A stretch of DNA of 64,000 nucleotides from the NCBI GenBank assembly GCA_963674745.2, contig CAXXDV010000003.1, positions 2,016,001 to 2,080,000 on the forward strand. Direction: 5' to 3'. Numbering within the stretch: the first letter of the stretch is position 1; the number at the start of each line of letters is the position of its first letter. The position numbers were made by a program, and so were the translations under genes. Source of the DNA: Desulfosudaceae bacterium (GTDB lineage Bacteria > Desulfobacterota > Desulfobacteria > Desulfobacterales > Desulfosudaceae). The notes beneath the pieces are model-generated. The model did not search any database. It saw nothing but the letters and a program-made list of their open reading frames with translations, and had not been told where the DNA came from. This document shows, piece after piece, positions 1-64,000 of this stretch.

Positions 1-71
1 GGTAGCTCAGTCGGTAGAGCAGGGGACTGAAAATCCCCGTGTCGGCAGTTCGATTCTGTCCCTCGGCACCA
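1..71 (+). tRNA. tRNA-Phe(GAA), about 5 nt of the 5' end cut off by the window edge
   Basis: D arm GCTCAGTCGGTAGAGC; anticodon stem-loop GGGGA-CTGAAAA-TCCCC (GAA at 29-31); T arm GGCAG-TTCGATT-CTGTC; encoded 3' ACCA at 68-71. Confidence 0.97.
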
Positions 72-91
72 GCAATAAATATAACTATATC

Positions 92-125
92 AATGGCTTA
101 CTTCAAAGTAGCGGTAAGCCATTTT
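92..125 (+). terminator. Intrinsic terminator-like hairpin after tRNA-Phe
   Basis: AATGGCTTAC (92-101) pairs with GTAAGCCATT (114-123), followed by a short T run. Confidence 0.6.
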
Positions 126-406
126 CATTGGTGCCCTGCCCCGTGTGTGAAAAATATTCGGGCTTGTGAAAATAGGCAAACGATCAACTCTCGCACAGAC
201 TTTATTTCTTTAATCATTTCAAGCTAACCTTGTATTTTGCAAAAGCAACTAGATCGGAGTATGTGATCTTTTATCCCCGGATCCGACTGTTCAGTCACCC
301 CCTGAACATGTAGCGGAAAAGACTGACGTCTGAGAACATTTCACCCAAAACGATTAAAAATCACTTCACATAAATCGACAAAAATTCTTTTATAAACAGC
401 ACAACC

Positions 407-1012
407 TTAAAGTGAATTCAAATATGTTTGAATGATTTTTTGTGATCCGACGCCACAACTGATAATTGACCTGAAGGCCTCTTCAGCCGAAACAGAAACC
501 GGATGGACAAATTCTTTTTTTAAATGAAAAATATAACCGGTTGTCGGGTTGGGGCCGGTGGGGACAAAAACGGTATAAGTTCCATCTGGATGCTGTTCCG
601 TTATAAATCCCGTCATTAACGTATTGTTTTCAAATGCGCGGACCATTGCCACAGACGAGAACGGCAGCCTGCCTTTTCCCAGAAACTGCATAACCGTTGT
701 TTTTATCAAGGCGTATCCCGGCGCTCTGCTCATTATCCGTTTTTCAAAATTCTCCTGAATAAAAGTCCCTAATTTTGTCTTAACCAGAATACCGACCAGA
801 AAACATCCGGTTAATATCAGCATTACGGCAAAGATGTCGGCTACAACTTCCATGAGATGAAAATGGGAAACCAGTAAGGTGGTAAAAGGCTGAATCAGGT
901 TCGTGATTAACCTGAACAGCCACATAAATACAAAAATAAAAAGCGCCAGCGGCATGACGACCACAACACCACCAAGAATGGATGTCGTGACAAACGATTT
1001 TAGATTACCCAT
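407..1012 (-). CDS. DUF502-family membrane protein
   Basis: Two N-terminal TM segments; C-terminal VFVPTGPNPTTGY motif typical of DUF502. Confidence 0.8.
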   Translation of the reverse strand: MGNLKSFVTTSILGGVVVVMPLALFIFVFMWLFRLITNLIQPFTTLLVSHFHLMEVVADIFAVMLILTGCFLVGILVKTKLGTFIQENFEKRIMSRAPGYALIKTTVMQFLGKGRLPFSSVAMVRAFENNTLMTGFITEQHPDGTYTVFVPTGPNPTTGYIFHLKKEFVHPVSVSAEEAFRSIISCGVGSQKIIQTYLNSL

Positions 1013-1107
1013 TTCAAGCCGCCTGTTTCCGCAATTGATCCGCTAAATAATTGATAACTCATTGAATCCCCTTCCTACGATATTCGCTTTTGATTTCACA
1101 AAAATCG

Positions 1108-2586
1108 TTAAAAGACTGTATTCATACAGTTAATTAGCTTTTCGATTTCGACTGTTGCTATGCCGGAATTGATATCGGACATGGCATAGGGAATGACCAG
1201 TTCGTTATTATGAATTATCGCACCGCAGGAATAAACGACATTGGGTACATATCCCTCGCGTTCTTTCTCATGTGGGGCAAGTAACGGCTCATCAAGACGG
1301 GCGATAATTTTTGAAGGTTTATCAAGATCAAGCAGCATGGCGCTGATGCAATATTGACGCATAGGCCCGACACCGTGGGTGAGCACGAGCCAACCTTTGT
1401 CGGTCTCCAGGGGGGAACCGCAGTTACCGATCTGAAAGAACTCCCAGGGATATTCAGGTTCCTGGATGATTTGGGACTTCTGCCAGAAATGGATGTTATC
1501 TGAGAACATGATATGATTATTTTCACCGTCCTGGCGTGAGAGCATCACATAACGGCCGTTAATTTTCCGCGGGAAAAGTGCCATGCCTTTATTTTGTACG
1601 GCTTTGCCGTTGAGTGTGAGAATGTTGAATGTGATGAAATCTTTGGTTTCAATCAACTGCGGTAAAATCGTAATGCCATTATAAGCGGTATAGGTAGCAT
1701 AGTAAATGACCTCTCCGTTGTCATTGAAAAATTGCACGAACCGGGCATCTTCAATACCCCTGCTTTCGTTTTTTGAAACGGGAAAGATCACCCGTTCGGA
1801 TATGGGATGATCGGGGTGAAAGCTCACCTCGTAATTGGAATCCGCAAGCCAGCACATGACCTCGAAGGTTCTGTTCTGGAACGCTTCAGAAAATAGCGGC
1901 TTTGTGCGAAGTTGTTTGATTATCTCTATTAATTCATTATAAGTAAAATCCTCCGGCAGCTGGTTAAGAATATGGGCGGTTATCTCATTGGCGGCCCCCA
2001 TCTCGTTAAGTTTTCGTTGGAACGGATTGCGTTTGTAAACCGCGTCTACCTGGAGATCCGGGGTTTCCACAAAATCACTGATCGGGTCGAAGAAGAATTT
2101 GTTGTTTCGGTCAAGGATACCGCTACGAAAGACAATGGACGAAATATGGCCTTCGCCGGTTGCCCGCAGACTCATGACAAAACGCAGGCTGCCTTTTTTC
2201 AAGTGGCTCTGATCAGGATGGGGGATGATGGAAGGGTTAAAAAGGGCTGCCGATTCAATGGAGTATTCCTTTGTAAAGTAAGCGCCGATGAGCGCCTTTT
2301 GGACATCGCTGAGGATTGTTTTCTGGGGAATATAATCCTTCACCTCCGTTAAGTGCTGCTCAAAAATGTGTTCGATATTTTCGTGTCGTCCGGAAAAGTC
2401 GGCCATTATTTGTGAGATTAAATTATTAGCCGTTGTTTCAGGCAAGCTCATTATCCGGGCAATTATTTTTGCTATACGATACCCTTCTTCGGGAACATTA
2501 AGCTGAGTGATCACCCGTGAGGTATCCCCTGTGATCTTAATCGCCTTTCTTTTAACGTTCAGCTTCTGATTCATTTTTACCTGCAT
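1108..2586 (-). CDS. GH130-like glycosidase/glycoside phosphorylase (long form)
   Basis: FNPS, GIEDARF, YATYTAY, KGMALFP, EREGYVPNVVYSCG motifs; start moved to ATG 2586, after an AAGGA RBS. Confidence 0.8.
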   Translation of the reverse strand: MQVKMNQKLNVKRKAIKITGDTSRVITQLNVPEEGYRIAKIIARIMSLPETTANNLISQIMADFSGRHENIEHIFEQHLTEVKDYIPQKTILSDVQKALIGAYFTKEYSIESAALFNPSIIPHPDQSHLKKGSLRFVMSLRATGEGHISSIVFRSGILDRNNKFFFDPISDFVETPDLQVDAVYKRNPFQRKLNEMGAANEITAHILNQLPEDFTYNELIEIIKQLRTKPLFSEAFQNRTFEVMCWLADSNYEVSFHPDHPISERVIFPVSKNESRGIEDARFVQFFNDNGEVIYYATYTAYNGITILPQLIETKDFITFNILTLNGKAVQNKGMALFPRKINGRYVMLSRQDGENNHIMFSDNIHFWQKSQIIQEPEYPWEFFQIGNCGSPLETDKGWLVLTHGVGPMRQYCISAMLLDLDKPSKIIARLDEPLLAPHEKEREGYVPNVVYSCGAIIHNNELVIPYAMSDINSGIATVEIEKLINCMNTVF

Positions 2587-2629
2587 ATACGCTGTGTCCT
2601 TATTGTTGGTTGAATTTTTATAAAATAAT

Positions 2630-3571
2630 TTACAACGGCGGCCGGGAAGCCGTGAGACAAAGCGAAACCAGATCTTCAATCACGGCTGTGCCAACGCACA
2701 TGACCGTATCTGCGCCGCCCCAGTATATTTTCACCGTACCGTCCTTTTCCGGAACAGCACCGCAGGTAAAAACCACATTGGGGACATAACCAGTTGTCTC
2801 CCAGGGATCTTCAGGCTGCAATATCCATTGATCGGAAACACCGATGATCTTGGCTGGATCATCAAGGTCATGCAGGGCCGCGCCGAGTCGATACACGGCT
2901 CCGGCCATTGTTTTAAAGACGCCATGATAAATATGAAGCCAGCCCTGGCCGGTTTTAAACGGCGGCGCGCCGGGTCCGATTTTCATTTCATCCCAGTGAT
3001 AGGCCAGCGGCCTCATAATTACCCGGGAATTGCCCCAGTGCATCAGGTCCGGAGAATATGAAATCCAGATCGACCAGGGCAAAATTTCCGAATGCGGCCG
3101 GTCCAGGCGCGCATAGCGGCCGCCGAACTTTTCAGGAAAAATGACCACGTTGCGAAGGTCTGCCTGGGTGATCAGGGCAATACGTTCCACTGTTTCAAAA
3201 TCCCGGGTGCGCGCCAGGGCAATCCGCACGCCGTGACGGGAATAGGCGCTATAGGTCAGCAGGTACTCATCCTCTACCGGCGAAATCCTCAGGTCTTCGA
3301 CGCCGAACGCTTCATATTCGGCAAAGACCCTGTCTGTTGAAGGTATCAGAAAGGGTTCGGGATGAACCGTAAATGAAAATCCATCCTCGCTGTCGGCCCT
3401 GCCAATAATGGAACGCCCGTTCATCAGATGGGATCTGAAAAGCATGATGTAACGATCATTGTGTTTGACAACGCCGGCGTTGTGGACAGTCGCAACCGGA
3501 TACGGCACATCTTTTCGGGTCAGGATGGGGTTCTTTTTAAAACGAGTTATTATTGGGTTCTGGATTTTCAA
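2630..3571 (-). CDS. GH130-family glycoside phosphorylase/hydrolase
   Basis: HNAGV, GVEDLRI, RNVVIFPEK, KIGPG, WETTGYVPNVVFTCG motifs. Confidence 0.85.
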   Translation of the reverse strand: MKIQNPIITRFKKNPILTRKDVPYPVATVHNAGVVKHNDRYIMLFRSHLMNGRSIIGRADSEDGFSFTVHPEPFLIPSTDRVFAEYEAFGVEDLRISPVEDEYLLTYSAYSRHGVRIALARTRDFETVERIALITQADLRNVVIFPEKFGGRYARLDRPHSEILPWSIWISYSPDLMHWGNSRVIMRPLAYHWDEMKIGPGAPPFKTGQGWLHIYHGVFKTMAGAVYRLGAALHDLDDPAKIIGVSDQWILQPEDPWETTGYVPNVVFTCGAVPEKDGTVKIYWGGADTVMCVGTAVIEDLVSLCLTASRPPL

Positions 3572-4587
3572 AGGGGTCTATCCTGTAAAATCATTTCATA
3601 GAGGTTTATGTATTCATCAACCATGCGATCGACCGTGAAATGCCGTTCAACATGGCGACGGCAGTCTGCACGGTCAATCTCTTCAATATGTTCAACCGCC
3701 TTAATGGCCTCGTTTACATTGTCGACCAAAAAACCGTTTTTTCCGTTTTCAATCAATTCAGGCATACTGCCCCTGTCAAAGGCGATCACGGGCGTACCGC
3801 AGGCCATGGATTCGATAACGGACAGACCAAAAGGCTCATCAAATTGTATGGGGTGCAACAGCGCGCGCGCGTTGCCGAGCAGCCGGTTTCGCTCAACCGG
3901 TCCGACGCTGCCGACATAAACCACCATATTATTGTCGATGTGAGGGGCGACATACTGATCATAGTAAGCCTCGTCCTGGATAATACCTGCCAGTATCAGT
4001 TTTTTATGGCAGGCCCTGGCGATTTCGATCGCTTGCCGCACGCCCTTGTCATGGTGAATGCGCCCAAAAAAAAGCAGATAATCATCCGGAGCAGACTGAA
4101 AATCAAACTGCCTGATGTCAATGCCATGATGAATGGTTCTGATATAATCCAGATCCGGCGACCGGTCGGCATCGCTGATGGAAACATAGTAAGTTTTACC
4201 GTTGTACTTTTTATAAACAGGCAAAATCCCGGGCGATGAAAAGCCGTGAATGGTGGTCACCACCGGGGTGGTGGTCAGGCCGGTATACGTCAGCGGCAGA
4301 AAATCAAAATTGTTATGGATAATGTCAAACTTGTCGGCATGATCAAATAGTTCTGAAATGTGCAGGCACTCCCAGACTTTTGGTATGAGTGAGCGGTCTT
4401 CCTCATAGCCCCGCGGACAGACGGCTTGCAGCGTGCCGCTGGTCTTTGAATCCGCGGTCGCGAACAAGGTGACCTCATGACCGCGTGTTACCAGCCCTTC
4501 GGTTAAAAGGGAAGCCACGCTTTCCCAGGGGCCATAATGACGTGGGGGCGTTCGCCAGGCAATGGGTGAGAGCATCGCGATGTGCAT
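3568..4587 (-). CDS. Glycosyltransferase family 4
   Basis: TPPRHYGPWE, FGRIHHDKG, EPFGLSVIESMACGTPV GT-B motifs. Confidence 0.9.
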   Translation of the reverse strand: MHIAMLSPIAWRTPPRHYGPWESVASLLTEGLVTRGHEVTLFATADSKTSGTLQAVCPRGYEEDRSLIPKVWECLHISELFDHADKFDIIHNNFDFLPLTYTGLTTTPVVTTIHGFSSPGILPVYKKYNGKTYYVSISDADRSPDLDYIRTIHHGIDIRQFDFQSAPDDYLLFFGRIHHDKGVRQAIEIARACHKKLILAGIIQDEAYYDQYVAPHIDNNMVVYVGSVGPVERNRLLGNARALLHPIQFDEPFGLSVIESMACGTPVIAFDRGSMPELIENGKNGFLVDNVNEAIKAVEHIEEIDRADCRRHVERHFTVDRMVDEYINLYEMILQDRPL

Positions 4588-4601
4588 GGCTGATCCTTTA
4601 C

Positions 4602-6908
4602 CTAATTGGCTTTCGAGAACGATGCCGATTTAAGGACTTCGTCGGCATAGAGATGCTGCAAAGATATCAGCGACAGCAGCCAGGCAAGGGACGATTCAGC
4701 ACCCTCATTCTGGTTAATGCCGTCCGCCATCAAGCCATCCCGGCAGCCGCCGGTCTTGGGATCATAGAGCGGCATATTCAGGTCATTTTGTCCGAGAAAC
4801 CAGTTAAAACACATGACGGCGTTGTCGAACCAGGTGTGGTCACGGGTGATATTAAACGCTTCAATACAGGCTTCAATCATGGCATTGGCTTCGACGGGCT
4901 GCTGGTCGAAACGTGCTCTATGACCGCCTTTTTCATACCATCCGTTGCTGCCGATGGGCACAAAGTGATTATCTTCGGTTTGGATGGCAAGCAGCCACTT
5001 GAGGGCGTTAAGTCCCATATCGATCATGTCGCTTCTTTGCATCCTTTTGCCGGACACCAGCAGGGCTTGGGGCAGTTTGCCGTTAGCATAGTTCAACGCG
5101 TTTTCAAGCCAGGGCCAATCGACTGTTCCATTGTGTACGAACTGATTAAAAAGTCTGTCGGCAAGTGCGTCACGGACCCTGCGCACATCACTGTCGCCGG
5201 AAAATTTATGCAGGTAAGCATTTATGCCTACTAGAGAAAAAGCCATAGCGCGAGGCGAATAAAAACCCTCGGCCGCTCTCAACGCCTTGTTGAAAAGGGT
5301 TGTGCTCATTGCCAGATGCCCTGGATCGTCGAGAAAAGCCACTGCTTTACCCAGACACCAGATCGCCCTGCCATGGGCATCCTCTGATCCGACATCCTCC
5401 ATCCACTGCCGTGAATACGTCATGAAATTGCGAAAGCGCCCATTCTTTTCATTATAAGCATACAGAAGAAATCCAAGATAATGGCCGCTTAGAGAATCAA
5501 GTCCAAAACCGTTTGTCGGCAGGTATTTCTGTCCCATTGCGACAACCAGCAGGGCTCTGGCATTATCATCGGTGCAATAGCCATGAGCGCGATCAGGAAT
5601 GGTATGGTTGGCATGTTGCAGGATGCCGGTATCATCGGTAAACGCTTTCAGGTGATCGAGCTTGATCTCCGGGAGCTCGAAATTTGTGATGGCCTTGATG
5701 TTTTCCACATAGGAATAACGGGGACGGGGGTTTTGGGTGCGATTTTGCCGCACTTCACTGAAAACCTGGAGGTATTTTTGGGCTACCGCTTTCCAAACCG
5801 CTTCACGGCTGAAGGTATAAGCCTTTTTACGCATGGCGTGCCGTTCCACATCGTTGTCAAAAAGTTCGATAATTTGTCCGGCGATGGCATCCGGATTGCG
5901 AAAGGGTACAATCCGGCCCCGGCCTTCAGCCAGCATCTCAACGGCATACCAGTATGGTGTTGAGATGACGGCTTTGCCTGTGCCCATGGCATAGGCAAGC
6001 GTCCCTGAGGAAATCTGGGATTCTTCAAGATAAGGGGTTACGTAAATATCGGCAATGCCGAGAAACTCGCACAACTCTTCTAGTTCAACAAAACGATTTT
6101 GAAAAATCACATTTTCGCCGATGTCGAGTTTGCGCACGAGCTGCTGCAGCATGATACGGTATTCGTCGCCATGAGACTTTAAGATATGCGGGTGTGTCGC
6201 GCCCAGAATGATATAGACGACATCAGGATGTTTTTTGATGACCATGGGAAGCGCCTGCAGCACATTCTCTATACCCTTATTCGGGGAGAGCAGGCCGAAT
6301 GTGAGCAGCACCTTTTTGCCTTCCACCCTGAACTTATCTTTGTAGTAGCTTGAATCAATAAACGGCGTATCCGGAATGCCATGATGAATAAAAGCGATTT
6401 TCTCCTCGGGTACTGCATAGACATCCCTGAGAAAATCGGATGCCTTGAGACTCATCACCACCAGTTTATCAGACAGATCGGACAGTTTACACATGACGTC
6501 ACGATATTCAGGAGCAGGATCCTTCAGAATCGTATGCAATGTTGTTACGACCGGCATGCGCAGATCACCTAACAGTTTAAGCAGGTGACTGCCGGCCGGA
6601 CCGCCGAAAATTCCGTATTCATGCTGTACGCAGACAATGTCCGTCTGGCTGATATTAATAAATTGAGCGGCAATACCGTAATCGGCCAATTTGTTCTGGT
6701 TGATCTCAAATCGCACTTTTTTCGGATATAGATATCCCTCAAGTTTATCATTCATGGCAGCCGCCCAGCATTTAATTCCGGGCGTTTGCGCCGATAAAGC
6801 CTCGACCAGGTCGGTTGTGAAAGTAGCGATACCGCACTGGCGGGGCAGATAGTTACCTATTACGGCAACTGATTCGATTCCCTCGTAACATTTAATACCA
6901 GATGTCAT
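4602..6908 (-). CDS. GT4 glycosyltransferase fused to a C-terminal helical glycosidase-like domain
   Basis: N-terminal PRQCGIATFT, QHEYGIFGG, FGLLSPNKG, SSGTLAYA; C-terminal GYCTDDNARAL, SEDAHGRA, FDQQPVEA, NQNEGAES; ATG 6908 preferred over 6947. Confidence 0.8.
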   Translation of the reverse strand: MTSGIKCYEGIESVAVIGNYLPRQCGIATFTTDLVEALSAQTPGIKCWAAAMNDKLEGYLYPKKVRFEINQNKLADYGIAAQFINISQTDIVCVQHEYGIFGGPAGSHLLKLLGDLRMPVVTTLHTILKDPAPEYRDVMCKLSDLSDKLVVMSLKASDFLRDVYAVPEEKIAFIHHGIPDTPFIDSSYYKDKFRVEGKKVLLTFGLLSPNKGIENVLQALPMVIKKHPDVVYIILGATHPHILKSHGDEYRIMLQQLVRKLDIGENVIFQNRFVELEELCEFLGIADIYVTPYLEESQISSGTLAYAMGTGKAVISTPYWYAVEMLAEGRGRIVPFRNPDAIAGQIIELFDNDVERHAMRKKAYTFSREAVWKAVAQKYLQVFSEVRQNRTQNPRPRYSYVENIKAITNFELPEIKLDHLKAFTDDTGILQHANHTIPDRAHGYCTDDNARALLVVAMGQKYLPTNGFGLDSLSGHYLGFLLYAYNEKNGRFRNFMTYSRQWMEDVGSEDAHGRAIWCLGKAVAFLDDPGHLAMSTTLFNKALRAAEGFYSPRAMAFSLVGINAYLHKFSGDSDVRRVRDALADRLFNQFVHNGTVDWPWLENALNYANGKLPQALLVSGKRMQRSDMIDMGLNALKWLLAIQTEDNHFVPIGSNGWYEKGGHRARFDQQPVEANAMIEACIEAFNITRDHTWFDNAVMCFNWFLGQNDLNMPLYDPKTGGCRDGLMADGINQNEGAESSLAWLLSLISLQHLYADEVLKSASFSKAN

Positions 6909-6930
6909 AACAATTGCTGCCTTTTTGCTT

Positions 6931-7062
6931 TTACGTTGATCTTTCATTTGTCAAAATCGATGGCACTTTATCCTTTTTCCCCTTTCGTTTCTCTTTCAGC
7001 GTTTGTTTACCTTTTTTCTGTTCTTCACGTTTGCCTTTATCCCGTTTTCCTTTGTCGCCCAT
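6931..7062 (-). CDS. Small Lys/Arg-rich protein (43 aa), absent from the ORF track
   Basis: Manual translation MGDKGKRDKGKREEQKKGKQTLKEKRKGKKDKVPSILTNERST*; AAGGAA RBS; fills the gap in the operon. Confidence 0.6.
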   Translation of the reverse strand: MGDKGKRDKGKREEQKKGKQTLKEKRKGKKDKVPSILTNERST

Positions 7063-7093
7063 TTGGTTTCCTTTTCTTTATGAATTATTGTTT

Positions 7094-8269
7094 TTATCCA
7101 TGGCCGGACGGTTCACCCGGGGCATACCCGGCTATTCCTGTCATGAATCTCACAACCCAATAGCTTAGCCAGCTTGTCAGGCGGAACCGAAATGACTTCG
7201 AGCTCAATTTGTTCCCGAAAATCCGTCGAGCGCCGTCCTTGATTGCCTGCTCCATGCTATACTTTAATTCTTTGGCAAAATCTTCATCATCAACAACGAC
7301 ATTTGCTTCCAAAGAAAGCAGCAGGCTGAGCGGATCAAGATTTGAAGATCCCACTGTAGCCCAATGATTATCAATCACGGCAACTTTGGCGTGCATCATA
7401 CTCTTGTGATATTCGTAGATCTCAATCCCGGCATCGAAAAAATCGCCATACAAGGCATGTGAAGCATAATGCAGCAGGCGATGATCCATTTTGCCCTGCA
7501 ACAGCAAAACCACCCGGACGCCACGCCCAGACGCATCCAAAAGCGCCCGCCGGAAATTCAATCCCGGGAAAAAGTAGGCATTGGCCAGAATGATTTCAAA
7601 TTGTGCCTGTTCAATTGCCAAAAGATAGGCCTCTTCAATATCCCGGCGATGGCGGATGTTATTCCGTATCATAAAACCAGAGCGCATCCGGCCCATGGCT
7701 TCGACTGAAGGGACTTGTCTGTAATCTTCCCGACCCAGGCCGGGAAGCATGCGGGACCAGGTCACTCGCGCCCACAACCGGCGGGAAGAGGTATAAATTT
7801 TTGTCACCAGCGGCCCCTCCACACGGACAGCGTAGTCATGACGAATCGGTGTTTGATCAGGCATATTCATATCATCGATTATATTAATCCCTCCGACAAA
7901 CGCCATCTTCCGGTCCACAACCAATACTTTGCGGTGCAAGCGCCGCAACCGCCGGCGTCGCAACGTCCAGGGCGATGTCCTAGGCCGGAACTTCAATACC
8001 ATTACGCCAGCCGCTTCCATGTAATCCATCATGGTTTTCGGAAAACGCTTCGAACCGAATCCATCCATTAAAACGTGGACTTTTACGCCACGCAAGGCCG
8101 CCCGCCTGAGCGCATCCGCAATGCGCTGCCCGGTATTGTCATTTTCGAAAATATAGCTTTCCAGGTAAATCTCACGCTCCGCCAGGTAAAACGCCGCTTC
8201 GATCGCCGGAAAATAAGCTTCGCCGTTTTGTAACAGGGTAATGTGATTGTTTGGAATCATACGGAGCAA
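7094..8269 (-). CDS. clsB: Cardiolipin synthase B-like phospholipase D
   Basis: Two HKD motifs (HRKVLVVD, HAKVAVID); LLQNGEAYFP start; no N-terminal TM segment. Confidence 0.85.
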   Translation of the reverse strand: MLRMIPNNHITLLQNGEAYFPAIEAAFYLAEREIYLESYIFENDNTGQRIADALRRAALRGVKVHVLMDGFGSKRFPKTMMDYMEAAGVMVLKFRPRTSPWTLRRRRLRRLHRKVLVVDRKMAFVGGINIIDDMNMPDQTPIRHDYAVRVEGPLVTKIYTSSRRLWARVTWSRMLPGLGREDYRQVPSVEAMGRMRSGFMIRNNIRHRRDIEEAYLLAIEQAQFEIILANAYFFPGLNFRRALLDASGRGVRVVLLLQGKMDHRLLHYASHALYGDFFDAGIEIYEYHKSMMHAKVAVIDNHWATVGSSNLDPLSLLLSLEANVVVDDEDFAKELKYSMEQAIKDGARRIFGNKLSSKSFRFRLTSWLSYWVVRFMTGIAGYAPGEPSGHG

Positions 8270-8334
8270 AACAGGTCCATCCTTTTTCTGAATTGGCGCT
8301 GCCTGTCGGAAATATCAAGCGAACGTCTGGTCGG

Positions 8335-8556
8335 TTACTGCGGCTTGGTGTAGGGGTGGTTTTTGTGGTACAGACGCAGTTGAGAAGCAAACCAGCCCAG
8401 GACAATTCCAATTGATAAAATCAAAAGCATCACCAATGCCCTGGACATTGACAACGTCCAAAATAAAAACGTCAGTTCTACCGTCGTGACATTCTGGATG
8501 ATGAATAATACCACCATCCCAATCAGTGTTAAGCTAAGGATAAATTTGTAGTTCAT
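8335..8556 (-). CDS. LapA/DUF1049-like small membrane protein
   Basis: Two TM helices with the FIIQN..VELTFLFW pattern. Confidence 0.7.
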   Translation of the reverse strand: MNYKFILSLTLIGMVVLFIIQNVTTVELTFLFWTLSMSRALVMLLILSIGIVLGWFASQLRLYHKNHPYTKPQ

Positions 8557-8722
8557 TGTTATCTCCTCTATATTTTACGAAGGAACCTCAACTGTCGCGG
8601 CCGTTCACAGCTCACCAGCCACAAGCGATCACTCATGCCATATTCCGTGATCACGGACCGGGCAAAACACAATTCCTGCGTTTGCTTTGGCCTGCTGTTA
8701 ATCGTTCATCGGGTTTCGAAAT

Positions 8723-9199
8723 TCAGGAAAACGATTCCGCGTCTAAATCAGTTTGTATATTGCTTTGTGTATATCCTGTAAGCTGGAGTTGAATTTGTTT
8801 TAATGTTGCGCCTTTCAAAACCCATGTCTCGGCTTTTCCCAGATCAATTGATCCTGATATACCGGTTTCCCTGACAACAATCTTTTTTATTGTTTTTTCA
8901 TTTAATTCATCCGGATTGACATGCACCACCTTAATTTCATCAGCATCAGTGAGGGAAGAAAATCCACCAGGCAGATAAATCGCGCCATTAGAAAAATCTA
9001 CGGCAAAGGCAATAATACCCGGGATAAGAAAAAACAGAAGCCCCACTCCATCCAGAACTGCGACTCCCGCATCAATGCGTCCGCTACTCTGCCCTCTTCT
9101 TTCAGGATACAAGATCGTGCCACAAGCTGATATTTGAACGAGAAAAACAATTGAAACAAACACGGCGAGTATGTTGTTGGAAAGTACTCTCTTTTTCAT
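8723..9199 (-). CDS. Putative lipoprotein of unknown function
   Basis: Signal peptide with ISAC lipobox; ACGTILYPERRGQ; a second hydrophobic segment. Confidence 0.6.
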   Translation of the reverse strand: MKKRVLSNNILAVFVSIVFLVQISACGTILYPERRGQSSGRIDAGVAVLDGVGLLFFLIPGIIAFAVDFSNGAIYLPGGFSSLTDADEIKVVHVNPDELNEKTIKKIVVRETGISGSIDLGKAETWVLKGATLKQIQLQLTGYTQSNIQTDLDAESFS

Positions 9200-9275
9200 C
9201 TCAAAATCTCCTTCATCAATAAAGCCCCTTCAATAGCGCCGCCGCGAACGTTAATTCAAAAGCGTAAGACAATAA

Positions 9276-9554
9276 TCAGGAAAGGTCTTTCTTGAGTCCA
9301 TGAAAGGCCTTCACAATATCCTGGACCGCCTCGTGCATGCCCTCGGCGCCGGAACCGATATCAGTTGTTCTTTTTTTCTCAATTCTGTCCTGAACCCGGG
9401 ATTTGATTTCTTCCAGGTTTTGAGCGTGTTTTTCAAATTGCAGTCGATGCGCTTCTTCCAGGTCATCGATGACATCAGAATTAATCTGTAGGATGAGTTC
9501 GTCTGCCTCAGCCATTAATTGTTCGAGCGTTTTGGGTTCTGAATCACTTGGCAT
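9276..9554 (-). CDS. Hypothetical acidic coiled-coil protein
   Basis: GAAAGGAG RBS before ATG 9554; operon position. Confidence 0.55.
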   Translation of the reverse strand: MPSDSEPKTLEQLMAEADELILQINSDVIDDLEEAHRLQFEKHAQNLEEIKSRVQDRIEKKRTTDIGSGAEGMHEAVQDIVKAFHGLKKDLS

Positions 9555-9610
9555 AATTTCTCCTTTCACTGCTCCTATTGCTCTGAATGTGGTTCATCTT
9601 ATCGGCACCG

Positions 9611-10639
9611 CTATTGCCTGCCGGAAAGTGATTTAACGCCCAGCGTTTCGATTAACCCGTTGATGTCGGTGGTTTTGAGATTCATTCCACCCTCTGAAAC
9701 CGGCAGCAATATGATGCGCTTACCCTGAATCGCTTCCGCGATTCTCAGTTTTACAATCGCTTCACCGCCCGAACCTGCCAGGGCTTTATTCATTTCCTGA
9801 ATTCCATTCGCCTCGGCAATGCCTTCGGCCTGAATGGCCTGGGCAATAAGAAGCTGCTGTTCCTGGTATACATCGGCCTCAATTTTAGCCTTGAGATACA
9901 CACCGTCGGCATCGGCTATCATCTTGTTGACCTCTCCCTTGGCTTCTTCCAGTTTGCGCTTGTATTCCTCGGTAGCGGCGTGCTGGGCCGACTTGTTCTT
10001 TTCCACCTGCTGATCAGCCACTTTTTTATCTTCAATGGCCTTGGTGTATTCGGGATTGAAACGATAATCGTTGGTCAACACCTTCTCAACGATAATGCCC
10101 ATGGGCCCGAGAATTTCTTGAAGTGCCTGGCGTGCCTTGTCTGACTGGGTTTCACGGGCTTTGGCCACATAAAACGCCTCGGTTTTCAGTTCACCGAAAA
10201 TATCTCGGGGTTTGCTGCGGGCGACCGTTCGTACGATGGTTCCCCGCAACGTCTCATCATCCCGGGCTACATACTGGAGAATGTAAGGTGCTTTATCCGC
10301 ATCGATACGATAAGCGATGATTACATCCAGGCCGATGTCGTTACCGTCGATGGTTTTGAATACCAGGTCATCTCTGGTCCGGCGGTCGCCTCTGCTTTTC
10401 GAAAAGGTCATTTCCAGGTTCTGGAGTTTGGTATCGAACACATGCCAGTCATTAATAAACGGAAGAAAAAAATAAGTGCCGCCCGGGGCATAAATGCGAT
10501 CCTCAACACCCTTCGGTCCCCATAAACCTGTTTTATGGGTTCTGACGCCCACTTCCGTCAGCCCTGTGGTATGGGGAACGCAGGCGTTTACGGTGAGTAA
10601 AGCCATTATCAATGCTATCAAGGTTATGAACCGTTTCAT
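9611..10639 (-). CDS. SPFH/band-7 (prohibitin-like) protein, possibly a lipoprotein
   Basis: VNAC lipobox-like signal; KTIDGNDIGLDVIIAYRI, YTKAIEDK and an A/E/K-rich coiled coil. Confidence 0.8.
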   Translation of the reverse strand: MKRFITLIALIMALLTVNACVPHTTGLTEVGVRTHKTGLWGPKGVEDRIYAPGGTYFFLPFINDWHVFDTKLQNLEMTFSKSRGDRRTRDDLVFKTIDGNDIGLDVIIAYRIDADKAPYILQYVARDDETLRGTIVRTVARSKPRDIFGELKTEAFYVAKARETQSDKARQALQEILGPMGIIVEKVLTNDYRFNPEYTKAIEDKKVADQQVEKNKSAQHAATEEYKRKLEEAKGEVNKMIADADGVYLKAKIEADVYQEQQLLIAQAIQAEGIAEANGIQEMNKALAGSGGEAIVKLRIAEAIQGKRIILLPVSEGGMNLKTTDINGLIETLGVKSLSGRQ

Positions 10640-11751
10640 TATTTGTCTCCTTTGCGAACGTCGAATAATTGCAGCGTATTATCCAGATTCAACGGGTTGA
10701 CGCCGTGCGGCCCGTCACTGGGCAGGATGATCACATCAAGGCCATGGTAGACGTCGGCCATCTTCAAAGCCACCATGCGTTCGGAACCGATCCCTTTCAG
10801 CGCTTCATTTTTCAGACGCACTTTTTCCGCCTCGGCCAGTTTCACCTGCAGGTCGGCGTTGGCTTTTATCTTGCGGGCGTAAAGGTCCTTTTCAGCAATT
10901 TTGCGGGTGACATATGCCTTGCCGTTTTCAATCTCAACGGCGGCGATAACTTTTCCTTCCTGCACGATCTTTTTCAGCTCAGCCTCTTCTTTGGCCGCTC
11001 GCGCCGCCGACTGGTTGGTAAATACCATCTGGTCCTGAAGTTTTTTGGCCTCGATGTTCTTCTGAATTTCCGGGCTGTATATGAAATAGCGCACCAGCAC
11101 CTGGTCTACCTCGATACCTTTCACCTTCAATTCGGCATTGAGATTCTGTTTGGCTTCCTCCGCTTTTTCAACCCGCATGGGACTGTTGTAAAACTCTTCG
11201 GTGGTCAACTTTCCCAGGGTCTCTTTCAGTGCCGGTTCAGCTTTGGGAATAATGCCGTTGTCTTCAAAGAGATTGCCGGGACCGATGGTGGTGAAAACCA
11301 GATAGGGATCCTTGATGTGGTAAAGCATGGAGACGTCCACGTCCACGAAAAAACCGTCCGAGGTCTGAATGTGCGCGGCCCGATCTTTCCGCGCCGTCAC
11401 CGCGGCGGTTTCGGGGAAATTGGTCAGTTCCAGCACCTGGATACCTTTGGGCAACCGGTACATCTGCTGCAACCCGAAGGGCAACACAAACGTCAGGCCG
11501 GCATGATAAATCTGTTTTTGAACGCCGCGGTTTAAGCCCACCCGGACGACCTTGATTCCATACTCATCCGGCTGCACGTAAACAAACAACAGTTTATAAC
11601 TGACAAATAACAGCACTGCTAAGGCCACCAGGATATTGATTCCTCTGGACAGCCTGAAATTAAACCGGGGGAACCTGAAACGTTCTTTTAATTTGTTTAT
11701 AGAAACTGATATCTGATCCAACTGGTTGTCGGTCATGATTACTTTCTCCAT
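10639..11751 (-). CDS. SPFH/band-7 protein
   Basis: Single TM segment; VQPDEYGI, QTSDGFFVDVDVSMLYHI, coiled-coil tail. Confidence 0.8.
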   Translation of the reverse strand: MEKVIMTDNQLDQISVSINKLKERFRFPRFNFRLSRGINILVALAVLLFVSYKLLFVYVQPDEYGIKVVRVGLNRGVQKQIYHAGLTFVLPFGLQQMYRLPKGIQVLELTNFPETAAVTARKDRAAHIQTSDGFFVDVDVSMLYHIKDPYLVFTTIGPGNLFEDNGIIPKAEPALKETLGKLTTEEFYNSPMRVEKAEEAKQNLNAELKVKGIEVDQVLVRYFIYSPEIQKNIEAKKLQDQMVFTNQSAARAAKEEAELKKIVQEGKVIAAVEIENGKAYVTRKIAEKDLYARKIKANADLQVKLAEAEKVRLKNEALKGIGSERMVALKMADVYHGLDVIILPSDGPHGVNPLNLDNTLQLFDVRKGDK

Positions 11752-13230
11752 TTAATAAATATATCGTTCGCATATTTTGCGGTAATGATAGCCGTATATT
11801 GAAAACGTTATGGCCATTGATATCAGCCCGGGTTTGCGTATCAGGGTCCAGATGAGCAGTTCCCAATAATAAAACCGCTCCTTCCCCAACACCCCGATTC
11901 GGACAGCGGACCGGACAATTGAAAAGAGTCGTTGAATGTCTATCGGTGTCTTGATTTCAGGCGGTGTCAGTTCGTTCAGTAATGTTCTGACGCGCTGATA
12001 GTAATTTTTAGGAGAATAAATCTGCTTCATAATCGCCTGATACCCCTCAGACAGCCTTTCCAGGCCCATCCGGGGAATAATATTGGTTGTGCCATCGACA
12101 TTATCCCCGGAAAAACGATTGGCAATGCGGCTTTCCCGTTGAAGCCGATCAAAAAGGCGCGTACCCGGAGGCGCCTGGAGCATCCCCACCATAGCGGTTA
12201 CGATTCCGCTCTTCTGAATAAAATCGATCTGCCGCTGAAATATAGAAGGGGTATCGCTGTCAAAGCCCACAATAAAACCGCCCATCACCTGTAAGCCCGA
12301 TCGATGGATGATCGAAACACTTTCCAGCAAGTCACGATTTGTGTTCTGTGACTTATGACATTCCGTCAGACTGCCCTCATCAGGCGACTCGATACCGATA
12401 AAAACGGAATCAAAGCCTGCAGCTACCATCATGCCCAGAAGTTCAGGGTCATCAGCAAGGTCAATGGAGGCTTCCGTGAAAAACACACATCCCTTTTTAT
12501 CTTCACGCCACTTGATCAGAGCGGGAAGTAAAAGCGTTTTAAGATAGCGTTTATTTCCGATAAAGTTATCGTCAACAAAAAATATGCTGCCGCGCCATCC
12601 GGAAGCATAAATGCAATCCAGTTCCGCGATAACCTGTTGCGGCATTTTAAGTCTCGGCCGATGACCGAATAGCGTCGTCACATTGCAGAATTCGCAGTTG
12701 AATGGGCACCCCCTGGAAAACTGAAGATTCATGGACGCATAACGTTTCATTTTTATCAGGTTCCACGAGGGAATCGGGGTGTCGCAAGGGTCGCAGAAAC
12801 CGGAAGCCCGGTAGACGCTTTGGGGCCGTCCGTTTTGCAGGTCTGCCAGAAAAGAAGGAAGGGTCAATTCCGCTTCATCCAGAACAAGATGATCCACCTG
12901 CCTGAATTCTTCAGGTTCTGAAGTAAACAGCGGTCCTCCGGCAACGACCTTTATATTCAAAGCCTTGCAGCGAGCGATGATTTGTTCGGCCGATTTCCGC
13001 TGTACCGTCATGGCGCTGATGAATACCATGTCCGCCCATAACAGTTCTTTATTCGAAAGACGATCCACGTTTACATCCACAAGACGCTTGGACCAGTCAT
13101 CCGGCAGCATGGATGCGACGGTGAGCAGACCAAGCGGCGGGTAGGCCGCTTTCTTTCCGATAAAACTCAAAGCATATGTGAAAGACCAGAAGGTATCCGG
13201 GAATTCCGGGTAAATGAGAAGAATATTCAT
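11752..13230 (-). CDS. Cobalamin-binding radical SAM protein (DUF4070 / HpnP-like family)
   Basis: DTFWSF..PPLGLLTVA B12-binding region; SRGCPFNCEFC CxxxCxxC motif; FVDDNFIG. Confidence 0.85.
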   Translation of the reverse strand: MNILLIYPEFPDTFWSFTYALSFIGKKAAYPPLGLLTVASMLPDDWSKRLVDVNVDRLSNKELLWADMVFISAMTVQRKSAEQIIARCKALNIKVVAGGPLFTSEPEEFRQVDHLVLDEAELTLPSFLADLQNGRPQSVYRASGFCDPCDTPIPSWNLIKMKRYASMNLQFSRGCPFNCEFCNVTTLFGHRPRLKMPQQVIAELDCIYASGWRGSIFFVDDNFIGNKRYLKTLLLPALIKWREDKKGCVFFTEASIDLADDPELLGMMVAAGFDSVFIGIESPDEGSLTECHKSQNTNRDLLESVSIIHRSGLQVMGGFIVGFDSDTPSIFQRQIDFIQKSGIVTAMVGMLQAPPGTRLFDRLQRESRIANRFSGDNVDGTTNIIPRMGLERLSEGYQAIMKQIYSPKNYYQRVRTLLNELTPPEIKTPIDIQRLFSIVRSAVRIGVLGKERFYYWELLIWTLIRKPGLISMAITFSIYGYHYRKICERYIY

Positions 13231-13265
13231 AAGTGGCGTTCCTTTTCGATTTCAGGTGAATGGGA

Positions 13266-13604
13266 TCAACCATTTTTATCCCTGACTGCATGAACGGCTT
13301 CCATCCCTTCTGATTTGGAAACCGTGTTAATTTGAATGTCCGGGGGTTCGAATAAAAGCGTTTTTATCCCTAACAAAACGCCGAATCGGTGAGATCCTAA
13401 ATAACGGTCCAGATCATCACGGGTCTTCCACTCCTCCAGCACGTTGAACCGGTTTTTGTTTTCGATATCACAAGAAACGGCATAGCTCAGGCAACCGGCT
13501 TCTTTTTCCGTCGACTCGATCATGGAGAGAAGCGTTTGCGTGATCTCCTGATGTTTTTCAGGACGGACATTCATGATAATTTTTACCAGGATCATTACCA
13601 ACAC
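13266..13604 (-). CDS. ABM-family (putative quinol monooxygenase-like) protein
   Basis: EKEAGCLSY...VLEEWKT pattern; about 110 aa. Confidence 0.75.
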   Translation of the reverse strand: MLVMILVKIIMNVRPEKHQEITQTLLSMIESTEKEAGCLSYAVSCDIENKNRFNVLEEWKTRDDLDRYLGSHRFGVLLGIKTLLFEPPDIQINTVSKSEGMEAVHAVRDKNG

Positions 13605-13628
13605 CTCTCTACTGAACTGTTTTTTTAG

Positions 13629-13859
13629 TTAATCCATTATTGCAAGCACAGTTCGTTTTTTTGCTTTAGCCGAAACAGCACTTAATATGGTCCGCAGGGC
13701 ATCGGCGGTCCGACCATGCTTGCCGATGACTTTACCGATGTCCGCCTTGGCGACCCTGAGTTCCAGAATTGAGGTATGTATCCCGTCAATTTCTGTAACG
13801 GATATAAGATCCGGTTCAGCAACAATTGATCGCGTTATCGCCTCAACTATTTCTTTCAT
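13629..13859 (-). CDS. KhpA-like single-KH-domain RNA-binding protein
   Basis: MKEIVEAI...DIGKVIGKHGRTADALRTIL with the GxxG loop; true start at 13859. Confidence 0.85.
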   Translation of the reverse strand: MKEIVEAITRSIVAEPDLISVTEIDGIHTSILELRVAKADIGKVIGKHGRTADALRTILSAVSAKAKKRTVLAIMD

Positions 13860-13902
13860 GGTCCCCCCCCCTCTTGGTTTACTCCCGGACAAGCGGCGTG
13901 TT

Positions 13903-14184
13903 CTAAACCGTTTCGGCTTCAGGCGGCACAACCTTTTCAAGATGAATAAACGCCACCTTCGCCAGGGCATCCATAACTTTCATAACTTTCTGTTTCGGGA
14001 CCACGGCATTGACAATATTTTGAACCTGGGACCGGGAGTAACCGGCTTCCAGGGTGTCCGGATGCCCTTTTATAATACCCTGATAAAGAACGAAGGCTTT
14101 ATGTATGTCCTTTGTTGTGTAGTGTGCATCATAAGCCGCTGCATACTCCTGGCCTGCTTCTGTCTGTTTCGGGTTGTGTATCAT
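13903..14184 (-). CDS. Hypothetical protein, first gene of the cassette 1 operon
   Basis: GGAGG RBS before ATG 14184; TPR-like helical composition. Confidence 0.6.
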   Translation of the reverse strand: MIHNPKQTEAGQEYAAAYDAHYTTKDIHKAFVLYQGIIKGHPDTLEAGYSRSQVQNIVNAVVPKQKVMKVMDALAKVAFIHLEKVVPPEAETV

Positions 14185-14282
14185 GTCGATTCCTCCATTT
14201 TTACAGCGATCATACGGTCGCTATCGTTTGGGTGTATTTACCCTCCCTGAAAAATTATCAGGGCCTTTGATAAGTTATTAAC

Positions 14283-14297
14283 TCAAAATTCATGCCA
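14283..14297 (-). promoter_or_regulatory. Putative sigma54 -24/-12 promoter (variant -12)
   Basis: Minus strand reads TGGCAT-GAATT-TTGA, about 100 bp upstream of the operon and next to an enhancer-binding protein (EBP) gene. Confidence 0.55.
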
Positions 14298-14548
14298 GTG
14301 TTTAAGATCCTGGCTTTTTGTTACGCATCATGCTGATTTATAAAAACGAATCAGGTTTTAAAATTATGACAAGGCAAGTATGGTCAGGCGTGATAAAAGG
14401 GTCACATTTGACCATTGATCATATATGACCTTTTTCTGTGGGGTTTTCGAAGGCGTATTGGGAGAGGAATAACGAATGATCGAAAAGGCGTGTCAACTGG
14501 GGTTGACTGGTAAGGTCTGTTCCGTTCAATGCCGGGACGGCGATACCA

Positions 14549-16030
14549 TTAAATCTGTGAGATATTAAGCTTACGCATGCGGGCGCGTAAGGTGCTGCGA
14601 TTGAGTCCAAGGATCTCAGCCGCACCATCTTTCCCGCCAACTTTCCAGTGGGTCTGTTCGAGCACCTGAATGATGTGCTCCCGTTCAACCGCTTCCAGTG
14701 TTTTCCGGCCGGCACTTAAATCCCTGAACGGCTTCTTAAGCTCATCAACCAGACGCAGCTTGGGGCCCGACGAATTGATGACCGCACGCTCAAGGACGTT
14801 TTGCAATTCCCGGACATTTCCCGGCCAGAGATAATTTTGTAACTCATTCATTACTTTCGCCGGGATAACATTAGTGGTCTTGCCCATCCGCTTGGCAATC
14901 TGTTTGACATAAAAATCGACCAGAAGCGGGATGTCTTCCCTGCGATCCCGCAACGGCGGCACGGTAATCGGAAAAACATTTAACCGATACCAGAGGTCCT
15001 CCCGGAAGGCGCCCTTACGGACCTCCTCTTCCAGATTGCGATTGGTGGCGGCGATAATCCGCACATCGACTTTAATCGTGCGGGAGCTGCCTAGCCGCTC
15101 AAACTCGCCGTCCTGAATGACTCTGAGCAGCTTGGGCTGCAGTTCGAGAGGCAATTCTCCGATTTCATCCAAGAAAAGAGTAGTCCCACTGGCCATTTCA
15201 AATCGCCCCAGGTGTCTTGCCTGGGAACCGGTGAAAGCGCCTTTCTCATGTCCGAACAATTCGCTTTCAATCAGGTTTGCGGGCAATGTGGCGCAATTGA
15301 CTTTTATCAGCGCCCGGTTTTTGCGCGAACTCAAGTTGTGAATCGCCCGGGCAACCAGCTCTTTTCCGGTTCCGGTCTCGCCCAGAACAAGAACGGTTGT
15401 GTCGGCTTCGGCAATCTGCTCAACCTTATAGAGTACGTATCGGAGTCCGTCACTTTGGCCGATCATCTGTTCGTGGTTGAAAGCCACTTTAATTTCTTCC
15501 TGCAAATAGGCTTTCTCCGCTTCCAATTGATCCTGTAATTTTTTTATTTCATTAAGAGCGGTTTCCGTCAGATGTCGGCTTTTTTCCGCCTCGTCCCTGG
15601 CATGAACAAGTTCAGCCGTTCGTTTTTCAACGATTTCTTCCAGATTTCTTTTATAATTTTCCCGATCCGTCGCATCCTCAATGGCCAACAGAATCAGTTG
15701 GGTCTGGTTTTCCTCCCGGTAAATCCGTCTGGCGTTTAAATGCATAATTTTCCGACCTATGGTCTCAAAGGTATGCTCCACCTCAAAGTCATGGAACAGG
15801 GAGTTTTGAGGAAGGATGTCTTCGAGTAATTCCCTGAGTTTGGGAATATCCCATTGCCGGTTGCCAAGATCGTAAATTAAAACGCCCTCTGTCTCATGCG
15901 GTTTAACATTGAAGGTCTGGTAGAAGGAAGGATTCGCTTGAATAACCTTCAATTCAGCGTCAAGCACGAGCAAGGGCTCGCGAACCGAATTCAGAAAGTT
16001 GTTAAGAATTTCCATATAGGAATTGACCAC
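14549..16030 (-). CDS. Sigma54-dependent activator (PAS-AAA+-HTH)
   Basis: N-terminal [35 protein letters not shown]-terminal [16 protein letters not shown]. Confidence 0.92.
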
Positions 16031-16311
16031 TTGCTTCCCCCCATCCCCTTACGTGTTTGCCTGACATCTTACAGGCTTTTGCTTTAAGCCTATTGGGGAT
16101 ATTGTTACTTTAATATAGTTGCAGTGAAACCGCAATCTAATCCTCCGCATTATTTCTTTGGTTAGTCAAACTTCATGTTGAATTTCGTGTAGGACTTTTA
16201 TTCCAAAATTTACCAAAATGGCACAAAATGAGAAAAAATATAGAATTAAAAAACCGGCTAATATATCAGGTTACCGAAAAATGAGGGGGTTAAGAAGCTC
16301 GGAGGCGGTTT

Positions 16312-16356
16312 CTGAAAATCCCCGTGTCGGCAGTTCGATTCTGTCCCTCGGCACCA
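16312..16356 (+). repeat. att-like direct repeat of the tRNA-Phe 3' end (45/45 identical)
   Basis: CTGAAAATCCCCGTGTCGGCAGTTCGATTCTGTCCCTCGGCACCA equals positions 27-71; identity continues through GCAATAAA. Confidence 0.95.
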
Positions 16357-16720
16357 GCAATAAACATAATTATATCAATTGTTTATCGCGGATTATATGT
16401 AAGCCATTTTTCTTTAGTCCCCTGCCCCGTGTGTGAATCTGTGTGTAAAAAACTTTCGGGCTTGTAAAAAGTGGCAACAGAACAACTCTCGCACAGCCTT
16501 TATTTCTTTAATCATTTCAAGCTTTCATTATTTTTTAAAAAGCAGAAAAATCCGAGCATGTAATCCTTAATCCATAAGACGGCCACACAATCAAATCTGA
16601 GAATGATTATTTTTGTACTTCAACAAAGAAATACCCTATTGCCCTTTACGAAACAAAACGCTGATTAGGAATTGGCAAAAAAACAAGCGCCTATCCTTAC
16701 CTGGGCTTTTTACGGAGCCG

Positions 16721-18514
16721 TCAGGGCGAGGGGATGATAACGGAAAAAGTGCTTCCCTGTCCGGGTGTGCTGCTGACATCGATTTTCCAGCCGTGAATCT
16801 GCACGATGTGTTTGACAATGGCCAGACCCAGGCCGGTGCCGCCCAGCTTTCTGCTTCGTGTTTTGTCCACCCGGTAAAAGCGTTCAAACAGACGCGGGAT
16901 GTGAACAGCCGGTATACCGACACCATTGTCCGCAAAACGGACCGTTATATTACCGTCCCCGGCAGCCGCTTCAATTTTGACCTCGCTGTTCTCCGGGCTA
17001 TATTTAACGGCATTTTCCAACAGATTGATAAAAGCCTGTTCGGTCAGTGAAAAATCCATTAACGCAGTCAGAGCGGGATCACAATCAGTGACAATGCGGA
17101 TATCTTTTTGATCGGCTTCCGGCCGGCAGACATTAACAGCAGAATCAATCACCGTTGAAATCTTCTTCTTTTCAAAATGAAAATCTTTTTTCCTGTCGGC
17201 ATGTTCGATATTGGACAACCGCAACACATCCTCGATTATAGCGGACAGGCGCCGGGCGTTTTTGATGATAATCTCCAGGTAATGTTTGCCTTCCTGGTTA
17301 CCGTTAATGATTGGTTCGGCTAAAAGGGCCTCGGCAAAGCCCTGGATAGAGGTCAGTGGGGTTTTGATTTCATGGGATACGTTGGCCGCGAATTCTCTTC
17401 TCATGTTTTCCAGCTGTCGCATCCGGGTGACATCGTTTAACACCAGCAGGGTACCGATTCGCTGCCCGGTCTCATCGATCAGGGCCGCACTTTTCACGTT
17501 GATGACCCGGGCATCTTCTTCTTTTATTTCAAAAGCAATATCACCCTCGGCTTTCTCGGAACCAGCGGCGGTAGCGATAAATTGCGTAAAATCATGGTTT
17601 CGGATGACTTCATACAGGTATTTGCCCTGCAGTTGACTGCCGCTGTTACCCAGAAAAACTTCCGCGGCATGGTTGCTCTGTAATATCCTGTCCGTCTTAT
17701 CAACCGCGATCACCGCTTCTGTCATGCTGCCGAAAACAGTTTCCAGTTCATTCTTCTGTCGTTTGATAATTTTTATCCGTTCATCGAGCTGTACCGACAT
17801 TTTATTCATTGCTTCCGCCAGGCTGGCCAACTCCTTTGAATCCGGCAGCACCAGCTTGCGCTCAAGATAGCCGGCGGCAAAACGCCGGGCGCCGGCTTCC
17901 ATCTCCTGAACCGGCCGCGCGATCTTTTTCGATACCATCAAACTGACCAGGGCAACCAGCAGCGTTATCAGAAAAAATATTTTAATGATCTCCCATTTTA
18001 CTTCGCCCAGTGCCTGATAAACAGATTTCAAAGGAACCGATGTCCGGACAACCAGCCTGGCCGCACCCTTATCCTGCGGGATTCCGATCGCCACATACAT
18101 CATTTTTCTTTGTAATGTTGCGCTGTAACGGATGGCGCTGCCTACTCCCCCTTTCAAAGCAGCCGCGATTTCCGGCCGGTCCCTGTGATTTTCCATAATT
18201 CGGGAATCTTCTTCCGAATCAGCGAGGACCCGGCCTTCCGGAAGGATGACCGTGATCCGCGTGCCGGAAGCCTCACCTGCCTGCTTGCAGCGTCGGTTTA
18301 TCTCCTGAAGGGAATCTGCTTTAAGAGAAATATCATCAACACGAATATTCTGACTGAACAGGTGTGCCCGGGCAGTCAGGTTTTCCTGTGTCTGGCTGAC
18401 GATAAAGGCATTAAGCAAATTAAAAACAAACCAGACGGTAACCAGCAGAGAAATAACTGCGATAAGAAAATAGGAGGGAAATATCTGAGAAAAGAGTTTT
18501 TTACGTCTGGTCAT
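16721..18514 (-). CDS. phoR: Phosphate regulon sensor histidine kinase
   Basis: TM-periplasmic-TM-HAMP-PAS; NVSHEIKTPLT H-box; FERFYRVD..SRKLGGTGLGL; pst context. Confidence 0.88.
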   Translation of the reverse strand: MTRRKKLFSQIFPSYFLIAVISLLVTVWFVFNLLNAFIVSQTQENLTARAHLFSQNIRVDDISLKADSLQEINRRCKQAGEASGTRITVILPEGRVLADSEEDSRIMENHRDRPEIAAALKGGVGSAIRYSATLQRKMMYVAIGIPQDKGAARLVVRTSVPLKSVYQALGEVKWEIIKIFFLITLLVALVSLMVSKKIARPVQEMEAGARRFAAGYLERKLVLPDSKELASLAEAMNKMSVQLDERIKIIKRQKNELETVFGSMTEAVIAVDKTDRILQSNHAAEVFLGNSGSQLQGKYLYEVIRNHDFTQFIATAAGSEKAEGDIAFEIKEEDARVINVKSAALIDETGQRIGTLLVLNDVTRMRQLENMRREFAANVSHEIKTPLTSIQGFAEALLAEPIINGNQEGKHYLEIIIKNARRLSAIIEDVLRLSNIEHADRKKDFHFEKKKISTVIDSAVNVCRPEADQKDIRIVTDCDPALTALMDFSLTEQAFINLLENAVKYSPENSEVKIEAAAGDGNITVRFADNGVGIPAVHIPRLFERFYRVDKTRSRKLGGTGLGLAIVKHIVQIHGWKIDVSSTPGQGSTFSVIIPSP

Positions 18515-18577
18515 TATCTACACCTCATTTACACCGCCAAAAAGGGTCAAAAAGTTAGCTTGCAATCCATTTCGGGA

Positions 18578-18698
18578 GTGGCTTCGTGAGAAGTTCAAGA
18601 TCAAGGCGCGCAAGTCCCGAGGAATGCAGCGTACTTTTAGTACGTGAAATTCAGAGGGATGCAGCGCAACACAGATATTGGACGTCTCACGAAGCCAC
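18578..18698. repeat. Palindromic MITE/REP-like element (121 bp)
   Basis: Terminal inverted repeats GTGGCTTCGTGAGA / TCTCACGAAGCCAC; internal CGTAC-TTTTA-GTACG hairpin. Confidence 0.7.
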
Positions 18699-18706
18699 CA
18701 TAAAGA

Positions 18707-19402
18707 TTACTCTTCTTTGAAGCGATACCCTACCCCCCTGACCGTCTCAACACAGTCCCCAAAAGGACCGAGCTTTTTCCGCAACCCGGCGATCTGGACA
18801 TCAACACTTCTGTCGGTCACGGCGTAATCCTCACCTTTTATCTTGTCCACAATCTGCCAGCGGGTGAACACCCAGCCGGGGTGTTTGGCAAGCAGGTGCA
18901 GCACATCAAATTCCGTGGGGGACAGCATAATTTTCCCGCGGGCGGTTTCAACCATATGTTTATGGGGCATGATGGTAATCCCGTGAACATGAACCACACC
19001 GCTTTCATCAGCCGGCGTTGACGGACGGGATCTTCTTCTTAGTACCGAACGGATTCTGGCAATCAGAACCCTGGGGCTGAAGGGCTTGGTCACATAATCG
19101 TCCGCCCCTATTTCCAGCCCGGTGATAATGTCCGCCTCCTCGCCTTTTGCGGTCAGCATGACAATAAAAATGTTTTTTAAAACCGGATCGGACTTGATGC
19201 TTCTGGTGACTTCCAGACCGTCAATCCCCGGCATCATCAGATCAAGTACAATCAGGTCCGGCAGTTCGGCCCGGGCAATGGACAGGGCTTTTTCCCCGGA
19301 GGCGGCACACATGGTCGGGTAGCCCTCTTTTTCCAGGCTGACCCGGACCAACTCCAGAATATCTCCTTCATCATCGACGATAAGAATTCGTTCTTTGGCC
19401 AT
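18707..19402 (-). CDS. phoB: OmpR-family response regulator PhoB
   Basis: REC domain (LIVDDE, LDLMMP, KPF) plus winged helix (DRSVDVQI, ETVRGVGY); between phoU and phoR. Confidence 0.88.
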   Translation of the reverse strand: MAKERILIVDDEGDILELVRVSLEKEGYPTMCAASGEKALSIARAELPDLIVLDLMMPGIDGLEVTRSIKSDPVLKNIFIVMLTAKGEEADIITGLEIGADDYVTKPFSPRVLIARIRSVLRRRSRPSTPADESGVVHVHGITIMPHKHMVETARGKIMLSPTEFDVLHLLAKHPGWVFTRWQIVDKIKGEDYAVTDRSVDVQIAGLRKKLGPFGDCVETVRGVGYRFKEE

Positions 19403-19417
19403 TGGTCTCTTCTTTCT

Positions 19418-20101
19418 TTAATCCGAAACGGTTCGATCGATATCCTTTTTATCAACATGTCGGACAATCTCACCTTCCACCATGTAAATAACCTCCTCGG
19501 CAATATTGGTGGCATGGTCGGCCACGCGCTCCAGATGACGGGATATCAGGAAAAAATTCAGCAAAAAGGCTGTATTGATCTGTCTGTTGTCTCCCAGGGT
19601 TTTCAGCTCATGATAGATATCGTTCCGCATCATATCGATTTCGTCGTCAGCAAACAGCACTTCTTTTGCCGCCAGCGAATCCTTTTCCACAAAAGCGTTA
19701 AGGCTTTTACTGAGCATGTTTTTTACCTTTTTGCCCATGGGAAAATAATCATAATATTTTTCCTGTTCATCTTTTCCAACCAGCGCTTTGACCCGATGGG
19801 CCATGTTGACCGCTTCATCCGCGATCCTTTCCAGATCATTATTAATCTTAATGGTAACACCCAGAAAACGCAGGTCAATGGCAACCGGCTGGTAAAGGGC
19901 GATCGCCTTCAGGCATTCTTCCTCAATTTCCACTTCCAGCTCGTCAATCTGATAATCCGTGTCAATAATCTCCTGGGCCAGATCCTGGTCCAGGTCCCGT
20001 ATGGCGATTATCGTTTTTTGCAAGCGGTCTTCGGCCATGGCACCGAGTTCCAGCAACCGCTTTTTTAGATGTTCCAGCTCGTTTTCAAGATGTTTAGTCA
20101 T
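19418..20101 (-). CDS. phoU: Phosphate signalling protein PhoU
   Basis: ALYQPVAIDLR, DLERIADEA, LERVADHATNIAE repeats. Confidence 0.93.
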   Translation of the reverse strand: MTKHLENELEHLKKRLLELGAMAEDRLQKTIIAIRDLDQDLAQEIIDTDYQIDELEVEIEEECLKAIALYQPVAIDLRFLGVTIKINNDLERIADEAVNMAHRVKALVGKDEQEKYYDYFPMGKKVKNMLSKSLNAFVEKDSLAAKEVLFADDEIDMMRNDIYHELKTLGDNRQINTAFLLNFFLISRHLERVADHATNIAEEVIYMVEGEIVRHVDKKDIDRTVSD

Positions 20102-20117
20102 GTTTTCCCTCGTCGGC

Positions 20118-20873
20118 TTAGCCAAAGCGACCGGTTATATAGTCTTCCGTCTGTTTTTTCTCCGGCCGGGTAAACAGCGTGTCGGTTTCGCCGGACTCAA
20201 TCAGTTCGCCCAGGTAAAAAAAGGCCGTGGTATCCGACACCCGCGCTGCCTGCTGCATGTTATGGGTAACGATAATAATAGTATAGGCCTGTTTCAGCTC
20301 GTGAATCAACTCTTCAATCTTCTGCGTGGCGATGGGGTCCAACGCCGAACAGGGCTCATCCATGAGCAGGACTTCCGGTTCCACGGCCAGGGCCCGGGCA
20401 ATACATAACCGCTGCTGCTGACCGCCGGACAACCCCATGGCAGATTCGAAAAGCCGGTCTTTGACTTCCTCCCACAAGGCCGCCTTTTTCAGGCTGGTCT
20501 CGACCTTGGCCGTTATCCGGGCTTTATCCTTGACGCCGTTGATTCGTAATCCATAGGCGATGTTTTCAAAAATCGTCTTGGGAAAAGGGTTGGGCTTCTG
20601 AAAAACCATCCCGACCCGGCGGCGCAGGGTCACGTAATCCACCTTGGACCCGTAAATGGGCTCACCGTCCATGAGAATCTCACCGGTCACCCGGGAACCG
20701 TAAATCAAATCGTTCATCCGGTTCAGGCACCGGATAAAGGTGCTTTTGCCGCATCCGGACGGTCCGATCAGGGCGGTTACCCGGTTTAAATGAAAATCAA
20801 GCGTGATATCTTTTAAAGCCTGAAAATCACCGTAGTAAAAGCCAAGTCCTCTGGTTGCAATTTTAACCGTCAT
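20118..20873 (-). CDS. pstB: Phosphate ABC transporter ATPase
   Basis: [38 protein letters not shown]. Confidence 0.96.
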
Positions 20874-20878
20874 TTTTT

Positions 20879-21787
20879 TTACTCCTGAAGCTTTCGTCGT
20901 AATCGCGCCCTGATAATAATCGCAAACAGGTTCATGCCGCAGACAAGAACGATAAGTACCAGCGCGGTTCCGTACTGCAGAGGTCCGGTAACAGCGATGT
21001 TTCTGCCCTCGGTGGCCAGGGCGTAAATATGATAGGGCAAAGCCATGACCTCGTCGAATAAAGAGGTGGGCAGGACGGGGGTAAAAAACACCGCCGCCGT
21101 AAACAGGATCGGCGCGGTCTCACCGGCGGCCCTGCCCAGGCCGAGAATGGCGCCGGTCAGGATTTCAGGGATGGCGGCCGGAATGACCACCCGGTAAATG
21201 GTCTGCCACTTGGTTGCGCCCAGTCCCAGGGAAGCTTCCCGGTATGTATCCGGCACGGCTTTCAAGGCTTCCTCGGTTGCCCCGATGATCACCGGCAAAG
21301 TCATGACCCCCAGGGTCAGGGCCCCGGCCAGGAGGCTGACACCGAAATTTAATACGGTACAGAAAAAAGCCAGTCCGAACAGGCCGAAAACAATAGACGG
21401 CACCCCGGCCAGAGAGTTGATACCGAAACGGATCATCCTTAAAAAACGGCCTCTTCTGGCATATTCATGCAAATATACAGCCGTAGCAACACCGATCGGC
21501 ATGGCAAACAGAAGCGCGCCGGCGGCAAGATAAAATGTACCGATAATACAGGGCATAATACCGCCTTTGGTCATCGAGTCGGAAGGCGGTTGGGTCAGAA
21601 AATCCCAGCTGATGCTCCCGGCGCCTCTGGATATGACAAAGTATCCCACTATCAGCAAGGCGGCCGCGTTTATCAGCGTGGCCAGGCGGAACAGGTTGAA
21701 AAACAGCCCCTGCAGCATCTGACGCCGTTTCAGACGTTTAGCGATTTGTGACGTTTGCTGTTGCTTCATTACCGTATTATCACCCAT
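20879..21787 (-). CDS. pstA: Phosphate ABC transporter permease
   Basis: [33 protein letters not shown]. Confidence 0.93.
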
Positions 21788-22735
21788 TTATCCACCGAGC
21801 TGTTTTTTCTGAAACCTGTTGGCCAAAACATCCGCCGTCAGGTTGAACAATAAGGTAAACACAAAAAGCACAATACCGATGGCAAACAAGGCATGATAAT
21901 GGGTGCTGCGAAACGGTGCTTCGGCCATCTCCGAGGCAATACTGGCCGGCATGGGACGGACCGGGTCAAACAGGGAGTGCGGTACAATAGCCGCGCCGCC
22001 GGCGACCATCAGCACCACCATGGTCTCGCCGATGGCCCTCGACATTCCCAGGATGACCGCCGTGGCAATACCCGACGCGGCAGCTGGAAGCACGATTTTA
22101 AAAATGGTTTCCAGTTTGGTGGCCCCCAAGGCCAGGGACGCTTCACGCAGGGACTTGGGCACGCTGTGAATGGCGTCCTCGGATATACTGCAAATGGTCG
22201 GTACGGCCATAAAGGCCAGCATCAGTGAGGCATTAAAAAGATTAATGCCGACGGGCACATTGAACACTTTCTGCAAAAACGGGCCGAACACCATCAGGCC
22301 GAACAGGCCGATAACCACCGAGGGCAGGGACGCCAGAATTTCCACAAAGGGCTTGACGATCTCCGCCGTGCGTTTGCCCGCAATCTCGGCGATATAAATC
22401 GCCGTCATGATCCCCAGGGGCACGGATATAATTGAGGACAGCAGGGTAACACAGGCAGAACCGGCGATCAGGGGGAGGATGCCGAACAGGGGGTCGTCAT
22501 CGGTCGGATACCATAAACTGCCGAACAGAAAATCCTTGAGTGACGTGAATTTTAATACGGGAAGTCCCTCTGCAAAAAGGAACAGGCCGATCAGCAGTAA
22601 ACTGGTGATGGAAACCAGGGCTACCACCAGAAAAAATATCTGAACGGACCTGTCTGTCGCCTGTCGTCGGGAAATTTTCATGGCCTCAATGGTTCCTGTC
22701 CTTATTGTCGCCTCGGGCCTCGGAGACTGTGTCAC
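21788..22735 (-). CDS. pstC: Phosphate ABC transporter permease (start may lie about 50 nt downstream)
   Basis: LASLPSVVIG, REASLALGAT, SRAIGETMVV. Confidence 0.92.
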   Translation of the reverse strand: MTQSPRPEATIRTGTIEAMKISRRQATDRSVQIFFLVVALVSITSLLLIGLFLFAEGLPVLKFTSLKDFLFGSLWYPTDDDPLFGILPLIAGSACVTLLSSIISVPLGIMTAIYIAEIAGKRTAEIVKPFVEILASLPSVVIGLFGLMVFGPFLQKVFNVPVGINLFNASLMLAFMAVPTICSISEDAIHSVPKSLREASLALGATKLETIFKIVLPAAASGIATAVILGMSRAIGETMVVLMVAGGAAIVPHSLFDPVRPMPASIASEMAEAPFRSTHYHALFAIGIVLFVFTLLFNLTADVLANRFQKKQLGG

Positions 22736-22994
22736 AATTGTTTATTCAAAAAAAGCGACTTCCTAATTTGTCGTATAACGAACTTTCTTTGAATTTTAAT
22801 GGTAAAACCATTCCGGAAAACACTCTTTTTCCGGCTTGTTTTGAATTGCGACACAGTCTCCTCGACCCGGGGGCCAGAAAAACCGATTATATTCCTCTAT
22901 GTGCCTTCGGGGCCTGTATACCCATTTTCGTTCTGTTTCCCGGGCGCGAAGGCTCACTTGACCCCTCGAGTCCTTGAATCCTTGGCTCCTCTCG

Positions 22995-23822
22995 TTACGG
23001 CATAAACACCGGCACACTCCCCACAGCCTGCACCAGTTTCTGACCTTTGGGTGAAAACACGTAGTTGATAAAATCCAACGTAATCCCTTCCGGCCAGCCG
23101 TTGGTAAACATGTACAGGGGGCGGCTGACGCCATACTGACCACTTATGGTTGTCGTTTCGGTTCCCAGAACGCCGTCCACCTTCACCTGTTTGAGGGAAT
23201 CATTTAAGTAAGCCAGGCCGATATACCCGATGGCACCGGTGGTCTGGCCGACCGTCTGGACGGCGGCGCCATTGGAGGCAACCGTCAGCGCGCTGGGTAC
23301 AACCCGCTCTTTTTTCAACACAATATCACCCCAGACTTCATACGTCCCGGAAGAGCTGTCTCTTGAAACAACAACGATTTTTTCGTTTTTACCGCCGACG
23401 TCCTTCCAGTTGGTGATTTCCCCTTTATATATGGCCCCCAGTTGATTGATGGACAAATCCGATACCGGGTTGGCGGGATGGACCACCGGAACAATGCAAT
23501 CCATGGCAATTCTGAAAGGCACCGGATATATACCCTTGTCGCAGGCCATTTTGATCTCTTTGTCCTTGATAAACCGGGAGGCATTGGCAATATCGGTAGT
23601 ACCGTCAATAATGGCCTTGATACCGTTGCCGGAGCCGCCGCCGGAAAGGGAGACAGACACGTTTCTTTCCTGCATATAGGCTTCGGCGATTTTCTGAGCA
23701 GCCGGTAGCACGGTCGTCGACCCTTTGATGACCAGCTGTTCCGCCATGATCGGGACAACAGCAATGAACGCCGCCAGGGTTAGAACAATTGCGAATGTTA
23801 ATTTTTTTAATGTGTTTTTCAT
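22995..23822 (-). CDS. pstS: Phosphate-binding protein
   Basis: Signal peptide; KGSTTV, GGGSGNG, DIANASR, SRDSSSGT, SRPLYM. Confidence 0.92.
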   Translation of the reverse strand: MKNTLKKLTFAIVLTLAAFIAVVPIMAEQLVIKGSTTVLPAAQKIAEAYMQERNVSVSLSGGGSGNGIKAIIDGTTDIANASRFIKDKEIKMACDKGIYPVPFRIAMDCIVPVVHPANPVSDLSINQLGAIYKGEITNWKDVGGKNEKIVVVSRDSSSGTYEVWGDIVLKKERVVPSALTVASNGAAVQTVGQTTGAIGYIGLAYLNDSLKQVKVDGVLGTETTTISGQYGVSRPLYMFTNGWPEGITLDFINYVFSPKGQKLVQAVGSVPVFMP

Positions 23823-23897
23823 TTTTTCTCCAGTAATTTTAAAATTTTGTCGATAATCAATTTTCCCTTTCTGTTACCGGTGATTATTGAAAACAAT

Positions 23898-23936
23898 CAT
23901 TAGGACAATATGAGAAAAATATTAGAATATTGTTAA
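23898..23936 (-). promoter_or_regulatory. Putative Pho-box array upstream of pstS
   Basis: Four hexamers at an exact 11-bp period on the minus strand: TTAACA, CTAATA, CTCATA, CTAATG. Confidence 0.5.
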
Positions 23937-24161
23937 GATAAACCGGGCCGAATAACGGACCTGAAATCAACAGACAGCGCACCTGATAAGATTTCAGACG
24001 CCTGCATTATTGATACTTTACTGTAAATATTGAAAATCTGCCTGATTAAAACAAACGATTCCAGATGAACCAAATTGTTTTACATGCCAGAAGGAGGCGT
24101 ATTATGCCGGAAGGAAATTATGAGAATCTAATGTCTGAGATAAAAAGCTCGGAGGCGGTTT

Positions 24162-24206
24162 CTGAAAATCCCCGTGTCGGCAGTTCGATTCCGCCCCTCG
24201 GCACAA
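24162..24206 (+). repeat. att-like copy of the tRNA-Phe 3' end (3 mismatches in 45 bp)
   Basis: CTGAAAATCCCCGTGTCGGCAGTTCGATTCCGCCCCTCGGCACAA, preceded by AAGCTCGGAGGCGGTTT as at 16295. Confidence 0.92.
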
Positions 24207-24490
24207 GCAAAAAACATTGCCATATCAAATGCTTATCAAATATCATGGGGCAAGCCTTTTTTCATTGGTGCCCTGCCCCTGTGTAAATCTGTGTGTGGAT
24301 CCGAGCATGTGATCTTTGATCACCAGGTCCGGCGGTTCACTGGTTTACCGGCTCTATGAGATTTTGAGTTATACTTTTTGTATTATTTGCTGGTTCAAAA
24401 AAAATATTGGCTAACTCTCCTGATCACCGATAACGTGAATAGAAGCTTTTCTTTCTTTCCTGTCTTACAGCCAAATAATCTTGACATGAA

Positions 24491-24516
24491 TCGTTATGCC
24501 ATATATGACATAACGA
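24491..24516. promoter_or_regulatory. ModE-type palindromic operator overlapping a putative sigma70 promoter
   Basis: TCGTTATG-N10-CATAACGA; TTGACA at 24481-24486 with TATGAC 17 bp downstream. Confidence 0.65.
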
Positions 24517-24558
24517 CAATATGTTTTATTTATTTTTCACAAAAAAAGGGAATCAATT

Positions 24559-26028
24559 ATGCTGCAACCAAATACAAACCAGGAATCAAACATCCAACCC
24601 AATAACCCGGCGCAAAATGATGCTTCCGAATTAGAACGCGTTTTTCAGTTACAGAAGACGGCTTTCTTAAAGAACCCCCTTCCAGATGCGGAGGAACGTA
24701 TTGGCCATCTAAAAAGGCTAAAAAGAAGTCTGGTTAAATATAAAAATGAAATCGCGGACGCACTGAACAATGATTTCGGCAACCGGTGCAGAGATGAAAC
24801 ATTTCTGGCTGAACTGATCGGCGCAATTGAAGGAATTAATTATAACATACGACATGTCAAAAAATGGATGAAACCTTCCCGACGCATGCCTGGAATGATG
24901 TACATGCCGGCTTCAGCTAAAGTTTATTATCAGCCCCTGGGAGTCATCGGCATTATCGCACCCTGGAACTACCCGGTTTATCTTTCCATCGGCGGGCCAC
25001 TGGTATGCGCCCTGTCCGCAGGAAACAGAGCCGTTATGCGTATGAGCCGGTGTACGCCGCAAACCGCCGCCGTGCTGAAAAAGCTTATCGGAGAAACATT
25101 TAATGAAGATCATGTAACGCTATATGCAGGTGACGATGTTTCAGGAAGACAGTTTACCACCATACCATGGGATCATATGATATTCACGGGTTCAACAGCA
25201 GCCGGGAAAGAAGTGATGCGTGCCGCAGCAGATAATCTTACACCGGTAACCCTTGAACTGGGTGGAAAATCACCGGCCATCATCAGCCATGACGTACCAA
25301 TCAAAGACGCTTCCGAGCGGATCGCCTGGGGAAAAATGCTCAATTCCGGTCAGACCTGTGTCGCACCTGACTACGTACTCTGTCCAGAGCATCGAATATC
25401 CGATTTCATCGAATCCTTTCGTCAATCTGTTCAACGCATGTATCCAACGCTAAAAGGCAATAAAGACTATACCAGTGTGGAAAACGATCAGCAATATGGA
25501 CATCTGCAGGAACTTCTGGAAGATGCCCGGAAAAAAGGAGCAAAAATAATCGTTATCAATCCGGCTGATGAGGATTTTTCCGGTTCGCGCAAAATACCGG
25601 TTCACCTGGTACTCAACGCCACTGACGAAATGGCGCTTTTACAAAAAGAAATTTTCGGACCGATATTGCCGATTATTCCCTATAACACCCTGGAAGAGGC
25701 CATTCGTTACATAAACGACCGTCCGCGTCCCCTGGCCCTTTACTTCTTTGATTACAATCGGGGCAATGCCGAGTACGTTATCAAAAACACCCATTCCGGC
25801 GGCGTGCTGATCAACGATACCATGGTCCACGTACCTCAGGATGCCATGCCTTTCGGCGGTATTGGTCAATCGGGTATGGGGCAATACCACGGGCACGCCG
25901 GGTTTCTGGCCTTTTCTAAAGAAAAGGGGGTGTTGTTCAAACCGAAATTCAATAGCGGTAAACTGATCTATCCGCCATACGGCAGATATGTTCACAAGCT
26001 GGTTTATAAATTACTGCTCGGTGAGTGA
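24559..26028 (+). CDS. Aldehyde dehydrogenase, coniferyl-aldehyde (CalB)-like/class 3
   Basis: PWNYP, FTGST, TLELGGKSP, NSGQTCVAPDY, EIFGP, PFGGIGQSGMG. Confidence 0.9.
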   Translation: MLQPNTNQESNIQPNNPAQNDASELERVFQLQKTAFLKNPLPDAEERIGHLKRLKRSLVKYKNEIADALNNDFGNRCRDETFLAELIGAIEGINYNIRHVKKWMKPSRRMPGMMYMPASAKVYYQPLGVIGIIAPWNYPVYLSIGGPLVCALSAGNRAVMRMSRCTPQTAAVLKKLIGETFNEDHVTLYAGDDVSGRQFTTIPWDHMIFTGSTAAGKEVMRAAADNLTPVTLELGGKSPAIISHDVPIKDASERIAWGKMLNSGQTCVAPDYVLCPEHRISDFIESFRQSVQRMYPTLKGNKDYTSVENDQQYGHLQELLEDARKKGAKIIVINPADEDFSGSRKIPVHLVLNATDEMALLQKEIFGPILPIIPYNTLEEAIRYINDRPRPLALYFFDYNRGNAEYVIKNTHSGGVLINDTMVHVPQDAMPFGGIGQSGMGQYHGHAGFLAFSKEKGVLFKPKFNSGKLIYPPYGRYVHKLVYKLLLGE

Positions 26029-26123
26029 TTGCCGCCGTATAAATCTGACAAACAGTTTTTGTTTCTCCTCAGAGGGGACAGGATCGACCACAAACGATCT
26101 TGTTCCGCCCCCTGTCTTAGGGT

Positions 26124-28892
26124 TCATTCGATTTTATCAATACGAACGGCACAGGCCTTATATTCCGCCGTCAGCGTGATCGGATCAAAAACCGGGTTGG
26201 TAAGAAAATTGGCATTACCTTCCCGAAAATGAAAAGCCATCCATACCAGCCCCTTGGGTACTTCTGCGGTCACCCGCGCTTTGACACGGACTTCTCCCCG
26301 ACGGGACTTGACCTGAATGAGTTCACCGTCGGCAATATTCATGGCGGCCGCGTCATCAAATGAGATATCTGCCGTTTCCTCTCCAAGCAGATCATTTAAT
26401 CCTTCACAGCGCCCGGTTTGGGTTCGAGTATGATAATGATACAATCTTCTGCCCGTGCTCAACACCAGTGGGTAGGTTTCATCCGGGATCTCGGCTGGCG
26501 GCGTCCAGTCCACAGGGATCAACGCGCCCCTGCCACGGGTGAAGTTTCCGGACTGATGAAGTACAGGTGTTCCCGGATGATCTTCGGTCGGGCACGGCCA
26601 CTGCAATCCGTCACCCTCAAGGCGATAGTATTTGATCCCGGCCAGGGCAGGCGCCAGCACCGATATTTCGTTATCCCAGATTTCCTGAGCACTATTGGAC
26701 GTCCAATCCTGACCCATACGACGGGCGATTTCCTTGAATATCAACCAGTTGGGCATTGCCTGACCCGGTGCCTGACTGACGGTTCTGACCCGGTTGACCC
26801 GGCGCTCGCTGTTGGTAAAGGTTCCGTCATTTTCACTCCAAGCGGCCGCGGGCAGCACCACGTGGGCAAACCGGGTGGTCTCGGTCTGAAAGATATCCTG
26901 ACAGACCAGAAACTGGGCTGAGGCCAACTCATGTTCCACTTTATGAATGTCCGGCTCGGTGCTGGCCAGGTTTTCACCGAAGATGTAAAAAGCCTTCACT
27001 TTCCCTGACAACAGGCCTTCCATCATCTGTGGAATCATCAGGCCGTTTTTATCGGGCAGGTTTGAGACATTCCAGAACTTCTCGAATTTCTGCCGGGATT
27101 TTTCGTCGATAACGGTCTGATAGCCCGGGAATACGTTGGGAAGCGCGCCCATATCGCAGGCACCCTGAACGTTATTCTGTCCCCTCAAGGGATTAACTCC
27201 GCCGCAGGCCACGCCCATATTGCCCAGCAGCATCTGCAGATTTGCAGTGGACACAACGTTGTTACGGCCGCAAGTATGCTCGGTAATGCCCAGTGTATAG
27301 CAGAGCATGGCAGGTTTTACCGACACCAGTAGTCGGACCGTGTCATACAGCATCTGCTCGGAAATTCCGCAAATCGGGGCGACCCGCTCCGGTGGATATT
27401 CGCTGACTTTTTCCTTCAGCTCCTGAAAATTTTCGGTTCTTAATTCAACAAAATCTCTGTCATACAAGTTGTCTCGAATCAGGATATGCATCAGACCGTT
27501 TAAAAAAGCGATGTCGCTGCCCACATGAATAGGCACATGCAGGTCCGCAAAATCCACCAGACGATGGGCTCTGGGATCCACGACAATAAGTTTGGCGCCC
27601 TTCTGAACGGCATTTTTCAAAAAAGTCGATGCTACTGGATGGGCTTCGGTCATGTTGGACCCGATCACTAAAAACATTTTCGCCCGTGAAAATTCCTCAA
27701 AAGAGTTGGTCATGGCCCCGGAACCGAAAGATGCCGCCAGACCGGCGACTGTGGGGGCATGTCATGTACGGGCGCAGTGATCGATATTATTGGTCTTGAA
27801 CACCGCGCGAAAAAGTTTTTGCATCTGGTAGGAATCTTCGCTGATGCTCCTGGCGCAGCTTACACCAGCAATCGCGTCTGGCCCGTCAGTGGCAATAATC
27901 TGCTTAAACCTGTCAGCGACCAGGTTGAGGGCTTCATCCCAGGAAGATTCCCTGAATTTTCCGTTTTCCCGAATCAGCGGTGTGGTCAACCGTTCTTCGG
28001 AATAAATGAAATCATAGCCGAAACGACCTTTAACGCACAGTCGGCCTCTGTTTGGCCGACCGTTTTCCACCCCGTTCACCTTGACGATGATACCGTCCTT
28101 TACATGCAGTTCCTGCTGGCACCCCACGCCACAGTATGGACAAGTCGTCCGGACTTTTTCCACCTCCCAGGGACGCCATTTGTACACCGCCTTCTTTTCC
28201 ACCAGCGCCCCTACGGGACAGGCCTGAATACATTCACCACAAAAAACACAATTAGAATCCGCCAGTGTTTGATTGTTTCCGGTTACGATTTTTTCCTGAC
28301 CGTCCTGAGTACCGAAATCAATAACCCGATTGACCTGTACCTCGTTACAGGCGCTGACACACCTACCACACAGGATACAGCGGGAATGATCCCTTATAAT
28401 CAGTGGGTTTACGTCTTCTTTAGGCAGGGACGACCGATCGGCATAAGGTCTTTTCCCCTTTACCTGATAACGATAGAGAAGATCCTGCAATCGGCAGTCT
28501 CCCCAGACAGGGCAAAGATCATCTGTCTGTTCATATTCCCCTGCCGTTAGCTGAAAAGTAGTCCAATCAGATACGCCCTTGCTGGAAGCCGTGCAATTGT
28601 GGTTACCTGATGCGATCATGGACTCCAGGGTTTTTCTTCTAGCGGCTACCACTTTGGGTGATTCGGTTTTAACCAACATGCCTGCCTCGCAGGGTGTATT
28701 ACAGGCGGTGACCAGTTCAGCCTGCCCATGAATTTCCACCACGCAGATTTTGCATCTTGCACCGGGCGTAGTACCTTCCAGATAGCAAAGTGTGGGAATA
28801 TCTATACCATGTTCTTTTGCTACCTCAAGAATCGTCTGGCCGGAAGAAAAATTAATCTCCCGGCCGTTTAGAACCATTGTAGAATCGGACAT
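26124..28892 (-). CDS. fdhF: Selenocysteine-containing formate dehydrogenase alpha subunit with N-terminal NuoG-like Fe-S domains (922 aa; joins two track ORFs)
   Basis: In-frame TGA at 27762-27764 gives [54 protein letters not shown]; molybdopterin C-terminal domain. Confidence 0.93.
27733..27749 (-). promoter_or_regulatory. Bacterial SECIS element
   Basis: The mRNA 12 nt after the UGA reads GUCGCC-GGUCU-GGCGGC, an fdhF-type hairpin with a GGUCU loop. Confidence 0.85.
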
Positions 28893-28983
28893 GCGACTTC
28901 TCCCGTAATATTAAAGAGATTTGTATGTGTTTATCCGGATCAGCCGGACGAAACTTCAAAACAAGGGAGATATCAAATGTATT

Positions 28984-29009
28984 TCGTTATGTCAATATTG
29001 GCATAATGA
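28984..29009. promoter_or_regulatory. ModE-type palindromic operator upstream of fdhF
   Basis: TCGTTATG-N10-CATAATGA, same geometry as 24491-24516. Confidence 0.68.
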
Positions 29010-29050
29010 ATAGAAACAAAAAATTTGTGCGGGGATTCTTGAAAAACAGA

Positions 29051-29434
29051 TCAGTCTTTTGGGGCGGATTTTAATCGGGGAGCAAATTTTTCATCAAAAA
29101 ACGTGTCAGCCTGTTTATTCACCTGTTGATGAAGGACGCGGAATCTTTTTATAAGAGACTGGGCCAACGGCGTTAAAGCTGATCCCCCCCCGGATGCGCC
29201 ACCGGCATTTCTGATTAAAAGCGGATACCCCAGGGCTTCTTCAGTGGTTCTGATTTTTCCCCAGATGGCCCTGTATCCCATCTTCAACTCTTTAGCAGCC
29301 GCGTTGATGGAACCACATTTTTCAATCGTGCTCAGGATACGGAAACGGCCCAGCCCGAAAATCACTTTTCCCTGATTGTCCTCTATCCATATTTTGGAAC
29401 GGATATGGAACACCTTTTTTTCTTTTTTTGTCAT
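29051..29434 (-). CDS. ModE-family winged-helix regulator (DNA-binding domain only)
   Basis: SKIWIE...FGLGR..LSTIEKCGSINAAAKELKMGYRAIW...GGASGGGSALT; 127 aa, so no TOBE domains. Confidence 0.85.
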   Translation of the reverse strand: MTKKEKKVFHIRSKIWIEDNQGKVIFGLGRFRILSTIEKCGSINAAAKELKMGYRAIWGKIRTTEEALGYPLLIRNAGGASGGGSALTPLAQSLIKRFRVLHQQVNKQADTFFDEKFAPRLKSAPKD

Positions 29435-29845
29435 GCATAACTCCTGTCGACCAAAGGTTGTACCTTTTGTTCTGGTCGTAGAGATATAGTGTGGTTAAAA
29501 ACAATATTAAACCAAGTTTACTTGTGTTCCTATCTCAATTTTACGTAATTTATTGATACGGCAATGGATAGCAAAGAAGCAACAGGTCAGTCAATATGTT
29601 ATCGGTTATATTTCCGACGTCAACTTACGGAAAAATTAGGGGTTCAGAAGGCTCGGAAGTTCTGACTTCTAATCCGTAGGTCGGACGATACAATTGTGAT
29701 CCAAGGCAACGCTAAGCAAAAAAATTTAACAAAACAATATGCGGTAATATGCGATTATGCTGCCAGAGTTGTACAAAAACTCGTTTAATATTCGAAAAAC
29801 TCGCATAACTTTCAGTAACATACTAATTTTACTTAAAAACCAACC

Positions 29846-29864
29846 ATTCTGTCCCTCGGCACCA
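29846..29864 (+). repeat. Short att-like copy of the tRNA-Phe 3' end (19 bp)
   Basis: ATTCTGTCCCTCGGCACCA equals positions 53-71. Confidence 0.85.
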
Positions 29865-29883
29865 TAAAAGATAAAGCTAGATT

Positions 29884-29918
29884 AAAGGGTTATCCGCTGC
29901 GTCGGTTAACCCTTTTTT
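29884..29918 (+). terminator. Terminator-like hairpin after the short att copy
   Basis: AAAGGGTTATCCG-CTGCGT-CGGTTAACCCTTTTTT. Confidence 0.6.
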
Positions 29919-30001
29919 CGTTGAAAATGACAAATTGTGCCCATGAGACATTTTCGATTGTTCTTCGAGGTAGGACTGATACATGTATTTTATCAGCAGT
30001 G

Positions 30002-30673
30002 TTAATACGCCATCAGTCTCTGTGCCAGCCGATGCAGTTCCGGGTTGGCCAATGCGACGACTTTTTTCTTGACCGCCCGCGAATAATATTCTTTTTCGGT
30101 TTTGGTCAAAGGCAATCCCTCCAGCCGTTTTTTGAACAGCTCTTTCTGCTTGGGGGAAAACACCTGCGAAAGCGCGTATTCCAGAGAAAGCGCTTCGTGT
30201 TTTTCTGTTTGCCGGCGGCTTTTTTCGGCATCCTTTTCGAAATACAGCTCGAATGCCTTCTTCAGACGCAACGGATGGAACTCCAGCCCGTTCAGTTTGA
30301 AACTGTTTCCGGATGCCAATTCTTTGCGCAGTTGTTTCAGACCTGCTTCTTCATTTTCAGAAAGCATCTCTTTTAGCGGCCTCATCCAGGAAAAGGACAG
30401 GTGGCGGAGGTCGTAGAGCGTAAACGAGACCTGCAACAGAGCATGAAAGGCTTTTTTCTGCTCTTTATTATTGAGGTGTTCCAGGACTCGTTCATATGCG
30501 AATCGGAAATCACTAGCAGCATTGACGAGCAGTACCGGAAACCCTTCCCATAATCTCTTGTCCCTGCTTTTTACCACTTCGGCGAGGGTCTGGTTGACAT
30601 CGAATTCTTCGATTGCCTCCAGAAGGGGCAAACCCAATTGTGACAACCTTTCATATAATGACTTTTCCGTCAT
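30002..30673 (-). CDS. Hypothetical protein, putative partner or antitoxin of the upstream nucleotidyltransferase
   Basis: 4-nt overlap with the upstream gene; basic C-terminal LTKTEKEYYSRAVKKK helix. Confidence 0.6.
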   Translation of the reverse strand: MTEKSLYERLSQLGLPLLEAIEEFDVNQTLAEVVKSRDKRLWEGFPVLLVNAASDFRFAYERVLEHLNNKEQKKAFHALLQVSFTLYDLRHLSFSWMRPLKEMLSENEEAGLKQLRKELASGNSFKLNGLEFHPLRLKKAFELYFEKDAEKSRRQTEKHEALSLEYALSQVFSPKQKELFKKRLEGLPLTKTEKEYYSRAVKKKVVALANPELHRLAQRLMAY

Positions 30674-31254
30674 AAGACTTTCTCCTCTTTAAGGAGTTCG
30701 ATAAATCGGTCGATGTGGACAGCTATTCGTGCTTCAGCGATATCATAACTGGCAAGCTCACGATAATGATTCACCAATCGTTCGATATCGATTCGGTGTC
30801 GTATGGATTTCATCAGCATCAGGCAATCCTCGGAATCAACTGTGGTACCGCGCATCAATTTACTTGCGATCAGGTCGTATTCATTCAAAATGCCGATATA
30901 GAGCCGGCTGTATTCCTTCAGCAGGGTGTGGTTACCCGGTTCAAGCGGTGATTCCAGCAGTTCCGTCGTATGGATCCGGTTTCCTTCAAAAAGGTCGAAC
31001 CTAAAAATGTCTCCTTTCCGCTGCCATCCGCTCCCGGTAACCTGCTCGTAACCAAGCGTTTTGAGCACCTTGATCAGGTAGCCATGTTCACCCGTCCTGG
31101 GGACCATGAAATCAACATCTTTGGTGGATGGTTTTACTTGAAGCAGGGTCATTGCCGTTCCACCGCACGCAACGAGGTGAATCTTCCTTTTCAGGAAGCG
31201 GTTCCATTGCCCCATAACATCGAGCAAGGTCTGTTTGTTGATCCTGTATTCCAT
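30670..31254 (-). CDS. Nucleotidyltransferase-fold protein (DUF6036/AbiEii-like)
   Basis: ACGGTAM...STKDVDF motif; DLIASKLMRG..D.ED motif. Confidence 0.72.
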   Translation of the reverse strand: MEYRINKQTLLDVMGQWNRFLKRKIHLVACGGTAMTLLQVKPSTKDVDFMVPRTGEHGYLIKVLKTLGYEQVTGSGWQRKGDIFRFDLFEGNRIHTTELLESPLEPGNHTLLKEYSRLYIGILNEYDLIASKLMRGTTVDSEDCLMLMKSIRHRIDIERLVNHYRELASYDIAEARIAVHIDRFIELLKEEKVL

Positions 31255-31502
31255 AACATTGTACCGATTAGTTCAATTATTTGTATAATTATATACAATA
31301 AGTTGATCATATTTGTACAGCATTTTTTGAAAAAACAATATGGCAGAGGAGTGATAGTCATTGTGCCCAGACTGTGCCTAAATTGTGACCGTCAGAAACA
31401 AACGTTAACAAATAAAGACAAACAAAACCAAAAATACACAGCTTTTTTAAATATTATCAACCTATTGAAAAAACGGATAAATCGTATTTTCTCATAATTC
31501 GG

Positions 31503-31547
31503 CTGGAAATCCCCGTGTCGGCAGTTCGATTCTGCTCCTCGGTACCA
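31503..31547 (+). repeat. att-like copy of the tRNA-Phe 3' end (4 mismatches in 45 bp)
   Basis: CTGGAAATCCCCGTGTCGGCAGTTCGATTCTGCTCCTCGGTACCA. Confidence 0.9.
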
Positions 31548-31705
31548 GCAACAAATAAAGGGCTTGCAAGAAAACCGTGCCGCCTTTTTTTTGTGTTACA
31601 AATCCGGCTGTAAGCTATTTGTGAGCAGTGCCTCCCCGCCCCTATTGAATCCAGGTCACAATTTCGTCAAGTGTGGTTTTCTTTGCTTTCCGTTGCTTGT
31701 ACCAT

Positions 31706-32074
31706 TCAGTGATGAGCGTTCTCATAATGCGCCAGTGGAATTGTTTTTTGAGCGATCAGTTTTTCAGCCAATCGCCATGCGTGTCGCAAAAAATTAAATC
31801 GGGTCAAATCAGTCATTAATTTTGAAGTTGATTCCAACCTTCTCTGAACAAGCTCACGTTCGGGTGAATCTTTGTGTAAGACAATAAACCTCCGAAGATG
31901 CTTAATGCCTTTTGTGCCGATAATTGCATAGGGTGCGTGATGACCCGCCTTTATGACGGCTTCAATCTCATGTTTCGAAGGTGAATCATCGGCAAAATGT
32001 CGCGTTGTTTTTCGATTCACCATGATTTCTTCAAGTACTCCTGTTTTCGTATCTGTCATTGTTTGTTTTTGCAT
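31706..32074 (-). pseudogene. Truncated nitroreductase-family gene
   Basis: N-terminal NRKTTRHF...IEAVIKAGHHAPYA FMN-binding motif; the ORF ends at 122 aa, close to the att copy. Confidence 0.55.
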
Positions 32075-32095
32075 GAGTAATCCCCTTATTTCTTC

Positions 32096-32214
32096 AGGGT
32101 ATCTCTAAAAATTAGAATTTTGGTTCGGGGTCAAGGCGTATGAAAATATTTCGAGGATTGAAATTTGAGCACAACGCCGACATCGGGCCAAAAGGCATTT
32201 TTTAGAGGTGCCTT
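32096..32214. repeat. Palindromic MITE/REP-like element
   Basis: Imperfect terminal inverted repeats AGGGTATCTCTAAAAA / TTTTTAGAGGTGCCTT; internal TCAAGGCG...CAAC as in 18578-18698. Confidence 0.6.
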
Positions 32215-34023
32215 TCAGGCTGGTTTTTCAAAACTCAACTCGTCTTCATTATCCTTATTTCTCTGCCAGTTGATAAACTTCAGCCAGTTTTCATTATCCG
32301 GCAAAGGATATTCCATTCTTCTGTGGGAATACCGGCTTTCCATCCGGAGAAGCGAGGATTTTAAGAACAATTCTGCAACCTGCGTCATATTCGCAAGTTC
32401 ATGGGCTTTTACCAATTCATGCGAATCTACTGCTTTCAGGGCCTGCAGATCATTTTCTTTAAATTCAGCGAGTTGTTTTAATCCCTGCTCAAGGCTTTCG
32501 GCGGTCTTTCGCAGGCCGATTTCAGGTGTGTGCAGGATTTTCTGGAATTTTTTGATTAACTGCCAGTAGGTAAGACCGTTTTTCCGTTTCATATATTTTA
32601 CAGAACGTTCCAGCGCATTGTCCACCTGGTCCCTGTCCAATACCGGTGTGTCTGCCCTCCTGGCATACAGGGTGGCTGTCCGGCCGGTTTTCTCTCCCGA
32701 CCACATGCCGCGGGCGGATGATATGCCTTTGATGGTACTCATATCAAAAGACTGGCTGAGGCTTGCGGCAAACAACCCGTTAACTTCATCACTCATCAGG
32801 TCATTGTTGGTCCGGATGCAGCCCTGCAGTCCGTAATATAAAACAATCTGATTGTGCGGATAGTCCGTGGGCGCGTTCCCTGTTTCCCTCAATCGCTTGT
32901 AGTTAAGCGCCTGCCAGGTATTCATGGGGCTTGAGTTTTCAAATATTCTGGAGACGATATACTTGTATATGACATTGGTCTGGTCCAGGTAAATGGGGGC
33001 GTTTCCCCTGGCCCATTCATCCGCAAAGGCAAAGGCAATTTTGTTGAAATTCGAATTCGTCCCGCGTTTGGGATCATAATCCCACATAAAATCTTTTCCG
33101 AATTTATTGATGAACCGGGCGCCGAACATGCCGGTCAGATGACCGCCCTCAAGGTTATAATCCCGTGCCAGAACATCCGGGTTCAAAAATTCGCAATTCT
33201 GTAATTTGTTGCCGGCGCGATAGGCCAATGCGTATCCGTCGCCGGTTTGATGGGCGCTTACGCTGTACCCCGGCCCGAATGTGCAGGATCCGGTTGCAAG
33301 GATGACGGACGGCGCCTTGAAAACGATCCTGTTTCCGGTCATCCGGTTCACCCCTACAGCGCCGTTTACCCGGCCGTTTTCCACCAGTAAATCGGTTACC
33401 ATTGTTTTTGAAAAATAAGTGGACGCGCCCTGGGCGTCAATTCTGTCCAGCAGGCACTGCACCAGCGCCCGGCCGCAGGACCAGCCTTTATAACGCGGAT
33501 TGATGCTCAATTTGTTGTAACGGTTTCCATCCGTCACCATTCGGGTTCCCGTCACCGGAAACCCTTCATAGGTAACACCCCACTTTTCCCATTTCTCCAT
33601 CCGCCTGCGGGAGGTCTGCATCATGTCCCGGAGCATGTCCAGATGCCCGAGCCCGCCGCTGTATCCCAGATATTCTTTTTCACAGGCAGCAAGGTCATCG
33701 CCTTCCAGCCAGTAAATCGTACCCCCGAGGATCATGCCGGAACCTGAAGAAACGCCCAGCCCGCCTTTGTCAACAATGGCGATCCGTTTCATACCTTCTT
33801 CTGCCGCGGTAACCGCCGCCCATAAACCACCCATCCCGGTGCCCACGATAACAAGGTCCGCCTCAAAAACTTCCCGGTCTTCATAAGGGTAGGATTTTAA
33901 AATATTTACCTTTGGTACAGGTCTCTTGGCCGCGCGGGCAAGTTTTACGGGATAAGGTGTTATGGCTGCGGCCCCTGTCATTCCCATGATTTTCAACAGG
34001 TCTCTTCTTGAAATGCGATTCAT
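32215..34023 (-). CDS. Tat-exported FAD-binding protein of the SdhA/FrdA/AprA/NadB family
   Basis: SRRDLLK twin-arginine signal; DLVIVGTGMGG; ILATG; TGDGYALAYRAG; RMESRYSHRRMEYP C-terminal motif. Confidence 0.82.
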   Translation of the reverse strand: MNRISRRDLLKIMGMTGAAAITPYPVKLARAAKRPVPKVNILKSYPYEDREVFEADLVIVGTGMGGLWAAVTAAEEGMKRIAIVDKGGLGVSSGSGMILGGTIYWLEGDDLAACEKEYLGYSGGLGHLDMLRDMMQTSRRRMEKWEKWGVTYEGFPVTGTRMVTDGNRYNKLSINPRYKGWSCGRALVQCLLDRIDAQGASTYFSKTMVTDLLVENGRVNGAVGVNRMTGNRIVFKAPSVILATGSCTFGPGYSVSAHQTGDGYALAYRAGNKLQNCEFLNPDVLARDYNLEGGHLTGMFGARFINKFGKDFMWDYDPKRGTNSNFNKIAFAFADEWARGNAPIYLDQTNVIYKYIVSRIFENSSPMNTWQALNYKRLRETGNAPTDYPHNQIVLYYGLQGCIRTNNDLMSDEVNGLFAASLSQSFDMSTIKGISSARGMWSGEKTGRTATLYARRADTPVLDRDQVDNALERSVKYMKRKNGLTYWQLIKKFQKILHTPEIGLRKTAESLEQGLKQLAEFKENDLQALKAVDSHELVKAHELANMTQVAELFLKSSLLRMESRYSHRRMEYPLPDNENWLKFINWQRNKDNEDELSFEKPA

Positions 34024-34035
34024 GGTAAACTCCTG

Positions 34036-34278
34036 TTAAAAATGATCCTTGTATTCCGTATCACACGGCCACATTTTCGGTGCATATCGAAAAGGATGCA
34101 CCCAGATGGCAGATTCCGGGCAATTAATTTCACATGTATAGCAGGCCTGGCAATCCTCCTTGTAGGCCACATATGCTTTCCCGGTTTTGGGGTCCATTCG
34201 CCACACATCTCTTGTGCAGTATTCCACGCAGGCGCCGCAACCGGTACATTTATTCTGGTCAAATTTCTGAATCGTCAT
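34036..34278 (-). CDS. 2x[4Fe-4S] ferredoxin (AprB-like)
   Basis: CTGCGACVEYC...CQACYTCEINCPESAI. Confidence 0.88.
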   Translation of the reverse strand: MTIQKFDQNKCTGCGACVEYCTRDVWRMDPKTGKAYVAYKEDCQACYTCEINCPESAIWVHPFRYAPKMWPCDTEYKDHF

Positions 34279-34719
34279 TTATTCAACCCTCCTTATCAAT
34301 TTTACCCCTGCCACACGATGGATCAGGTACCAGGGTATAACAGGAAGCAGTACCAGTACGAGCTGAAATGAGTGGTGGCTGGCATAAATCAGAGCAAGGA
34401 GCGTCGCTGCATCAGCAAGAAAAGGATATTTTGCCCATCTTTTTTCAAACGGGAGAAGACTGTTTACCGTATAGATCAGATACAGAACAGCCACGACAAA
34501 AAAAGCACCGTCGGTAAATGCGAAATGGGATGTTTTGAACATGAGCGCGATAAACATATCATGAACTACGGAAAGCGGCCCTTCAACGATTAACGGGGCC
34601 AGGATCAGATAGCCAAACCCTGCTATGCTGATCCAAGAAAAAACAAAATGCAGCCAGAAAAAGGATTTTCTCCAACGCCGCCAGTCCGGATTATATCCGA
34701 TGCTTTTGAAGTATTTCAC
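34279..34719 (-). CDS. Hypothetical multi-TM membrane protein
   Basis: About four hydrophobic segments with several His residues; abuts the ferredoxin gene. Confidence 0.6.
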   Translation of the reverse strand: MKYFKSIGYNPDWRRWRKSFFWLHFVFSWISIAGFGYLILAPLIVEGPLSVVHDMFIALMFKTSHFAFTDGAFFVVAVLYLIYTVNSLLPFEKRWAKYPFLADAATLLALIYASHHSFQLVLVLLPVIPWYLIHRVAGVKLIRRVE

Positions 34720-34744
34720 GGTAATCCCCTCTTATTTCGCTTAT

Positions 34745-35545
34745 TCAGAAAAGCCCCGCGTCCTTTAGTTTTTCCATAAGGGTTTTGGCCGCCCGGGCGG
34801 GATCATCTCCCGGGATGATTACGCACTGGCGCTCTTTGGCCGCCGGATATTCCAGGCCCTTGAGGCCGGCTGCGGCTTCGGGGATCCGGTCCGCTCCCAC
34901 GTCCCCGGGCCCGGTTGAAGAGACCGGCTTTTTCTTGGCCTTTCTTCTTTCGGCCATGGCCGGATAGCGGAGTTCCCCCACCTCGTTGGAGGCCACCACC
35001 ACGCAAGGGGTGGGCGCCTTCACGATTTCGTACCCGTCTGCCAGGACCCGCTCCACCAGGACCGAACCGTTTTCCGTCGTAACCTTACGGGCCATGGTGA
35101 CCAGGGGAAGGTCCAGGGCCGCGGCGATCTCCGCCCCCACCTGCCCGGCGTTGGAATCCGCGGCCTGGCGGCCGGCCAGGATCAGGTCGGCGTCCCCGAT
35201 CTTTTCGATGGCTTTGGCCAGGACATGGGCCGTGCCCCGGGCATTCAGGGCCATATTGTCGAGGTCCGGCCCCTCGATTTTGGCGAGCGCGTCCGCACCG
35301 GCGGCCAGGGATTTGAGCATGACCGCGTCCGGCACCCGTTTCCCGGCCGAGAGCACCGTGACTTTGGTCCCATCCTTGTCAGCGTCCTTCATCTTCAGGG
35401 CCGCTTCCAGGGCATTTTCATCAAAAAGGGACATGACCGGCGGGATGCCCCGGGGCTCCACGCGCATGGTCTCCGGGTTGATGGCAAAAGACCCGGCAGG
35501 GCTTTCCGGGTCCGGCACCTGCTTCATACAAACGACGATATGCAT
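34745..35545 (-). CDS. etfB: Electron transfer flavoprotein beta subunit
   Basis: MHIVVCMKQVPD, DENALEAAL, AGRQAADSNAGQV, LRYP. Confidence 0.93.
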   Translation of the reverse strand: MHIVVCMKQVPDPESPAGSFAINPETMRVEPRGIPPVMSLFDENALEAALKMKDADKDGTKVTVLSAGKRVPDAVMLKSLAAGADALAKIEGPDLDNMALNARGTAHVLAKAIEKIGDADLILAGRQAADSNAGQVGAEIAAALDLPLVTMARKVTTENGSVLVERVLADGYEIVKAPTPCVVVASNEVGELRYPAMAERRKAKKKPVSSTGPGDVGADRIPEAAAGLKGLEYPAAKERQCVIIPGDDPARAAKTLMEKLKDAGLF

Positions 35546-35572
35546 GGGTATGACTCCTTCTTTCGGTTATGA

Positions 35573-36565
35573 CTATCCTGCGATTTCCGCGGCCGCCTTG
35601 GTAAGGGCCGGGATGATGTTTTCCCAGTCCCCCACGATGCCGAAATCCGCTATCTTGAAGATATTGGCTTTCTCGTTGTTGTTGATGGCGACGATCACCT
35701 TGGCCTCCGCCATGCCGGCCACGTGCTGGGTGGACCCTGAAATGCCGGTTGCGATATACAGGGACGGGGCCACGATAGCGCCGGTGATGCCCACCTGGTG
35801 GACCGGAGAAATCCATCCGAGGTCACAGGGCGGGCGGCTGGCGCCCACCGCGCCGCCCAGTGCTTTGGCCAGTTCCGCCAGAACGGTAAAGCCTTCCGGC
35901 CCGCCCATTCCCCGGCCGCCGGAGACGATCCTGTCCGCGCTTTCCAGTTTGGGACCACCCGTGTCATCATCGGAAACCGTTTCCACCACCTCATAACGGG
36001 CAAGGGAGGGATCCAGGCTGACATCCAGGTTTTCCACCTGTCCCGACGCTTCCCCGGTTTCCGGGGCTTCCGCTGCCCGGGCCCGGAAGGTGGCCACGAC
36101 CGGTTTTCCCAAAAGGGCGAACCGGGCCATGACGTTCCCGGAATACACCGGCTTGGTGAAGACAAACCCCCCGGAGTCATTTGAAACACTCACGTCCACG
36201 CAGTCCGAGGCGCAGCCGGTCTTAAGGCGCGCGGCCAGCCTGGGGGCCAGGTCCAGGGCCGTCAGGGTTTCGGCCATAAAAACAGCCCCGGGCTTGATGC
36301 TTTCGCATACCTGTGAAACCGCGGCGCACAAAAGATCGGGATGAAGATCCGCCAGAAGATCGTTGTCCACGGCCAGGACCTTGTCCGCGCCGTAACCAAG
36401 CAGCTCGTTTGCCGCCGCTGAAACGCCCTTTCCACAGACCAGAACGGCCAGGGATGCGCCGCTTTCCTTTGCTGCTTTACGGCCCATGGCCAGGGCCTCC
36501 AGGGACAGGGGAAGGACCTTCTCACCTGAACTTTCCGCCAAAACCAGAATGGGTGAAGCCATCAT
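35573..36565 (-). CDS. etfA: Electron transfer flavoprotein alpha subunit
   Basis: IVSGGRG, GASRPPCD, QVGITG, GISGSTQHVAGM, IVAIN. Confidence 0.93.
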   Translation of the reverse strand: MMASPILVLAESSGEKVLPLSLEALAMGRKAAKESGASLAVLVCGKGVSAAANELLGYGADKVLAVDNDLLADLHPDLLCAAVSQVCESIKPGAVFMAETLTALDLAPRLAARLKTGCASDCVDVSVSNDSGGFVFTKPVYSGNVMARFALLGKPVVATFRARAAEAPETGEASGQVENLDVSLDPSLARYEVVETVSDDDTGGPKLESADRIVSGGRGMGGPEGFTVLAELAKALGGAVGASRPPCDLGWISPVHQVGITGAIVAPSLYIATGISGSTQHVAGMAEAKVIVAINNNEKANIFKIADFGIVGDWENIIPALTKAAAEIAG

Positions 36566-36595
36566 CTACTCCTTATGTTATTCTCAAATAAAAAC

Positions 36596-38172
36596 TCAAT
36601 CAGAAGAAATATAATACTTCGAATCCGACAGATCTTCCGGATCCAAAGCTTTTTTTATCTTGCGCTGCCAGATGTGGTAGTTGCACATTTTTGGCCCCAT
36701 CAGGTCGTGCACCTCGCCCCCCTTGAAAAAGGCCATTCCGCCCCCGCCCAGGGTATGCTTCAGGGTGGCTTCCGCGCAGGCCTTGGCAAAATCTTCCAGC
36801 TGCCGGCCCATTTCAGGGTCGCGGTGATCAAAGGCATACAGCTCCTCGTCATGGCCAAACAGCCCGTTTTCGTACATCAGGGTCCAGGCGTTGTCGGCCA
36901 GGTCGTCAAAGCATGCTTTGCTTGCGATGAACTGCCGTTTGATTTGCTCGCCAATCCTGGCCTGCTCCATGCAACTGTCAACGGCCTCGTCCCCGCCGAA
37001 GGCTGAGAAGAAATTGCCGCCCATTCTGAATATCACGGGAGGCACACTCACCCGGACAAAAGCCCAGTACATGATAGAATTAAAGGGGGTCGGATTGTCC
37101 AGGACGACCCCGCCGTGGTCGTCCACAATCTTTTCGATGCACTGGCTCTGGTACTGGTAGTCCAGTTCGGAGTTGGCGGCGATCACGAGCTGGAACTGGT
37201 GTCGGAATGTTTCCAGAAGCGTTTTCATGTGCGGCATGGCGTGGATCTTGCGCAACAATCGCGGCGTCATGCCGGCCAGCAGCAGCGAAACGGAATTTTT
37301 GCACTGCAAAAAACCCGATCTCCGCCTCACCCACTTTCAACAGGGCGTCCGCATAGTTCTTGGCGTCGGGAAAGGCGCAATGAACGATTCTGAAGTTATC
37401 CGGTTTTTCAACATCCAGGTCCATGAGGCGGCCCATGGGCCGGGTTTCTCTGGGCCCGGACCAGTGAAAGAGCTTCATGGACATCTTGGTGAACACCCCG
37501 AGCCCGCCGTCCGCACCGGCCCATCCGCGCATGATGCCCCTCATGCCCGGCCCGGGGCCATCGGCCGAAAACCAGCGGCCTGTCGATCCGCAAGTTCCCA
37601 GTTTAAGGACCTCGCCGGAAGGCAGGACCCATTCTACGCCCAGGATGTTACGCGAACTGGTTGAAGTGGATATCGCTGACCACCCGATGCCGCAGTGGGA
37701 GGTGGCGTTGGCCAGGGGCGAGCAAAGGCTGCCCGCACCGTGGATGTGGATGTTGAAGCCCCGCTTCATGGCTTCCGCCTGAATCTGGGCGCAGTTGACG
37801 TACGGCTCGACCACCACGTAGCGATTTTTTTCGTCCCATTCCAGGATCTTGTTCATCCCGCCGGAGATCGATCTGCACCACGTTGTCATACCCGGGTCCG
37901 CCGTGGGCGCCCCAGCCGGTGCTGTGGGCCTTGTAACGCAGTCCGAATTGGTTGCATATTTTAACGATCGCCTGGACTTCTTCGGTGTTTGCCGGCAATG
38001 TCACGGCCAGGGGCCGGTTTATCCAGCATCCCGGTTCGGTTTTGTGAAACGCCTGCATGGCGTAACCGTCGCAAATGGCCGGGTCCGTGGAAAAATTCTC
38101 GTCCCCCAGGGCTTTCCTGAACAATGGAACAGCCTCTTCCGGAATGGTTTTTGTAGAAATCGGAAATGTCAT
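36596..38172 (-). pseudogene. VAO/PCMH-type FAD-binding oxidoreductase split by two +1 frameshifts (or by sequencing errors)
   Basis: Fragments in three frames join as ...VVQIDLRR|MNKILEWD... (near 37858, GGG) and ...EIGF|LQCKNSV... (near 37310, T6); the C-terminus ends KIKKALDP. Confidence 0.75.
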
Positions 38173-39443
38173 GATGTCACCTCTCCCTTTACCGAGCGCG
38201 CCACAAGCTCGGTGACGTCGAATATTTCCATCTGGACGCCCAGCGATTCCGCGGCGTCGCGCAAATTTCTTTCGCACCACGGGCAGCTTGTGGCCAAAGC
38301 ATCCGCCCCGGTAGCCAGGGCTTCCTCGATTCGCTCCCTGGCTGCGAAATCGGACAGTTCCTCATCTGCTTCCCACACCCCGCCTCCGGCGCCGCAGCAC
38401 CAGGAATACTCCCTGATACGTTCCATCTCCACCAGTTCAATGCCGGGAATGGATCGAAGAAGCTCGCGAGGGGCGTCATAAACCCCTTTTCTTCCGTCGC
38501 GTTTGCACGAGGCCGGCCTCAGAAGCTTGTTTCCTTCCCAGGGCCCCGCATAGGGCTCGCTTCGCCGGCCGAGATGGCAGGGGTCGTGATAGGTGATCTT
38601 TCTTTTCACCGTGTTTTTGAATTGCACTTTTCTGTTTGCCGCAAGTTCACCCAGATACTCGCTGATGTGCATGATCCGGACACCCAGGTCTACGCCCATG
38701 CGCGGATAGGCATACTTGAAAGCGCCATAGCAGTCGGCACAGGGCGTGAGCAGGACTTTAGCGCCGGAAGACTTTACCCGGACGGCCATGTCCTCGGCGA
38801 AATTTTTGCCATCCCCCCGAAAGCCCAGACCAAAGGCGCGGCCCCCGCAGCATGACTCGGCTTTGCCCGCAACCCCCAGATCAACGCCCGCATCCCGGAC
38901 GAGCGTTGCCGCCCCCCGGATGACGCCTAGAAGGTCCTCGTCATAAGAAAACCGGCACCCGGCGTGAAACAAGACATCCACCTTTTGAGCGTTGGCGTCC
39001 TTCAGGTCGAGCCCCTCAGCCCAATCACCGCGGGCTTTTTTGGGTTCCCCGAAGACATTGTTCTCCCGTTTCAGGTCATCGATCATCATCTGGTGCTCGG
39101 CGAAAAACTGGCCGTTTTCCACGCACGTCGCCCGGATCTCCTCGATCACTTCGGCAATGTCGATGTCGTCGCGGTAAACTTTGCAGTTGGCGTCGCAGGC
39201 GCCGCAAAGCGTGCACTTGTAAACCACGTTTGCGACGGAATCGTTCATCTCTATTCTTCCGTCCAGCAGCGAAAGCCCCAGCATGAGCTTGCCGCTGCCT
39301 GCGAAACTGTGAAAATTGTAGCGGGATATGGACGGGCAGACCTGGGCGAACCGGTGGCTCTTTATCTGGCTCATCGGCACCCATTTGCATGAGGAGCACC
39401 GCGAACAGCCCTCCATGTCCCTGCGATATTCTTCCAATGCCAT
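38169..39443 (-). CDS. Fe-S oxidoreductase with 2x[4Fe-4S] and two CCG domains (HdrD/GlpC/GlcF-like)
   Basis: CSRCSSC, CTLCGACDANC, SCCGG, PCADC, YHDPCHLGR, WCCGAGGG, SCPWC. Confidence 0.88.
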   Translation of the reverse strand: MALEEYRRDMEGCSRCSSCKWVPMSQIKSHRFAQVCPSISRYNFHSFAGSGKLMLGLSLLDGRIEMNDSVANVVYKCTLCGACDANCKVYRDDIDIAEVIEEIRATCVENGQFFAEHQMMIDDLKRENNVFGEPKKARGDWAEGLDLKDANAQKVDVLFHAGCRFSYDEDLLGVIRGAATLVRDAGVDLGVAGKAESCCGGRAFGLGFRGDGKNFAEDMAVRVKSSGAKVLLTPCADCYGAFKYAYPRMGVDLGVRIMHISEYLGELAANRKVQFKNTVKRKITYHDPCHLGRRSEPYAGPWEGNKLLRPASCKRDGRKGVYDAPRELLRSIPGIELVEMERIREYSWCCGAGGGVWEADEELSDFAARERIEEALATGADALATSCPWCERNLRDAAESLGVQMEIFDVTELVARSVKGEVTS

Positions 39444-39453
39444 AATATACCTC

Positions 39454-40932
39454 CTACAGGCAGATCCTGCCCTGGTTGAAAACGTTATGGGGATCAAGGA
39501 TTCCCTTGACCGTTTTTATTGACGCGACCGTGTCCGGGCATCGGGCATAGGCCATTTCGGCCCACGGACCATAAGGCCGGCTGAAAAAAGCACCTTTTTC
39601 GGACATGACCTTGCTTGCTTCGTCAAAAAGATCCTGAGTGCGTTTTTTGTCGTCCGCGTCGTTTTGATCAAAGGGAAGCATGAACTCCAGATGGCAGTTC
39701 CGGCCCTGCTGCACGGGCTGAACGTAAACGCCCGTATCCTTTGCCGGATAACCGTGTGCGTCCGCGAGTCCGCCCATTGTTTCCAGAAAATCGGGCACGC
39801 AATCCATGGTGGTGAGGAAGAAGATCTCCGCGTGCGCCCCTTTGAGGCGGTCTTTCCAATAGGTCTCCGGGCACGGTTCATCAATCATCCGGGCCAGGGA
39901 ATCTCCGCTGGCGCTGCCAAGGTCACGCACCGCTTTTAGATCCAGGTCCTTGGCCAGGGCTGCAATGTCCTGTTCCTGCTGGCGGACCCGCAGCTCCGGA
40001 AACAGCTCGTAACCGGAAACGCAGTAAAACAGGGTCCAAGGGGCCAGCTTTTCCGCCAATCCGCCTATTTTTGCCGTGTCTTTTTCGAGAATGCCCGCCA
40101 GCGCCTGTGCGTTTAAGAGAAACATCTCGTCTCCCAGGCGACGCTGGGTCATGGCATAGGCCAGATCGGTCAGGGGCCCGATTTGCTGGGATGTGACAAA
40201 ATACCCCTTATGAATAGTCGGCAAAACCTCCAGCTTGACGCTGGACCAGGTGACGATGCCCATGGTGCCCTGGGCCCCCTGGATCACGCGCACCAGGTCG
40301 GTCTGGGCCGGCCCCATGGGGTTTTTCTGTGAAGCCCCGGCTTTCCACTGTTCCTCCAGGGAGCCGGGCCCGGCGGCGGCGCCGGTGCGGAACATGTCAC
40401 CGGTGCCGAAAATCGTCTCCACGCACAGCATGGGATCGGTCATGTCCCAGTGATACTTGGGTATGGTGATGGGTTCCCTTTCCAGATAGGCGGCCACAAC
40501 GGACTTGGTCGCGCGGGGCAGAAGCGGCAGAAGGGCCTTCATCCCCAGCTTTTTCGCCTCGGCCTGCAGCGTCCCGAAACAGACCCCGGGCTCGACGATG
40601 GCCACCTTGTTTCTGCGGTTGATACGGGATATGCGGTCCATTTTGCAAAGATCCACGACCACCGAAGGAATGCCCGCCGGAACGCAGCAACCCCGCTGAG
40701 ACCTGGGCGAACCGCTGGAGCACGGAATCAGGTTGGCGCCCGACTCAATCGCCGCCCGCACAACCCCGGCCACCTGTTCGGTGTTTTTCGGCTCGACCGC
40801 ACACAGGGGCGTCTGTCCGGCGACAAAAGCGCCGCCACCGGCATATTCGGAAAGCTTGTCCGGATTTTCATGAAACTGATCCGGGCCTACAGCGGTCTTT
40901 AAAGCCGCCATGATTGTCGTTTCATTTTTCAT
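39454..40932 (-). CDS. VAO/PCMH-type FAD-binding oxidoreductase
   Basis: VEPKNTEQV, IVEPGV, GTGDMFRTG, GAQGTMGIVT, KGILDPHNVFNQG. Confidence 0.85.
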   Translation of the reverse strand: MKNETTIMAALKTAVGPDQFHENPDKLSEYAGGGAFVAGQTPLCAVEPKNTEQVAGVVRAAIESGANLIPCSSGSPRSQRGCCVPAGIPSVVVDLCKMDRISRINRRNKVAIVEPGVCFGTLQAEAKKLGMKALLPLLPRATKSVVAAYLEREPITIPKYHWDMTDPMLCVETIFGTGDMFRTGAAAGPGSLEEQWKAGASQKNPMGPAQTDLVRVIQGAQGTMGIVTWSSVKLEVLPTIHKGYFVTSQQIGPLTDLAYAMTQRRLGDEMFLLNAQALAGILEKDTAKIGGLAEKLAPWTLFYCVSGYELFPELRVRQQEQDIAALAKDLDLKAVRDLGSASGDSLARMIDEPCPETYWKDRLKGAHAEIFFLTTMDCVPDFLETMGGLADAHGYPAKDTGVYVQPVQQGRNCHLEFMLPFDQNDADDKKRTQDLFDEASKVMSEKGAFFSRPYGPWAEMAYARCPDTVASIKTVKGILDPHNVFNQGRICL

Positions 40933-41300
40933 CGGGTCACCTCCCCGAGCTGTGGCGTGTTTTTCATGGCGTCTGCAAAAAATATGCGATACCTGCGCTT
41001 GACGTACGCCATCACCCTGTTCCTTATTCCGGGCCGATCCAGCGCGAAGGCAGCGGCCTTCATCATCGCCGGCCTGGCCACCAGCCGGACAAGGAAAGGG
41101 GGTATGCGTCCCAGGGTTTGCTCCAGGGGGTCCGGATCAGTCCGGTCCAGGCAATCGAACATCTCATAAGGACCAATCCCGAGTTCCTGAAACACGGCCT
41201 CGAGCGCCTGTTCCGTAATGGAAATGATCTTCCCCATGAGGCCCGTTGTGTAGGCCATGCGGGTAATCCGAAAATAATCGGAAGATTCCAGCGGCATCAT
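40929..41300 (-). CDS. Hypothetical protein, first gene of the flavoprotein operon
   Basis: AAGGAG RBS upstream; overlaps the next gene by 4 nt. Confidence 0.55.
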   Translation of the reverse strand: MMPLESSDYFRITRMAYTTGLMGKIISITEQALEAVFQELGIGPYEMFDCLDRTDPDPLEQTLGRIPPFLVRLVARPAMMKAAAFALDRPGIRNRVMAYVKRRYRIFFADAMKNTPQLGEVTR

Positions 41301-41385
41301 TTCATTCTCCTTTATGATCTTTTTTCTTTACCATCCAAATTTCGACTTTCTACGATAACATCACACTGACATGATATTTACCTGA

Positions 41386-41400
41386 GCATTATCCATGCCA
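41386..41400 (-). promoter_or_regulatory. Sigma54 -24/-12 promoter
   Basis: Minus strand TGGCAT-GGATA-ATGC (GG-N10-GC). Confidence 0.72.
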
Positions 41401-41458
41401 AAAAAATAATACTTTTAAAACAAATACTTAAGATTTATGCTTGTTTTTATCTATTAAA

Positions 41459-41498
41459 TATAGTAGGCTGAACCGAAAAATAGCGCAGGCCTACTATA
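41459..41498. promoter_or_regulatory. Inverted repeat, candidate activator-binding site
   Basis: TATAGTAGGC-N20-GCCTACTATA between the sigma54 promoter and the divergent EBP gene. Confidence 0.5.
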
Positions 41499-41550
41499 TA
41501 AGGTAGCTGTGGATATTTTATAAAACAACCGGGAAAGGCACTCACAAAAT

Positions 41551-43614
41551 ATGAAAAACGAACCGTATCAATTATTGGACCGGGTCAGGCAGCGTATTTT
41601 CGAGGAAGAAAATCTTCAATCAGCATTGTCTGATATTTTCAATTTTATTTCAAAATTCGCCCCGATATGGAAAATGGGTTGGCTCCAGTTCCATTCTGAT
41701 TACCAATTGGTGCGGTTTATCGCCCAGGCCCTGGATACCGGCGGGGAAATCACCAACTTCATGTACGATACGCCCAAAGAGGTATTGGAATTTATATGCA
41801 GCGAGGCCAATCCTGACATTAAAATTGTAAACGATCCCGAAAAAGACCTTGTCGGTATCGAGCTGTCAAAACGCGCCAGATCTGTTGATTATTCCTGCCT
41901 GATTATAAATTTTAAAAACGCTACCGGTGTTTATGCCTCTGTAATGATCATTGCCCAGGGAAAGGATAAATTCACCGAAGACCATTCACGCCTGCTTGTT
42001 ACGGTGAAAGAGCCCCTGCAACTGGTTTTGGACACCCTGATCAAAGGCCACGAAAAGAAAAATCTGCATCCTTCCCAAAAAGAGCCTGTGGACGATAAGA
42101 ACGAATTTTTCCGCCAGGTCACCCGGCGGTTATGCGGCCACCTTGACCTGCAAACCGGCGTAACCCATTGTCTTCAATATCTAAGCCGGTTTCTGCCCGC
42201 CGAGGGGCTCCATGTCAGGCAGACGGAGCCGGGTTTGCTTTCGGAACGTGGACTGGCCGAAAGCTATGGCTTTTTTTTCCCGAAGTCAGAAGCCCTCCTC
42301 CCCATGATCACGGAAGAACCGCCATTCCTCGAGGGCGGGGAATTTCTGCGAACCCACATTATCAATGAGATTGAGCGCCACCCTTTGGCAAAAATCCTTT
42401 CTCAATTTTTCGGGCATGACACGTCTTATATTTACATGCCCCTCATCCACAAACAAACCCGGATCGGCATTGCGGTTTTGGGGTTGGAAGGCAGGAACCG
42501 GTATACAGAAGCGCACATGAAACTTTTTGAAATGCTTCACGATCCATTTGTTCTCGCGCTTTCAAACAATATCAAACACCGTGAAGTAATTCGCCTTAAG
42601 AACATCATTGAATCTGAAAAAAAGGACCTGCAGCAAGAATTACAGGACACAAGAAGCCAGACGATTATCGGTTCCGGCTTAGGCCTAAAAGGCGTTCTTG
42701 AGACCGCCCGCCTCGTGGCCGGGCAGGAAAGCCCGGTCCTGCTGACCGGAGAAACCGGTGCGGGAAAGGAAGTGGTGGCCAATTTCATCCACCGGAGTTC
42801 TTCCCGAAAAGACGGCCCTTTAATCAAGGTCAATTGCGGGGCCATACCGGATACACTGGTGGACAGCGAGCTGTTCGGCCATGAGAAAGGGGCTTTCACC
42901 GGCGCGGCGAGCCGGAAGAAAGGCCGATTTGAAAGGGCCAACGGCGGCACCATTTTCCTGGACGAAATCGGGGAACTGTCTCCACAGGTCCAGGTTCGCC
43001 TGCTCCGGGTGCTCCAGAATAAAATTATTGAGCGGGTTGGCGGGACGGATACCATACCGGTTGATATCCGCGTCATCGCCGCCACCCACCGCAACCTCGA
43101 GGAAATGGTGGCCGAAGGCAAATTCCGGGAAGATCTGTGGTTTCGCCTGAATGTGTTCCCCCTAAGGATCCCCCCCCTGCGCTCGAGACGATCGGATATA
43201 CCGGCCCTGGTGGATTATTTCATTGAAAAAAAATCCCGGGAGTTGAATCTGCACGAGAAGCCGTCACTGTTGCCGGAAGCCATGAGGCGTTTGACCGTTT
43301 ACGATTGGCCGGGAAATGTCAGAGAACTGGAAAATGTGATTGAAAGAGAATTGATCCTGAGCAAGGGGAAGCCGCTGACGTTTCAGTATGTCATCCAACA
43401 GGCTGTTACCGACAAGACCCCGGGAAACGGCATTGAGGGTGATGGCTTCCCGGATTTGGATGAAGTTAATATCAGGCACATAAAAAAAGCGCTGGCCCTT
43501 TCCCAGGGTAAAGTAGAGGGCCCGGGCGGCGCCGCCGAACTGCTGAATGTAAAACCCAACACGCTTCGCGGCAGAATGAAAAAACTGGGAATACCTTATG
43601 GCTGGAAGAGATAA
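41551..43614 (+). CDS. Sigma54-dependent activator with duplicated GAF-like N-terminal domains
   Basis: [44 protein letters not shown]; two similar N-terminal repeats (FTEDHSRLL / YTEAHMKLF). Confidence 0.9.
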   Translation: MKNEPYQLLDRVRQRIFEEENLQSALSDIFNFISKFAPIWKMGWLQFHSDYQLVRFIAQALDTGGEITNFMYDTPKEVLEFICSEANPDIKIVNDPEKDLVGIELSKRARSVDYSCLIINFKNATGVYASVMIIAQGKDKFTEDHSRLLVTVKEPLQLVLDTLIKGHEKKNLHPSQKEPVDDKNEFFRQVTRRLCGHLDLQTGVTHCLQYLSRFLPAEGLHVRQTEPGLLSERGLAESYGFFFPKSEALLPMITEEPPFLEGGEFLRTHIINEIERHPLAKILSQFFGHDTSYIYMPLIHKQTRIGIAVLGLEGRNRYTEAHMKLFEMLHDPFVLALSNNIKHREVIRLKNIIESEKKDLQQELQDTRSQTIIGSGLGLKGVLETARLVAGQESPVLLTGETGAGKEVVANFIHRSSSRKDGPLIKVNCGAIPDTLVDSELFGHEKGAFTGAASRKKGRFERANGGTIFLDEIGELSPQVQVRLLRVLQNKIIERVGGTDTIPVDIRVIAATHRNLEEMVAEGKFREDLWFRLNVFPLRIPPLRSRRSDIPALVDYFIEKKSRELNLHEKPSLLPEAMRRLTVYDWPGNVRELENVIERELILSKGKPLTFQYVIQQAVTDKTPGNGIEGDGFPDLDEVNIRHIKKALALSQGKVEGPGGAAELLNVKPNTLRGRMKKLGIPYGWKR

Positions 43615-43625
43615 GATAACATGTT

Positions 43626-45383
43626 TTAATGATAGTGGATATCAAACCGTTTCATTTTCCGCCACAGCGTCGTCCGGTCTATTCCCAGTGCCGTGGCCGT
43701 CTTTTTCTTGCTTCCCTGAAATTGTTTTAAAAAAAAGATAATACGTTCAGCTTCAGCCTTTCCTGCTTCAGACATCAGTTTGTTTTTATCCGGCAAGGTA
43801 AATTCCGGATTATTCCATGTTCGCTGCTGGAGATGGGGCGGCAGGACTTCCGGGGTAATGGTCTTTTCCTGACAGATGATCAGCGCATGCTCCAGTATAT
43901 TCTCCAATTCCCTGACATTTCCGGGATACTGGTAGTTAAGTAGCAGTGCCATGGCAGCCTCGTCTATTCCGGGGGATTCATAACCCTTGATTGTACAGAG
44001 CCTTCTTAAAATGTGATTGATCAAAAGCGGCAGATCCGCTTTCCGGTCCACAAGATTGGGAAGTGTAATACAGAGCACATTGAGGCGGTAGTAAAGATCT
44101 TTCCTGAATTTTTTCTTTTTGACAAGTGCTTCAAGCCCCCGATTGGTCGCCGAAATAATTCTGACATCCACTTTTTCGATATGGCGGCTGCCAAGCGGAT
44201 AATATTCCCTATCCTCCAGAACCCTGAGCAGTTTTGCCTGCAGCTCGAAAGAGATATCCCCGATTTCATCCAGGAAAATCGTGCCGTGATTGGCCTCATG
44301 GAATCGTCCGGGTTTATTCTGTGTTGCACCGGTAAACGCACCTTTGACATAGCCGAACATTTCAGATTCCAACAGATGATCGGGGATGGCGGCACAGTTC
44401 ACCTTGATAAACGGTTGATTCGCCCTTCGGCTGGCAGAGTGAAGCACCTTGGCCATCATATCCTTGCCCGTGCCGGTGCTCCCCTCGATCAAGATTGTTG
44501 CATCCGTGGCTGCAACAACGGAGGCTTTTTCAAAAATTTGCTGCATGACGGGAGCTTTTCCGATCATATCATAAAAAGAATAGTTTTTTTCAATCATCTG
44601 ACTGACCTGTCGGACCAGGGTCAAATCCCGTAAAGTTGCAAGTCCGCCGACAATCATATTCTTTTCATTTTTCAGGGGTATAAACGAGGTTTGAACCGGA
44701 ATTTTTTCACCCACACTGCTTGAAATACGGGAAGTCTGGTTCATCAGGGTTTCGCCGCTCCGTATGGTTTTGTTGACTAAAGCGTTGCAGATCTGATCAT
44801 CTCCGGTAAAAATTTTAAAACAGTTTTTTCCCAGAACCTGGCGGCGGTGATATCCGGTTATTTCCTCGGCGGCACGGTTGAAAAAGGTTAAATGTCCGCC
44901 TTTGTTGACGGTGAAAATACCGGTGTCAATGGCGTCAAAAATCATTTTCAAGGTCCGCTCCTGATGTTCCACCCGTTGAATGAGTTCGGTAAGGGCAGAA
45001 TGATCCTGCAGCACGGTGAAACATCCTTTAACCGTCCTGTCCGGAGTGAAAAGAGGCACGACAAACCGGGTCACCATGTGCCTGCTGCCATGTCGGTCAA
45101 TAATTTCCAAATCCGGACACTCTTCTCCATAATTCGGGCACTCTTCTCCAGAATGAGGGCTGCCCTGTAACGGGCAGTGACCATGACAGGGGATCGAGCA
45201 GCACAGTTTCTGGCAGGTCTTGTCTGCAAGTGACGTTTTATCAACGCCCATGATCAGACCGGCACTGTGATTCAGATCTGCGACCTTTCTATCCGCTGCA
45301 ATAAAGGCACCGATGGACAGATAGTCAAAAATTTTAAACACTTTTTTGACCATGGTCCTGAATTCCGGATGATCGATAAACAT
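43626..45383 (-). CDS. Sigma54-dependent activator (PAS-PAS-AAA+-HTH), no receiver domain
   Basis: FNRAAEEITGY PAS; GSTGTGKD, EMFGYVKGAFTGA, YPGNVRELEN, ALGIDRTTLWRK. Confidence 0.92.
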   Translation of the reverse strand: MFIDHPEFRTMVKKVFKIFDYLSIGAFIAADRKVADLNHSAGLIMGVDKTSLADKTCQKLCCSIPCHGHCPLQGSPHSGEECPNYGEECPDLEIIDRHGSRHMVTRFVVPLFTPDRTVKGCFTVLQDHSALTELIQRVEHQERTLKMIFDAIDTGIFTVNKGGHLTFFNRAAEEITGYHRRQVLGKNCFKIFTGDDQICNALVNKTIRSGETLMNQTSRISSSVGEKIPVQTSFIPLKNEKNMIVGGLATLRDLTLVRQVSQMIEKNYSFYDMIGKAPVMQQIFEKASVVAATDATILIEGSTGTGKDMMAKVLHSASRRANQPFIKVNCAAIPDHLLESEMFGYVKGAFTGATQNKPGRFHEANHGTIFLDEIGDISFELQAKLLRVLEDREYYPLGSRHIEKVDVRIISATNRGLEALVKKKKFRKDLYYRLNVLCITLPNLVDRKADLPLLINHILRRLCTIKGYESPGIDEAAMALLLNYQYPGNVRELENILEHALIICQEKTITPEVLPPHLQQRTWNNPEFTLPDKNKLMSEAGKAEAERIIFFLKQFQGSKKKTATALGIDRTTLWRKMKRFDIHYH

Positions 45384-45574
45384 AATTCATCTCCCACAAA
45401 TGCTGCATGGCGTTGCAAAATATTGCATACATGTTGCGCAACAGGTGAAGTCACTGCAATATCATAAAATATTTTCGATTATCGTAACCGAAATGTTGCA
45501 TATGGGCAACACATATCCTAAGAAAACAGACCTGCTTCATCCCTTAACGCCTGAACCCCGCGCTATTTCGGCGC

Positions 45575-45589
45575 TGGCACGATCCATGC
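45575..45589 (+). promoter_or_regulatory. Sigma54 -24/-12 promoter of the hdr operon
   Basis: TGGCAC-GATCC-ATGC (GG-N10-GC); upstream TGTTGC...GCAACA palindromes at about 45442-45453 and 45494-45511 are candidate activator sites. Confidence 0.75.
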
Positions 45590-45607
45590 GTATACAAAAA
45601 GTCCATT

Positions 45608-46045
45608 ATGGAGAACTCACCAAACATACTGATCCTTTCCGAGGCCATGGAGCTTCGATTTTTTCTTGAGACAGTGCTGACAGAAGCGCATTACCGTACG
45701 ACCAGCGCAGTAAATATGGAGGAAGCACTGGAGCAGGTTGTCCGGGACACGCCGGCAATGGTTCTCATTGATGTGATGTCCAGCAAGCAGGGAATCTCCA
45801 TGTACAGGCAGCTCCGGCGACATGAAAAATATAAATTTATCCCGGTGATCATGCTTTCCTCGTTGGCAAGGGAAGCTTTTTTTCAGCTGCACAACATTGA
45901 ATACAGTCTTCCGAAAAAAGGGTTGCCCAAACCCGACGACTACCTGCCCAAACCCCCGGAAGCAGAAGAACTGATAGACGCGATTAAAAAAATATTCAAG
46001 GACAAGTCAACCCCTGGCAACAAAGGAAAAAGAACATGCAATTGA
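45608..46045 (+). CDS. Stand-alone, atypical response-regulator receiver protein
   Basis: VLIDVM phospho-Asp, IPVIMLSS and YLPKP retained; the beta1 acidic pair is SE instead of DD. Confidence 0.78.
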   Translation: MENSPNILILSEAMELRFFLETVLTEAHYRTTSAVNMEEALEQVVRDTPAMVLIDVMSSKQGISMYRQLRRHEKYKFIPVIMLSSLAREAFFQLHNIEYSLPKKGLPKPDDYLPKPPEAEELIDAIKKIFKDKSTPGNKGKRTCN

Positions 46046-49000
46046 AGATCGGCTGTTATATCTGTCATTGCGGCATTAACATTGCCCATCGGGTGGATGT
46101 GGTGGAGGTGGCGAGGTTTGCAGGCACACTGGAAGGCGTTGTCATTGCCAGAGACTATAAATTCATGTGCTCTGATCCCGGCCAGGAAATGATCGAGGCA
46201 GATATTCATGAATTCGGACTGAACCGTGTAGTGGTGGCGTCCTGCTCTCCCAGACTCCATGAAAAAACCTTCCAGAGTGCTTGCAAGCGGGCCGGCATCA
46301 ACCCTTATCTTTTCCAGATGGCATCAATCCGGGAACAGGTTTCATGGGTGACGCTGGACGATGAAGAAGCGACGCGCAAAGCGAAAACCCTGGTTGCCGG
46401 TGCGGTCAACCGGGTCAAGGCCCATAACAGTCTTGAAACCCGGCATGTCAATGTCCATCCGGACATCATGGTCGTCGGCGGGGGCATTGCCGGCATGCAG
46501 GCGGCCCTGGATATCGGCAACAGCGGACATACCACCTACCTGGTGGAAAAATCCACGACCATCGGCGGCCACATGCTTCAATTCGATAAAACATTTCCAA
46601 CCCTGGACTGTGCGGCCTGCATCGGTACGCCGAAAATGGTGGAAGTGGCCCAGAATGCAAATATCGAGCTGCTTTCCTATTCGGAAGTAACCGGCGTTTC
46701 CGGCTACATCGGCAATTATGAGGTAACCATCCGGAGACGGCCACGGTATATCAAAGAAGATCTGTGCACCGGATGCGGAGAATGTACAAAAGCCTGTCCG
46801 GTCAGCTTTCCAAGTGAATGGGACGAATGCCTCCAGGACCGGAAAGCCATTTACAGGGCGTTTCCGCAGGCAGTCCCCATTACGTACTGTATCGACAAAC
46901 TTGATCCGGCTCCCTGCGTGCAGACCTGCCCGGCCCATGCGAATGTCCAGGGGTATATCCAGCTCATAAAAAAAGGTGAATACGAAAAAGCGGTCCGCCT
47001 GATCATGGAACGGATTCCATTACCCGGTGTTCTGGGGCGGGTCTGCCCGCATCCCTGTGAATCAGCCTGTCGCAGGGGCGATCTGGACACACCTCTTGCC
47101 ATCCGGGATTTGAAACGGTTCGCCGCAGACCAGGTGGACATGGAAACACTGGCAGTCCCTGAAATATCAGAACTGGGCAGAAAAATCGCTGTGATCGGCT
47201 CCGGGCCGGCCGGTTTGACAGCCGCCTATGATCTGCGGTTGAAAGGCTATGATGTTACCATTTTTGAAGCAGCCGGTCTTCCCGGCGGCATGCTGCGCAG
47301 CGGCATACCCGATTACCGCCTGCCGCAGGAAATACTGGATAAAGAGATCGGTTATATCCAGCGAATGGGCATTCGGATTGAAACCGGAAAAGCCCTGGGA
47401 AAACACGTCTTGACAGAACAGCTGAAATCTGACGGATTCGAGGCGGTTTTTCTCGGGATCGGTGCTCAGGGCGGCATGGCTCTGGATATTCAAGGTGAAA
47501 ACAGTCCCGGTGTAACAGATGCGATTCATTTTCTCCGGCAGGTCAGTCTCGGGAGCAGAGAGACGCCTGGCCGTATGGTAGCCATAATCGGTGGCGGTAA
47601 TGTGGCTGTTGATGCCGCCCGGACAGCCATTCGCCTGGGCGCGGAAGAAGTCATTCTGGCTTATCGTCGAACACGGGAGGAAATGCCGGCTTATGAGGAC
47701 GAAATCGAAGGCGCCCTGGCAGAGGGCGTGATATTGAGGCCGCTGGTGACACCTCTTGAGATCATTAAAAAAGACGGTCGCTGTGCGGGAATCCGGTGTG
47801 TGGAAAACCGCCTTGGTGACCCGGATGAAAGCGGCCGAAGGCGGCCGGAGCCTGTTGAAGGATCAGAATTCATACTGGCCTGTGACAGTGTAATCACTGC
47901 CATCGGTCAGGCCATTCTGCTGCCTGAAGATGCCACATTAAAAGAAATCGGTTTTGACCGCCGCAACCGCATCCGGGTCAATCCTGATACGCTCCAAACC
48001 GACATTGAATGGCTTTTTGCAGGCGGAGACATGGTCAGCGGACCCGCAACCGTTGTAGGAGCAGTATCCGGAGGACACCGGGCTGCCCATGCCATCCATC
48101 ATTATCTCTCAGGAAAGGATATGACGGAACTGCAGGGCTTCTTTGAATCTACAAAATCGATTGAAGAGAGTAACTATAAAGAGATACCGGCAAATGCAGC
48201 AATCTTAGAGCGGCAGGAATTAACCCACAGGGATGCCGGAAAACGGAAACACGATTTCAATGAAGAAACTGTCGGGTTTGATGCCGAGGGGGCAAAAGCC
48301 GAAGCTGAGCGTTGCCTGAACTGTCAGGGATGTTGTGAATGTATGGAATGTGTCCGGGCCTGTGAAGCAAAGGCCATTGATCATCTTATGAAACCTGAAG
48401 AAAAGACAGTCAAAGTCGGTTCCATTATCCTGACCACAGGCTATGATGTTCTGGACCCCACTGCCATGAAGCAATTTGGTTACGGCACTTTCCCCAATGT
48501 CTATACCAGTCTTGAATTTGAACGCCTTTCCAATGCCACCGGACCCACGGGCGGAGAAATCCTGATCCGGGACGACACCGGCGCTTTTGCCAGGGAGCCT
48601 AAAAGTGTGGCGCTACTGCACTGTATCGGCAGTCGGGATGCGAACTACCATGAATACTGTTCCCGTGTCTGCTGCATGTATGCGTTAAAATATTCCCACC
48701 TGATAAAGGAAAAAGTCGGGCATGACGCGGAGGTGTATGATTTTTACATTGATATGCGTTGCTTCGGAAAGGGATATGAAGAATTTTACCGCCGGTGCCA
48801 GGAAGAAGGCACCCATTTTATCCGCGGCAAGGCATCAGAAATTACGGACCAGGCGGAATCACCGGAAGAGGAAGGAAAGCTTGTGGTGATCGGTGAAGAT
48901 ACGCTTCTCTCCAGCCTGGTCCGCATTCCTGTGGATATGGTGGTGCTCTGTGTGGCCATGCAGGCCAGGGATGATGCCAGAGATGTCGGTCGAATTTTTG

Positions 49001-49455
49001 GTGTAAACCAGGGTTCGGACGGTTTTTTCCTTGAAGAACATCCCAAGCTGGGTCCGTTGAACACAGCGACGGACGGCGTTTTTATCGCCGGCGCCTGCCA
49101 GTCGCCGAAAGATGTCCCGGATACGGTGGCCCAGGCCTCTGGCGCCGCTGCAAAAGCCCTGTCGCTGGCATCCAGGGGCCAGGTCCAGGTATCATCAACC
49201 ATCTCCTGGATTGATCCGGATATCTGTGCCGGTTGTCAGATCTGCAGGCCTTTATGCCCGTATTCCGCTATTGAATTTGACGAACGCCGCAGGGTGTCCG
49301 TCGTCAATGAAGCCATCTGTAAAGGCTGTGGTTCATGCGCCGGGGCATGCCCGTCGGGCGCAGCCCAGGTCCGGCATTTTACGAAAAAACAAATGTTTTT
49401 AGAGTTTGAAGGTATTATGGCTGCCCTGAATAAGGTCCAGGCGCCGGCACAATAA
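46036..49455 (+). CDS. hdrA: HdrA-like subunit with an inserted GltD/NAD(P)H-binding flavin module (HdrL-type)
   Basis: ICHCGINI, VVASCSP, GGGIAG, DKTFPTLDCAAC, LEFER, YCSRVCCMYALK, YIDMRCFGK; insert GRVCPHPCE..C, GSGPAG, GGGNVAVDAAR, YRR. Confidence 0.9.
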   Translation: MQLKIGCYICHCGINIAHRVDVVEVARFAGTLEGVVIARDYKFMCSDPGQEMIEADIHEFGLNRVVVASCSPRLHEKTFQSACKRAGINPYLFQMASIREQVSWVTLDDEEATRKAKTLVAGAVNRVKAHNSLETRHVNVHPDIMVVGGGIAGMQAALDIGNSGHTTYLVEKSTTIGGHMLQFDKTFPTLDCAACIGTPKMVEVAQNANIELLSYSEVTGVSGYIGNYEVTIRRRPRYIKEDLCTGCGECTKACPVSFPSEWDECLQDRKAIYRAFPQAVPITYCIDKLDPAPCVQTCPAHANVQGYIQLIKKGEYEKAVRLIMERIPLPGVLGRVCPHPCESACRRGDLDTPLAIRDLKRFAADQVDMETLAVPEISELGRKIAVIGSGPAGLTAAYDLRLKGYDVTIFEAAGLPGGMLRSGIPDYRLPQEILDKEIGYIQRMGIRIETGKALGKHVLTEQLKSDGFEAVFLGIGAQGGMALDIQGENSPGVTDAIHFLRQVSLGSRETPGRMVAIIGGGNVAVDAARTAIRLGAEEVILAYRRTREEMPAYEDEIEGALAEGVILRPLVTPLEIIKKDGRCAGIRCVENRLGDPDESGRRRPEPVEGSEFILACDSVITAIGQAILLPEDATLKEIGFDRRNRIRVNPDTLQTDIEWLFAGGDMVSGPATVVGAVSGGHRAAHAIHHYLSGKDMTELQGFFESTKSIEESNYKEIPANAAILERQELTHRDAGKRKHDFNEETVGFDAEGAKAEAERCLNCQGCCECMECVRACEAKAIDHLMKPEEKTVKVGSIILTTGYDVLDPTAMKQFGYGTFPNVYTSLEFERLSNATGPTGGEILIRDDTGAFAREPKSVALLHCIGSRDANYHEYCSRVCCMYALKYSHLIKEKVGHDAEVYDFYIDMRCFGKGYEEFYRRCQEEGTHFIRGKASEITDQAESPEEEGKLVVIGEDTLLSSLVRIPVDMVVLCVAMQARDDARDVGRIFGVNQGSDGFFLEEHPKLGPLNTATDGVFIAGACQSPKDVPDTVAQASGAAAKALSLASRGQVQVSSTISWIDPDICAGCQICRPLCPYSAIEFDERRRVSVVNEAICKGCGSCAGACPSGAAQVRHFTKKQMFLEFEGIMAALNKVQAPAQ

Positions 49456-49481
49456 CTTTTTGAGACAAGAGAGGACGTTTT

Positions 49482-49904
49482 ATGAGTGAATTCAATCCCC
49501 TGATTATCGCTTTTGTCTGCAACTGGTGTACCTATACAGCTGCAGATCTGGCCGGTACATCCCGCCTGAATTATCCGGACAACATCCGACTGATGCGTGT
49601 GATGTGTACCGGCATGGTGGACCCACAATATGTCATTAAGGCTTTTCTGGAAGGCGCGGACATGGTTTTGGTCAGTGGTTGCCATCCGGGCGATTGCCAC
49701 TATATCAACGGCAATTACAAGGCACGGCGCCGGATAAAACTGCTTCAGGAGATCCTGCCCGTGCTCGGTATTGAAAAAGAACGACTGAAACTGACCTGGA
49801 TCGGGGCCAGTGACGGCATCCAATTCGCACGTACCATGGAAGAACTGGTGGTTCAGGCAAAAAATCTGGGGCCCGGCCCGGGACGGCAGCAAATTGCCGT
49901 CTGA
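49482..49904 (+). CDS. mvhD: MvhD/FlxD-type [2Fe-2S] subunit
   Basis: FVCNWCTYTAADLAG, RVMCTG, GCHPGDCHY. Confidence 0.92.
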   Translation: MSEFNPLIIAFVCNWCTYTAADLAGTSRLNYPDNIRLMRVMCTGMVDPQYVIKAFLEGADMVLVSGCHPGDCHYINGNYKARRRIKLLQEILPVLGIEKERLKLTWIGASDGIQFARTMEELVVQAKNLGPGPGRQQIAV

Positions 49905-49919
49905 TCAGGAGGAAAACAA

Positions 49920-51059
49920 ATGGCATTGACAACCCGTATTACAGTTGAAAATAAAGATTTTCTGGCGGCTGCAAGGCATTTTTTGATCGATGTACTGAAT
50001 TCTGACAGTATTGATGCGATAGTGGTTCCGCTGGTTTCGGAAGGCGGCCATTCCATCATGCCGGAACTGGTAACGGTTCCTTCCCGGCTGGAACAGGCGG
50101 ATCCTTTGAGCCCTTGTTTCCCGATGAATTCTGCACGTCTGATTTCAAGGCTGACCCGCAAACCAGGGAACAGAAAAATTGCGGCCGTACTCAGGCCGTG
50201 TGAAATCCGGGCACTGGTAGAACTGGTTAAACTCAAACAGGCCCGACTGGACGACCTGATCGTGATCAGTATGGACTGCCTGGGGGCCTATTCCAACAAA
50301 GACTGGACCCTCATCAGCGCATCCGGGCCGGATAATTTTACCCGGACTTTTTATGAAAAACAACTTTCCGGCAGGCTTTCGGAGGAAGGCGAACCGGAAA
50401 TAACTTCAGCCTGCAGGGCCTGTGAATATCCGGTATCTGACCAGGCAGACATCACCTTTGATTTCCTGGGTACAGAGATTACCCGGGAATTTCATATTAC
50501 AGGAAAAAGCGATGCCGGAGAGGCCCTGATCCGTGACCTGGGTTTTGAAACATCAGAACTGCCAAAAGACAGGGGGGCCCGGATAGCGGATCTCACTGCC
50601 AGGCGCCTGGCATTCCGGGATGACATGTTTGCCAGAACCCGTGAGGCGGTTGCGCCCCTGGACAAGCTGTCTGTTTATTTTGAACGATGCGTGAACTGCT
50701 ATAACTGCCGGGTGGCCTGTCCGGTCTGCTATTGCAGAGAGTGTGTTTTCAACACGGACGTGTTTGACCACGATCCGTTTCAGTACATGGAAAAAGCCCA
50801 TCGCAGCGGCAGTCTCCGTCTGCCTTCGGACACGCTCTTTTTCCACATCACCCGGATGGCGCACATGAGCCTGTCCTGTGTGGGCTGCGGACAGTGTTCC
50901 AATGCCTGCCCCAATGACATCCCGGTGATGGAGGTTTTTCGTCTGGCAGCATCCGCAGCCCAGGACGGTTTTGGCTATATCCCGGGGATAAAAAAAGATG
51001 ACGCCCCGCCCCTGTCGGAATTTAAGGAAAACGAATTTGAAGAGGTTGTCGGCATTTAA
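49920..51059 (+). CDS. FdhB/FrhB-like Fe-S subunit
   Basis: RPCEIRAL.EL.K..Q, MDCLG, ACRAC, CVNCYNCRVACPVCYCREC, CVGCGQCSNACP. Confidence 0.8.
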   Translation: MALTTRITVENKDFLAAARHFLIDVLNSDSIDAIVVPLVSEGGHSIMPELVTVPSRLEQADPLSPCFPMNSARLISRLTRKPGNRKIAAVLRPCEIRALVELVKLKQARLDDLIVISMDCLGAYSNKDWTLISASGPDNFTRTFYEKQLSGRLSEEGEPEITSACRACEYPVSDQADITFDFLGTEITREFHITGKSDAGEALIRDLGFETSELPKDRGARIADLTARRLAFRDDMFARTREAVAPLDKLSVYFERCVNCYNCRVACPVCYCRECVFNTDVFDHDPFQYMEKAHRSGSLRLPSDTLFFHITRMAHMSLSCVGCGQCSNACPNDIPVMEVFRLAASAAQDGFGYIPGIKKDDAPPLSEFKENEFEEVVGI

Positions 51060-51082
51060 CAAAATGATAAAAGGAAAAAAAC

Positions 51083-54000
51083 ATGAAGCCTGATCCCATG
51101 GATAATGAGCACAGCAACGCCCTGGTCGTCGGCGCAGGAATTTCCGGTATCCGCACTGCTCTGGATCTGGCCCAGCAGGGATACAGGGTGACGTTGATCG
51201 ACAGTAATCCGGCAACAGGCGGTCTGCTTAACCAGCTGGATTATCAGTTTCCCACTAATCACTGCGGCATGTGCAGGCTGCTGCCCCTGGTTCACCGGGA
51301 CCAGTCTTCCCAGCACTGCCTGCGCAAAGGTATTTTTCACGAAAACATCGACCTGCACTTATCCTGTGAGCTGCAGGATCTGTCCGGTGAGCCGGGAAAT
51401 TTTACGGCCCGGATAAAAGAAAAGCCGACCTGGGTGGATCCTGATCGATGCGTGGGATGTGGCCTTTGTGAACAGGTCTGCCCGGAAGAAATCCCGGACT
51501 GTTTCAACGAGGGGCTTTCCCGTAGAAAGGCGATTCATTTGCCCGTTCCCCATGCCATTCCAAATGCGTATGTTGTGGACCTGGCATTTTGCAGTCGTTG
51601 CGGCGCCTGTGAAGCGGTCTGTCCCACTGATGCGATTCAGCTGTCGGATGTCAACCGGAAGGCTTTTTCCATTCTGGTGGTGGATGATGAACTGAGCATC
51701 CGGGATTCCCTCAAAGAATGGCTGGAAGAAGAAGGTTTCAGCGTCGACATGGCCGATTCGGGCAAGGCGGCGCTTTCCGCGCTGGAAGAAAAAGAGTATC
51801 GTCTTATGCTGACCGACATCAAGATGCCGGAAATGGACGGCGTCGAGCTCTTGGCAAAGGCAAAAGAACTCCAGTCCGAGCTGAACGTGGTCATGATGAC
51901 AGCCTATGCTACCGTTGAGACGGCCATCGAAACCATGAAAACCGGCGCCCGGGATTACCTGATCAAACCGTTTGACCCGGAGACCCTGATACCCATGGTG
52001 GTCCGTATTTTTCAGGATGTCGAAGCATCAAAAGACCGGGTATTGTCAGTGGATACAGTTATCTTTGCCTGCGGTACCACTTTCTACAATCCCGCGGATA
52101 ACAAAAATGTTTATGGTTACGGGATTTATCCCAATGTACTCACCCACATCGAGTTTGAACGTATGCTCAGTCCGGCCGGCCCGAGTCCGGAAGGACTGCT
52201 GCGACGGGACAACAACAAGCCTGTAAAAAAAATTGCCTGGATTCAATGTGTCGGCTCAAGGGACATACAGAACGGGGCTGATTACTGCTCAGGCATCTGC
52301 TGTATGATTGCGGTAAAGGAGGCCATGCTGGCCAGACAGATGTCAGGCGGTCAAATTGAACCCGTTATTTTTTATATGGATATGCGGGCCTGGGGCAAGC
52401 CTTTTCAGTCTTATCTTGACGAAGCTGCGGAATCGGATCAAATCCGATTTGTCCGCTGCAAAGTTCACTCTTTAAGCGAGGATTCCGAGACCCGAGACCT
52501 TGTGCTGCGTTACATGGACCGGCCAGGACACGCCGTCTTTGAAAACTTTGATATGGTCGTTCTTTCCACAGGAATGCGGCCCGGTCCGGATATGGCGCGG
52601 CTGGCGGAAATCACAGGTGTCGGACTGAATCCCTGGGGATTTTTTGATCACCTTCCGTTTGAGCCTGCCAGGACCGGCCAGGACGGCATTTTTGTCTCCG
52701 GTTCCACCACGGAACTCCGGGACATCAGCGAGTCGATGATCACGGCCTCTGCTGCTGCTGCCAATGCTTCCGGAATTATCCGGAAGCAAGATGCCGGGCA
52801 AAAAATGCCGGCACTTCCCGTCTTACCTGAAAAGGATACAAGCCGGGAGCCCGTGCGGATTCTTCCGGTGATCTGCACCTGCAACGGACGCCTGGAGGCA
52901 GCGGTGACAAAAAAAGATATCGAGCAGGTTTTTGATTTCGACCCGGACCTTGACGATCCCGTTTTTATTGACCGGCTCTGCATGGCCCAGGGATGGCAGG
53001 AAATGAAAGACCACCTGGCAGACAGTGCCTGCAACCGGATGTTGATCGCCGCATGCCATCCTTATGTGTTTACGCCCGGAATCCGGAGGCTGAGGGATGA
53101 TCCCGGGGTTGATCCGGCCATGGTTCATGCCGTGGATACCATGACCCCTCTTTTCTCAACAAAACCGGAGAAAGCAGAAGAAAAAACATTACATTTATCC
53201 CGGATCGCCGCTGGCCTGCGCCAGGGAGCGGCCTTTCTGAAGCATGCCGAGCCCGCATCTCGCACTGAAACAGCCATGTGTCAGCGGGTACTGGTGATCG
53301 GGGGGGGGATCGCCGGCATGACGGCCGCCCTGGCTATTGCCGGTCAGGGCTTTGAGGTGGACCTGGTAGAAAAAGAAGAACAGTTTGGCGGCAATCTGAA
53401 CTGGCTTTCTTCCACCCTTGAGGGGCATGACGTCAAGGCCCTTCTCGAGGACACACTGTCCCGTCTAGGCAAAGCACCCGCCCTTTCACTTTATCCCGGT
53501 GCCCGGTTGGTGAATGTAACCGGAACCGCCGGTCATTTCCGGACGGTCCTCGAAGACGACCAGCAAAAAGGGGTGTCCCTGACACACGGCGCCGTCATCA
53601 TTGCCACCGGCGGCCGGGAATCAGATACCTGCGCCTTTTTGCATGGTGAAAATGACCGGGTGATCACCCAGAAAGCGCTGGAGGGAAAACTGTCTGAGGA
53701 AGGGGCCGATATTCCGGGTACAGTCGTGATGATTTTATGCGTTGACTCCAGGGTTCCGTCTGCGAACTACTGTTCCCAGGTCTGCTGCCCGACAGCGATA
53801 AAACAGGCGAGAGAAATCAAACGGCGCAGCCCGGACACAGAAATTTTTATTTTCTACCGGGATATGATGACCTGCGGTTTTTCAGAGACTTATTTCACCC
53901 ATGCCAGAAATGAAGGCATTATTTTCATCCCCTATTCACTGGACAAGCTTCCGGAAGTAAAAGCCATAGAGGACGGTATTCAGGTCTGCGGGAACGATCC

Positions 54001-54532
54001 CATCCTGGATCAGTCTCTTGAAATTTCAGCCGATCTTCTAATCCTTGCCACTGGAATTACACCGGAGTTGCCTGAAGATCTTGCAGAGATGCTTGGTATC
54101 GTCCGTGATAAAAACGGTTTTTTTAATGAAGCGGACCCCAAATGGCGTCCTTTGGACAGTCTCACCGAAGGCATTTTTGCCTGCGGTATTGTCCAGGCAC
54201 CCCGATCAGTGGAAAAGAGCATTGGAACGGCTCAGGCCGCAGCGCAGCGGGCCATGAGCATTATCAGCCAGCCCCGTTACCGGATGGACAGGACCACAGC
54301 ATCCGTCCGGCATGCAATCTGCAGCCGCTGTGAAGCCTGCATCCCGGTTTGCCCTTACAACGCACGAACACTGAACACAGAAGAAGACAGGATTCAGGTC
54401 AATGCATTGGCCTGCCAGGGATGCGGGGCCTGTGCAGCAGCCTGTCCCAATGGAGCGGCTATCCTTGAAGGCTTTTCCAGCCGTCAGATGCTGGATGGTA
54501 TTGACGCAGTCTTTTATCCGCTGCCGAATTAA
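51083..54532 (+). CDS. hdrA: Tandem (two-FAD-module) HdrA-like subunit with an internal response-regulator receiver domain
   Basis: GAGISG and GGGIAG FAD motifs; FPTNHCGMC; inserted ferredoxin; REC at about 51668-52016; YCSGICC and YCSQVCC clusters; C-terminal 2x[4Fe-4S]. Confidence 0.9.
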   Translation: MKPDPMDNEHSNALVVGAGISGIRTALDLAQQGYRVTLIDSNPATGGLLNQLDYQFPTNHCGMCRLLPLVHRDQSSQHCLRKGIFHENIDLHLSCELQDLSGEPGNFTARIKEKPTWVDPDRCVGCGLCEQVCPEEIPDCFNEGLSRRKAIHLPVPHAIPNAYVVDLAFCSRCGACEAVCPTDAIQLSDVNRKAFSILVVDDELSIRDSLKEWLEEEGFSVDMADSGKAALSALEEKEYRLMLTDIKMPEMDGVELLAKAKELQSELNVVMMTAYATVETAIETMKTGARDYLIKPFDPETLIPMVVRIFQDVEASKDRVLSVDTVIFACGTTFYNPADNKNVYGYGIYPNVLTHIEFERMLSPAGPSPEGLLRRDNNKPVKKIAWIQCVGSRDIQNGADYCSGICCMIAVKEAMLARQMSGGQIEPVIFYMDMRAWGKPFQSYLDEAAESDQIRFVRCKVHSLSEDSETRDLVLRYMDRPGHAVFENFDMVVLSTGMRPGPDMARLAEITGVGLNPWGFFDHLPFEPARTGQDGIFVSGSTTELRDISESMITASAAAANASGIIRKQDAGQKMPALPVLPEKDTSREPVRILPVICTCNGRLEAAVTKKDIEQVFDFDPDLDDPVFIDRLCMAQGWQEMKDHLADSACNRMLIAACHPYVFTPGIRRLRDDPGVDPAMVHAVDTMTPLFSTKPEKAEEKTLHLSRIAAGLRQGAAFLKHAEPASRTETAMCQRVLVIGGGIAGMTAALAIAGQGFEVDLVEKEEQFGGNLNWLSSTLEGHDVKALLEDTLSRLGKAPALSLYPGARLVNVTGTAGHFRTVLEDDQQKGVSLTHGAVIIATGGRESDTCAFLHGENDRVITQKALEGKLSEEGADIPGTVVMILCVDSRVPSANYCSQVCCPTAIKQAREIKRRSPDTEIFIFYRDMMTCGFSETYFTHARNEGIIFIPYSLDKLPEVKAIEDGIQVCGNDPILDQSLEISADLLILATGITPELPEDLAEMLGIVRDKNGFFNEADPKWRPLDSLTEGIFACGIVQAPRSVEKSIGTAQAAAQRAMSIISQPRYRMDRTTASVRHAICSRCEACIPVCPYNARTLNTEEDRIQVNALACQGCGACAAACPNGAAILEGFSSRQMLDGIDAVFYPLPN

Positions 54533-54544
54533 GAATCAAAAAAA

Positions 54545-55141
54545 GTGCCACGGAGCATGACTATGAAAAAAAAAGAAAATATCGTCCCGGAACGAGCAAA
54601 ACATCTTTTGGCAGCTGTGAGGGAAATGGTTCAGCCCTGCATCCAGTGCGGAACCTGTACCGGTTCATGCCCCAACGCTTTTGCCATGACACATACACCC
54701 AGAGCGCTGTGGCACATGGTGATAGAAGGTCAGGACGCTGAAGTATTGTCCAGCAAGACCTTTATTCTCTGCTCCTCCTGTTACTCATGCACCCTCCGCT
54801 GCCCCCGAGGGCTGCCGTTGACAAATGCCATGTCCCTGCTGACCCAGGCGGCCAGAGATGAAAATCAGCCCTGGTTTGTCAAAAGCCAGGCTTTTTATAC
54901 GGCATTTCTGGACAGTGTCCGCCGTCGAAAGCGCGTAAATGAGACTGAATTTATGTCTCTCTTCTTCTGGAAAATGAAAAATCCGATCCTTTCTCTGCAA
55001 TTTGCTTCCCTGGGCCTGAAACTGATGAAGAAACGCAAAATCAGTCTTCCGGTGTTTTTCCCGGGACAGGAAACAGGGCTTGAAAAAATTTTTGAAAAAA
55101 CCCGGCAGGTGGAAGCCGGACAAATGGAGAAAAAGGCATGA
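54545..55141 (+). CDS. hdrC: Heterodisulfide reductase subunit C-like
   Basis: CIQCGTCTGSCP and CSSCYSCTLRCPRG. Confidence 0.88.
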   Translation: MPRSMTMKKKENIVPERAKHLLAAVREMVQPCIQCGTCTGSCPNAFAMTHTPRALWHMVIEGQDAEVLSSKTFILCSSCYSCTLRCPRGLPLTNAMSLLTQAARDENQPWFVKSQAFYTAFLDSVRRRKRVNETEFMSLFFWKMKNPILSLQFASLGLKLMKKRKISLPVFFPGQETGLEKIFEKTRQVEAGQMEKKA

Positions 55142-56055
55142 AATATCTTTATTATCCCGGATGTTCCCTGGAGGGTACGGCTCTGGAATACAACCGCTCG
55201 ACCTGTTCCCTCATGGCGGCCCTGGGAGTGGAACTGGTGGAGATTGATGACTGGTCCTGCTGCGGGGCCAGTGCGGCCACAACGATATCTGAACTGCTTT
55301 CCCTTGTACTACCGGCCCGAAATCTGGCGCTGGCAGAAAGGATGTGCGAAGAAACCGGTGAAAAGCTGGATATTTTAGTACCCTGTTCGGCCTGCTATCT
55401 AAATTTAAAAAAAGTATCTGAACAGGCAGCGGCAAACCCTGCGTTGCTGGATCAGCTGAACTCGATTCTGGCAGAAGATGGACTGAAACTCGAGAATCAC
55501 TTGAATGTCCGTCACCTGCTCGATGTGCTCAGCAAAGACTTAGATCCGGACCATCTGGCCGCAAGCGTCATATCTCCGCTGTTCGGGGTATCAGCCGCAC
55601 CATATTACGGGTGTCAGTGCCTGAGGCCCTACCCTGTTTTTGATGATCCGGAGAAACCCGAATCAATGGATGCCCTGATCCGGGCCTGTGGTGCAACGCC
55701 CTATGCCTGGGCCATGGGAGGGGTCTGCTGCGGCGCATCACATATGAATACAAAACCGGAAGTCGGAAAAACGTTGGTTGGACGTATCCTGAGCCGGGCC
55801 GGAAATGCCGACGTCATCCTGACGGTCTGTCCAATGTGCCAGATGAACCTTGAAGGATATCAGAAAAAAACCGGCCATGCCTGTCATAAGGAATTCAATA
55901 CCACGATTCTGTATCTTCCACAATTTATCGGAATCGCGCTGGGCCTCTCAGAAGAACAGGTCCGCACGGATTTAAACCTTTCAATCACAGCCGATTTCAA
56001 AAAAAAGATAGAAAATTTGACACGCACGTCCTTAACTCAGGCGTCTTCAGGATAG
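55138..56055 (+). CDS. hdrB: Heterodisulfide reductase subunit B-like
   Basis: YYPGCSL, WSCCGA, PCSAC; YYGCQ, CCGA, VCPMCQMNL (two CCG domains). Confidence 0.92.
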   Translation: MKYLYYPGCSLEGTALEYNRSTCSLMAALGVELVEIDDWSCCGASAATTISELLSLVLPARNLALAERMCEETGEKLDILVPCSACYLNLKKVSEQAAANPALLDQLNSILAEDGLKLENHLNVRHLLDVLSKDLDPDHLAASVISPLFGVSAAPYYGCQCLRPYPVFDDPEKPESMDALIRACGATPYAWAMGGVCCGASHMNTKPEVGKTLVGRILSRAGNADVILTVCPMCQMNLEGYQKKTGHACHKEFNTTILYLPQFIGIALGLSEEQVRTDLNLSITADFKKKIENLTRTSLTQASSG

Positions 56056-56078
56056 TCCAACAATATAAGGAGGGTATT

Positions 56079-57392
56079 ATGTTTAAAAAAATTCTTTTGG
56101 CGACTACGCCGGCAGACGAGTCAAAAGGGGCGGCAGATCTTGCTTTTGCCATGGCAAGGCCGAGCAGTTCAAAGCTTTACATCTTTCATGCCTATGGGCT
56201 TCCGGATCAGGGATGGGGCAACATGCGTTATCTTTTGCCGTCCGGCAAGGTAGACGAGGCCGAAAAAGAACTGGAAGCTTATTTTAAAGCAGACCTGGAA
56301 GCTGTGGAAAATTATGAAGTCAAAGTTGTTCCGGGCGTTCCTGAAATTGAGATTCTCAGGTATGCCAGAAAGCATAATGTGGATGTGATTGTCATGGGCC
56401 CGCACCGGGTGGAACAGAATCAGCCGCGTATCTGGGGAATGACGGGTTCCACCATACAGAAAGTCAGCCTCAAGGCCCGGTGTCCGGTGATGATCGTCCC
56501 ACCGGATATGCCGGAAATTTTTCGTCCGGAAGAAGTCCATCTTTCAAAGGAAGACCGTCTAAGTTACAATGTCCTTGTTGTCGACGACGAACTTTCAATG
56601 CGTGATTCTTTAAAAGAATGGCTGACCGAAGAAGGGTTTACCGCTGATATGGCGGAATCCGGGGAGCAGGCACTTGAAATGCTGTCTAAAAAAACATATC
56701 AGCTCATGCTGACAGACATCAAGATGCCGGGTATGGACGGGGTTACACTGCTGGAAAAGGCAAAGCAGTATTATCCCCGGCTTGCCGTGGTCATGATGAC
56801 GGCCTATGCCACCATTGATACTGCCCTGCGCGCGACAAAAAAAGGGGCACTGGATTACCTGGTCAAACCCTTTGATCCGGAACAGCTGATTCCGAAACTC
56901 CGGCAGTTTCATCAGGATTACGAACTCACCCGCGGACGGTTTAAAATTGCTTTTTCAAACATTGTTCTTGCAACAGACTTCAGCAAACCGGCATTTTGTG
57001 CATTTAATTTTGCATTGGATATCGCGCAGGTATATGACGCAACCCTGCATATTTTTCATGTCCTGCCGGATACTGATCATGAAAAAATTCTGCCCCAGGC
57101 TGAAGTAGAACGAAACATCCAGGAAGCCCTGTCAAAAATGGAACAGCGCTATGGCCCTGATCTTTCTGCAGTTGTTGATTATTCAATGGATTCCTGGGAA
57201 GGCGTTCCTCATGCAGAAATTTTGAAATTTGCCAGATGGAAATATGCCGATCTCATCATAATGGCCCATCATTCCAGGGAGCGGGATCCGGAAAGCGCTG
57301 TTCTTGGCTCCACAGTGATTAAAGTTGCCTCCAGTGCCCGGTGCCCGGTACTGAGCATTAACAGGGATTTCATTCCTCGCTGCTGTGCCTGA
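56079..57392 (+). CDS. Universal stress protein with a central receiver domain (USP-REC-USP)
   Basis: MFKKILLAT...DVIVMG...GST..KV...CPVMIV; REC at about 56565-56915; NIVLATDFS...DLIIMA...LGST..KV...CPVLSI. Confidence 0.88.
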   Translation: MFKKILLATTPADESKGAADLAFAMARPSSSKLYIFHAYGLPDQGWGNMRYLLPSGKVDEAEKELEAYFKADLEAVENYEVKVVPGVPEIEILRYARKHNVDVIVMGPHRVEQNQPRIWGMTGSTIQKVSLKARCPVMIVPPDMPEIFRPEEVHLSKEDRLSYNVLVVDDELSMRDSLKEWLTEEGFTADMAESGEQALEMLSKKTYQLMLTDIKMPGMDGVTLLEKAKQYYPRLAVVMMTAYATIDTALRATKKGALDYLVKPFDPEQLIPKLRQFHQDYELTRGRFKIAFSNIVLATDFSKPAFCAFNFALDIAQVYDATLHIFHVLPDTDHEKILPQAEVERNIQEALSKMEQRYGPDLSAVVDYSMDSWEGVPHAEILKFARWKYADLIIMAHHSRERDPESAVLGSTVIKVASSARCPVLSINRDFIPRCCA

Positions 57393-57403
57393 TAACGGAG
57401 TTC

Positions 57404-58957
57404 ATGATGAATGAAGATAAAACGGAATGGAAAATCGTATTAATCGATGATGAACCCGATATCAGGGAGGTGATCCAGATCGTCCTGACGGACTGGGGAT
57501 ATACTGTTTTTACGGCTGATAACGGGTTGTCCGGCCTGGCATTGTGCCGGAAAATCTCTCCCCAGGTGGTGATCACCGATGTAAAAATGCCTGGTATGGG
57601 AGGTCTCCAGGTACTGGCACGCCTGAAAGAAGTGCAACCAAGAATTGAAGTCATCGTGATGACGGCTTTCGGGGATATCGAAACCGCCATCGAGGCGATT
57701 CAGCTGAATGCATCTGATTTTATCACAAAGCCGGTCAATGACCAGGCATTGGAACTGGCCATTGATCGGGCGAAACAGCGATATACATCGGCCAGGCAGA
57801 TCAGGGAACACGCAAAGATGCTGGAAAACGGCTGGATGCAGGCCAACCGTGAGCTTGAGAAAAACTACCACTTCCAGGATAAAATTATCAATAATTCCAT
57901 CAGTGGGATTATTGCCAGCGGTCCGGATGGCCTGATTAAACTTTTTAATGCCAGTGCCGAAAAGATGACCGGCTTCAAAGCAGCTGAAATCCTGGGGACA
58001 AAAAAACTGGCTTCCCTTTTCGACGAAAACGATTTCAACGAGATCGAACTGGCTCTGGCTGATAATGGTCACGGTGGACCGAACCGGATCGATCTTATGG
58101 AATCAATGATCAAGGACGATAATGGTACACATATCCCTGTTCAGATTTCAGCCAGCCTTTTGTTCGACAACCAGAAACATGAAGGTACGCTGATCTGCCT
58201 GCGGGATCTCAGGGAATTGCGCCGGATCGAAAGGGAAATGGCGGACCAGGAGAAAATCCTGCACCAGGACAAAATGATGTCTCTTGGAAGACTGGCCGCG
58301 TCTGTGGTTCATGAAATCAACAACCCCCTGTCCGGAATTTTGAATTATCTGCGGCTTATGGAAAAAATGACCCGGAAGCCCCTGGATGAAACAAAACTTG
58401 AAAAATTTTCCGGGTACCTGGAAATTGCGTCCAAAGAAACGGCCCGCTGTTCTTCTATCATTTCAAATCTTCTGATTTTTTCCAGAAAATCATCAATCAG
58501 TTATGAAGCCGTGAACGTGACAGATCTTCTGGAGCGGACGGCTCTGCTCATCCGCCACAAACTCGAACTGTCCAACGTATCCCTCTTACTCGAGCGTCCC
58601 GCCGACATTCCTGACTTAAAAGCGGATGCCAACCAGATTCAGCAATGTCTGATCAATCTTATTTTTAATGCCCTGGATGCAACACCGGAAGGGGGCACCA
58701 TCACCATCAGTGCGGATCACCCTTCAGGTACCAACCAAATCAATATATCCATCGCCGACTCCGGCAGCGGCATCCCTGAAAAAGACCTGCCATATATTTT
58801 TGATCCTTTTTTTACAACCAAAAAAGAAGGCCATGGTGTCGGGCTGGGGCTTTCAACCGTTTACGGCATCATGGAACGCCATGGCGGGGCCGTCCGGGTA
58901 GCAGAGACCGGTCCTTCCGGCACCCGCTTTATTTTGGAATTCAACTCCCTGGCTTAA
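57404..58957 (+). CDS. Cytoplasmic hybrid histidine kinase (REC-PAS-HisKA-HATPase)
   Basis: LIDDE/TDVKMP/KP receiver; FNASAEKMTG PAS; HEINNPL; NALDA, DSGSG, DPFFTTK, GLGL. Confidence 0.92.
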   Translation: MMNEDKTEWKIVLIDDEPDIREVIQIVLTDWGYTVFTADNGLSGLALCRKISPQVVITDVKMPGMGGLQVLARLKEVQPRIEVIVMTAFGDIETAIEAIQLNASDFITKPVNDQALELAIDRAKQRYTSARQIREHAKMLENGWMQANRELEKNYHFQDKIINNSISGIIASGPDGLIKLFNASAEKMTGFKAAEILGTKKLASLFDENDFNEIELALADNGHGGPNRIDLMESMIKDDNGTHIPVQISASLLFDNQKHEGTLICLRDLRELRRIEREMADQEKILHQDKMMSLGRLAASVVHEINNPLSGILNYLRLMEKMTRKPLDETKLEKFSGYLEIASKETARCSSIISNLLIFSRKSSISYEAVNVTDLLERTALLIRHKLELSNVSLLLERPADIPDLKADANQIQQCLINLIFNALDATPEGGTITISADHPSGTNQINISIADSGSGIPEKDLPYIFDPFFTTKKEGHGVGLGLSTVYGIMERHGGAVRVAETGPSGTRFILEFNSLA

Positions 58958-58972
58958 AAAAAGACAAGGTAC

Positions 58973-60775
58973 GTGGTTTCTCTCAGCAATTTTAAAAAAA
59001 GCATTGCCTGTAAATTGATCCTCGCAGCAGGGCTGACGGTCCTGATAACAGTTTTTATCGGCGCGCTCCTCTTCATCCAATATGAAGAAACAAAGACGCT
59101 GATTTCTTTTGCCGTATTCATTTTTTTGATCTGTTCTTCAATTATTGCGATTTTCGTCATGCGTTTTGTGAACCGCCCGATTAAACAATTAATCTGGGAA
59201 ACCCGCCGGATTAATCAGAAGGCCCATGGCCGGATAGAAGGCTTCCGGGGCGGAGAGATCAAGCAGCTTGCAGAAGCGATCAATGAGATGGCTGAACAAA
59301 TGGATCTCAAGCAGAAAATATTGAATGAACAGCGCCAGGAATATCAGAATCTGTTTGAGGCAGTGCCCTGTCTGATTACAGTTCAGAACCGAAATTTTGA
59401 ACTTCTGCAGTACAACCGAAAATTCAAGGAACGCTTCCATCCAGATAAAGGGGCGCTTTGCTACCAGGCATATAAGAACCGCTCCAGTCCATGCCAGAAT
59501 TGTCCTATGGTTGAAACGTTCAAAGACGGTAAATCCCACCATGGTGAACAAAGCAGCATGACCCGGTCCGGGAAAACTTCCTACTGGACGTTGCGAACAG
59601 CCCCGATCAAGGACGCCGACGGCAACGTCACCGCTGTGATGGAAATATCCGTCGATATCACAAAAATGCGTCTGCTGGAAAATGAAGTCCGGAGATCTGA
59701 AGAAAAATACAGGGCCATTTTTGATAATACACCTAATCCACTGTTTGTTTTGGAAAGAGAAACACTGAAAATTCTGGACTGCAATGCAAGTGCGCATCAG
59801 ATATACGCGTATACGAAAAAAGAGATGCTTTCCCTGCAATTCGGAGATTTTTTTGACCCTGAATTTGAGCCGGAAGCCACGGCAGCTATCCGGGCATGTA
59901 GAACGCTCACAAGGGTCCGTCATCTTGGTAAAAACGGAAAAATTATTTTTGTCGACATCAGTGTTGCACCATCACAATACCAGGCATCCCGGGTGCTCCT
60001 GGCCAATGCCACCGATGTGACGGAACGGCTAACGGCAGAACAGCAGCTGATTCAGACCAGCAAAATGGCAACCCTCGGAGAGATGGCAACGGGTATTGCC
60101 CATGAATTGAACCAGCCCCTCACCGTGATCAAGACCGCGGCCGGCTTCATTCTGCGCAAAGCCCAGAAAAAGGAACCTATTGACGACGAAATCATGTCCA
60201 CCATGGCTGAAAAGATTGACGGACAGGTGAACCGGGCATCTAAAATCATCAATCACATGCGAGAATTCGGTCGAAAATCTGATGTGGTCAAAAAAACAGC
60301 CGATGTCAACCGGGCTCTGAACAATGCGTTTGATATTTTCCGTCAGCAGCTGAAACTGCACCAGATCGATGTGATCCGGCGCCTGACGCCTGATCTGCCT
60401 TTGGTTTTGGCTGATGAAAACCGTCTGGAACAGGTTTTTATCAATATCCTGATCAATGCCAGAGATGCCATTGATTCAAAATCTGTATTGGAAGAGGAGC
60501 AAGCCGATTCCATGGAATTAAAGCAGATCTACCTGACCACAAAAAGATCAGGCGGCGGGGTGGTTGTTGAAATAGAAGATACAGGCACCGGCATTCCAGA
60601 AGCGATTACAAACAAAATCTTTGACCCTTTTTTCACGACAAAACAGGCCGGTAAGGGAACCGGTCTCGGCTTGTCCATCTCTTATGGTATCATCAAGGAT
60701 TATGATGGACATATAAGCGTTCAAAAGGGAAAGTTCAACGGCGCATTATTCATCATCAAGCTTCCCTGCGCATGA
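58973..60775 (+). CDS. Membrane histidine kinase (2TM-HAMP-PAS-PAS-HisKA-HATPase)
   Basis: Two adjacent TM segments with almost no periplasmic loop; HAMP; HELNQPL; NARDA, DTGTG, DPFFTTK, GTGLGL. Confidence 0.92.
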   Translation: MVSLSNFKKSIACKLILAAGLTVLITVFIGALLFIQYEETKTLISFAVFIFLICSSIIAIFVMRFVNRPIKQLIWETRRINQKAHGRIEGFRGGEIKQLAEAINEMAEQMDLKQKILNEQRQEYQNLFEAVPCLITVQNRNFELLQYNRKFKERFHPDKGALCYQAYKNRSSPCQNCPMVETFKDGKSHHGEQSSMTRSGKTSYWTLRTAPIKDADGNVTAVMEISVDITKMRLLENEVRRSEEKYRAIFDNTPNPLFVLERETLKILDCNASAHQIYAYTKKEMLSLQFGDFFDPEFEPEATAAIRACRTLTRVRHLGKNGKIIFVDISVAPSQYQASRVLLANATDVTERLTAEQQLIQTSKMATLGEMATGIAHELNQPLTVIKTAAGFILRKAQKKEPIDDEIMSTMAEKIDGQVNRASKIINHMREFGRKSDVVKKTADVNRALNNAFDIFRQQLKLHQIDVIRRLTPDLPLVLADENRLEQVFINILINARDAIDSKSVLEEEQADSMELKQIYLTTKRSGGGVVVEIEDTGTGIPEAITNKIFDPFFTTKQAGKGTGLGLSISYGIIKDYDGHISVQKGKFNGALFIIKLPCA

Positions 60776-61181
60776 GCGCGCTCACGCCAGAATATCGATC
60801 GGCATTTGAAGTACTTCACTATCAACATCCAATATTCAGCCCCGATGTATCACTTTCTTAAATTTGCATTGACATAAAATGATCCGGCTTCCTATAATCA
60901 CATTTTTAAAAATCGACTTATTTTCAACCACATCATGCGAAACAACAACTCGATTTTCACTGAGCATGTAAAAAAATCGAAAGCCGTGGTATTAAACAGT
61001 AAGTTTAATGAAATATAAAAAGACACACAACAAGAGGGCAAAGTCATTCTGAACAGCCACGCTCTTTGCTTGCACAAATAGAGACACTGATCAGTTTAAT
61101 TGATCCTAAAACGTTGTGGGCCGATAGACAAAAAATAGATTTAATGGCGTCAGCAGAATTGTAAATAGCGAGTATTTTCTT

Positions 61182-63842
61182 ATGGGCCTTAATGTCTTAC
61201 TTTTTTTATCTGTTTTTTTTATGATATGTTTCCTTGTGTTTGCCGTATCTTTTAGAATCATTAATTCTAAAAATAAGATTTATTACGCCACCATAATTTC
61301 TGCCTTTAGTTTGTATACCATCATGTATTTAGTTTCAGACAATTTTACAGGAAAAGGTATCGATGAGTCTGTTATATACCATCTCATTTCTGGCTTGAAA
61401 GGTACCGGATTTGCGGAATACCTTAAACTAATATCCTACACATCTGCTGCCATTATACTTTCCTTATTTCTTCCTTTTGTGTTTATTGACAAAGTGATCA
61501 GACATTCTAGTACGTTGCAAAAAACAGCCTTTAAAAAAAAAGCATCCGTTGTTTTGTTAGTCATGATGAGTTTTGTTTTCAGCCCAACGTCCAAAGGGCT
61601 TTATGAAATTAATTCTCACAAAATCAGATTTCAAAAACAATCAGGATTACCTTTTAATCAATTCTATAAAAAACCCAGAATTAAAAAGGCACCTTCTTCA
61701 CCCCCGAATCTTGTGTATATTTATACAGAGGGCTTAGAAAGAACATATTTTGACAATTCTGTATTCCCTGATCTTATGACGGGGCTGAGTGAAATTGAAA
61801 AGGGAGGAATTGTTTTTGATGATATACAGCAGGTTTACGCTACTGGATGGACTATTGCGGGAATTGTATCATCCCAGTGCGGCATCCCCTTAATATGCCC
61901 TTCAACGGGGAACTCAATGGGGAATATGAATCAATTTATGCCAAATGCAGTCAGCATGAGTGACTTGCTATCACAATATGGCTATCATCTTGAATTTCTC
62001 CAGGGAACATCCGGATCATTTGCAGGTAACGGAAATTTTCTCAGAACGCATTCTTTCGACAAAGTTTATGACAAAGATGAATTATTAGGCCGTATAAACA
62101 ACCCGCCCCAAAACAGTTGGGGGCTTTATGATTCATCGGTTTTTAACTTTGCAATGAAACGATATCAATATCTTTCGTCTCAGTCAAAACCATTTGGCCT
62201 GTTTATCAGCACTATGGACACTCACCACCCAAAGGGGCACCTGCCTAAAACATGCGACAAAATTTATGGTAATGGTAAAAACCCTATTCTTAATGCTGTA
62301 AAATGTTCAGACCAACTCATCAGTTTTTTTGTTCAAGAAATATTATCCTCATATAATTCAGATAACACTGTAATTGTAATAGCTTCTGACCACCTGGCAA
62401 TGAAGAATACTGCAACAGACTTGCTTGATTCTATCAAACGCTCAAACTTATTGATGGTTATTTCTCCAACACACAAGCCTAAAACAATTTACAAAAAAGG
62501 AACAACAATGGACATTGCGCCTACTGTTCTTTATGTAATGGGATTCAATGCAGACGTCGGGCTTGGAAGGAACTTAATGGTTGAAGATTCCCTTTTACAA
62601 GAAATACCAGATTTTAACAGTCAGCTCAAATTGTGGCAGGATGATATAATTCGTTTTTGGGGTTTTCCTGTAATAAATAATAATGATTTTCTTAAAATAA
62701 ATATTCTTAGAAAAACAATAAGCTTCAAAGAAAAGGAAATTCAATTTCCGATCTTAATGGAATTCGACAAGGGTCACAACACAACCATTAAATTCCCACA
62801 TCTTAGAGGCAGTTTATATCCAGAAATTGAAGGGTACGATGGTTTCCAATCTCTTGAACACTTTCCTCAATATTTTTTACTGATTGATAAATGTCAGCAC
62901 CCAAAAGCTCAATTTTGCATGACGTATGGCTTGAAAAATTCTAATAAAAATATATCCATGCCATTAACAGAGGACATCGAATTTACTGCTGATTATATCT
63001 TCACATTAACAAGACTCAAGTTTAAGCAAAATTCAACTAATGCTGACATCATAAAAAAACGAATTACTCCGGACCGAATTATCGCTCATGCAGGAGGGGC
63101 AATTGATGGTCATGTTTACACAAATTGCCTAGAAGCGTTAGATCTGAATTACAGTAAGGGGTTTAGAAAATTTGAACTTGATATTTTAAAAACTTCAGAT
63201 GGCCATTTAGTTGCAGCTCATGATTGGAAACTTTGGAAAGAAATTACAAATTATCAGGGGGCATTGCCTCCTGACCGCTGCGACTTTCTATCTTCAAAAA
63301 TATTAGGTCAATATACACCATTAGATATAAAAAGGATTAATCTATGGTTTCAAAACCACCCTGATGCTTCCCTGGTAACAGATAAAATTAATGCCCCCAT
63401 GTATTTTGCCAGTAGATTTATAGACAAATCCCGTTTAACAATGGAGTTGTTTTCCACAGAAGCATTATGTCAAGCTAAAAAAAGCGGTGTTTCCAGCATG
63501 GCGAACTGGAGTGTTTTAGGTAAATTGTCTGATGAAAGAATACATTATCTTAAAAGTGTAGGGGTTTCCGATGTGGCTGTTTCAAGACGTATGATCAAGA
63601 CACATGCCGAACAGATGCAAAAGCTCCGAGACAACGGGATCAGGGTTTTTGTGTATCACGTCAACGCAGATCCTGGCAGGAATGAACAGTTTGTAATATG
63701 TAACGATATGGATATTGTATATGGCATGTATGCTGACGAATTGAATTTTAACGATATGGTTTATTGTGAAAAAGCTAAATACCAGGATGATGCTGTAATG
63801 GGGCTGCGGGCCAGATATCTCTACCCGCCGAACTGCCGATGA
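61182..63842 (+). CDS. Phosphoglycerol-transferase (OpgB/LTA-synthase-like) protein fused to a GDPD-like domain
   Basis: N-terminal TM segments; NLVYIYTEGLE, WTIAGIVSSQCGIPL, TMDTHHP, SDH; C-terminal IIAHAGG...TN.LEA...FELDILKTSDGHLVAAHD. Confidence 0.8.
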   Translation: MGLNVLLFLSVFFMICFLVFAVSFRIINSKNKIYYATIISAFSLYTIMYLVSDNFTGKGIDESVIYHLISGLKGTGFAEYLKLISYTSAAIILSLFLPFVFIDKVIRHSSTLQKTAFKKKASVVLLVMMSFVFSPTSKGLYEINSHKIRFQKQSGLPFNQFYKKPRIKKAPSSPPNLVYIYTEGLERTYFDNSVFPDLMTGLSEIEKGGIVFDDIQQVYATGWTIAGIVSSQCGIPLICPSTGNSMGNMNQFMPNAVSMSDLLSQYGYHLEFLQGTSGSFAGNGNFLRTHSFDKVYDKDELLGRINNPPQNSWGLYDSSVFNFAMKRYQYLSSQSKPFGLFISTMDTHHPKGHLPKTCDKIYGNGKNPILNAVKCSDQLISFFVQEILSSYNSDNTVIVIASDHLAMKNTATDLLDSIKRSNLLMVISPTHKPKTIYKKGTTMDIAPTVLYVMGFNADVGLGRNLMVEDSLLQEIPDFNSQLKLWQDDIIRFWGFPVINNNDFLKINILRKTISFKEKEIQFPILMEFDKGHNTTIKFPHLRGSLYPEIEGYDGFQSLEHFPQYFLLIDKCQHPKAQFCMTYGLKNSNKNISMPLTEDIEFTADYIFTLTRLKFKQNSTNADIIKKRITPDRIIAHAGGAIDGHVYTNCLEALDLNYSKGFRKFELDILKTSDGHLVAAHDWKLWKEITNYQGALPPDRCDFLSSKILGQYTPLDIKRINLWFQNHPDASLVTDKINAPMYFASRFIDKSRLTMELFSTEALCQAKKSGVSSMANWSVLGKLSDERIHYLKSVGVSDVAVSRRMIKTHAEQMQKLRDNGIRVFVYHVNADPGRNEQFVICNDMDIVYGMYADELNFNDMVYCEKAKYQDDAVMGLRARYLYPPNCR

Positions 63843-64000
63843 GGCCTCATTTTCACCACGTGAAGGAATTCTTCGAGAATAATCAATATTCAAATTAAGC
63901 CCGGTAAAGATTCACCTGTGTTCTATCCCGGCTGGATAGCCCCATCCGCGTTGGGTCGGGTGCTGCGGGAAAAAATGTCCCGAATTGTTTCCGCGTCCTT

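Follow-up and report, generated by a model that had tools for sequence, protein, structure and literature searches.

Probable, largely decayed tandem accretion of CIME-like islands at the tRNA-Phe gene of a Desulfosudaceae bacterium

The DNA that follows the tRNA-Phe gene of this sulfate-reducer-type bacterium is probably a largely decayed tandem-accretion array of CIME-like islands at a tRNA hot spot. Stacking of gene blocks at one tRNA is a known route of bacterial genome growth. Here, the blocks sit at the tRNA, between full and partial copies of it, in positions 1 to 31547 of the window (the whole 64,000-nucleotide stretch that was analysed).

Copies of the tRNA-Phe 3' end and their arms

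ARAGORN, applied to the whole genome (G000), called a single tRNA-Phe(GAA) among 48 tRNAs. The gene occupies G000:C3:2015996-2016071, equivalent to window positions -4 to 71, and the window opens 4 nt into it. ARAGORN called 0 tRNAs inside the window, and Rfam scored positions 1-68 as a tRNA with a cut 5' end (54.9 bits). The rsmE gene lies upstream of tRNA-Phe. The features of the array are as follows.

1..71, plus strand: tRNA-Phe(GAA), cut at its 5' end (ARAGORN, Rfam); att core at 27-71, anticodon loop to CCA
72..293, plus strand: block 1 inner arm (tRNA-proximal, P'), with a hairpin at 95-120, one GTGTGTGAA repeat at 143-151 and a distal module common to arms 2 and 3
407..16030, minus strand: block 1 cargo, a sigma54 activator plus structural and enzymatic genes (Pfam)
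16150..16311, plus strand: block 1 outer (P) arm, family A, with diverged GTGT repeats at about -137 and -125, CCAAAAT repeats, and GAGGGGGTTAAGAAGCTCGGAGG directly before the core
16312..16356, plus strand: att core copy 2, 45/45
16357..16575, plus strand: block 2 inner arm, with hairpin, GTGTGTGAATCTGTGTGTAAAAAACTTTCG and distal module
16721..23822, minus strand: block 2 cargo, phoR, phoB, phoU, pstB, pstA, pstC and pstS
24130..24161, plus strand: block 2 outer arm, truncated to the last 32 nt of family A
24162..24206, plus strand: att core copy 3, 3 mismatches
24207..24340, plus strand: block 3 inner arm; compared with arms 1 and 2, it has lost an internal stretch
24559..29434, both strands: block 3 cargo, aldehyde dehydrogenase (plus), formate dehydrogenase alpha (minus) and HTH_1 protein (minus)
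29625..29690, plus strand: family A outer-arm relic (shuffle-tested alignment), then a decayed core (by eye)
29731..29845, plus strand: family C outer arm; it also precedes tRNA-Leu(GAG) ends of 17-19 nt, at C3:2487129-2487219 and at C3:2489078-2489143
29846..29864, plus strand: copy of the final 19 nt of the tRNA, from T-loop to CCA; att scar of family C
29865..29922, plus strand: block 4 hairpin arm, 82% like the flank of the G001 tRNA-Phe (G001:C191:3049-3124)
30002..31254, minus strand: block 4 cargo, a 223-aa unknown and a DUF6036 nucleotidyltransferase
31370..31502, plus strand: family B outer arm, TCAAC..TTG..TTTTCAAAAATTTGG type, with homologues left of tRNA-Phe fragments
31503..31547, plus strand: att core copy 5, the last copy found, 4 mismatches over 45 nt

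The initial annotation placed copies of the tRNA-Phe 3' end at 16312, 24162, 29846 (19 nt) and 31503. All were recovered, and a decayed copy near 29625-29690 is added here. A 31-mer of the tRNA 3' end, allowed up to 3 mismatches, matched four times, at 41, 16326 (0), 24176 (3) and 31517 (3); it matched in 0/100 shuffles. A 23-mer search added 29842-29864, where the final 19 nt are exact. Repeat searches returned a 55-nt family at 27, 16312, 24162 and 31503, together with a five-copy family of 19 nt. Successive copies of the 3' end are 16285, 7850, 5684 and 1657 nt apart, and core mismatches rise from 0 to 3 to 4 with growing distance from the tRNA gene. All three 45-nt copies start at CTGAAAAT, in the anticodon loop. 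The same start was found in 29 of 30 tRNA-Phe fragments from other Desulfobacterales genomes (drawn from 86 matches in 80 loci). Direct copies of the tRNA 3' end are flanked on both sides by family arms, which is the att layout of tRNA 3'-end integration. The repeats are att scars of site-specific integration and the junctions are real att sites.

That blocks 1-3 share arms, as first proposed, was evident in BLAST alignments against the genome. Positions 72-276 aligned with 16357-16573 (75% over 218 nt, E 2e-36), 72-151 with 24207-24287 (76% over 85 nt) and 252-293 with 24298-24339 (81% over 42 nt). The likeness of arms 1 and 2 spans about 205-217 nt; arm 3 has in common with arm 1 the first 80 nt and positions 252-293. 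The junctions themselves, 16280-16446 and 24130-24296, are 76% identical. Similarity of all three inner arms stops within about 20 nt of one point, beyond which lies unrelated cargo. An inner arm of roughly 220 nt, without an integrase and next to an undecayed core, is common to the three blocks. Outside the window, the distal module had no match at E<=0.01 in this genome or in 60 relatives, and 400 genomes of the order gave only short AT-rich hits in unrelated contexts.

Three arm families (A, B and C) left footprints in the array, and core length differs by family. The likeness to an integron array drawn in the initial annotation is not supported: the array is not one uniform system, its families are mixed, and blocks 2 and 3 have outer arms that are cut or decayed. 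The outer arm of block 1 is 78% identical to G002:C26:50129-50340, and resembles the arm before a tRNA-Ala fragment at C1:1257971 (70.5% over 112 nt). The truncated outer arm of block 2 lacks the GTGTG repeats at -137 and -125. The relic at 29625-29658 aligns to 16271-16304 with a score of 39, reached by 0/1000 shuffles. Elsewhere, the family A pre-core motif occurs in 8/30 tRNA-Phe fragments of other Desulfobacterales. A degenerate search for this motif found 61 metagenome stretches. In 51 of these the left flank is 160 nt or longer; a GTGTG-type repeat is present in 49 of the 51, and in 38 a repeat pair falls within -150 to -100. In arms of the widespread family, GTGTGTGAATC repeats occur on either side and AGGAGGTTAGGAAAC precedes the core; such repeats are at least 90% conserved across families of the order and different tRNA targets. 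Homologues of the family B arm lie left of tRNA-Phe fragments at 10 loci (12 BLAST hits).

Cargo and the search for recombinases

The block units are operons of 1.7-16 kb with their own regulators. These are, as claimed, a sigma54 activator (EBP), PhoB/PhoR and a small HTH_1 (ModE-like) protein encoded on the minus strand of block 3 (Pfam). Besides its activator, block 1 encodes DUF502, two GH130 and two GT4 glycosyltransferase proteins, PLD, a LapA-like small ORF, two unknowns, two SPFH proteins, a B12-radical SAM protein, ABM and KH. Its right half (7030-16030) shows synteny with G001:C379 and, in part, with G007; positions 72-7029 had no DNA match among the matches listed for 5 relatives. 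In block 3, a selenocysteine formate dehydrogenase alpha gene spans 26124-28892 on the minus strand. The aldehyde dehydrogenase, formate dehydrogenase and HTH genes are adjacent in G003:C9. Cargo points towards the tRNA, as noted at the outset, except for the aldehyde dehydrogenase gene. However, this orientation is not a cassette property: minus-strand genes continue past the array, within a region of negative GC skew.

Segment GC is 0.48-0.51, compared with 0.505 for the genome. The pst-pho operon of block 2 has a paralogue at C1:1851923-1858835. The two are sisters (support 100/100, 92.7% amino acid identity), with G001 next in the tree and then G002, so that the copy nests inside the genus. 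Hence, the origin of the pst-pho copy lies within the lineage. The second operon is held by an island at tRNA-Arg(CCT), and both copies occupy the tRNA-proximal ends of integrase-less islands. The pst-pho place of G001 and G002 is empty in G000. The cargo consists of extra or relocated operon copies of the same lineage and is not exotic.

The segments were proposed to be integrase-free, and to the extent that Pfam can detect they are. By Pfam, 0/116 ORFs of positions 1-36565 belong to a recombinase, transposase or conjugation family (32 main ORFs plus 84 further ones of at least 40 aa in 1-32200, E<=0.01), a scan that might miss small excisionases. A six-frame search with PF00589, the check that had been suggested, gave 21 matches in the genome and 0 in the window. 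The nearest is at C3:2332584, and no match adjoins tRNA-Phe in G000. Blocks 1-4 contain no replication module (primase, helicase or polymerase) in the Pfam scan.

Decayed integrase remnants had been named as evidence against the initial reading, and only a small one was found. The GTGTGTGAATCTGTGTGTAAAAAACTTTCG motif of arm 2 corresponds to roughly the final 12 codons of an integrase gene, on the minus strand; arms 2 and 3 both hold this end. In a protein-level remnant test of the distal arms, the observed scores were reached by 36 to 148 of 300 shuffles. In a second test, only the GTGTG-motif part of arm 2 stood out (2/200 shuffles). Because the protein tests of the distal arms detected no remnants, the reading of integrase loss depends on these 12 or so codons. 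On that reading, all blocks would have lost their integrase genes.

Related islands at other tRNA genes

Searching with the arms, as had been recommended, located the same arm family around other cargo (in G002:C26 and at tRNA-Arg(CCT) of this genome) and, also in this genome, a copy with an integrase at tRNA-Ala(GGC). Behind the latter gene lie a hairpin, GTGTGTGAATCTGTGTGTGAAT and a 396-aa integrase. The tRNA fragment repeats 69.5 kb (48/48) and 72.6 kb away. Both inner and outer arms are homologous to those of the array, and arm 2 is 79% identical to the locus over 52 nt. In the Pfam scan, this island encodes a DnaG-like primase and the integrase, and no conjugation genes. The sole integrase of the family in this genome is at tRNA-Ala, not tRNA-Phe. 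At least six units of the arm family are integrase-less: three are at tRNA-Phe, one follows the first tRNA-Ala fragment, and there is one each at tRNA-Arg(CCT), with a 46/46 fragment repeat, and tRNA-Arg(ACG).

In three genomes of the order, an integrase gene beside tRNA-Arg(ACG) has the GTGTGTGAATCTGTGTGTGAAT motif as its 3' end. The integrase that adjoins tRNA-Phe in L090 has one strong match in our genome, which lies at tRNA-Ala (541 bits, 61% identity); the second-best scores 31 bits. In L100 an integrase adjoins a tRNA-Phe fragment; over its first 45 nt, the arm there resembles arm 2 (77% over 48 nt). Arrays with related arms also occur at tRNA-Phe in relatives (G002:C26), around other cargo. 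The tRNA-Ala and tRNA-Phe cores differ.

Accretion, decay and mobility

The reading that we favour is successive insertion of tyrosine-integrase elements that would have crossed over in the anticodon loop of tRNA-Phe, with one element, of another family, crossing over in the T-loop. Each newcomer would displace older elements away from the tRNA gene, and displacement would produce internal junctions in which a core lies between an outer and an inner arm. With the integrase genes gone, CIME-like units would stay, that is, cargo between att sites without integration genes. Most units would have decayed further, their outer arms cut short and their cores mutated or lost, and the array would therefore now be mainly a fixed part of the chromosome. 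We infer this order of events, the loss of the integrases and the present immobility of the blocks. Signs of decay are the block 2 outer arm, cut to 32 nt, and the relic arm and core at 29625-29690. A metagenome relative, 90-95% identical, has cargo from blocks 1-3 as well as the left side of junction 2 (contigs from one sample).

The original CIME and accretion papers are reportedly Pavlovic 2004 and Bellanger 2011. In a later account, CIMEs and tandem accretion are described for ICESt1/ICESt3-related islands of Streptococcus thermophilus; shared with our array are retention of attL and attR, absence of integration and transfer genes, tandem arrangement at one target gene, hybrid att sites at internal junctions and a related autonomous element in the same genome (PMC5704250). 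The array differs in its tRNA target in Desulfobacterales, in having three att families, and in that the related autonomous element is at another tRNA and has integrase and primase but no conjugation genes; it is also known from sequence alone. Tycheposons of Prochlorococcus, defined as integrase-carrying elements, are alike in tRNA integration, flanking partial tRNAs, newcomers that push older elements inward, degenerate remnants, extra partial tRNAs and phosphate-assimilation cargo, and their integration and replication modules resemble the integrase-plus-primase module of the tRNA-Ala island (bioRxiv 10.1101/2020.12.28.424599). Conversely, the blocks described here have no recombinase and no replication module, and host phylum and arm architecture differ.

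Like an integron, the array has ordered gene units parted by recombination sites, with addition proposed at one end. Unlike an integron, it has no intI, attI or common promoter, its units are multi-gene operons with their own regulators, and its sites, of three families, are tRNA fragments with long arms rather than attC hairpins. Staphylococcal SCC/pseudo-SCC arrays at rlmH (orfX) contain tandem recombinase-less units between identical direct repeats; a recombinase-bearing unit may or may not accompany them, and they are movable by ccr in trans. Tandem recombinase-less units between direct repeats are seen here too. The two systems differ in recombinase class, target gene and host, and mobility has been demonstrated for SCC, whereas our array has been seen only as DNA sequence.

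Some observations count against the favoured reading. Three independent integrase deletions are not expected to end at one place. In addition, arms 1 and 2 are only 75% alike, compared with 45/45 for core copy 2; the probability of in-place decay to 75% that spares 45 nt is about 2e-6 (our own arithmetic). Because such arms lie beside an intact core, they seem to have arrived already different and integrase-less, which fits elements moved by an enzyme supplied in trans. Block 1 has an arm at each end and a perfect core, and its structure would allow excision. Also on this side are the one integrase of the arm family against at least six integrase-less units in this genome, and the protein tests that detected no integrase remnants in the distal arms.

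In the model of the initial annotation, the blocks would be living non-autonomous cassettes with complete att ends, moved by an integrase encoded elsewhere, in an array that grows and shrinks. We consider this unlikely. The enzyme would be that of the tRNA-Ala island, if tolerant of other cores, or of an incoming element. The common inner-arm boundary in three blocks beside the 45/45 core argues for it, as do arm repeats so conserved across tRNA targets that one arm-binding domain could serve many elements. So do the 61%-identical integrases at tRNA-Ala here and tRNA-Phe in L090, the tRNA-proximal pst-pho operons with the G001/G002 place empty in G000, and the intact fragment repeat at tRNA-Arg(CCT). 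However, neither block 2 nor block 3 has a complete outer arm (GTGTG repeats missing, or decayed), mutations mark cores 3 and 5, tRNA-Phe has no integrase beside it in the genome, and the tRNA-Ala core is a different one. The distal arm module also has no credible match outside the window in this genome, in 60 relatives or in 400 genomes of the order, and the metagenome relative has cargo from blocks 1-3 with the left side of junction 2.

A still less probable scenario is an additive island, in which one site-specific event was followed by homologous recombination at the tRNA and conserved arms, with DNA from related strains that have arrays at the same tRNA. Cargo of the same lineage, with pst-pho nested in the genus and GC like that of the genome, would fit, as would related-arm arrays at the same tRNA in relatives (G002:C26) and the scrambled synteny around the locus between G000, G001 and G002. 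Yet arms merely 75% alike are a poor substrate, every junction has the exact site-specific layout with the core starting in the anticodon loop, and each of the three arm families has its own core length. Finally, assembly artefacts are exceedingly improbable: short-read contigs from the two runs in which the stretch occurs (X4 and X5) do break at the cores (16324/16335 and 24164), but breaks are expected at such repeats and say little, the copies differ (0, 3 and 4 mismatches) with distinct flanks, the same layout recurs in many other genomes and metagenomes, and the genome is in 3 contigs with 99.96% completeness.

Alongside the decayed accretion array that we favour, a two-tier system in Desulfobacterales is a tentative and rather doubtful proposal. 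Among elements with GTGTGTGAATC arms, it would comprise a few driver islands, encoding integrase and primase, and many integrase-less cassettes with complete att sites, which would arrive without an integrase and be moved in trans between several tRNA sites. The proposal is compatible with the inner-arm boundary that three blocks share beside an undecayed core, the near-identical arm repeats across tRNA targets and the placement of pst-pho with an empty ancestral site. If it were true, cassettes would capture and relocate whole host regulons such as pst-pho.

Repeats of the tRNA-Phe 3' end

The tRNA-Phe(GAA) gene at C3:2015996-2016071 is the sole such gene of the Desulfosudaceae bacterium genome (G000; 5.55 Mb in 3 contigs), and the window (C3:2016001-2080000) opens 4 nt inside it. 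The att core is the final 45 nt of the tRNA, from the anticodon loop (CTGAAAAT) to CCA, and recurs as direct repeats within the window. The copies, numbered outward with the gene's own 3' end as copy 1, delimit four blocks of cargo. Pattern and repeat searches recovered all of the repeats reported in the initial annotation, at 16312, 24162, 29846 and 31503. Shuffled sequences gave any match in 0 of 100 cases. Mismatches in the core climb as the distance from the gene grows.

Features of the array, listed outward from the tRNA-Phe gene
Block 1: glycan cluster (two GH130, two GT4), PLD, two SPFH, B12-radical SAM enzyme, ABM, KH and sigma54 activator
16312-16356, direct: core copy 2, 45/45 against the tRNA-Phe 3' end
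Block 2: phoR-phoB-phoU-pstBACS
24162-24206, direct: core copy 3, 3 mismatches
Block 3: aldehyde dehydrogenase, formate dehydrogenase and small HTH_1 protein
29625-29658: relic of a further left arm, then a decayed core (arm and core 29625-29690; score in 0 of 1000 shuffles)
29846-29864, direct: short copy, final 19 nt of tRNA-Phe
Block 4, 30002-31254, minus strand: DUF6036 nucleotidyltransferase and unknown protein
31503-31547, direct: core copy 5, 4 mismatches

The blocks had been described as integrase-free, and our searches bear this out. Pfam families for recombinases, transposases or conjugation were found neither in the 32 main ORFs of 1-36565 nor in 84 further ORFs of at least 40 aa in 1-32200. 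A six-frame PF00589 search gave 21 matches in G000 and 0 in the window. We also searched the genome with the integrase that adjoins tRNA-Phe at L090, a locus in another genome. No window match was seen among the matches listed (E<=10). The one strong match was the tRNA-Ala integrase (61% identity, 541 bits; next best 31 bits). Therefore, there is no integrase at tRNA-Phe in G000.

Outer-arm families and other tRNA islands

A 31-mer scan of one genome per species found at least 80 loci, with at least 86 matches, mostly in Desulfobacterales metagenome-assembled genomes. Among the matches listed, 56 were full tRNAs and 30 were fragments (28 distinct sites); tRNA homology began at the anticodon loop in 29 of these 30 fragments. 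The outer arms, left of the core, fall into families. Among the listed fragments, the type A arm (AGGAGGTTAGGAAACTCGGAGG directly before the core) preceded 8 of 30, and the type B arm (TCAACTGCTTG...TTTTCAAAAATTTGG) preceded 11 of 30 as judged by eye. In the window, type A is found at copies 2 and 3 and at the relic. Type B is found at copy 5, where the arm matches 10 of the scanned loci (12 BLAST hits). A third arm, type C, stands left of the 19-nt copy and also lies before two 17-19-nt ends of tRNA-Leu(GAG) (C3:2487129-2487265 and C3:2489078-2489204). The presence of types A, B and C means that elements of at least three families have inserted here.

The complete type A architecture occurs in G000 before fragments of tRNA-Ala(GGC) and tRNA-Arg(CCT). 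Its order is two TGTGTGTGAATC repeats, TTCCAAAAT..GCTAAAACGTGGAAAAT, a spacer of ~50 nt, TGAGGAGGTTAGGAAACCCGGGGGTC and the core. A diverged form precedes copy 2 in the window. The arm comparison proposed in the initial annotation located the diverged form also in contig C26 of the relative G002 (78% identical to 16150-16364) and an integrase-bearing relative in G000 itself, at tRNA-Ala(GGC). A degenerate search for type A junctions in metagenome contigs returned 61 stretches. Left flank of 160 nt or more was available for 51 of them; 49 of these 51 had a GTGTG-type repeat, and in 38 a pair lay at -150 to -100. Metagenome contigs gave 0 matches to the exact 32-mer across the outer arm/core junction.

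Repeats of GTGTGTGAATC are also found on the right side of the tRNA, where those at tRNA-Ala(GGC) code for NSHTDSHTAV, the C-terminal residues of a tyrosine integrase of 396 aa. Three genomes of the order have them as the 3' end of an integrase gene beside tRNA-Arg(ACG). The sequence TGTGTGTGAA occurs 11 times in G000, 8 of them inside such arms. A search with the inner arm of block 2 (arm 2) matched 19 of 401 genomes (400 of the order plus G000), and the strong matches were to the integrase-tail motif.

The tRNA-Ala(GGC) gene (C1:1188342) has fragment repeats at C1:1257971 (48/48) and C1:1261032. The locus (C1:1188342-1261076) consists of a 69.5-kb island and, behind it, a 3-kb integrase-less unit. 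The island carries the integrase (C1:1188479-1189666), a DnaG-like primase and a ubiquitin-like (Bub-type) operon (DUF6527/ThiF/E2/multi-ubiquitin). It also has type I restriction-modification and other defence-like genes; a protein kinase, SSB, a PD-(D/E)XK nuclease with UvrD helicase, and RadC are among its products. No conjugation genes were found there in the Pfam scan. The tRNA-Arg(CCT) gene (C1:1851448) has fragment repeats at C1:1925354 (46/46) and, 2.6 kb past the first, at C1:1927997. This 74-kb island (C1:1851448-1928041) is integrase-less, with no PF00589 match between the tRNA and its fragment repeats. Its inner arm contains a short decayed tRNA-Arg fragment.

Other arrangements were noted. 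At tRNA-Leu(GAG) (C3:2485264-2489204), two 17-19-nt 3'-end repeats lie behind type C arms, with no nearby integrase listed. Further sets of tRNA 3' fragments, whose arms are unrelated, form arrays at C1:640683-656843, C3:1004486-1015682 and C3:1012918 (two of Arg-TCG, two of SeC and one of Asp, far from its gene); no integrase was listed inside them. At ~6116-6287 of L246 (G002:C4:194000-203000), the hairpin and GTGTG repeats come after tRNA-Ala(GGC) and lead directly into an outer arm, at the end of which lies a tRNA-Arg(CCT)-like loop. The unit, of inner arm and outer arm, is apparently empty and its core chimeric.

Origin of the cargo

The ORF families found agree with the inventory of cargo made previously. 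The alpha subunit of formate dehydrogenase (26124-28892, minus strand) is a single frame of 922 aa that contains a TGA in frame at residue 377 (..HCARTUHAPT..), and G000 has tRNA-SeC. In block 4 (30002-31254, minus strand), the DUF6036 nucleotidyltransferase gene overlaps that of a 223-aa protein without a Pfam match, in a layout that resembles a two-gene toxin-antitoxin or defence pair. Shared gene orientation, previously taken as a feature of the cassettes, is not particular to them; genes past the array (31706-36565) are likewise on the minus strand, in negative GC skew.

In the tRNA-Arg(CCT) island of G000, the cargo begins with a second pst-pho operon. The DNA of the two copies is 77-88% identical, and homology stops at the gene borders. 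A concatenated tree joins the copies as sisters (support 100/100; 92.7% amino acid identity), followed by the relatives G001, G002, G003 and G007 with G009. In G001 and G002, pst-pho lies between orthologues of the G000 genes from C1:152086 onward and from C1:151227 onward. The counterpart gap in G000 (C1:151227-151996) lacks any pst gene and is occupied by tandem repeats over ~770 nt. In G001:C379, the right half of block 1 is found in synteny (65-81% amino acid identity). The left half (72-7029) had no DNA match in five relatives among the matches listed (20 further matches). In G003:C9, the aldehyde dehydrogenase, formate dehydrogenase and HTH protein genes are adjacent. The GC content of the segments is similar to that of the genome, and no compositional oddity was found across the array. 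Thus, sister pst-pho copies, synteny in relatives and genome-like GC indicate operons of the lineage's own, duplicated or relocated, and not foreign DNA. The cargo outside pst-pho also looks native.

Repeats of ~130 nt occur at 18495-18641, in the phoR/phoB spacer, and at 32092-32218; the first has inverted arms (18578-18602 and 18674-18698). Dozens of copies (75-97% identity) are present in G001, G002, G007 and G009, and the family resembles MITE or REP elements. Right of the array, a FAD oxidoreductase/ETF cluster (32214-40000) has DNA identity of 88% to G002:C8 and 84-88% to G003:C7 (another genus), which exceeds that of other regions compared between those genomes.

Inner arms and the history of the array

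The right flanks of core copies 1-3 (the inner arms) are homologous to one another. Positions 72-276 are 75% identical to 16357-16573 across 218 nt; arm 1 pairs with arm 3 at 72-151 (with 24207-24287) and 252-293 (with 24298-24339). Copies 2 and 3 also have ~32 nt of left flank in common. Internal junctions in the order outer arm, core, inner arm are the expected product of repeated site-specific insertion at the att site nearest the tRNA. On balance, we favour a multi-family tandem-accretion array, now largely decayed, of islands like CIMEs (cis-mobilizable elements). In outline, decayed islands in tandem accretions are a published picture (PMC5704250), with which the array agrees in its hybrid junctions, decayed outer arms and cores, and absent integrase genes. 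A second account describes, in the part that concerns tRNA-linked islands, newcomers that push older elements inward while partial tRNAs persist (bioRxiv 10.1101/2020.12.28.424599); here too, accretion is at a tRNA and partial tRNAs are left behind. Of the earlier interpretation, the att scars and the integrase-less blocks stand, and cassette orientation does not. A decayed attR beside the PNPOx gene 104 kb downstream, hinted at by synteny with G002, was looked for and none was found.

The sequences also fit the bolder proposal of the initial annotation, that the blocks are non-autonomous elements moved in trans. Similarity among arms 1-3 ends within ~20 nt of one point, with unrelated cargo beyond, and ~12 codons of integrase tail are the only integrase remnant detected in them. 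Arms 1 and 2 are 75% alike and yet core copy 2 is untouched, which makes decay in place very unlikely (0.75^45 ~ 2e-6). Therefore, the arms probably arrived already different and integrase-less. Block 1 still has both arms. Conversely, decay has affected the outer arms of blocks 2 and 3 (that of block 2 retains 32 nt, without GTGTG repeats), and tRNA-Phe in G000 lacks an integrase. The distal arm module had no credible match elsewhere in G000, in 60 relatives or in 400 genomes of the order; the arms gave two chance-size matches in the 60 relatives, and the module gave short AT-rich matches in unrelated contexts in the 400 genomes. Also against mobility, microbial-mat metagenome contigs contain a 90-95% identical relative with the cargo of blocks 1-3, one contig spanning the outer arm and core 2. 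This relative is a weak point because it comes from contigs of one sample. No contig joint fell at a core among the 15 joints listed (252 further), and rare excision is outside the reach of contigs.

Other origins for the distal arms found little favour. Box II-like reverse translations prompted the idea of integrase pseudogenes, for which searches found no support: tblastn of 11 G000 integrases against the distal arms gave nothing significant, six tRNA-Phe-adjacent integrases matched by a short C-terminal motif alone, and integrase local scores were equalled in 36-148 of 300 shuffles. The motif part of arm 2 alone stood out against integrases (2 of 200 shuffles). For a tRNA-Arg(CCT) site relic in distal arm 2, BLAST of arms 1-3 against all 48 tRNAs gave nothing significant, and for a likeness between the distal modules and the tRNA-Arg(CCT) or tRNA-Ala inner arms, scores were equalled in 28-309 of 500 shuffles.

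If the integrase-less units are immobile, this is an ordinary fossil array. If they are mobile, it would be a clear case of a helper integrase moving regulon-sized cargo, beyond the streptococcal and cyanobacterial models. For the Desulfobacterales, the comparison defines a widespread att architecture, in which conserved repeats lie ~137 and ~125 nt ahead of the core and a conserved box directly before it; this architecture offers a means of locating such islands in metagenomes. The array at tRNA-Phe shows a genome of the sulfate-reducer type gaining and reshuffling whole operons at tRNA hot spots; the examples here are phosphate uptake and its regulators, a formate dehydrogenase that contains selenocysteine, and the glycan cluster.

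Follow-up and report, generated by a model that had tools for sequence, protein, structure and literature searches.

We found that the hdr operon of a Desulfosudaceae bacterium, contained in a 64,000-nt stretch of DNA (hereafter the window), is predicted to be controlled in two layers: the soluble histidine kinase HK1 would phosphorylate the receivers (REC) of HdrA and of a USP-REC-USP protein and tune the enzyme, and a separate redox activator would control the genes. We assign to this reading a probability of a little under 0.6.

In the post-translational layer, an ancestral kinase/NtrC pair would have been rewired, the NtrC receiver being spliced into HdrA where its inserted ferredoxin domain ends, and a small number of lineages, this one among them, would have gained a second copy of the cassette in the linker of a tandem USP. 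HK1, as the descendant of the kinase, would phosphorylate Asp245 of HdrA and the matching USP aspartate together, a pairing suggested by co-evolution, and its own output would be set by the receiver at its N terminus, whose most likely kinase is the membrane protein HK2. Judging from the insertion site, phosphorylation of HdrA may move the ferredoxin domain or make it more or less accessible, or may alter how the complex assembles, and the consequence may be a gating of the exit or entry of low-potential electrons. In the transcriptional layer, the divergent activator would sense redox through a PAS-bound Fe-S cluster and drive a sigma54 promoter. We advance only tentatively the wider statement that about half of the genomes of the order switch an electron-bifurcating Hdr by His-Asp phosphorylation, from a membrane kinase that senses redox through haem/Fe-S to a soluble hybrid kinase and then to an NtrC-derived receiver on the ferredoxin gate of HdrA, which would set whether, or in which direction, electrons are split, the USP copy being a second protein on the same switch.

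Anaerobes possess many Hdr-type complexes among which electrons have to be allocated, and the examples of control that we found are all transcriptional. If the HdrA receiver gates flux, a sensor kinase could switch bifurcation fast in bacteria that are dominant in the sulfur and carbon cycles of sediments; if true, this would be the first two-component circuit with flavin-based bifurcation itself as its output, and a clear example of how a kinase/NtrC pair that controlled genes has been redeployed to control an enzyme. The analysis names a testable kinase-substrate pair and the residue, and a cultured organism, Syntrophobacter fumaroxidans, makes a protein annotated as the fusion.

Gene content of the operon

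The features considered in the window are listed in Table 1. All ten genes of the operon lie on the same strand with a spacing of -10 to +30 nt, and none of them matched an HTH or other DNA-binding family in Pfam. This bears out what an earlier note on this DNA had observed, namely a ten-gene operon with four receivers, two kinases and no DNA-binding receiver; as regards the four receivers, the count stands and three of them are intact, because the stand-alone REC1 has lost its acidic pocket (LSEA in place of VDDE).

Table 1. Positions of the operon genes and of the putative regulatory elements in the window
Feature	Position	Strand	Basis and remarks
Divergent sigma54 activator, PAS-PAS-AAA-HTH	43626..45383	-	Pfam
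Two palindromes TGTTGC...GCAACA, candidate activator binding sites	45432-45443, 45494-45511		Pattern search
Sigma54 -24/-12 promoter-like site, TGGCAC-N5-ATGC	45575-45589	+	Motif scan
REC1, stand-alone receiver	45608..46045	+	Pfam
HdrL-type FAD/NAD(P)/FeS protein	46036..49455	+	Pfam; HdrA with inserted GltD-like NAD(P)H-binding flavin module
MvhD (FlpD), cysteine form	49482..49904	+	PF02662, E 2e-51
FdhB/FrhB-like Fe-S subunit	49920..51059	+	Fer4; FrhB_FdhB_C weak, below cut-off
Tandem HdrA with intact receiver	51083..54532	+	Response_reg at aa 197-305, nt 51671-51997, E 5e-31
HdrC-like 2x[4Fe-4S] subunit	54545..55141	+	Pfam; below equivalog cut-offs
HdrB-like subunit, 2 CCG	55138..56055	+	Pfam; below equivalog cut-offs
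USP-REC-USP	56079..57392	+	Tandem Usp; receiver in linker, aa 165-274, nt 56571-56900
HK1, soluble kinase REC-PAS-HisKA-HATPase	57404..58957	+	Pfam; H-box HEINNPLSGILNY
HK2, membrane kinase TM-TM-HAMP-PAS(Cys-rich)-PAS-HisKA-HATPase	58973..60775	+	Pfam; H-box HELNQPL

A contig from a public run covers positions 51676-60900 with zero differences, and it is not an independent confirmation because it probably derives from the source sample. Horizontal transfer of the locus was rejected on composition, with a GC content of 50.6% against 50.5% for the genome and no signal. The scans for sigma70 promoters and terminators gave numbers of sites within or near the range of shuffled sequences.

The run contains hdrL (HdrL as described in PMC2702500), mvhD, a gene for an FdhB-like FeS protein, hdrA, hdrC and hdrB, and is thus an HdrL/HdrABC cluster of the kind found in sulfate reducers; orthologs of the FdhB/FrhB-like subunit with 47-53% identity occur in most related loci. 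The scores were below the NCBIfam equivalog cut-offs of the methanogen proteins for HdrA (638-780 bits vs 1100), HdrB (140 vs 345) and HdrC (68 vs 160). HdrA has the fold of the electron-bifurcating enzyme, with a thioredoxin-reductase-fold FAD domain and the inserted 2x[4Fe-4S] and C-terminal ferredoxin domains, as judged by phmmer to 5ODC/9SFI, the top Foldseek matches and the invariant cysteines. Aligned to the motifs of 5ODC, in which Glu356/Lys409 are what we take to be the conserved flavin-side pair of electron-bifurcating HdrA, E359 and K412 are invariant (74/74 orthologs) and E357 is present in 69/74. The products would form an NAD(P)H-linked HdrL-MvhD-FdhB'-HdrA'BC complex; by analogy with the system of PMC5947623, this complex probably couples NAD(P)H to ferredoxin and to a DsrC-type disulfide.

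Conservation and origin of the receivers

The receiver of HdrA sits where the inserted ferredoxin domain ends, at a point that maps to the 310/320 junction of 5ODC HdrA; this ferredoxin-like domain is described as the docking site of FmdF/MvhB and the anticipated electron exit (PMC12350162). In the predicted structure (mean pLDDT 65.8, 10-row alignment) the receiver and the flavin domains were modelled, and the ferredoxin domains were under 50, so that the model is uninformative on the contact between receiver and ferredoxin domain.

We considered as phosphorylatable any receiver with the acidic pair, the phospho-Asp, the Thr/Ser and the Lys, and the receivers of HdrA, USP and HK1 have them all. 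Precisely, in HdrA D201, D202, D245, T273 and K295 are invariant in 74/74 full-length orthologs, as is the kinase-facing helix, and the mean conservation of the receiver columns is 0.78, vs 0.68-0.69 for the second halves of the flavin domains; the phospho-residues of the USP receiver were also present in 74/74 (41 by script, the other 33 by eye). This invariance, together with the decay of the receiver where HK1 was not found, makes it very improbable that the receiver, phosphorylated or not, serves only for structure, docking or dimerisation and regulates nothing, even if in some lineages the enzyme is kept with its receiver missing or decayed and receiver-less tandem HdrA paralogs are common.

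REC1 lacks the acidic pair, was intact in 13/47 family rows and is probably a pseudo-receiver here, no longer phosphorylated; it is weakly DVU0259/DivK-like, with 48.8 bits on NF045717, below the cut-off of 160. Decay of REC1 showed no clear association with the lack of the short HGIK-type kinase (acidic pair intact in 25/30 loci with the kinase vs 6/9 without), and we do not use it as evidence. Five duplicated loci (L106, L114, L125, L132 and L141) were dropped from the counts based on the 74 HdrA, 55 HK2 and 22 activator orthologs, on the 30 and 9 loci just given and on 57 loci, and are included in the 47 rows of REC1 and in the 41 upstream regions considered below.

The receivers of HdrA and USP share 65% identity and are almost the same at the surface that the kinase recognises; the closest other receiver in the genome has 49%. 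Among the 99 receiver domains of the genome these two only have the S19/E22/W23 signature, and W23 itself occurs in just these 2/99. Both fall in one clade (SH-aLRT 97) placed among W23-type NtrC receivers. By these comparisons the USP carries a copy of the cassette found in HdrA, and this cassette was apparently taken, along with its kinase, from a transcription factor. The tree first suggested two origins of the USP receiver; a single origin was not rejected (p-AU 0.695).

The HdrA-REC fusion is present in 196/401 genomes of the order, a tally that leaves out three matches that were USP receivers. USP-REC-USP was found in 15/401 genomes and is hence a rare accessory and no core part; because the USP receiver is missing from >90% of the HdrA-REC genomes, HdrA is the sole visible target in most of them.

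Assignment of the cognate kinase

Both HK1 (H-box HEINNP) and HK2 (H-box HELNQP) are histidine kinases, with HisKA and HATPase_c above the Pfam cut-off. The kinase adjacent to NtrC regulators of the W23 type has an H-box HExNNP in 41/44 cases, with 3 unreadable and HELNQP in none. With a profile of these partner kinases, HK1 was first in the genome with 90.8 bits and the next kinase had 63.1; in the tree, the HK1 clade (support 97) lies among the W23-NtrC partner kinases (98). Shared ancestry would explain this match between the trees of HK1 and of the receivers even if the roles have since changed.

Across 401 genomes, HK1 and HdrA-REC were both present in 144, HdrA-REC only in 52, HK1 only in 17 and neither in 188, an association whose P value is overstated because the genomes are related. 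Ten of the genomes with HdrA-REC only were tested, and 9 had a shorter HK1-class kinase with the same H-box, the tenth having a 57% partial match. An HK1-class kinase also adjoins USP-REC-USP in 12/14 loci (a 13th has a 54% fragment), and this holds also where the USP gene is distant from the hdr genes. In three genomes with a decayed HdrA receiver there was no HK1-class match at E 1e-42, and a full HK2 was kept. These three cases may be one or two events, and two of them are MAGs of unknown completeness. In one locus (L108) the receiver Asp of HdrA is changed to Gly, yet the genome keeps an HK1-class kinase, which counts against our proposal.

On this co-evolution, HK1 is predicted to be the single cognate kinase of the HdrA and USP receivers. 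The earlier note had proposed that the local kinases target the enzyme and the USP; the choice of targets agrees with the private class that their receivers form in the genome, and the action of both kinases was not supported, HK1 only being retained. We consider it quite improbable that both, HK2 included, phosphorylate the two receivers directly. The phosphotransfer helix of HK2 scores 36.7 bits on the profile on which HK1 has 90.8, HK2 lies outside the cognate clade, and it persists beside receiver-less HdrA (L039, L040) and in the genomes with a decayed receiver. What speaks for HK2 is position: it is the gene most often adjoining hdrA (42/57 loci vs 19/57 for HK1, a count that goes against our proposal), it comes directly after hdrA in loci without hdrCB there, and it lies divergently beside USP-REC-USP in 2/14 loci.

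In the reading that we prefer, with HK1 as the cognate kinase, HK2 probably acts upstream, on the receiver of HK1 itself. This step, weaker than the pairing of HK1 with its targets, is suggested by the adjacency of the two genes and by the grouping of the HK1 receiver with the receivers of short kinases that follow HK2. HK2 has two N-terminal hydrophobic stretches, and here it is without the periplasmic domain of ~150 aa with CxxCH (haem motif) that is present in 55/55 full-length orthologs.

In this genome the HdrA and USP receivers form a private class and conservation of the signalling genes goes along with that of the hdr genes, so that we found neither of the two outcomes that would speak against the earlier note, i.e. 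kinases preferring a DNA-binding regulator encoded elsewhere (0/12 NtrC-type regulators of the genome share the S19/E22/W23 signature) or signalling genes not conserved with the enzyme.

Transcriptional control

The divergent activator has PAS-PAS-AAA-HTH alone in Pfam and no receiver, as the earlier note had claimed. Its first PAS contains C57-x8-C66-x3-C70, which is the OrpR spacing, plus C121, and the four Cys and GAFTGA are invariant in 22/22 orthologs. With the Cys motif in an N-terminal PAS, GAFTGA and an HTH, it is an OrpR-like sigma54 activator and likely an Fe-S redox-sensing regulator of the operon. The palindrome pattern has six copies genome-wide, 2/6 of which are inside the 224-bp intergenic gap, and TTGC..GCAA palindromes are upstream of many orthologous operons. 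The sigma54 site alone is not above chance (one in 24/100 shuffles); the same site precedes the first gene in 14/41 upstream regions with the strict pattern, the 41 including duplicates and some non-promoter regions. The operon is probably transcribed under separate control, through the OrpR-like activator and the sigma54 promoter; the motif and the palindromes are observed, and the Fe-S cluster and the activation are what we infer. The homologous protein of S. fumaroxidans is described as changing strongly in amount with sulfate, and expression control may therefore dominate.

The absence of a transcriptional output does not extend to the whole family, since the stretch retrieved for 13/57 related loci includes a response regulator that binds DNA, which in 6 of the 13 is of NtrC type with a related S19/W23 signature and its own adjacent kinase. 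These loci bear on a reversed flow, in which the HdrA receiver would be a redox-gated phosphate sink or relay that reports the redox state or flux of the enzyme, with the USP-receiver, REC1 or, elsewhere, the W23-type NtrC as outputs, and which would end in transcription, for example if a receiver acted in trans on the activator, which has none of its own. A receiver-less AAA activator is found in 23/57 loci, orthologs of the activator here lie inside the kinase cluster in many loci (HK1-activator-REC1-hdrL; HK2-activator-short kinase), the W23-type NtrC is near the operon in 6/57 and adjoins HK1 in some genomes, and rrf1 and rrf2, which belong to the hmc cluster, are reported to regulate the expression of hmc (10.1101/2023.11.02.564894). 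We nevertheless consider this reading unlikely: there is no W23-type NtrC in this genome nor in 3/4 of its closest architectural relatives, and where present it is accompanied by a kinase of its own whose H-box tail differs; REC1 has degenerated here and in the majority of orthologs, the USP-receiver is mostly missing, and the activator carries its own sensor motif.

Comparison with known systems

The cluster type is already known. Sfum_0819-0824 of S. fumaroxidans, compared by description, has the same gene set (hdrL, mvhD, FdhB-like FeS protein, hdrABC), and there the fusion appears as a database annotation; the word 'kinase' is absent from the main text of PMC5947623, the passages considered do not mention the receiver, and no USP-REC-USP is described. 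In Desulfobacterium autotrophicum HRM2, hdr locus VIII has tandem hdrL/hdrA4, mvhD, fdhB and hdrCB (PMC2702500); in the legend of Fig. 4 of that paper, the genes near one or other locus include those of a response regulator, of a histidine kinase and of a CheY-like regulator, and the word 'receiver' is absent from its main text. Our literature search, which left most subscription journals outside its reach, found no functional study of an HdrA/HdrL-receiver fusion.

With the methanogen HdrABC-MvhD (5ODC, 8RVU/8RVY, 7BKB), as described in PMC12350162, the complex has in common the HdrA fold and sequence, the inserted ferredoxin domain, MvhD, an FdhB/ElpB-like subunit and HdrBC. Unlike it, the operon here has three flavin-binding HdrA modules plus an NAD(P)H module, a permuted tandem HdrA and the receiver insertion, and is without a catalytic subunit of hydrogenase or formate dehydrogenase. 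Receivers joined to metabolic enzymes, among them one with the fold of a flavin disulfide reductase, are reported in PMC5847659, as in REC-thioredoxin reductase and REC-pyruvate phosphate dikinase; in comparison with these enzyme-output regulators, the receiver here is inside a multi-cluster bifurcation-type subunit and its cassette recurs in a USP, and the term 'heterodisulfide' is absent from that census.

OrpR of Desulfovibrio vulgaris is described as a PAS-AAA-HTH sigma54 activator (PMC8359166) with the same C-x8-C-x3-C spacing (C52/C61/C65). Compared by description, the activator here differs in having two PAS, a fourth invariant Cys, another candidate palindrome and another target operon; it is not OrpR proper, its neighbours being hdr genes and the upstream palindromes differing from the OrpR site GGGCGYRTTTTGCGCCC. 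DVU2394, which acts on the adh-hdr operon of D. vulgaris (PMC3333781), likewise places an operon with hdr genes under a response regulator in a sulfate reducer; its output is described as DNA binding, whereas the output predicted here is the enzyme.

Organization of the operon and of its enzyme

As stated in the earlier note, ten genes follow each other in one orientation. They are REC1 (a stand-alone receiver), hdrL, mvhD, fdhB', hdrA(REC), hdrC, hdrB, USP-REC-USP and two kinases, the soluble HK1 and the membrane-bound HK2; the intergenic gaps measure -10 to +30 nt. Pfam analysis also agreed with it: none of the proteins with a receiver carries a DNA-binding domain, and the divergent activator (PAS-PAS-AAA-HTH) has no receiver. 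The four receivers that it had counted are all present as domains, but the acidic pocket of REC1 is lost. The sigma54 site is the sole match within the window; one match was obtained in 24 of 100 shuffles, but of 41 related upstream regions 14 also carry the site ahead of the first gene. The GC content of the locus shows no anomaly.

Coordinates of the features discussed (G000 is the genome of the window, C1 one of its contigs and L001 a related locus)
Feature	Coordinates	Strand
Whole locus	window:43626-60775	
Divergent activator	window:43626-45383	-
sigma54 site	window:45575-45589	
HK2 region without periplasmic domain	window:58973-59300	
Second sigma54 activator	window:41551-43614	
FAD-linked oxidase and CCG/FeS genes	window:38169-40932	
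phoB-phoR-phoU-pst	window:18707-23822	
Second phoB/phoR copy	G000:C1:1851871-1854409	
hmc-like and tmc-like operons (L209, L210)	G000:C1:2476000-2492400	
SHGIKG-type kinase beside hmc operon	G000:C1:2485873	
Short REC-kinase after HK2	L001:321-1496	

The hdrL-mvhD-fdhB'-hdrA-hdrC-hdrB run has counterparts in the HdrABC/HdrL cluster of S. fumaroxidans (PMC5947623) and in locus VIII of D. autotrophicum (PMC2702500). HdrA-REC aligned to 5ODC chain A in two pieces with a break between residues 310 and 320, which places the receiver (aa 197-305) where the inserted ferredoxin domain ends; in methanogen complexes FmdF or MvhB is bound at this domain, the anticipated electron exit (PMC12350162). The receiver is intact in 84 of the 88 non-redundant loci with a complete one. 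Its residues D201, D202, D245, T273 and K295 are invariant in 74 full-length orthologs. The same holds for E359 and K412, which lie close to the first flavin and have a role in bifurcation.

The fusion already exists as an annotation and its protein is produced, since the PMC5947623 supplement lists Sfum_0821 under the name receiver-modulated FAD oxidoreductase; its values, apparently on a logarithmic scale, are ~6.1-7.1 with sulfate versus 4.3-5.2 in methanogenic cocultures. Metabolic enzymes that carry a receiver form a known class (PMC5847659), and our literature searches listed no work on an HdrA receiver or on the kinase that serves it. The cluster type is known, a redox cluster with a predicted and uncharacterised phosphorylation layer, to which we add the kinase assignment, the copied receiver cassette and the receiver-decay test.

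Distribution across genomes

The ferredoxin-receiver segment of HdrA was found in 196 of the 401 genomes of the order, a count that leaves out three USP-receiver matches, and in 8 of 400 genomes outside it in a phylum-wide sample, one of the 8 with a decayed receiver. The receiver-bearing Hdr cluster is a real, widespread and strongly conserved design. The segment was not found in any of the family's 8 other genomes, one of which is a 99% complete congener, and the closest copies (L096-L099), which keep the order through USP-REC-USP, HK1 and HK2, belong to two other families; this suggests lateral gain or repeated loss of the whole locus.

Many relatives (L002, L004, L017, L027, L111, L118 and others) have no hdrC-hdrB after hdrA(REC); an upstream CCG/FeS protein of ~640-770 aa and a split HdrD-like pair take their place, and the receiver and kinases are still there.

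Origin of the USP receiver

The HdrA and USP receivers are 65% identical (49% for the next-best receiver in the genome), and their flanking linkers are alike on both sides. Tandem USPs without a receiver align to both flanks of the insertion, and such proteins follow hdrB in the related operons L037, L038 and L136. In a tree of 126 receivers (a quick search on few columns) all 41 HdrA and 6 USP receivers formed one clade (SH-aLRT 97), with the USP receivers nested among those of HdrA. By these comparisons the receiver of the USP was copied from that of HdrA. USP-REC-USP is rare (15/401 genomes), and its protein search gave 74 full-length clusters, all with intact receiver residues.

Assignment of the kinases

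We considered as the specificity surface the kinase-facing positions of receiver helix 1 (14-23 in OmpR numbering), a choice that follows the specificity literature. Among the genome's 99 receivers W23 occurs only in those of HdrA and the USP, and no other exceeds 3 matches at the six specificity positions. Their closest outside relatives are S19/W23 NtrC-type regulators from several phyla. The kinase adjacent to these regulators carries the H-box HExNNP, as in HK1, in 41 of 44 cases (unreadable in the remaining 3) and the stricter HExNNP[LI]xG in 38; the latter occurs in just 1 of 25 other NtrC pairs, and the HELNQP type of HK2 in none of the 44. A profile of the cognate kinase helices ranked HK1 first in the genome (90.8 bits; next 63.1; HK2 36.7), and the kinase tree mirrors the receiver tree, the HK1 orthologs forming a clade among the cognate kinases with HK2 outside.

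HK1 and HdrA-REC occur together in 144 genomes, HdrA-REC only in 52, HK1 only in 17 and neither in 188, kindred genomes not being independent. Of 10 tested genomes with HdrA-REC only, 9 encode a shorter kinase that has the H-box of HK1, in most cases at a distance of 9-21 kb upstream from hdrA, the tenth giving a partial 57% match. Where the HdrA receiver has decayed, in three genomes, no HK1-class match was obtained but a full-length HK2 (55-57%) is retained. An HK1-class kinase accompanies USP-REC-USP in 12 of 14 loci examined. Against HK1 stand the more frequent neighbourhood of HK2 (42 versus 19 of 57 loci) and the Asp-to-Gly receiver of L108, beside an intact HK1 class. Of the earlier proposal that both kinases act on the enzyme and the USP, the part on HK1 is supported by H-box class, profile rank, tree and co-occurrence; the part on HK2 is not supported.

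The target of HK2 is likely HK1's own receiver, an assignment weaker than that of HK1: this receiver clusters (99) with those of the short hybrid kinases located after HK2 at most loci, and is the genome's top scorer for that class. The best explanation, to which we give a probability of about 0.58, would be that HK2 acts on HK1 and HK1 on HdrA and the USP, with a separate transcriptional layer; the core idea of post-translational control of the enzyme is kept, with this wiring and the transcriptional layer as changes.

HK2 itself is without a periplasmic domain of ~150 aa, bearing CxxCH and Cx3-4CHxH motifs and possibly a dihaem sensor, that is present in 55/55 full-length orthologs. As the HK2 of L135 is similarly short, input from the membrane side may be dispensable, the Cys-rich PAS domain being retained.

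In 33/57 loci there is a short REC-kinase, usually placed after HK2, whose H-box is unusual (SHGIKG, without an acidic residue after the His) and is missed by Pfam HisKA; the window's operon does not have it, and the genome's only one lies beside the hmc operon.

Transcriptional output

The earlier note held that the circuit has no transcriptional output. None is visible for HK1 in this genome, but the operon is probably transcriptionally controlled by the divergent activator. The specificity signature is absent from all 12 NtrC-type receivers of the genome, the nearest candidate having three positions as in the USP receiver and differing at 19, 22 and 23; neither this genome nor three of four close relatives has an ortholog of the W23-type NtrC. 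We considered 57 non-redundant related loci that extend 8 kb or more upstream and 7 kb or more downstream, picked non-randomly by score and contig size: 44 have no DNA-binding regulator, 6 have a W23-type NtrC that adjoins its own kinase, a different NtrC is found in 6, and the remaining locus has a regulator of OmpR type.

The first PAS domain of the activator has C57-x8-C66-x3-C70, invariant in 22/22 orthologs, the same spacing as in OrpR, whose three cysteines are needed for redox sensing (PMC8359166). Of the six TGTTGC..GCAACA palindromes in the genome, two fall within the promoter gap. A hidden link from some receiver to this activator may exist.

Neighbouring genes

The second sigma54 activator, also without a receiver, has GAF-type repeats and AAA, and converges on the OrpR-like one; it was not seen in related hdr loci. 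Upstream of both, the FAD-linked oxidase gene followed by a CCG/FeS gene resembles GlcD/GlcF or lactate dehydrogenase.

Regulator, USP and kinase genes flank hmc and tmc operons, as the earlier note stated (PMC5109826), and this genome agrees: its hmc-like (16-haem cytochrome) and tmc-like operons are flanked by USP, stand-alone receiver and kinase genes. More hdrA, hdrL and mvhD genes adjoin them, several split where selenocysteine is likely. Of the window's pho genes, phoB and phoR recur in a close second copy at another site of the genome.

Follow-up and report, generated by a model that had tools for sequence, protein, structure and literature searches.

The window analysed in this work, a 64,000-nucleotide stretch of the genome of a Desulfosudaceae bacterium (GenBank assembly GCA_963674745.2, contig CAXXDV010000003.1), carries a group of forward-strand genes for Hdr-type subunits and two-component signalling proteins. 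Among them, one open frame (51083..54532) encodes a fused double HdrA-like flavoprotein of 1149 residues with an inserted receiver (REC) domain, here called tandem HdrA, which databases label 'response regulator' or 'FAD-dependent oxidoreductase'. Upstream are located a stand-alone receiver with a non-canonical pocket, S-E replacing D-D (45608..46045), the end of which overlaps the start of hdrL; an HdrL-type HdrA with an inserted GltD/NfnB-like NAD(P)H module (46036..49455; syntenic at 19 of 20 loci compared); an MvhD-type [2Fe-2S] adaptor (49482..49904; PF02662, 1.9e-51); and an FrhB/FdhB-like iron-sulfur protein (49920..51059; 19/20 loci), recognised through a weak FrhB_FdhB_C match together with Fer4. 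Downstream follow an HdrC-like subunit (54545..55141) and an HdrB-like CCG-domain subunit (55138..56055), so that HdrB, HdrC and MvhD are co-encoded with the flavoprotein at 18, 18 and 20 of the 20 loci, respectively. The next three genes encode a Usp-REC-Usp protein (56079..57392), a REC-PAS-HisKA-HATPase hybrid kinase (57404..58957) and a membrane-anchored HAMP-PAS(4 Cys)-PAS-HisKA-HATPase kinase (58973..60775). The receiver of the Usp-REC-Usp protein (nt 56571-56900) is 64% identical to that of tandem HdrA, and the protein has an ortholog at only one of the 20 loci, that of the closest relative. A tree of receivers, with supports of 0.55-0.68, does not show whether the Usp-protein receiver derives from those of HdrA or the reverse. 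Matches to the sigma-54 consensus show no enrichment across the window (24 found, 36.7 expected), and a sigma-54-like site at 45575-45590 is a hint only.

The first half of tandem HdrA opens with the N-terminal part of a TrxR-like FAD domain (aa 1-115; 51083..51427), which carries the motif FPTNHCGMC and retains C61 and C64 in all of the 117 aligned homologs, sequences of 46-87% overall identity. Residues 69-84 (51287..51334) form a family-specific loop with invariant R72, D73, C79, R81 and G83, absent from both HdrA and the REC-less paralogs; it is modelled at a block pLDDT of 63-72, with residues 80-84 below 50. Next come an inserted 2x[4Fe-4S] ferredoxin domain with eight invariant cysteines (aa 116-190; 51428..51652), the receiver (aa 193-319; 51659..52039) and the C-terminal part of the TrxR-like domain (aa 320-565; 52040..52777). 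The latter contains C389, C402, C406 and C407, a cluster motif of the form C...C..CC which, like the eight ferredoxin cysteines, is invariant in the 117 homologs; K412, beside the CC motif, is also invariant and is probably the equivalent of the flavin-N5 lysine of BamE/HdrA. The second half comprises a region resembling the N-terminal domain of HdrA (aa 591-700; 52853..53182), a second TrxR-like FAD domain without inserted ferredoxin (aa 731-1070; 53273..54292) and a C-terminal 2x[4Fe-4S] ferredoxin domain (aa 1071-1130; 54293..54472).

Two copies of HdrA can be aligned to this single chain, one through query residues 11-187 and 321-501, the other through 592-745 and 970-1144, where 592-745 corresponds to HdrA 5-155. 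An HdrA-like fold is indicated by both sequence and structure comparison (phmmer against PDB 9sfi_A, 1.3e-110; Foldseek against 5odc_A, 7.6e-45). However, the scores against NCBIfam's strict models, which include those for CoB-CoM HdrA and HdrA2, stay well below their cut-offs (NF040770, 637.7 against 1100; NF041778, 502.5 against 1400; NF041891, 494.3 against 1300), and judged by its sequence the protein should be regarded as HdrA-like and not classed among the CoB-CoM reductases. The original prediction of an HdrA subunit as host thus holds for the type of protein, whereas the alignment to PDB structures identifies a tandem fusion of two HdrA halves rather than a plain HdrA.

The boundaries of the receiver were derived from Pfam, the PDB alignment, the AlphaFold2 model and the REC-less paralogs of the same genome, the last of which set the insertion edges at aa 193 and 319. 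PF00072 (Response_reg) matches aa 197-305 (nt 51671-51997) with an E-value of 5.1e-31 and 107.6 bits, above the curated cut-off of 30.2 and well past any chance similarity, and falls inside the range 51668-52016 for which an intact receiver within an HdrA-type subunit had been claimed. Solved receivers in the PDB match at E 1e-14 to 1e-22, and among named receivers those of the FixJ, AtoC, NtrC and ZraR types are nearest in sequence. All motifs named in the original prediction are found, namely VVDDE (199-203), LTDIKMP (243-249), MMTAY (271-275) and IKPF (294-297) in the receiver, and CSRCGACEAVCP (170-181) and VDTVIFACG (322-330) in its flanks, which are in frame as the single open reading frame covers the ferredoxin, the receiver and the return to the FAD fold. 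In the alignment to solved HdrA, query residues 11-187 correspond to HdrA 144/145-310 and residues 321-501 to HdrA 319-498; this break positions the receiver in the linker that leads back out of the inserted ferredoxin, i.e. after the two [4Fe-4S] clusters and before the FAD fold of the first half resumes. The AlphaFold2 model, built from the 117-sequence alignment (mean pLDDT 87.5, pTM 0.88), predicts the canonical (beta-alpha)5 fold for the receiver, in which five strands and five helices alternate (residues 196-314, block pLDDT 85-94). In this model, helix alpha5 is separated by two residues from a core beta-strand of the first-half FAD domain.

A receiver pocket is defined by an acidic pair, a phospho-acceptor aspartate, a threonine or serine, a lysine and an aromatic switch. 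Tandem HdrA possesses the complete set (D201, D202, D245, T273, K295 and Y292), with the predicted phospho-acceptor D245 encoded by the GAC codon at 51815..51817, as originally assigned. Residues D201, D202, E203, D245, K247, T273, A274, Y292, K295 and P296 are unchanged in 117/117 aligned homologs. In these homologs no other region of the protein is as well conserved as the receiver, which has a median identity to the query of 70.9% compared to 48-65% for the redox domains. The adjacent stand-alone receiver (45608..46045) served as a control and is freely variable at the equivalent pocket positions across 11 loci.

We also considered that the fusion may be an assembly artefact, a chimera of reads from the two similar receivers of the operon. 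De Bruijn contigs from two public runs, X1 and X2, which represent one sample and possibly the assembly's own source, indeed fail to bridge 51669-51705, breaking at a 37-nt word with a depth of about 130 compared to 7-10 in the flanks. In the same runs, contigs of 14,137 and 5,968 nt nevertheless cross the REC-to-FAD junction without differences, and a 993-nt contig spans the ferredoxin and continues for 31 nt into the receiver. Between the two receivers, the coding stretches share only 65% identity (242/372), with a longest common run of 16 nt, and an identical contiguous junction is present in 134 of 301 genomes. These comparative data already refute a chimera, the probability of which we consider negligible, in agreement with the earlier judgement that misassembly with the second receiver was unlikely.

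The same genome counts mean that the architecture is not special to this window: the 134 genomes belong to 301 sampled from the order Desulfobacterales and hold open frames of about 1140-1200 aa, while in the rest of the phylum Desulfobacterota the architecture is rare, occurring in only seven of approximately 387 genomes. A contig search by back-translated patterns, one of them within the receiver, recovered the full protein at only five of 80 loci (L001-L004 and L007), and no independent REC-in-HdrA beyond the phylum was found among the 80. Long matches in other phyla (L005, L010, L019, L020, L022, L029, L059, L071 and L080) proved to consist of several generic receivers each, with no HdrA. 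The genome under study also encodes four REC-less proteins of the same scaffold; the scaffold thus works without the domain, suggesting that the receiver is an added control element.

Could the domain instead be a structural pseudo-receiver, a scaffold or partner-binding module that is never phosphorylated in tandem HdrA? A small divergent branch (G340, P0138 and P0139) is what speaks for this, as it keeps the receiver with a degenerate pocket, reading TPDAVK, DPLAVK and DPDGYH, respectively, at the six key positions. In G340, TP replaces DD, A replaces T and V replaces Y, and identity is 29% in the receiver compared to about 41% overall; at this locus, the single one of the branch examined, no kinase ortholog lies beside the gene. 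Retention of the domain after loss of the pocket suggests that it also has a phosphorylation-independent role. For tandem HdrA, however, the pseudo-receiver reading appears very unlikely, considering the invariance of the phospho-chemistry residues in all 117 homologs, the intact receiver in 13 of 15 junction-bearing cluster representatives and the co-located kinase. The neighbouring stand-alone receiver, moreover, exemplifies what a relaxed pocket constraint looks like, unlike the HdrA receiver.

The original prediction named two operon kinases as possible phosphodonors, and only one of them is conserved alongside the enzyme. The REC-PAS hybrid kinase has a close ortholog at just one of 20 loci, that of the closest relative, and elsewhere a REC-HATPase hybrid of about 385 aa stands in its place. 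An ortholog of the HAMP-PAS-PAS kinase (58973..60775), at 43-64% identity and at least 85% coverage, is present within about 9 kb at 17 of the 20 order loci and nearby at three of five loci outside the order, making it the candidate cognate kinase. This kinase is found in 125 of the 134 enzyme-carrying genomes compared to 61 of 167 in which the enzyme was not found, counts that overstate the association since the genomes are related and not independent. It is unmatched in nine enzyme-carrying genomes and not nearby at three of the 20 loci; many genomes have two copies, and it is not exclusive to enzyme carriers. Its first PAS domain contains four invariant cysteines (C133, C163, C174 and C177), so that the kinase probably senses redox state or a metal; a search of the PDB with the PAS region returned no sequence matches at E up to 0.01. 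The conserved gene set contains no DNA-binding regulator, the genes after hdrB at the other loci being those for the kinase and the REC-HATPase hybrid.

Several known systems share features with tandem HdrA. In methanogen HdrA (PDB 5ODC, 9SFI, 8RVU/8RVY and 7BKB) the FAD fold, the inserted and C-terminal ferredoxins and the CxGSRD...C..CC motif are the same, and HdrB, HdrC and MvhD are likewise partners of methanogen HdrABC. The protein described here differs in being a tandem fusion with domains unequally split between the halves, in its receiver and in the extra loop with C79, and CoM-S-S-CoB is not established as its substrate. In CheB methylesterase and the PleD/WspR diguanylate cyclases, an N-terminal receiver controls a catalytic domain of the same chain, the output being a signalling enzyme. 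Tandem HdrA similarly combines a receiver with a full phospho-pocket and an enzyme, not a DNA-binding output, in one polypeptide; in contrast, its receiver is an internal insertion in a multi-cofactor redox enzyme of energy metabolism.

Tandem HdrA shares its scaffold type with BamE of Geobacter metallireducens, described in a preprint (bioRxiv 10.64898/2026.04.10.717634) as a fused HdrA dimer within class II benzoyl-CoA reductase. According to the preprint, the FAD of the N-terminal TrxR1 is bifurcating, the low-potential branch is reached through clusters E3, E5 and E6, the complex adopts two conformational states and BCRII is a dimer of protomers (bioRxiv 10.64898/2026.04.10.717634). Both proteins are HdrA dimers fused in a single chain, whose partners include an adaptor of the MvhD type and an HdrBC-like subunit, and the receiver of tandem HdrA lies in the half corresponding to the half described as bifurcating in BamE. 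BamE, however, has no receiver. Tandem HdrA has no selenocysteine, and its second half has K907 (at least 90% conserved) as opposed to Gln768, reported at the non-bifurcating FAD of BamE (bioRxiv 10.64898/2026.04.10.717634). A scan of 14 genes from 38169 to 63842 revealed no AOR-type (tungsten) BamBC or BamGHI genes.

In the literature searched, which extends neither to a 2021 review of HdrA modules nor to a response-regulator census, we found no published account of a receiver within HdrA, the sole trace being the colour key of a supplementary figure to a 2009 study of Hdr proteins. That work describes locus VIII of Desulfobacterium autotrophicum HRM2, comprising hdrL/hdrA4, fdhB, hdrCB, a response regulator and a histidine kinase (PMC2702500), a gene order that, as far as described, matches the window. 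The key of its supplementary domain figure lists 'response regulator receiver' among the Hdr Pfam domains, with the carrier protein illegible; in the main text the word 'receiver' does not occur and no function or analysis is given (PMC2702500).

We propose, leaning slightly towards rather than against it, that tandem HdrA is at the same time the flavoprotein core of an Hdr complex and a terminal response regulator, in which phosphorylation of D245 controls the low-potential branch. The complex would be cytoplasmic and consist of HdrL, MvhD, the FdhB-like protein, tandem HdrA, HdrC and HdrB, with flavin-based electron bifurcation as its candidate activity. The HAMP-PAS-PAS kinase would be the likely phosphodonor for D245, possibly via or together with the REC-kinase hybrid. 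In methanogen HdrA the inserted ferredoxin is the low-potential electron exit, and in tandem HdrA the receiver would be wedged between this ferredoxin and the first-half FAD domain. As helix alpha5 joins the FAD core strand after two residues, phosphorylation would shift the low-potential arm; the altered position or accessibility of the arm could then turn electron flow on or off, or redirect it, post-translationally. In this scheme we infer that phosphate is transferred, which kinase donates it, what signal sets it off and how the enzyme responds. The conserved pocket, the co-travelling kinase and the lack of a DNA-binding regulator in the conserved set agree with the idea of an enzyme that acts as its own response regulator.

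The same pocket could serve other ends. Phosphorylation may instead drive receiver-receiver dimerization via the alpha4-beta5-alpha5 face, as in many NtrC/FixJ-type regulators, so that a higher-order complex is made or dissolved, for example when two copies of tandem HdrA pair or HdrL/MvhD dock, with no movement of the ferredoxin arm within the protomer. The identity of the nearest named receivers, the invariance of the aromatic switch Y292 and of T273, and the dimer of protomers described for BCRII on the same scaffold are all compatible with such a switch. However, our data are equally compatible with intramolecular gating, the HdrA-HdrA' pair is already provided by the tandem fusion, and the short, rigid link from alpha5 to the strand in the model would suit intramolecular coupling at least equally well; we regard the assembly switch as unlikely. 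Signalling in reverse, in which the enzyme is the sensor, the redox or conformational state of its ferredoxin arm sets the rate of gain or loss of phosphate at the receiver, and the protein is a state-dependent phosphate sink or relay for the pair of kinase and REC-kinase hybrid, with the real output elsewhere, appears distinctly unlikely to us. A hybrid REC-kinase in the conserved set does resemble a multi-step network, the kinase family is also present in 61 genomes that yielded no hit to the enzyme, and in the present genome the Usp-REC-Usp protein, with its near-identical receiver type, could compete for phosphate. Yet the conserved set is without an output regulator, and a phosphate sink requires neither an exact hinge site nor the highest conservation in an enzyme of 1149 residues.

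Electron-bifurcating Hdr-type complexes balance the ferredoxin, NAD(P)H and thiol/disulfide pools of anaerobes, and to our knowledge their control beyond transcription is largely unknown. If direct control by D245 phosphorylation is correct, the embedded receiver, which is conserved in nearly half of the genomes sampled from this globally important order of sulfate reducers, would allow the enzyme to be controlled directly and quickly, and signalling would probably switch the enzyme itself rather than a gene. D245 variants or BeF3- would then offer a handle to trap conformational states of this enzyme class. The outputs of two-component signalling would then also include a multi-cofactor redox enzyme that is regulated via internal domain insertion. 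A further-reaching reading, which we regard as possible but somewhat doubtful, is that this represents the first two-component control acting directly on a bifurcation-type flavoenzyme, in which a redox-sensing kinase and a receiver at the hinge of the low-potential arm would gate or redirect electron flow within seconds without new expression, as a post-translational control layer of energy metabolism widespread in marine sulfate reducers.

The receiver-bearing enzyme is encoded by a single open frame of 1149 aa (51083..54532, + strand), in which Pfam detects a receiver domain (PF00072, Response_reg) at aa 197-305 with an E-value of 5.1e-31 (107.6 bits; cut-off 30.2). Two 4Fe-4S motifs (aa 117-136 and 170-189) flank the receiver, FAD/Pyr_redox signatures are located at aa 15-46 and 735-863, and another dicluster is present at aa 1080-1125. 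The original prediction, made from the sequence alone, of an intact receiver inside an HdrA subunit is confirmed by this Pfam match, by the one reading frame and by the same junction in 134 of 301 genomes of the order, and all motifs it cited for the receiver and its flanks were found in place, including the D245 codon (GAC, 51815-51817).

Sequence searches against the PDB (top matches 9sfi_A, 1.3e-110, and 5odc_A, 1.9e-108) align four stretches of the protein with methanogen HdrA: aa 11-187 with residues 144/145-310 (the FAD fold with its inserted ferredoxin), aa 321-501 with 319-498, aa 592-745 with 5-155 (the N-terminal domain plus the beginning of another FAD fold) and aa 970-1144 with 473-650, including the C-terminal ferredoxin, which marks the protein as a fused double HdrA. 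The first half holds a FAD fold, the sole inserted ferredoxin and the receiver, while the second comprises an N-terminal domain, the C-terminal ferredoxin and a FAD fold that lacks an inserted ferredoxin. Filling the gap at HdrA 310-319, the receiver takes up the linker returning from the inserted ferredoxin to the FAD fold, and alignment to two REC-less paralogs of the same genome places clean insertion limits at aa 193-319. An AlphaFold2 model, computed with an alignment of 117 sequences as input (mean pLDDT 87.5, pTM 0.88), predicts the receiver as a canonical (beta-alpha)5 fold (block pLDDT 85-94; strands 196-200, 220-224, 241-245, 268-273 and 291-294), with alpha5 (299-314) followed two residues later by a strand of the FAD domain (317-328). 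HdrA chains are the top Foldseek matches of the model (5odc_A, 7.6e-45). The protein scores below the NCBIfam cut-offs for HdrA and HdrA2, and NCBIfam has no model for the REC-in-HdrA architecture. We also note a loop at aa 69-84 (51287-51334), directly after the Cys pair of FPTNHCGMC, with invariant R72, D73, C79, R81 and G83. It is exclusive to the receiver-bearing family, missing in HdrA and the REC-less paralogs, and modeled with low confidence; it may form a surface for docking or supply a regulatory cysteine, and may have evolved jointly with the receiver.

The window's genome (5.55 Mb, 3 contigs) carries a single copy of the receiver-bearing enzyme together with four proteins that share its tandem scaffold but lack REC (G000:C1:2462681-2465662, C1:2466576-2469527, C1:2492692-2497110 and C3:1862374-1865355), which match the query at aa 11-193 and then from about 320 to 1144 with 35-43% identity. 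Three of these four contain an in-frame TGA in the N-terminal part, probably encoding selenocysteine, and two of the four adjoin one another.

An artefact at the receiver junction, for instance misassembly with the second receiver of the operon (56559-56930), is rejected. The two coding stretches are 65% identical (242/372) with a longest identical run of 16 nt, and contigs of 14,137 and 5,968 nt, assembled from two public runs of a single sample (perhaps the source of the assembly), cover 51676-57500 with zero differences, a 993-nt contig covering 50900-51698. The sole break falls at a 37-nt word at the receiver start (51669-51705), the depth of which is about 130 compared to 7-10 in the flanks, and which is therefore shared by many other sequences in the sample. 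The decisive evidence is the same architecture across genomes.

A word-indexed protein search with a junction-spanning query (aa 100-420) scored 8000 candidates, 5563 of them at E <= 0.001. PF00072 is present in all of the best 120 of these matches, 117 of which measure 1129-1181 aa; their source names are 'response regulator', 'FAD-dependent oxidoreductase' or 'heterodisulfide reductase subunit A/A2', and the named sources among them are Desulfobacterales or Desulfobacteraceae MAGs and an Olavius symbiont. At E <= 1e-60 the same query matches 134 of the 301 genomes sampled from the window's order (106 of the 221 that are of high quality, and 77 of the 156 genera); almost all of these matches are unbroken over query positions 2-320 and belong to open frames about 1140-1200 aa long. 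Across the phylum, 11 of 401 sampled genomes match, among them the window's genome and three of the same order, leaving 7 of about 387 outside it. When 1.84 billion cluster representatives were scanned exhaustively, 695 proteins matched at E <= 1e-30; 15 of the best 36 join ferredoxin, receiver and FAD fold in a single alignment, and matches scoring under about 260 bits are for the most part generic receivers or tandem HdrAs that lack REC.

No other region of the protein is conserved as well as the receiver, which has a median identity to the query of 70.9% across 117 sequences, as compared to 65% for both the FAD-N part and the inserted ferredoxin, 48-51% for the two FAD-fold bodies and 32% for the second N-domain. 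This alignment comprises 117 of the best 120 matches, leaving out P0008 and P0012 (labelled partial) and P0034 (1032 aa). D201, D202, E203, D245, K247, T273, A274, Y292, K295 and P296 are each found in 117 of 117 homologs, and P249 in 115; they include the CheY-pocket residues, namely the acidic pair, phospho-acceptor, Thr, aromatic switch and Lys. An internal control is provided by the stand-alone receiver upstream of hdrL (45608..46045, its end overlapping the hdrL start by 10 nt), the pocket residues of which vary freely: it reads SE-D-S-K at the same positions, S-E replacing the acidic pair, and its homologs (11 of 20 loci, 22-52% identity) read VEDSK, EDDSR, DDGSK, DDNSS, DDNST, GDDSK, DDDSK, DDDAK, CDDSK, ENDSN and HDDSK. 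Its appearance is that of a fast-evolving receiver or a pseudo-receiver.

The gene neighborhood was compared at 20 loci of 20 kb from about 17 families of the order, picked for sufficient contig size. MvhD recurs at all 20, HdrL and the FdhB-like protein at 19 each, and HdrC and HdrB at 18 each. A HAMP-PAS-PAS kinase (58973..60775) is found at 17 loci (43-64% identity over at least 85% of the length; absent from L116, L117 and L119), in most other loci directly after hdrB and about 760 aa long. The REC-PAS kinase has a close ortholog only at L115, the closest relative. In eight loci the kinase is followed by an ORF of 382-398 aa, a REC-HATPase hybrid in all three of those scanned, and no DNA-binding response regulator was seen in the gene sets of the compared loci. 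Across the 301 genomes of the order, the kinase (E <= 1e-100) is present in 186; 125 carry kinase and enzyme together, 9 only the enzyme, 61 only the kinase and 106 neither of them, a strong, though not exclusive, association among genomes that, being partly related, are not independent. All 16 aligned kinase sequences keep C133, C163, C174 and C177 of the first PAS domain, which has no sequence match among solved PAS structures in the PDB, and H377 of HisKA. At 600 aa, the window's kinase is shorter than its orthologs, which have about 160 aa extra at the N-terminus, and hence its lineage seems, from this length comparison, to have lost an N-terminal sensor segment.

Neither enzyme nor kinase was detected in the seven other sampled genomes of the window's family, one of the same genus, unlike many other families of the order, which carry both; the operon block (45608-60775) may have been gained laterally as a block or lost in the relatives. 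The intergenic region before the operon contains two palindromes, TGTTGCGCAACA and TGTTGC-N6-GCAACA (45432-45443 and 45494-45511), and a sigma-54-like TGGCAC-N5-ATGC site (45575-45590) 18 nt ahead of the first ATG, a motif unenriched in the window (24 matches, 36.7 expected). A divergent PAS/sigma-54 activator gene (43626-45383, - strand) adjoins this region, and a second sigma-54 activator lies at 41551-43614. Near the operon, an HdrD-like protein (Fer4_8 and two CCG; 38169-39497, - strand) adjoins a FAD_binding_4 flavoprotein (39454-40932, - strand), forming an Hdr-related redox pair.

The operon also encodes a Usp-REC-Usp protein (56079-57392), in which the receiver (56571-56900) is again an internal insertion. 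It is 64% identical to the HdrA receiver (79/124, gapless), with a median identity of 62% to the 117 HdrA receivers, compared to 24-35% for other operon receivers, and a tree places it, weakly supported, next to but not within the clade of HdrA receivers. An ortholog is found at 1 of 20 loci (L115). Therefore, one receiver type is present as an internal insertion in two different proteins of the same operon in this lineage, which suggests a common kinase for both.

We propose the following mechanism as the most likely. The operon kinase would phosphorylate D245, and the ensuing rearrangement of T273 and Y292 would reach the FAD domain via alpha5 and the ferredoxin domain via the short linker on the N-terminal side, altering the exchange of electrons with the low-potential partner. 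The accessible part of a preprint on BamE, the fused HdrA dimer of the class II benzoyl-CoA reductase of Geobacter metallireducens, assigns bifurcation to the FAD of the N-terminal TrxR1 domain and a probably structural role to the second FAD, describes clusters E3, E5 and E6 as leading to the low-potential acceptor, and reports two conformational states of the complex (bioRxiv 10.64898/2026.04.10.717634). By scaffold homology to BamE, the receiver belongs to the bifurcating half and occupies the hinge of the low-potential electron arm.

Rival readings are that phosphorylation instead drives an assembly switch, that signaling runs in reverse and the enzyme serves as a sensor or a sink for phosphate, or that the receiver is a purely structural pseudo-receiver. 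The last is illustrated by a divergent branch. Among the 15 junction-bearing cluster representatives, the six key positions read DDDTYK in 13, DPLAVK in P0138 and DPDGYH in P0139, and they read TPDAVK in G340 (locus L140), the genomic member that diverges furthest. Its receiver is 29% identical to the one in the window's enzyme, compared to about 41% over the whole protein, and is not detected by Pfam at E <= 1e-5. At this locus a conventional 695-aa HdrA stands where HdrL is elsewhere, a REC-less Usp-Usp protein (L140:11265-12227) follows hdrB, and the HAMP-PAS-PAS kinase ortholog was not found, the sole kinase being an unrelated PAS-PAS-kinase-REC hybrid on the opposite strand. Such members indicate that the domain can persist without its pocket. 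The four remaining loci from outside the order have an intact pocket in every case and the kinase ortholog in three, and wherever the pocket is retained, its retention is, in the aligned sequences, absolute. Structure, conservation and context all point towards the originally predicted phospho-switched enzyme, but each step of the switch stays a proposal; the reading is partly supported.

A full-text literature search found no description of a receiver inside HdrA. None is described in the accessible parts of PMC5109826 and PMC10553843, and in those of a preprint on HdrA evolution, with 11 domain architectures, the words 'response' and 'receiver' are absent (10.1101/2024.09.26.615249). Locus VIII of the HRM2 genome paper has the same gene order as the window's operon, and the key to its Fig. 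S3 includes a 'response regulator receiver' domain, with 'receiver' absent from the main text as accessible (PMC2702500). As far as searched, the receiver-bearing tandem HdrA is thus undescribed. It combines two known kinds, response regulators with an enzyme output and tandem HdrAs of the BamE type, and occurs widely within a single order of sulfate reducers.
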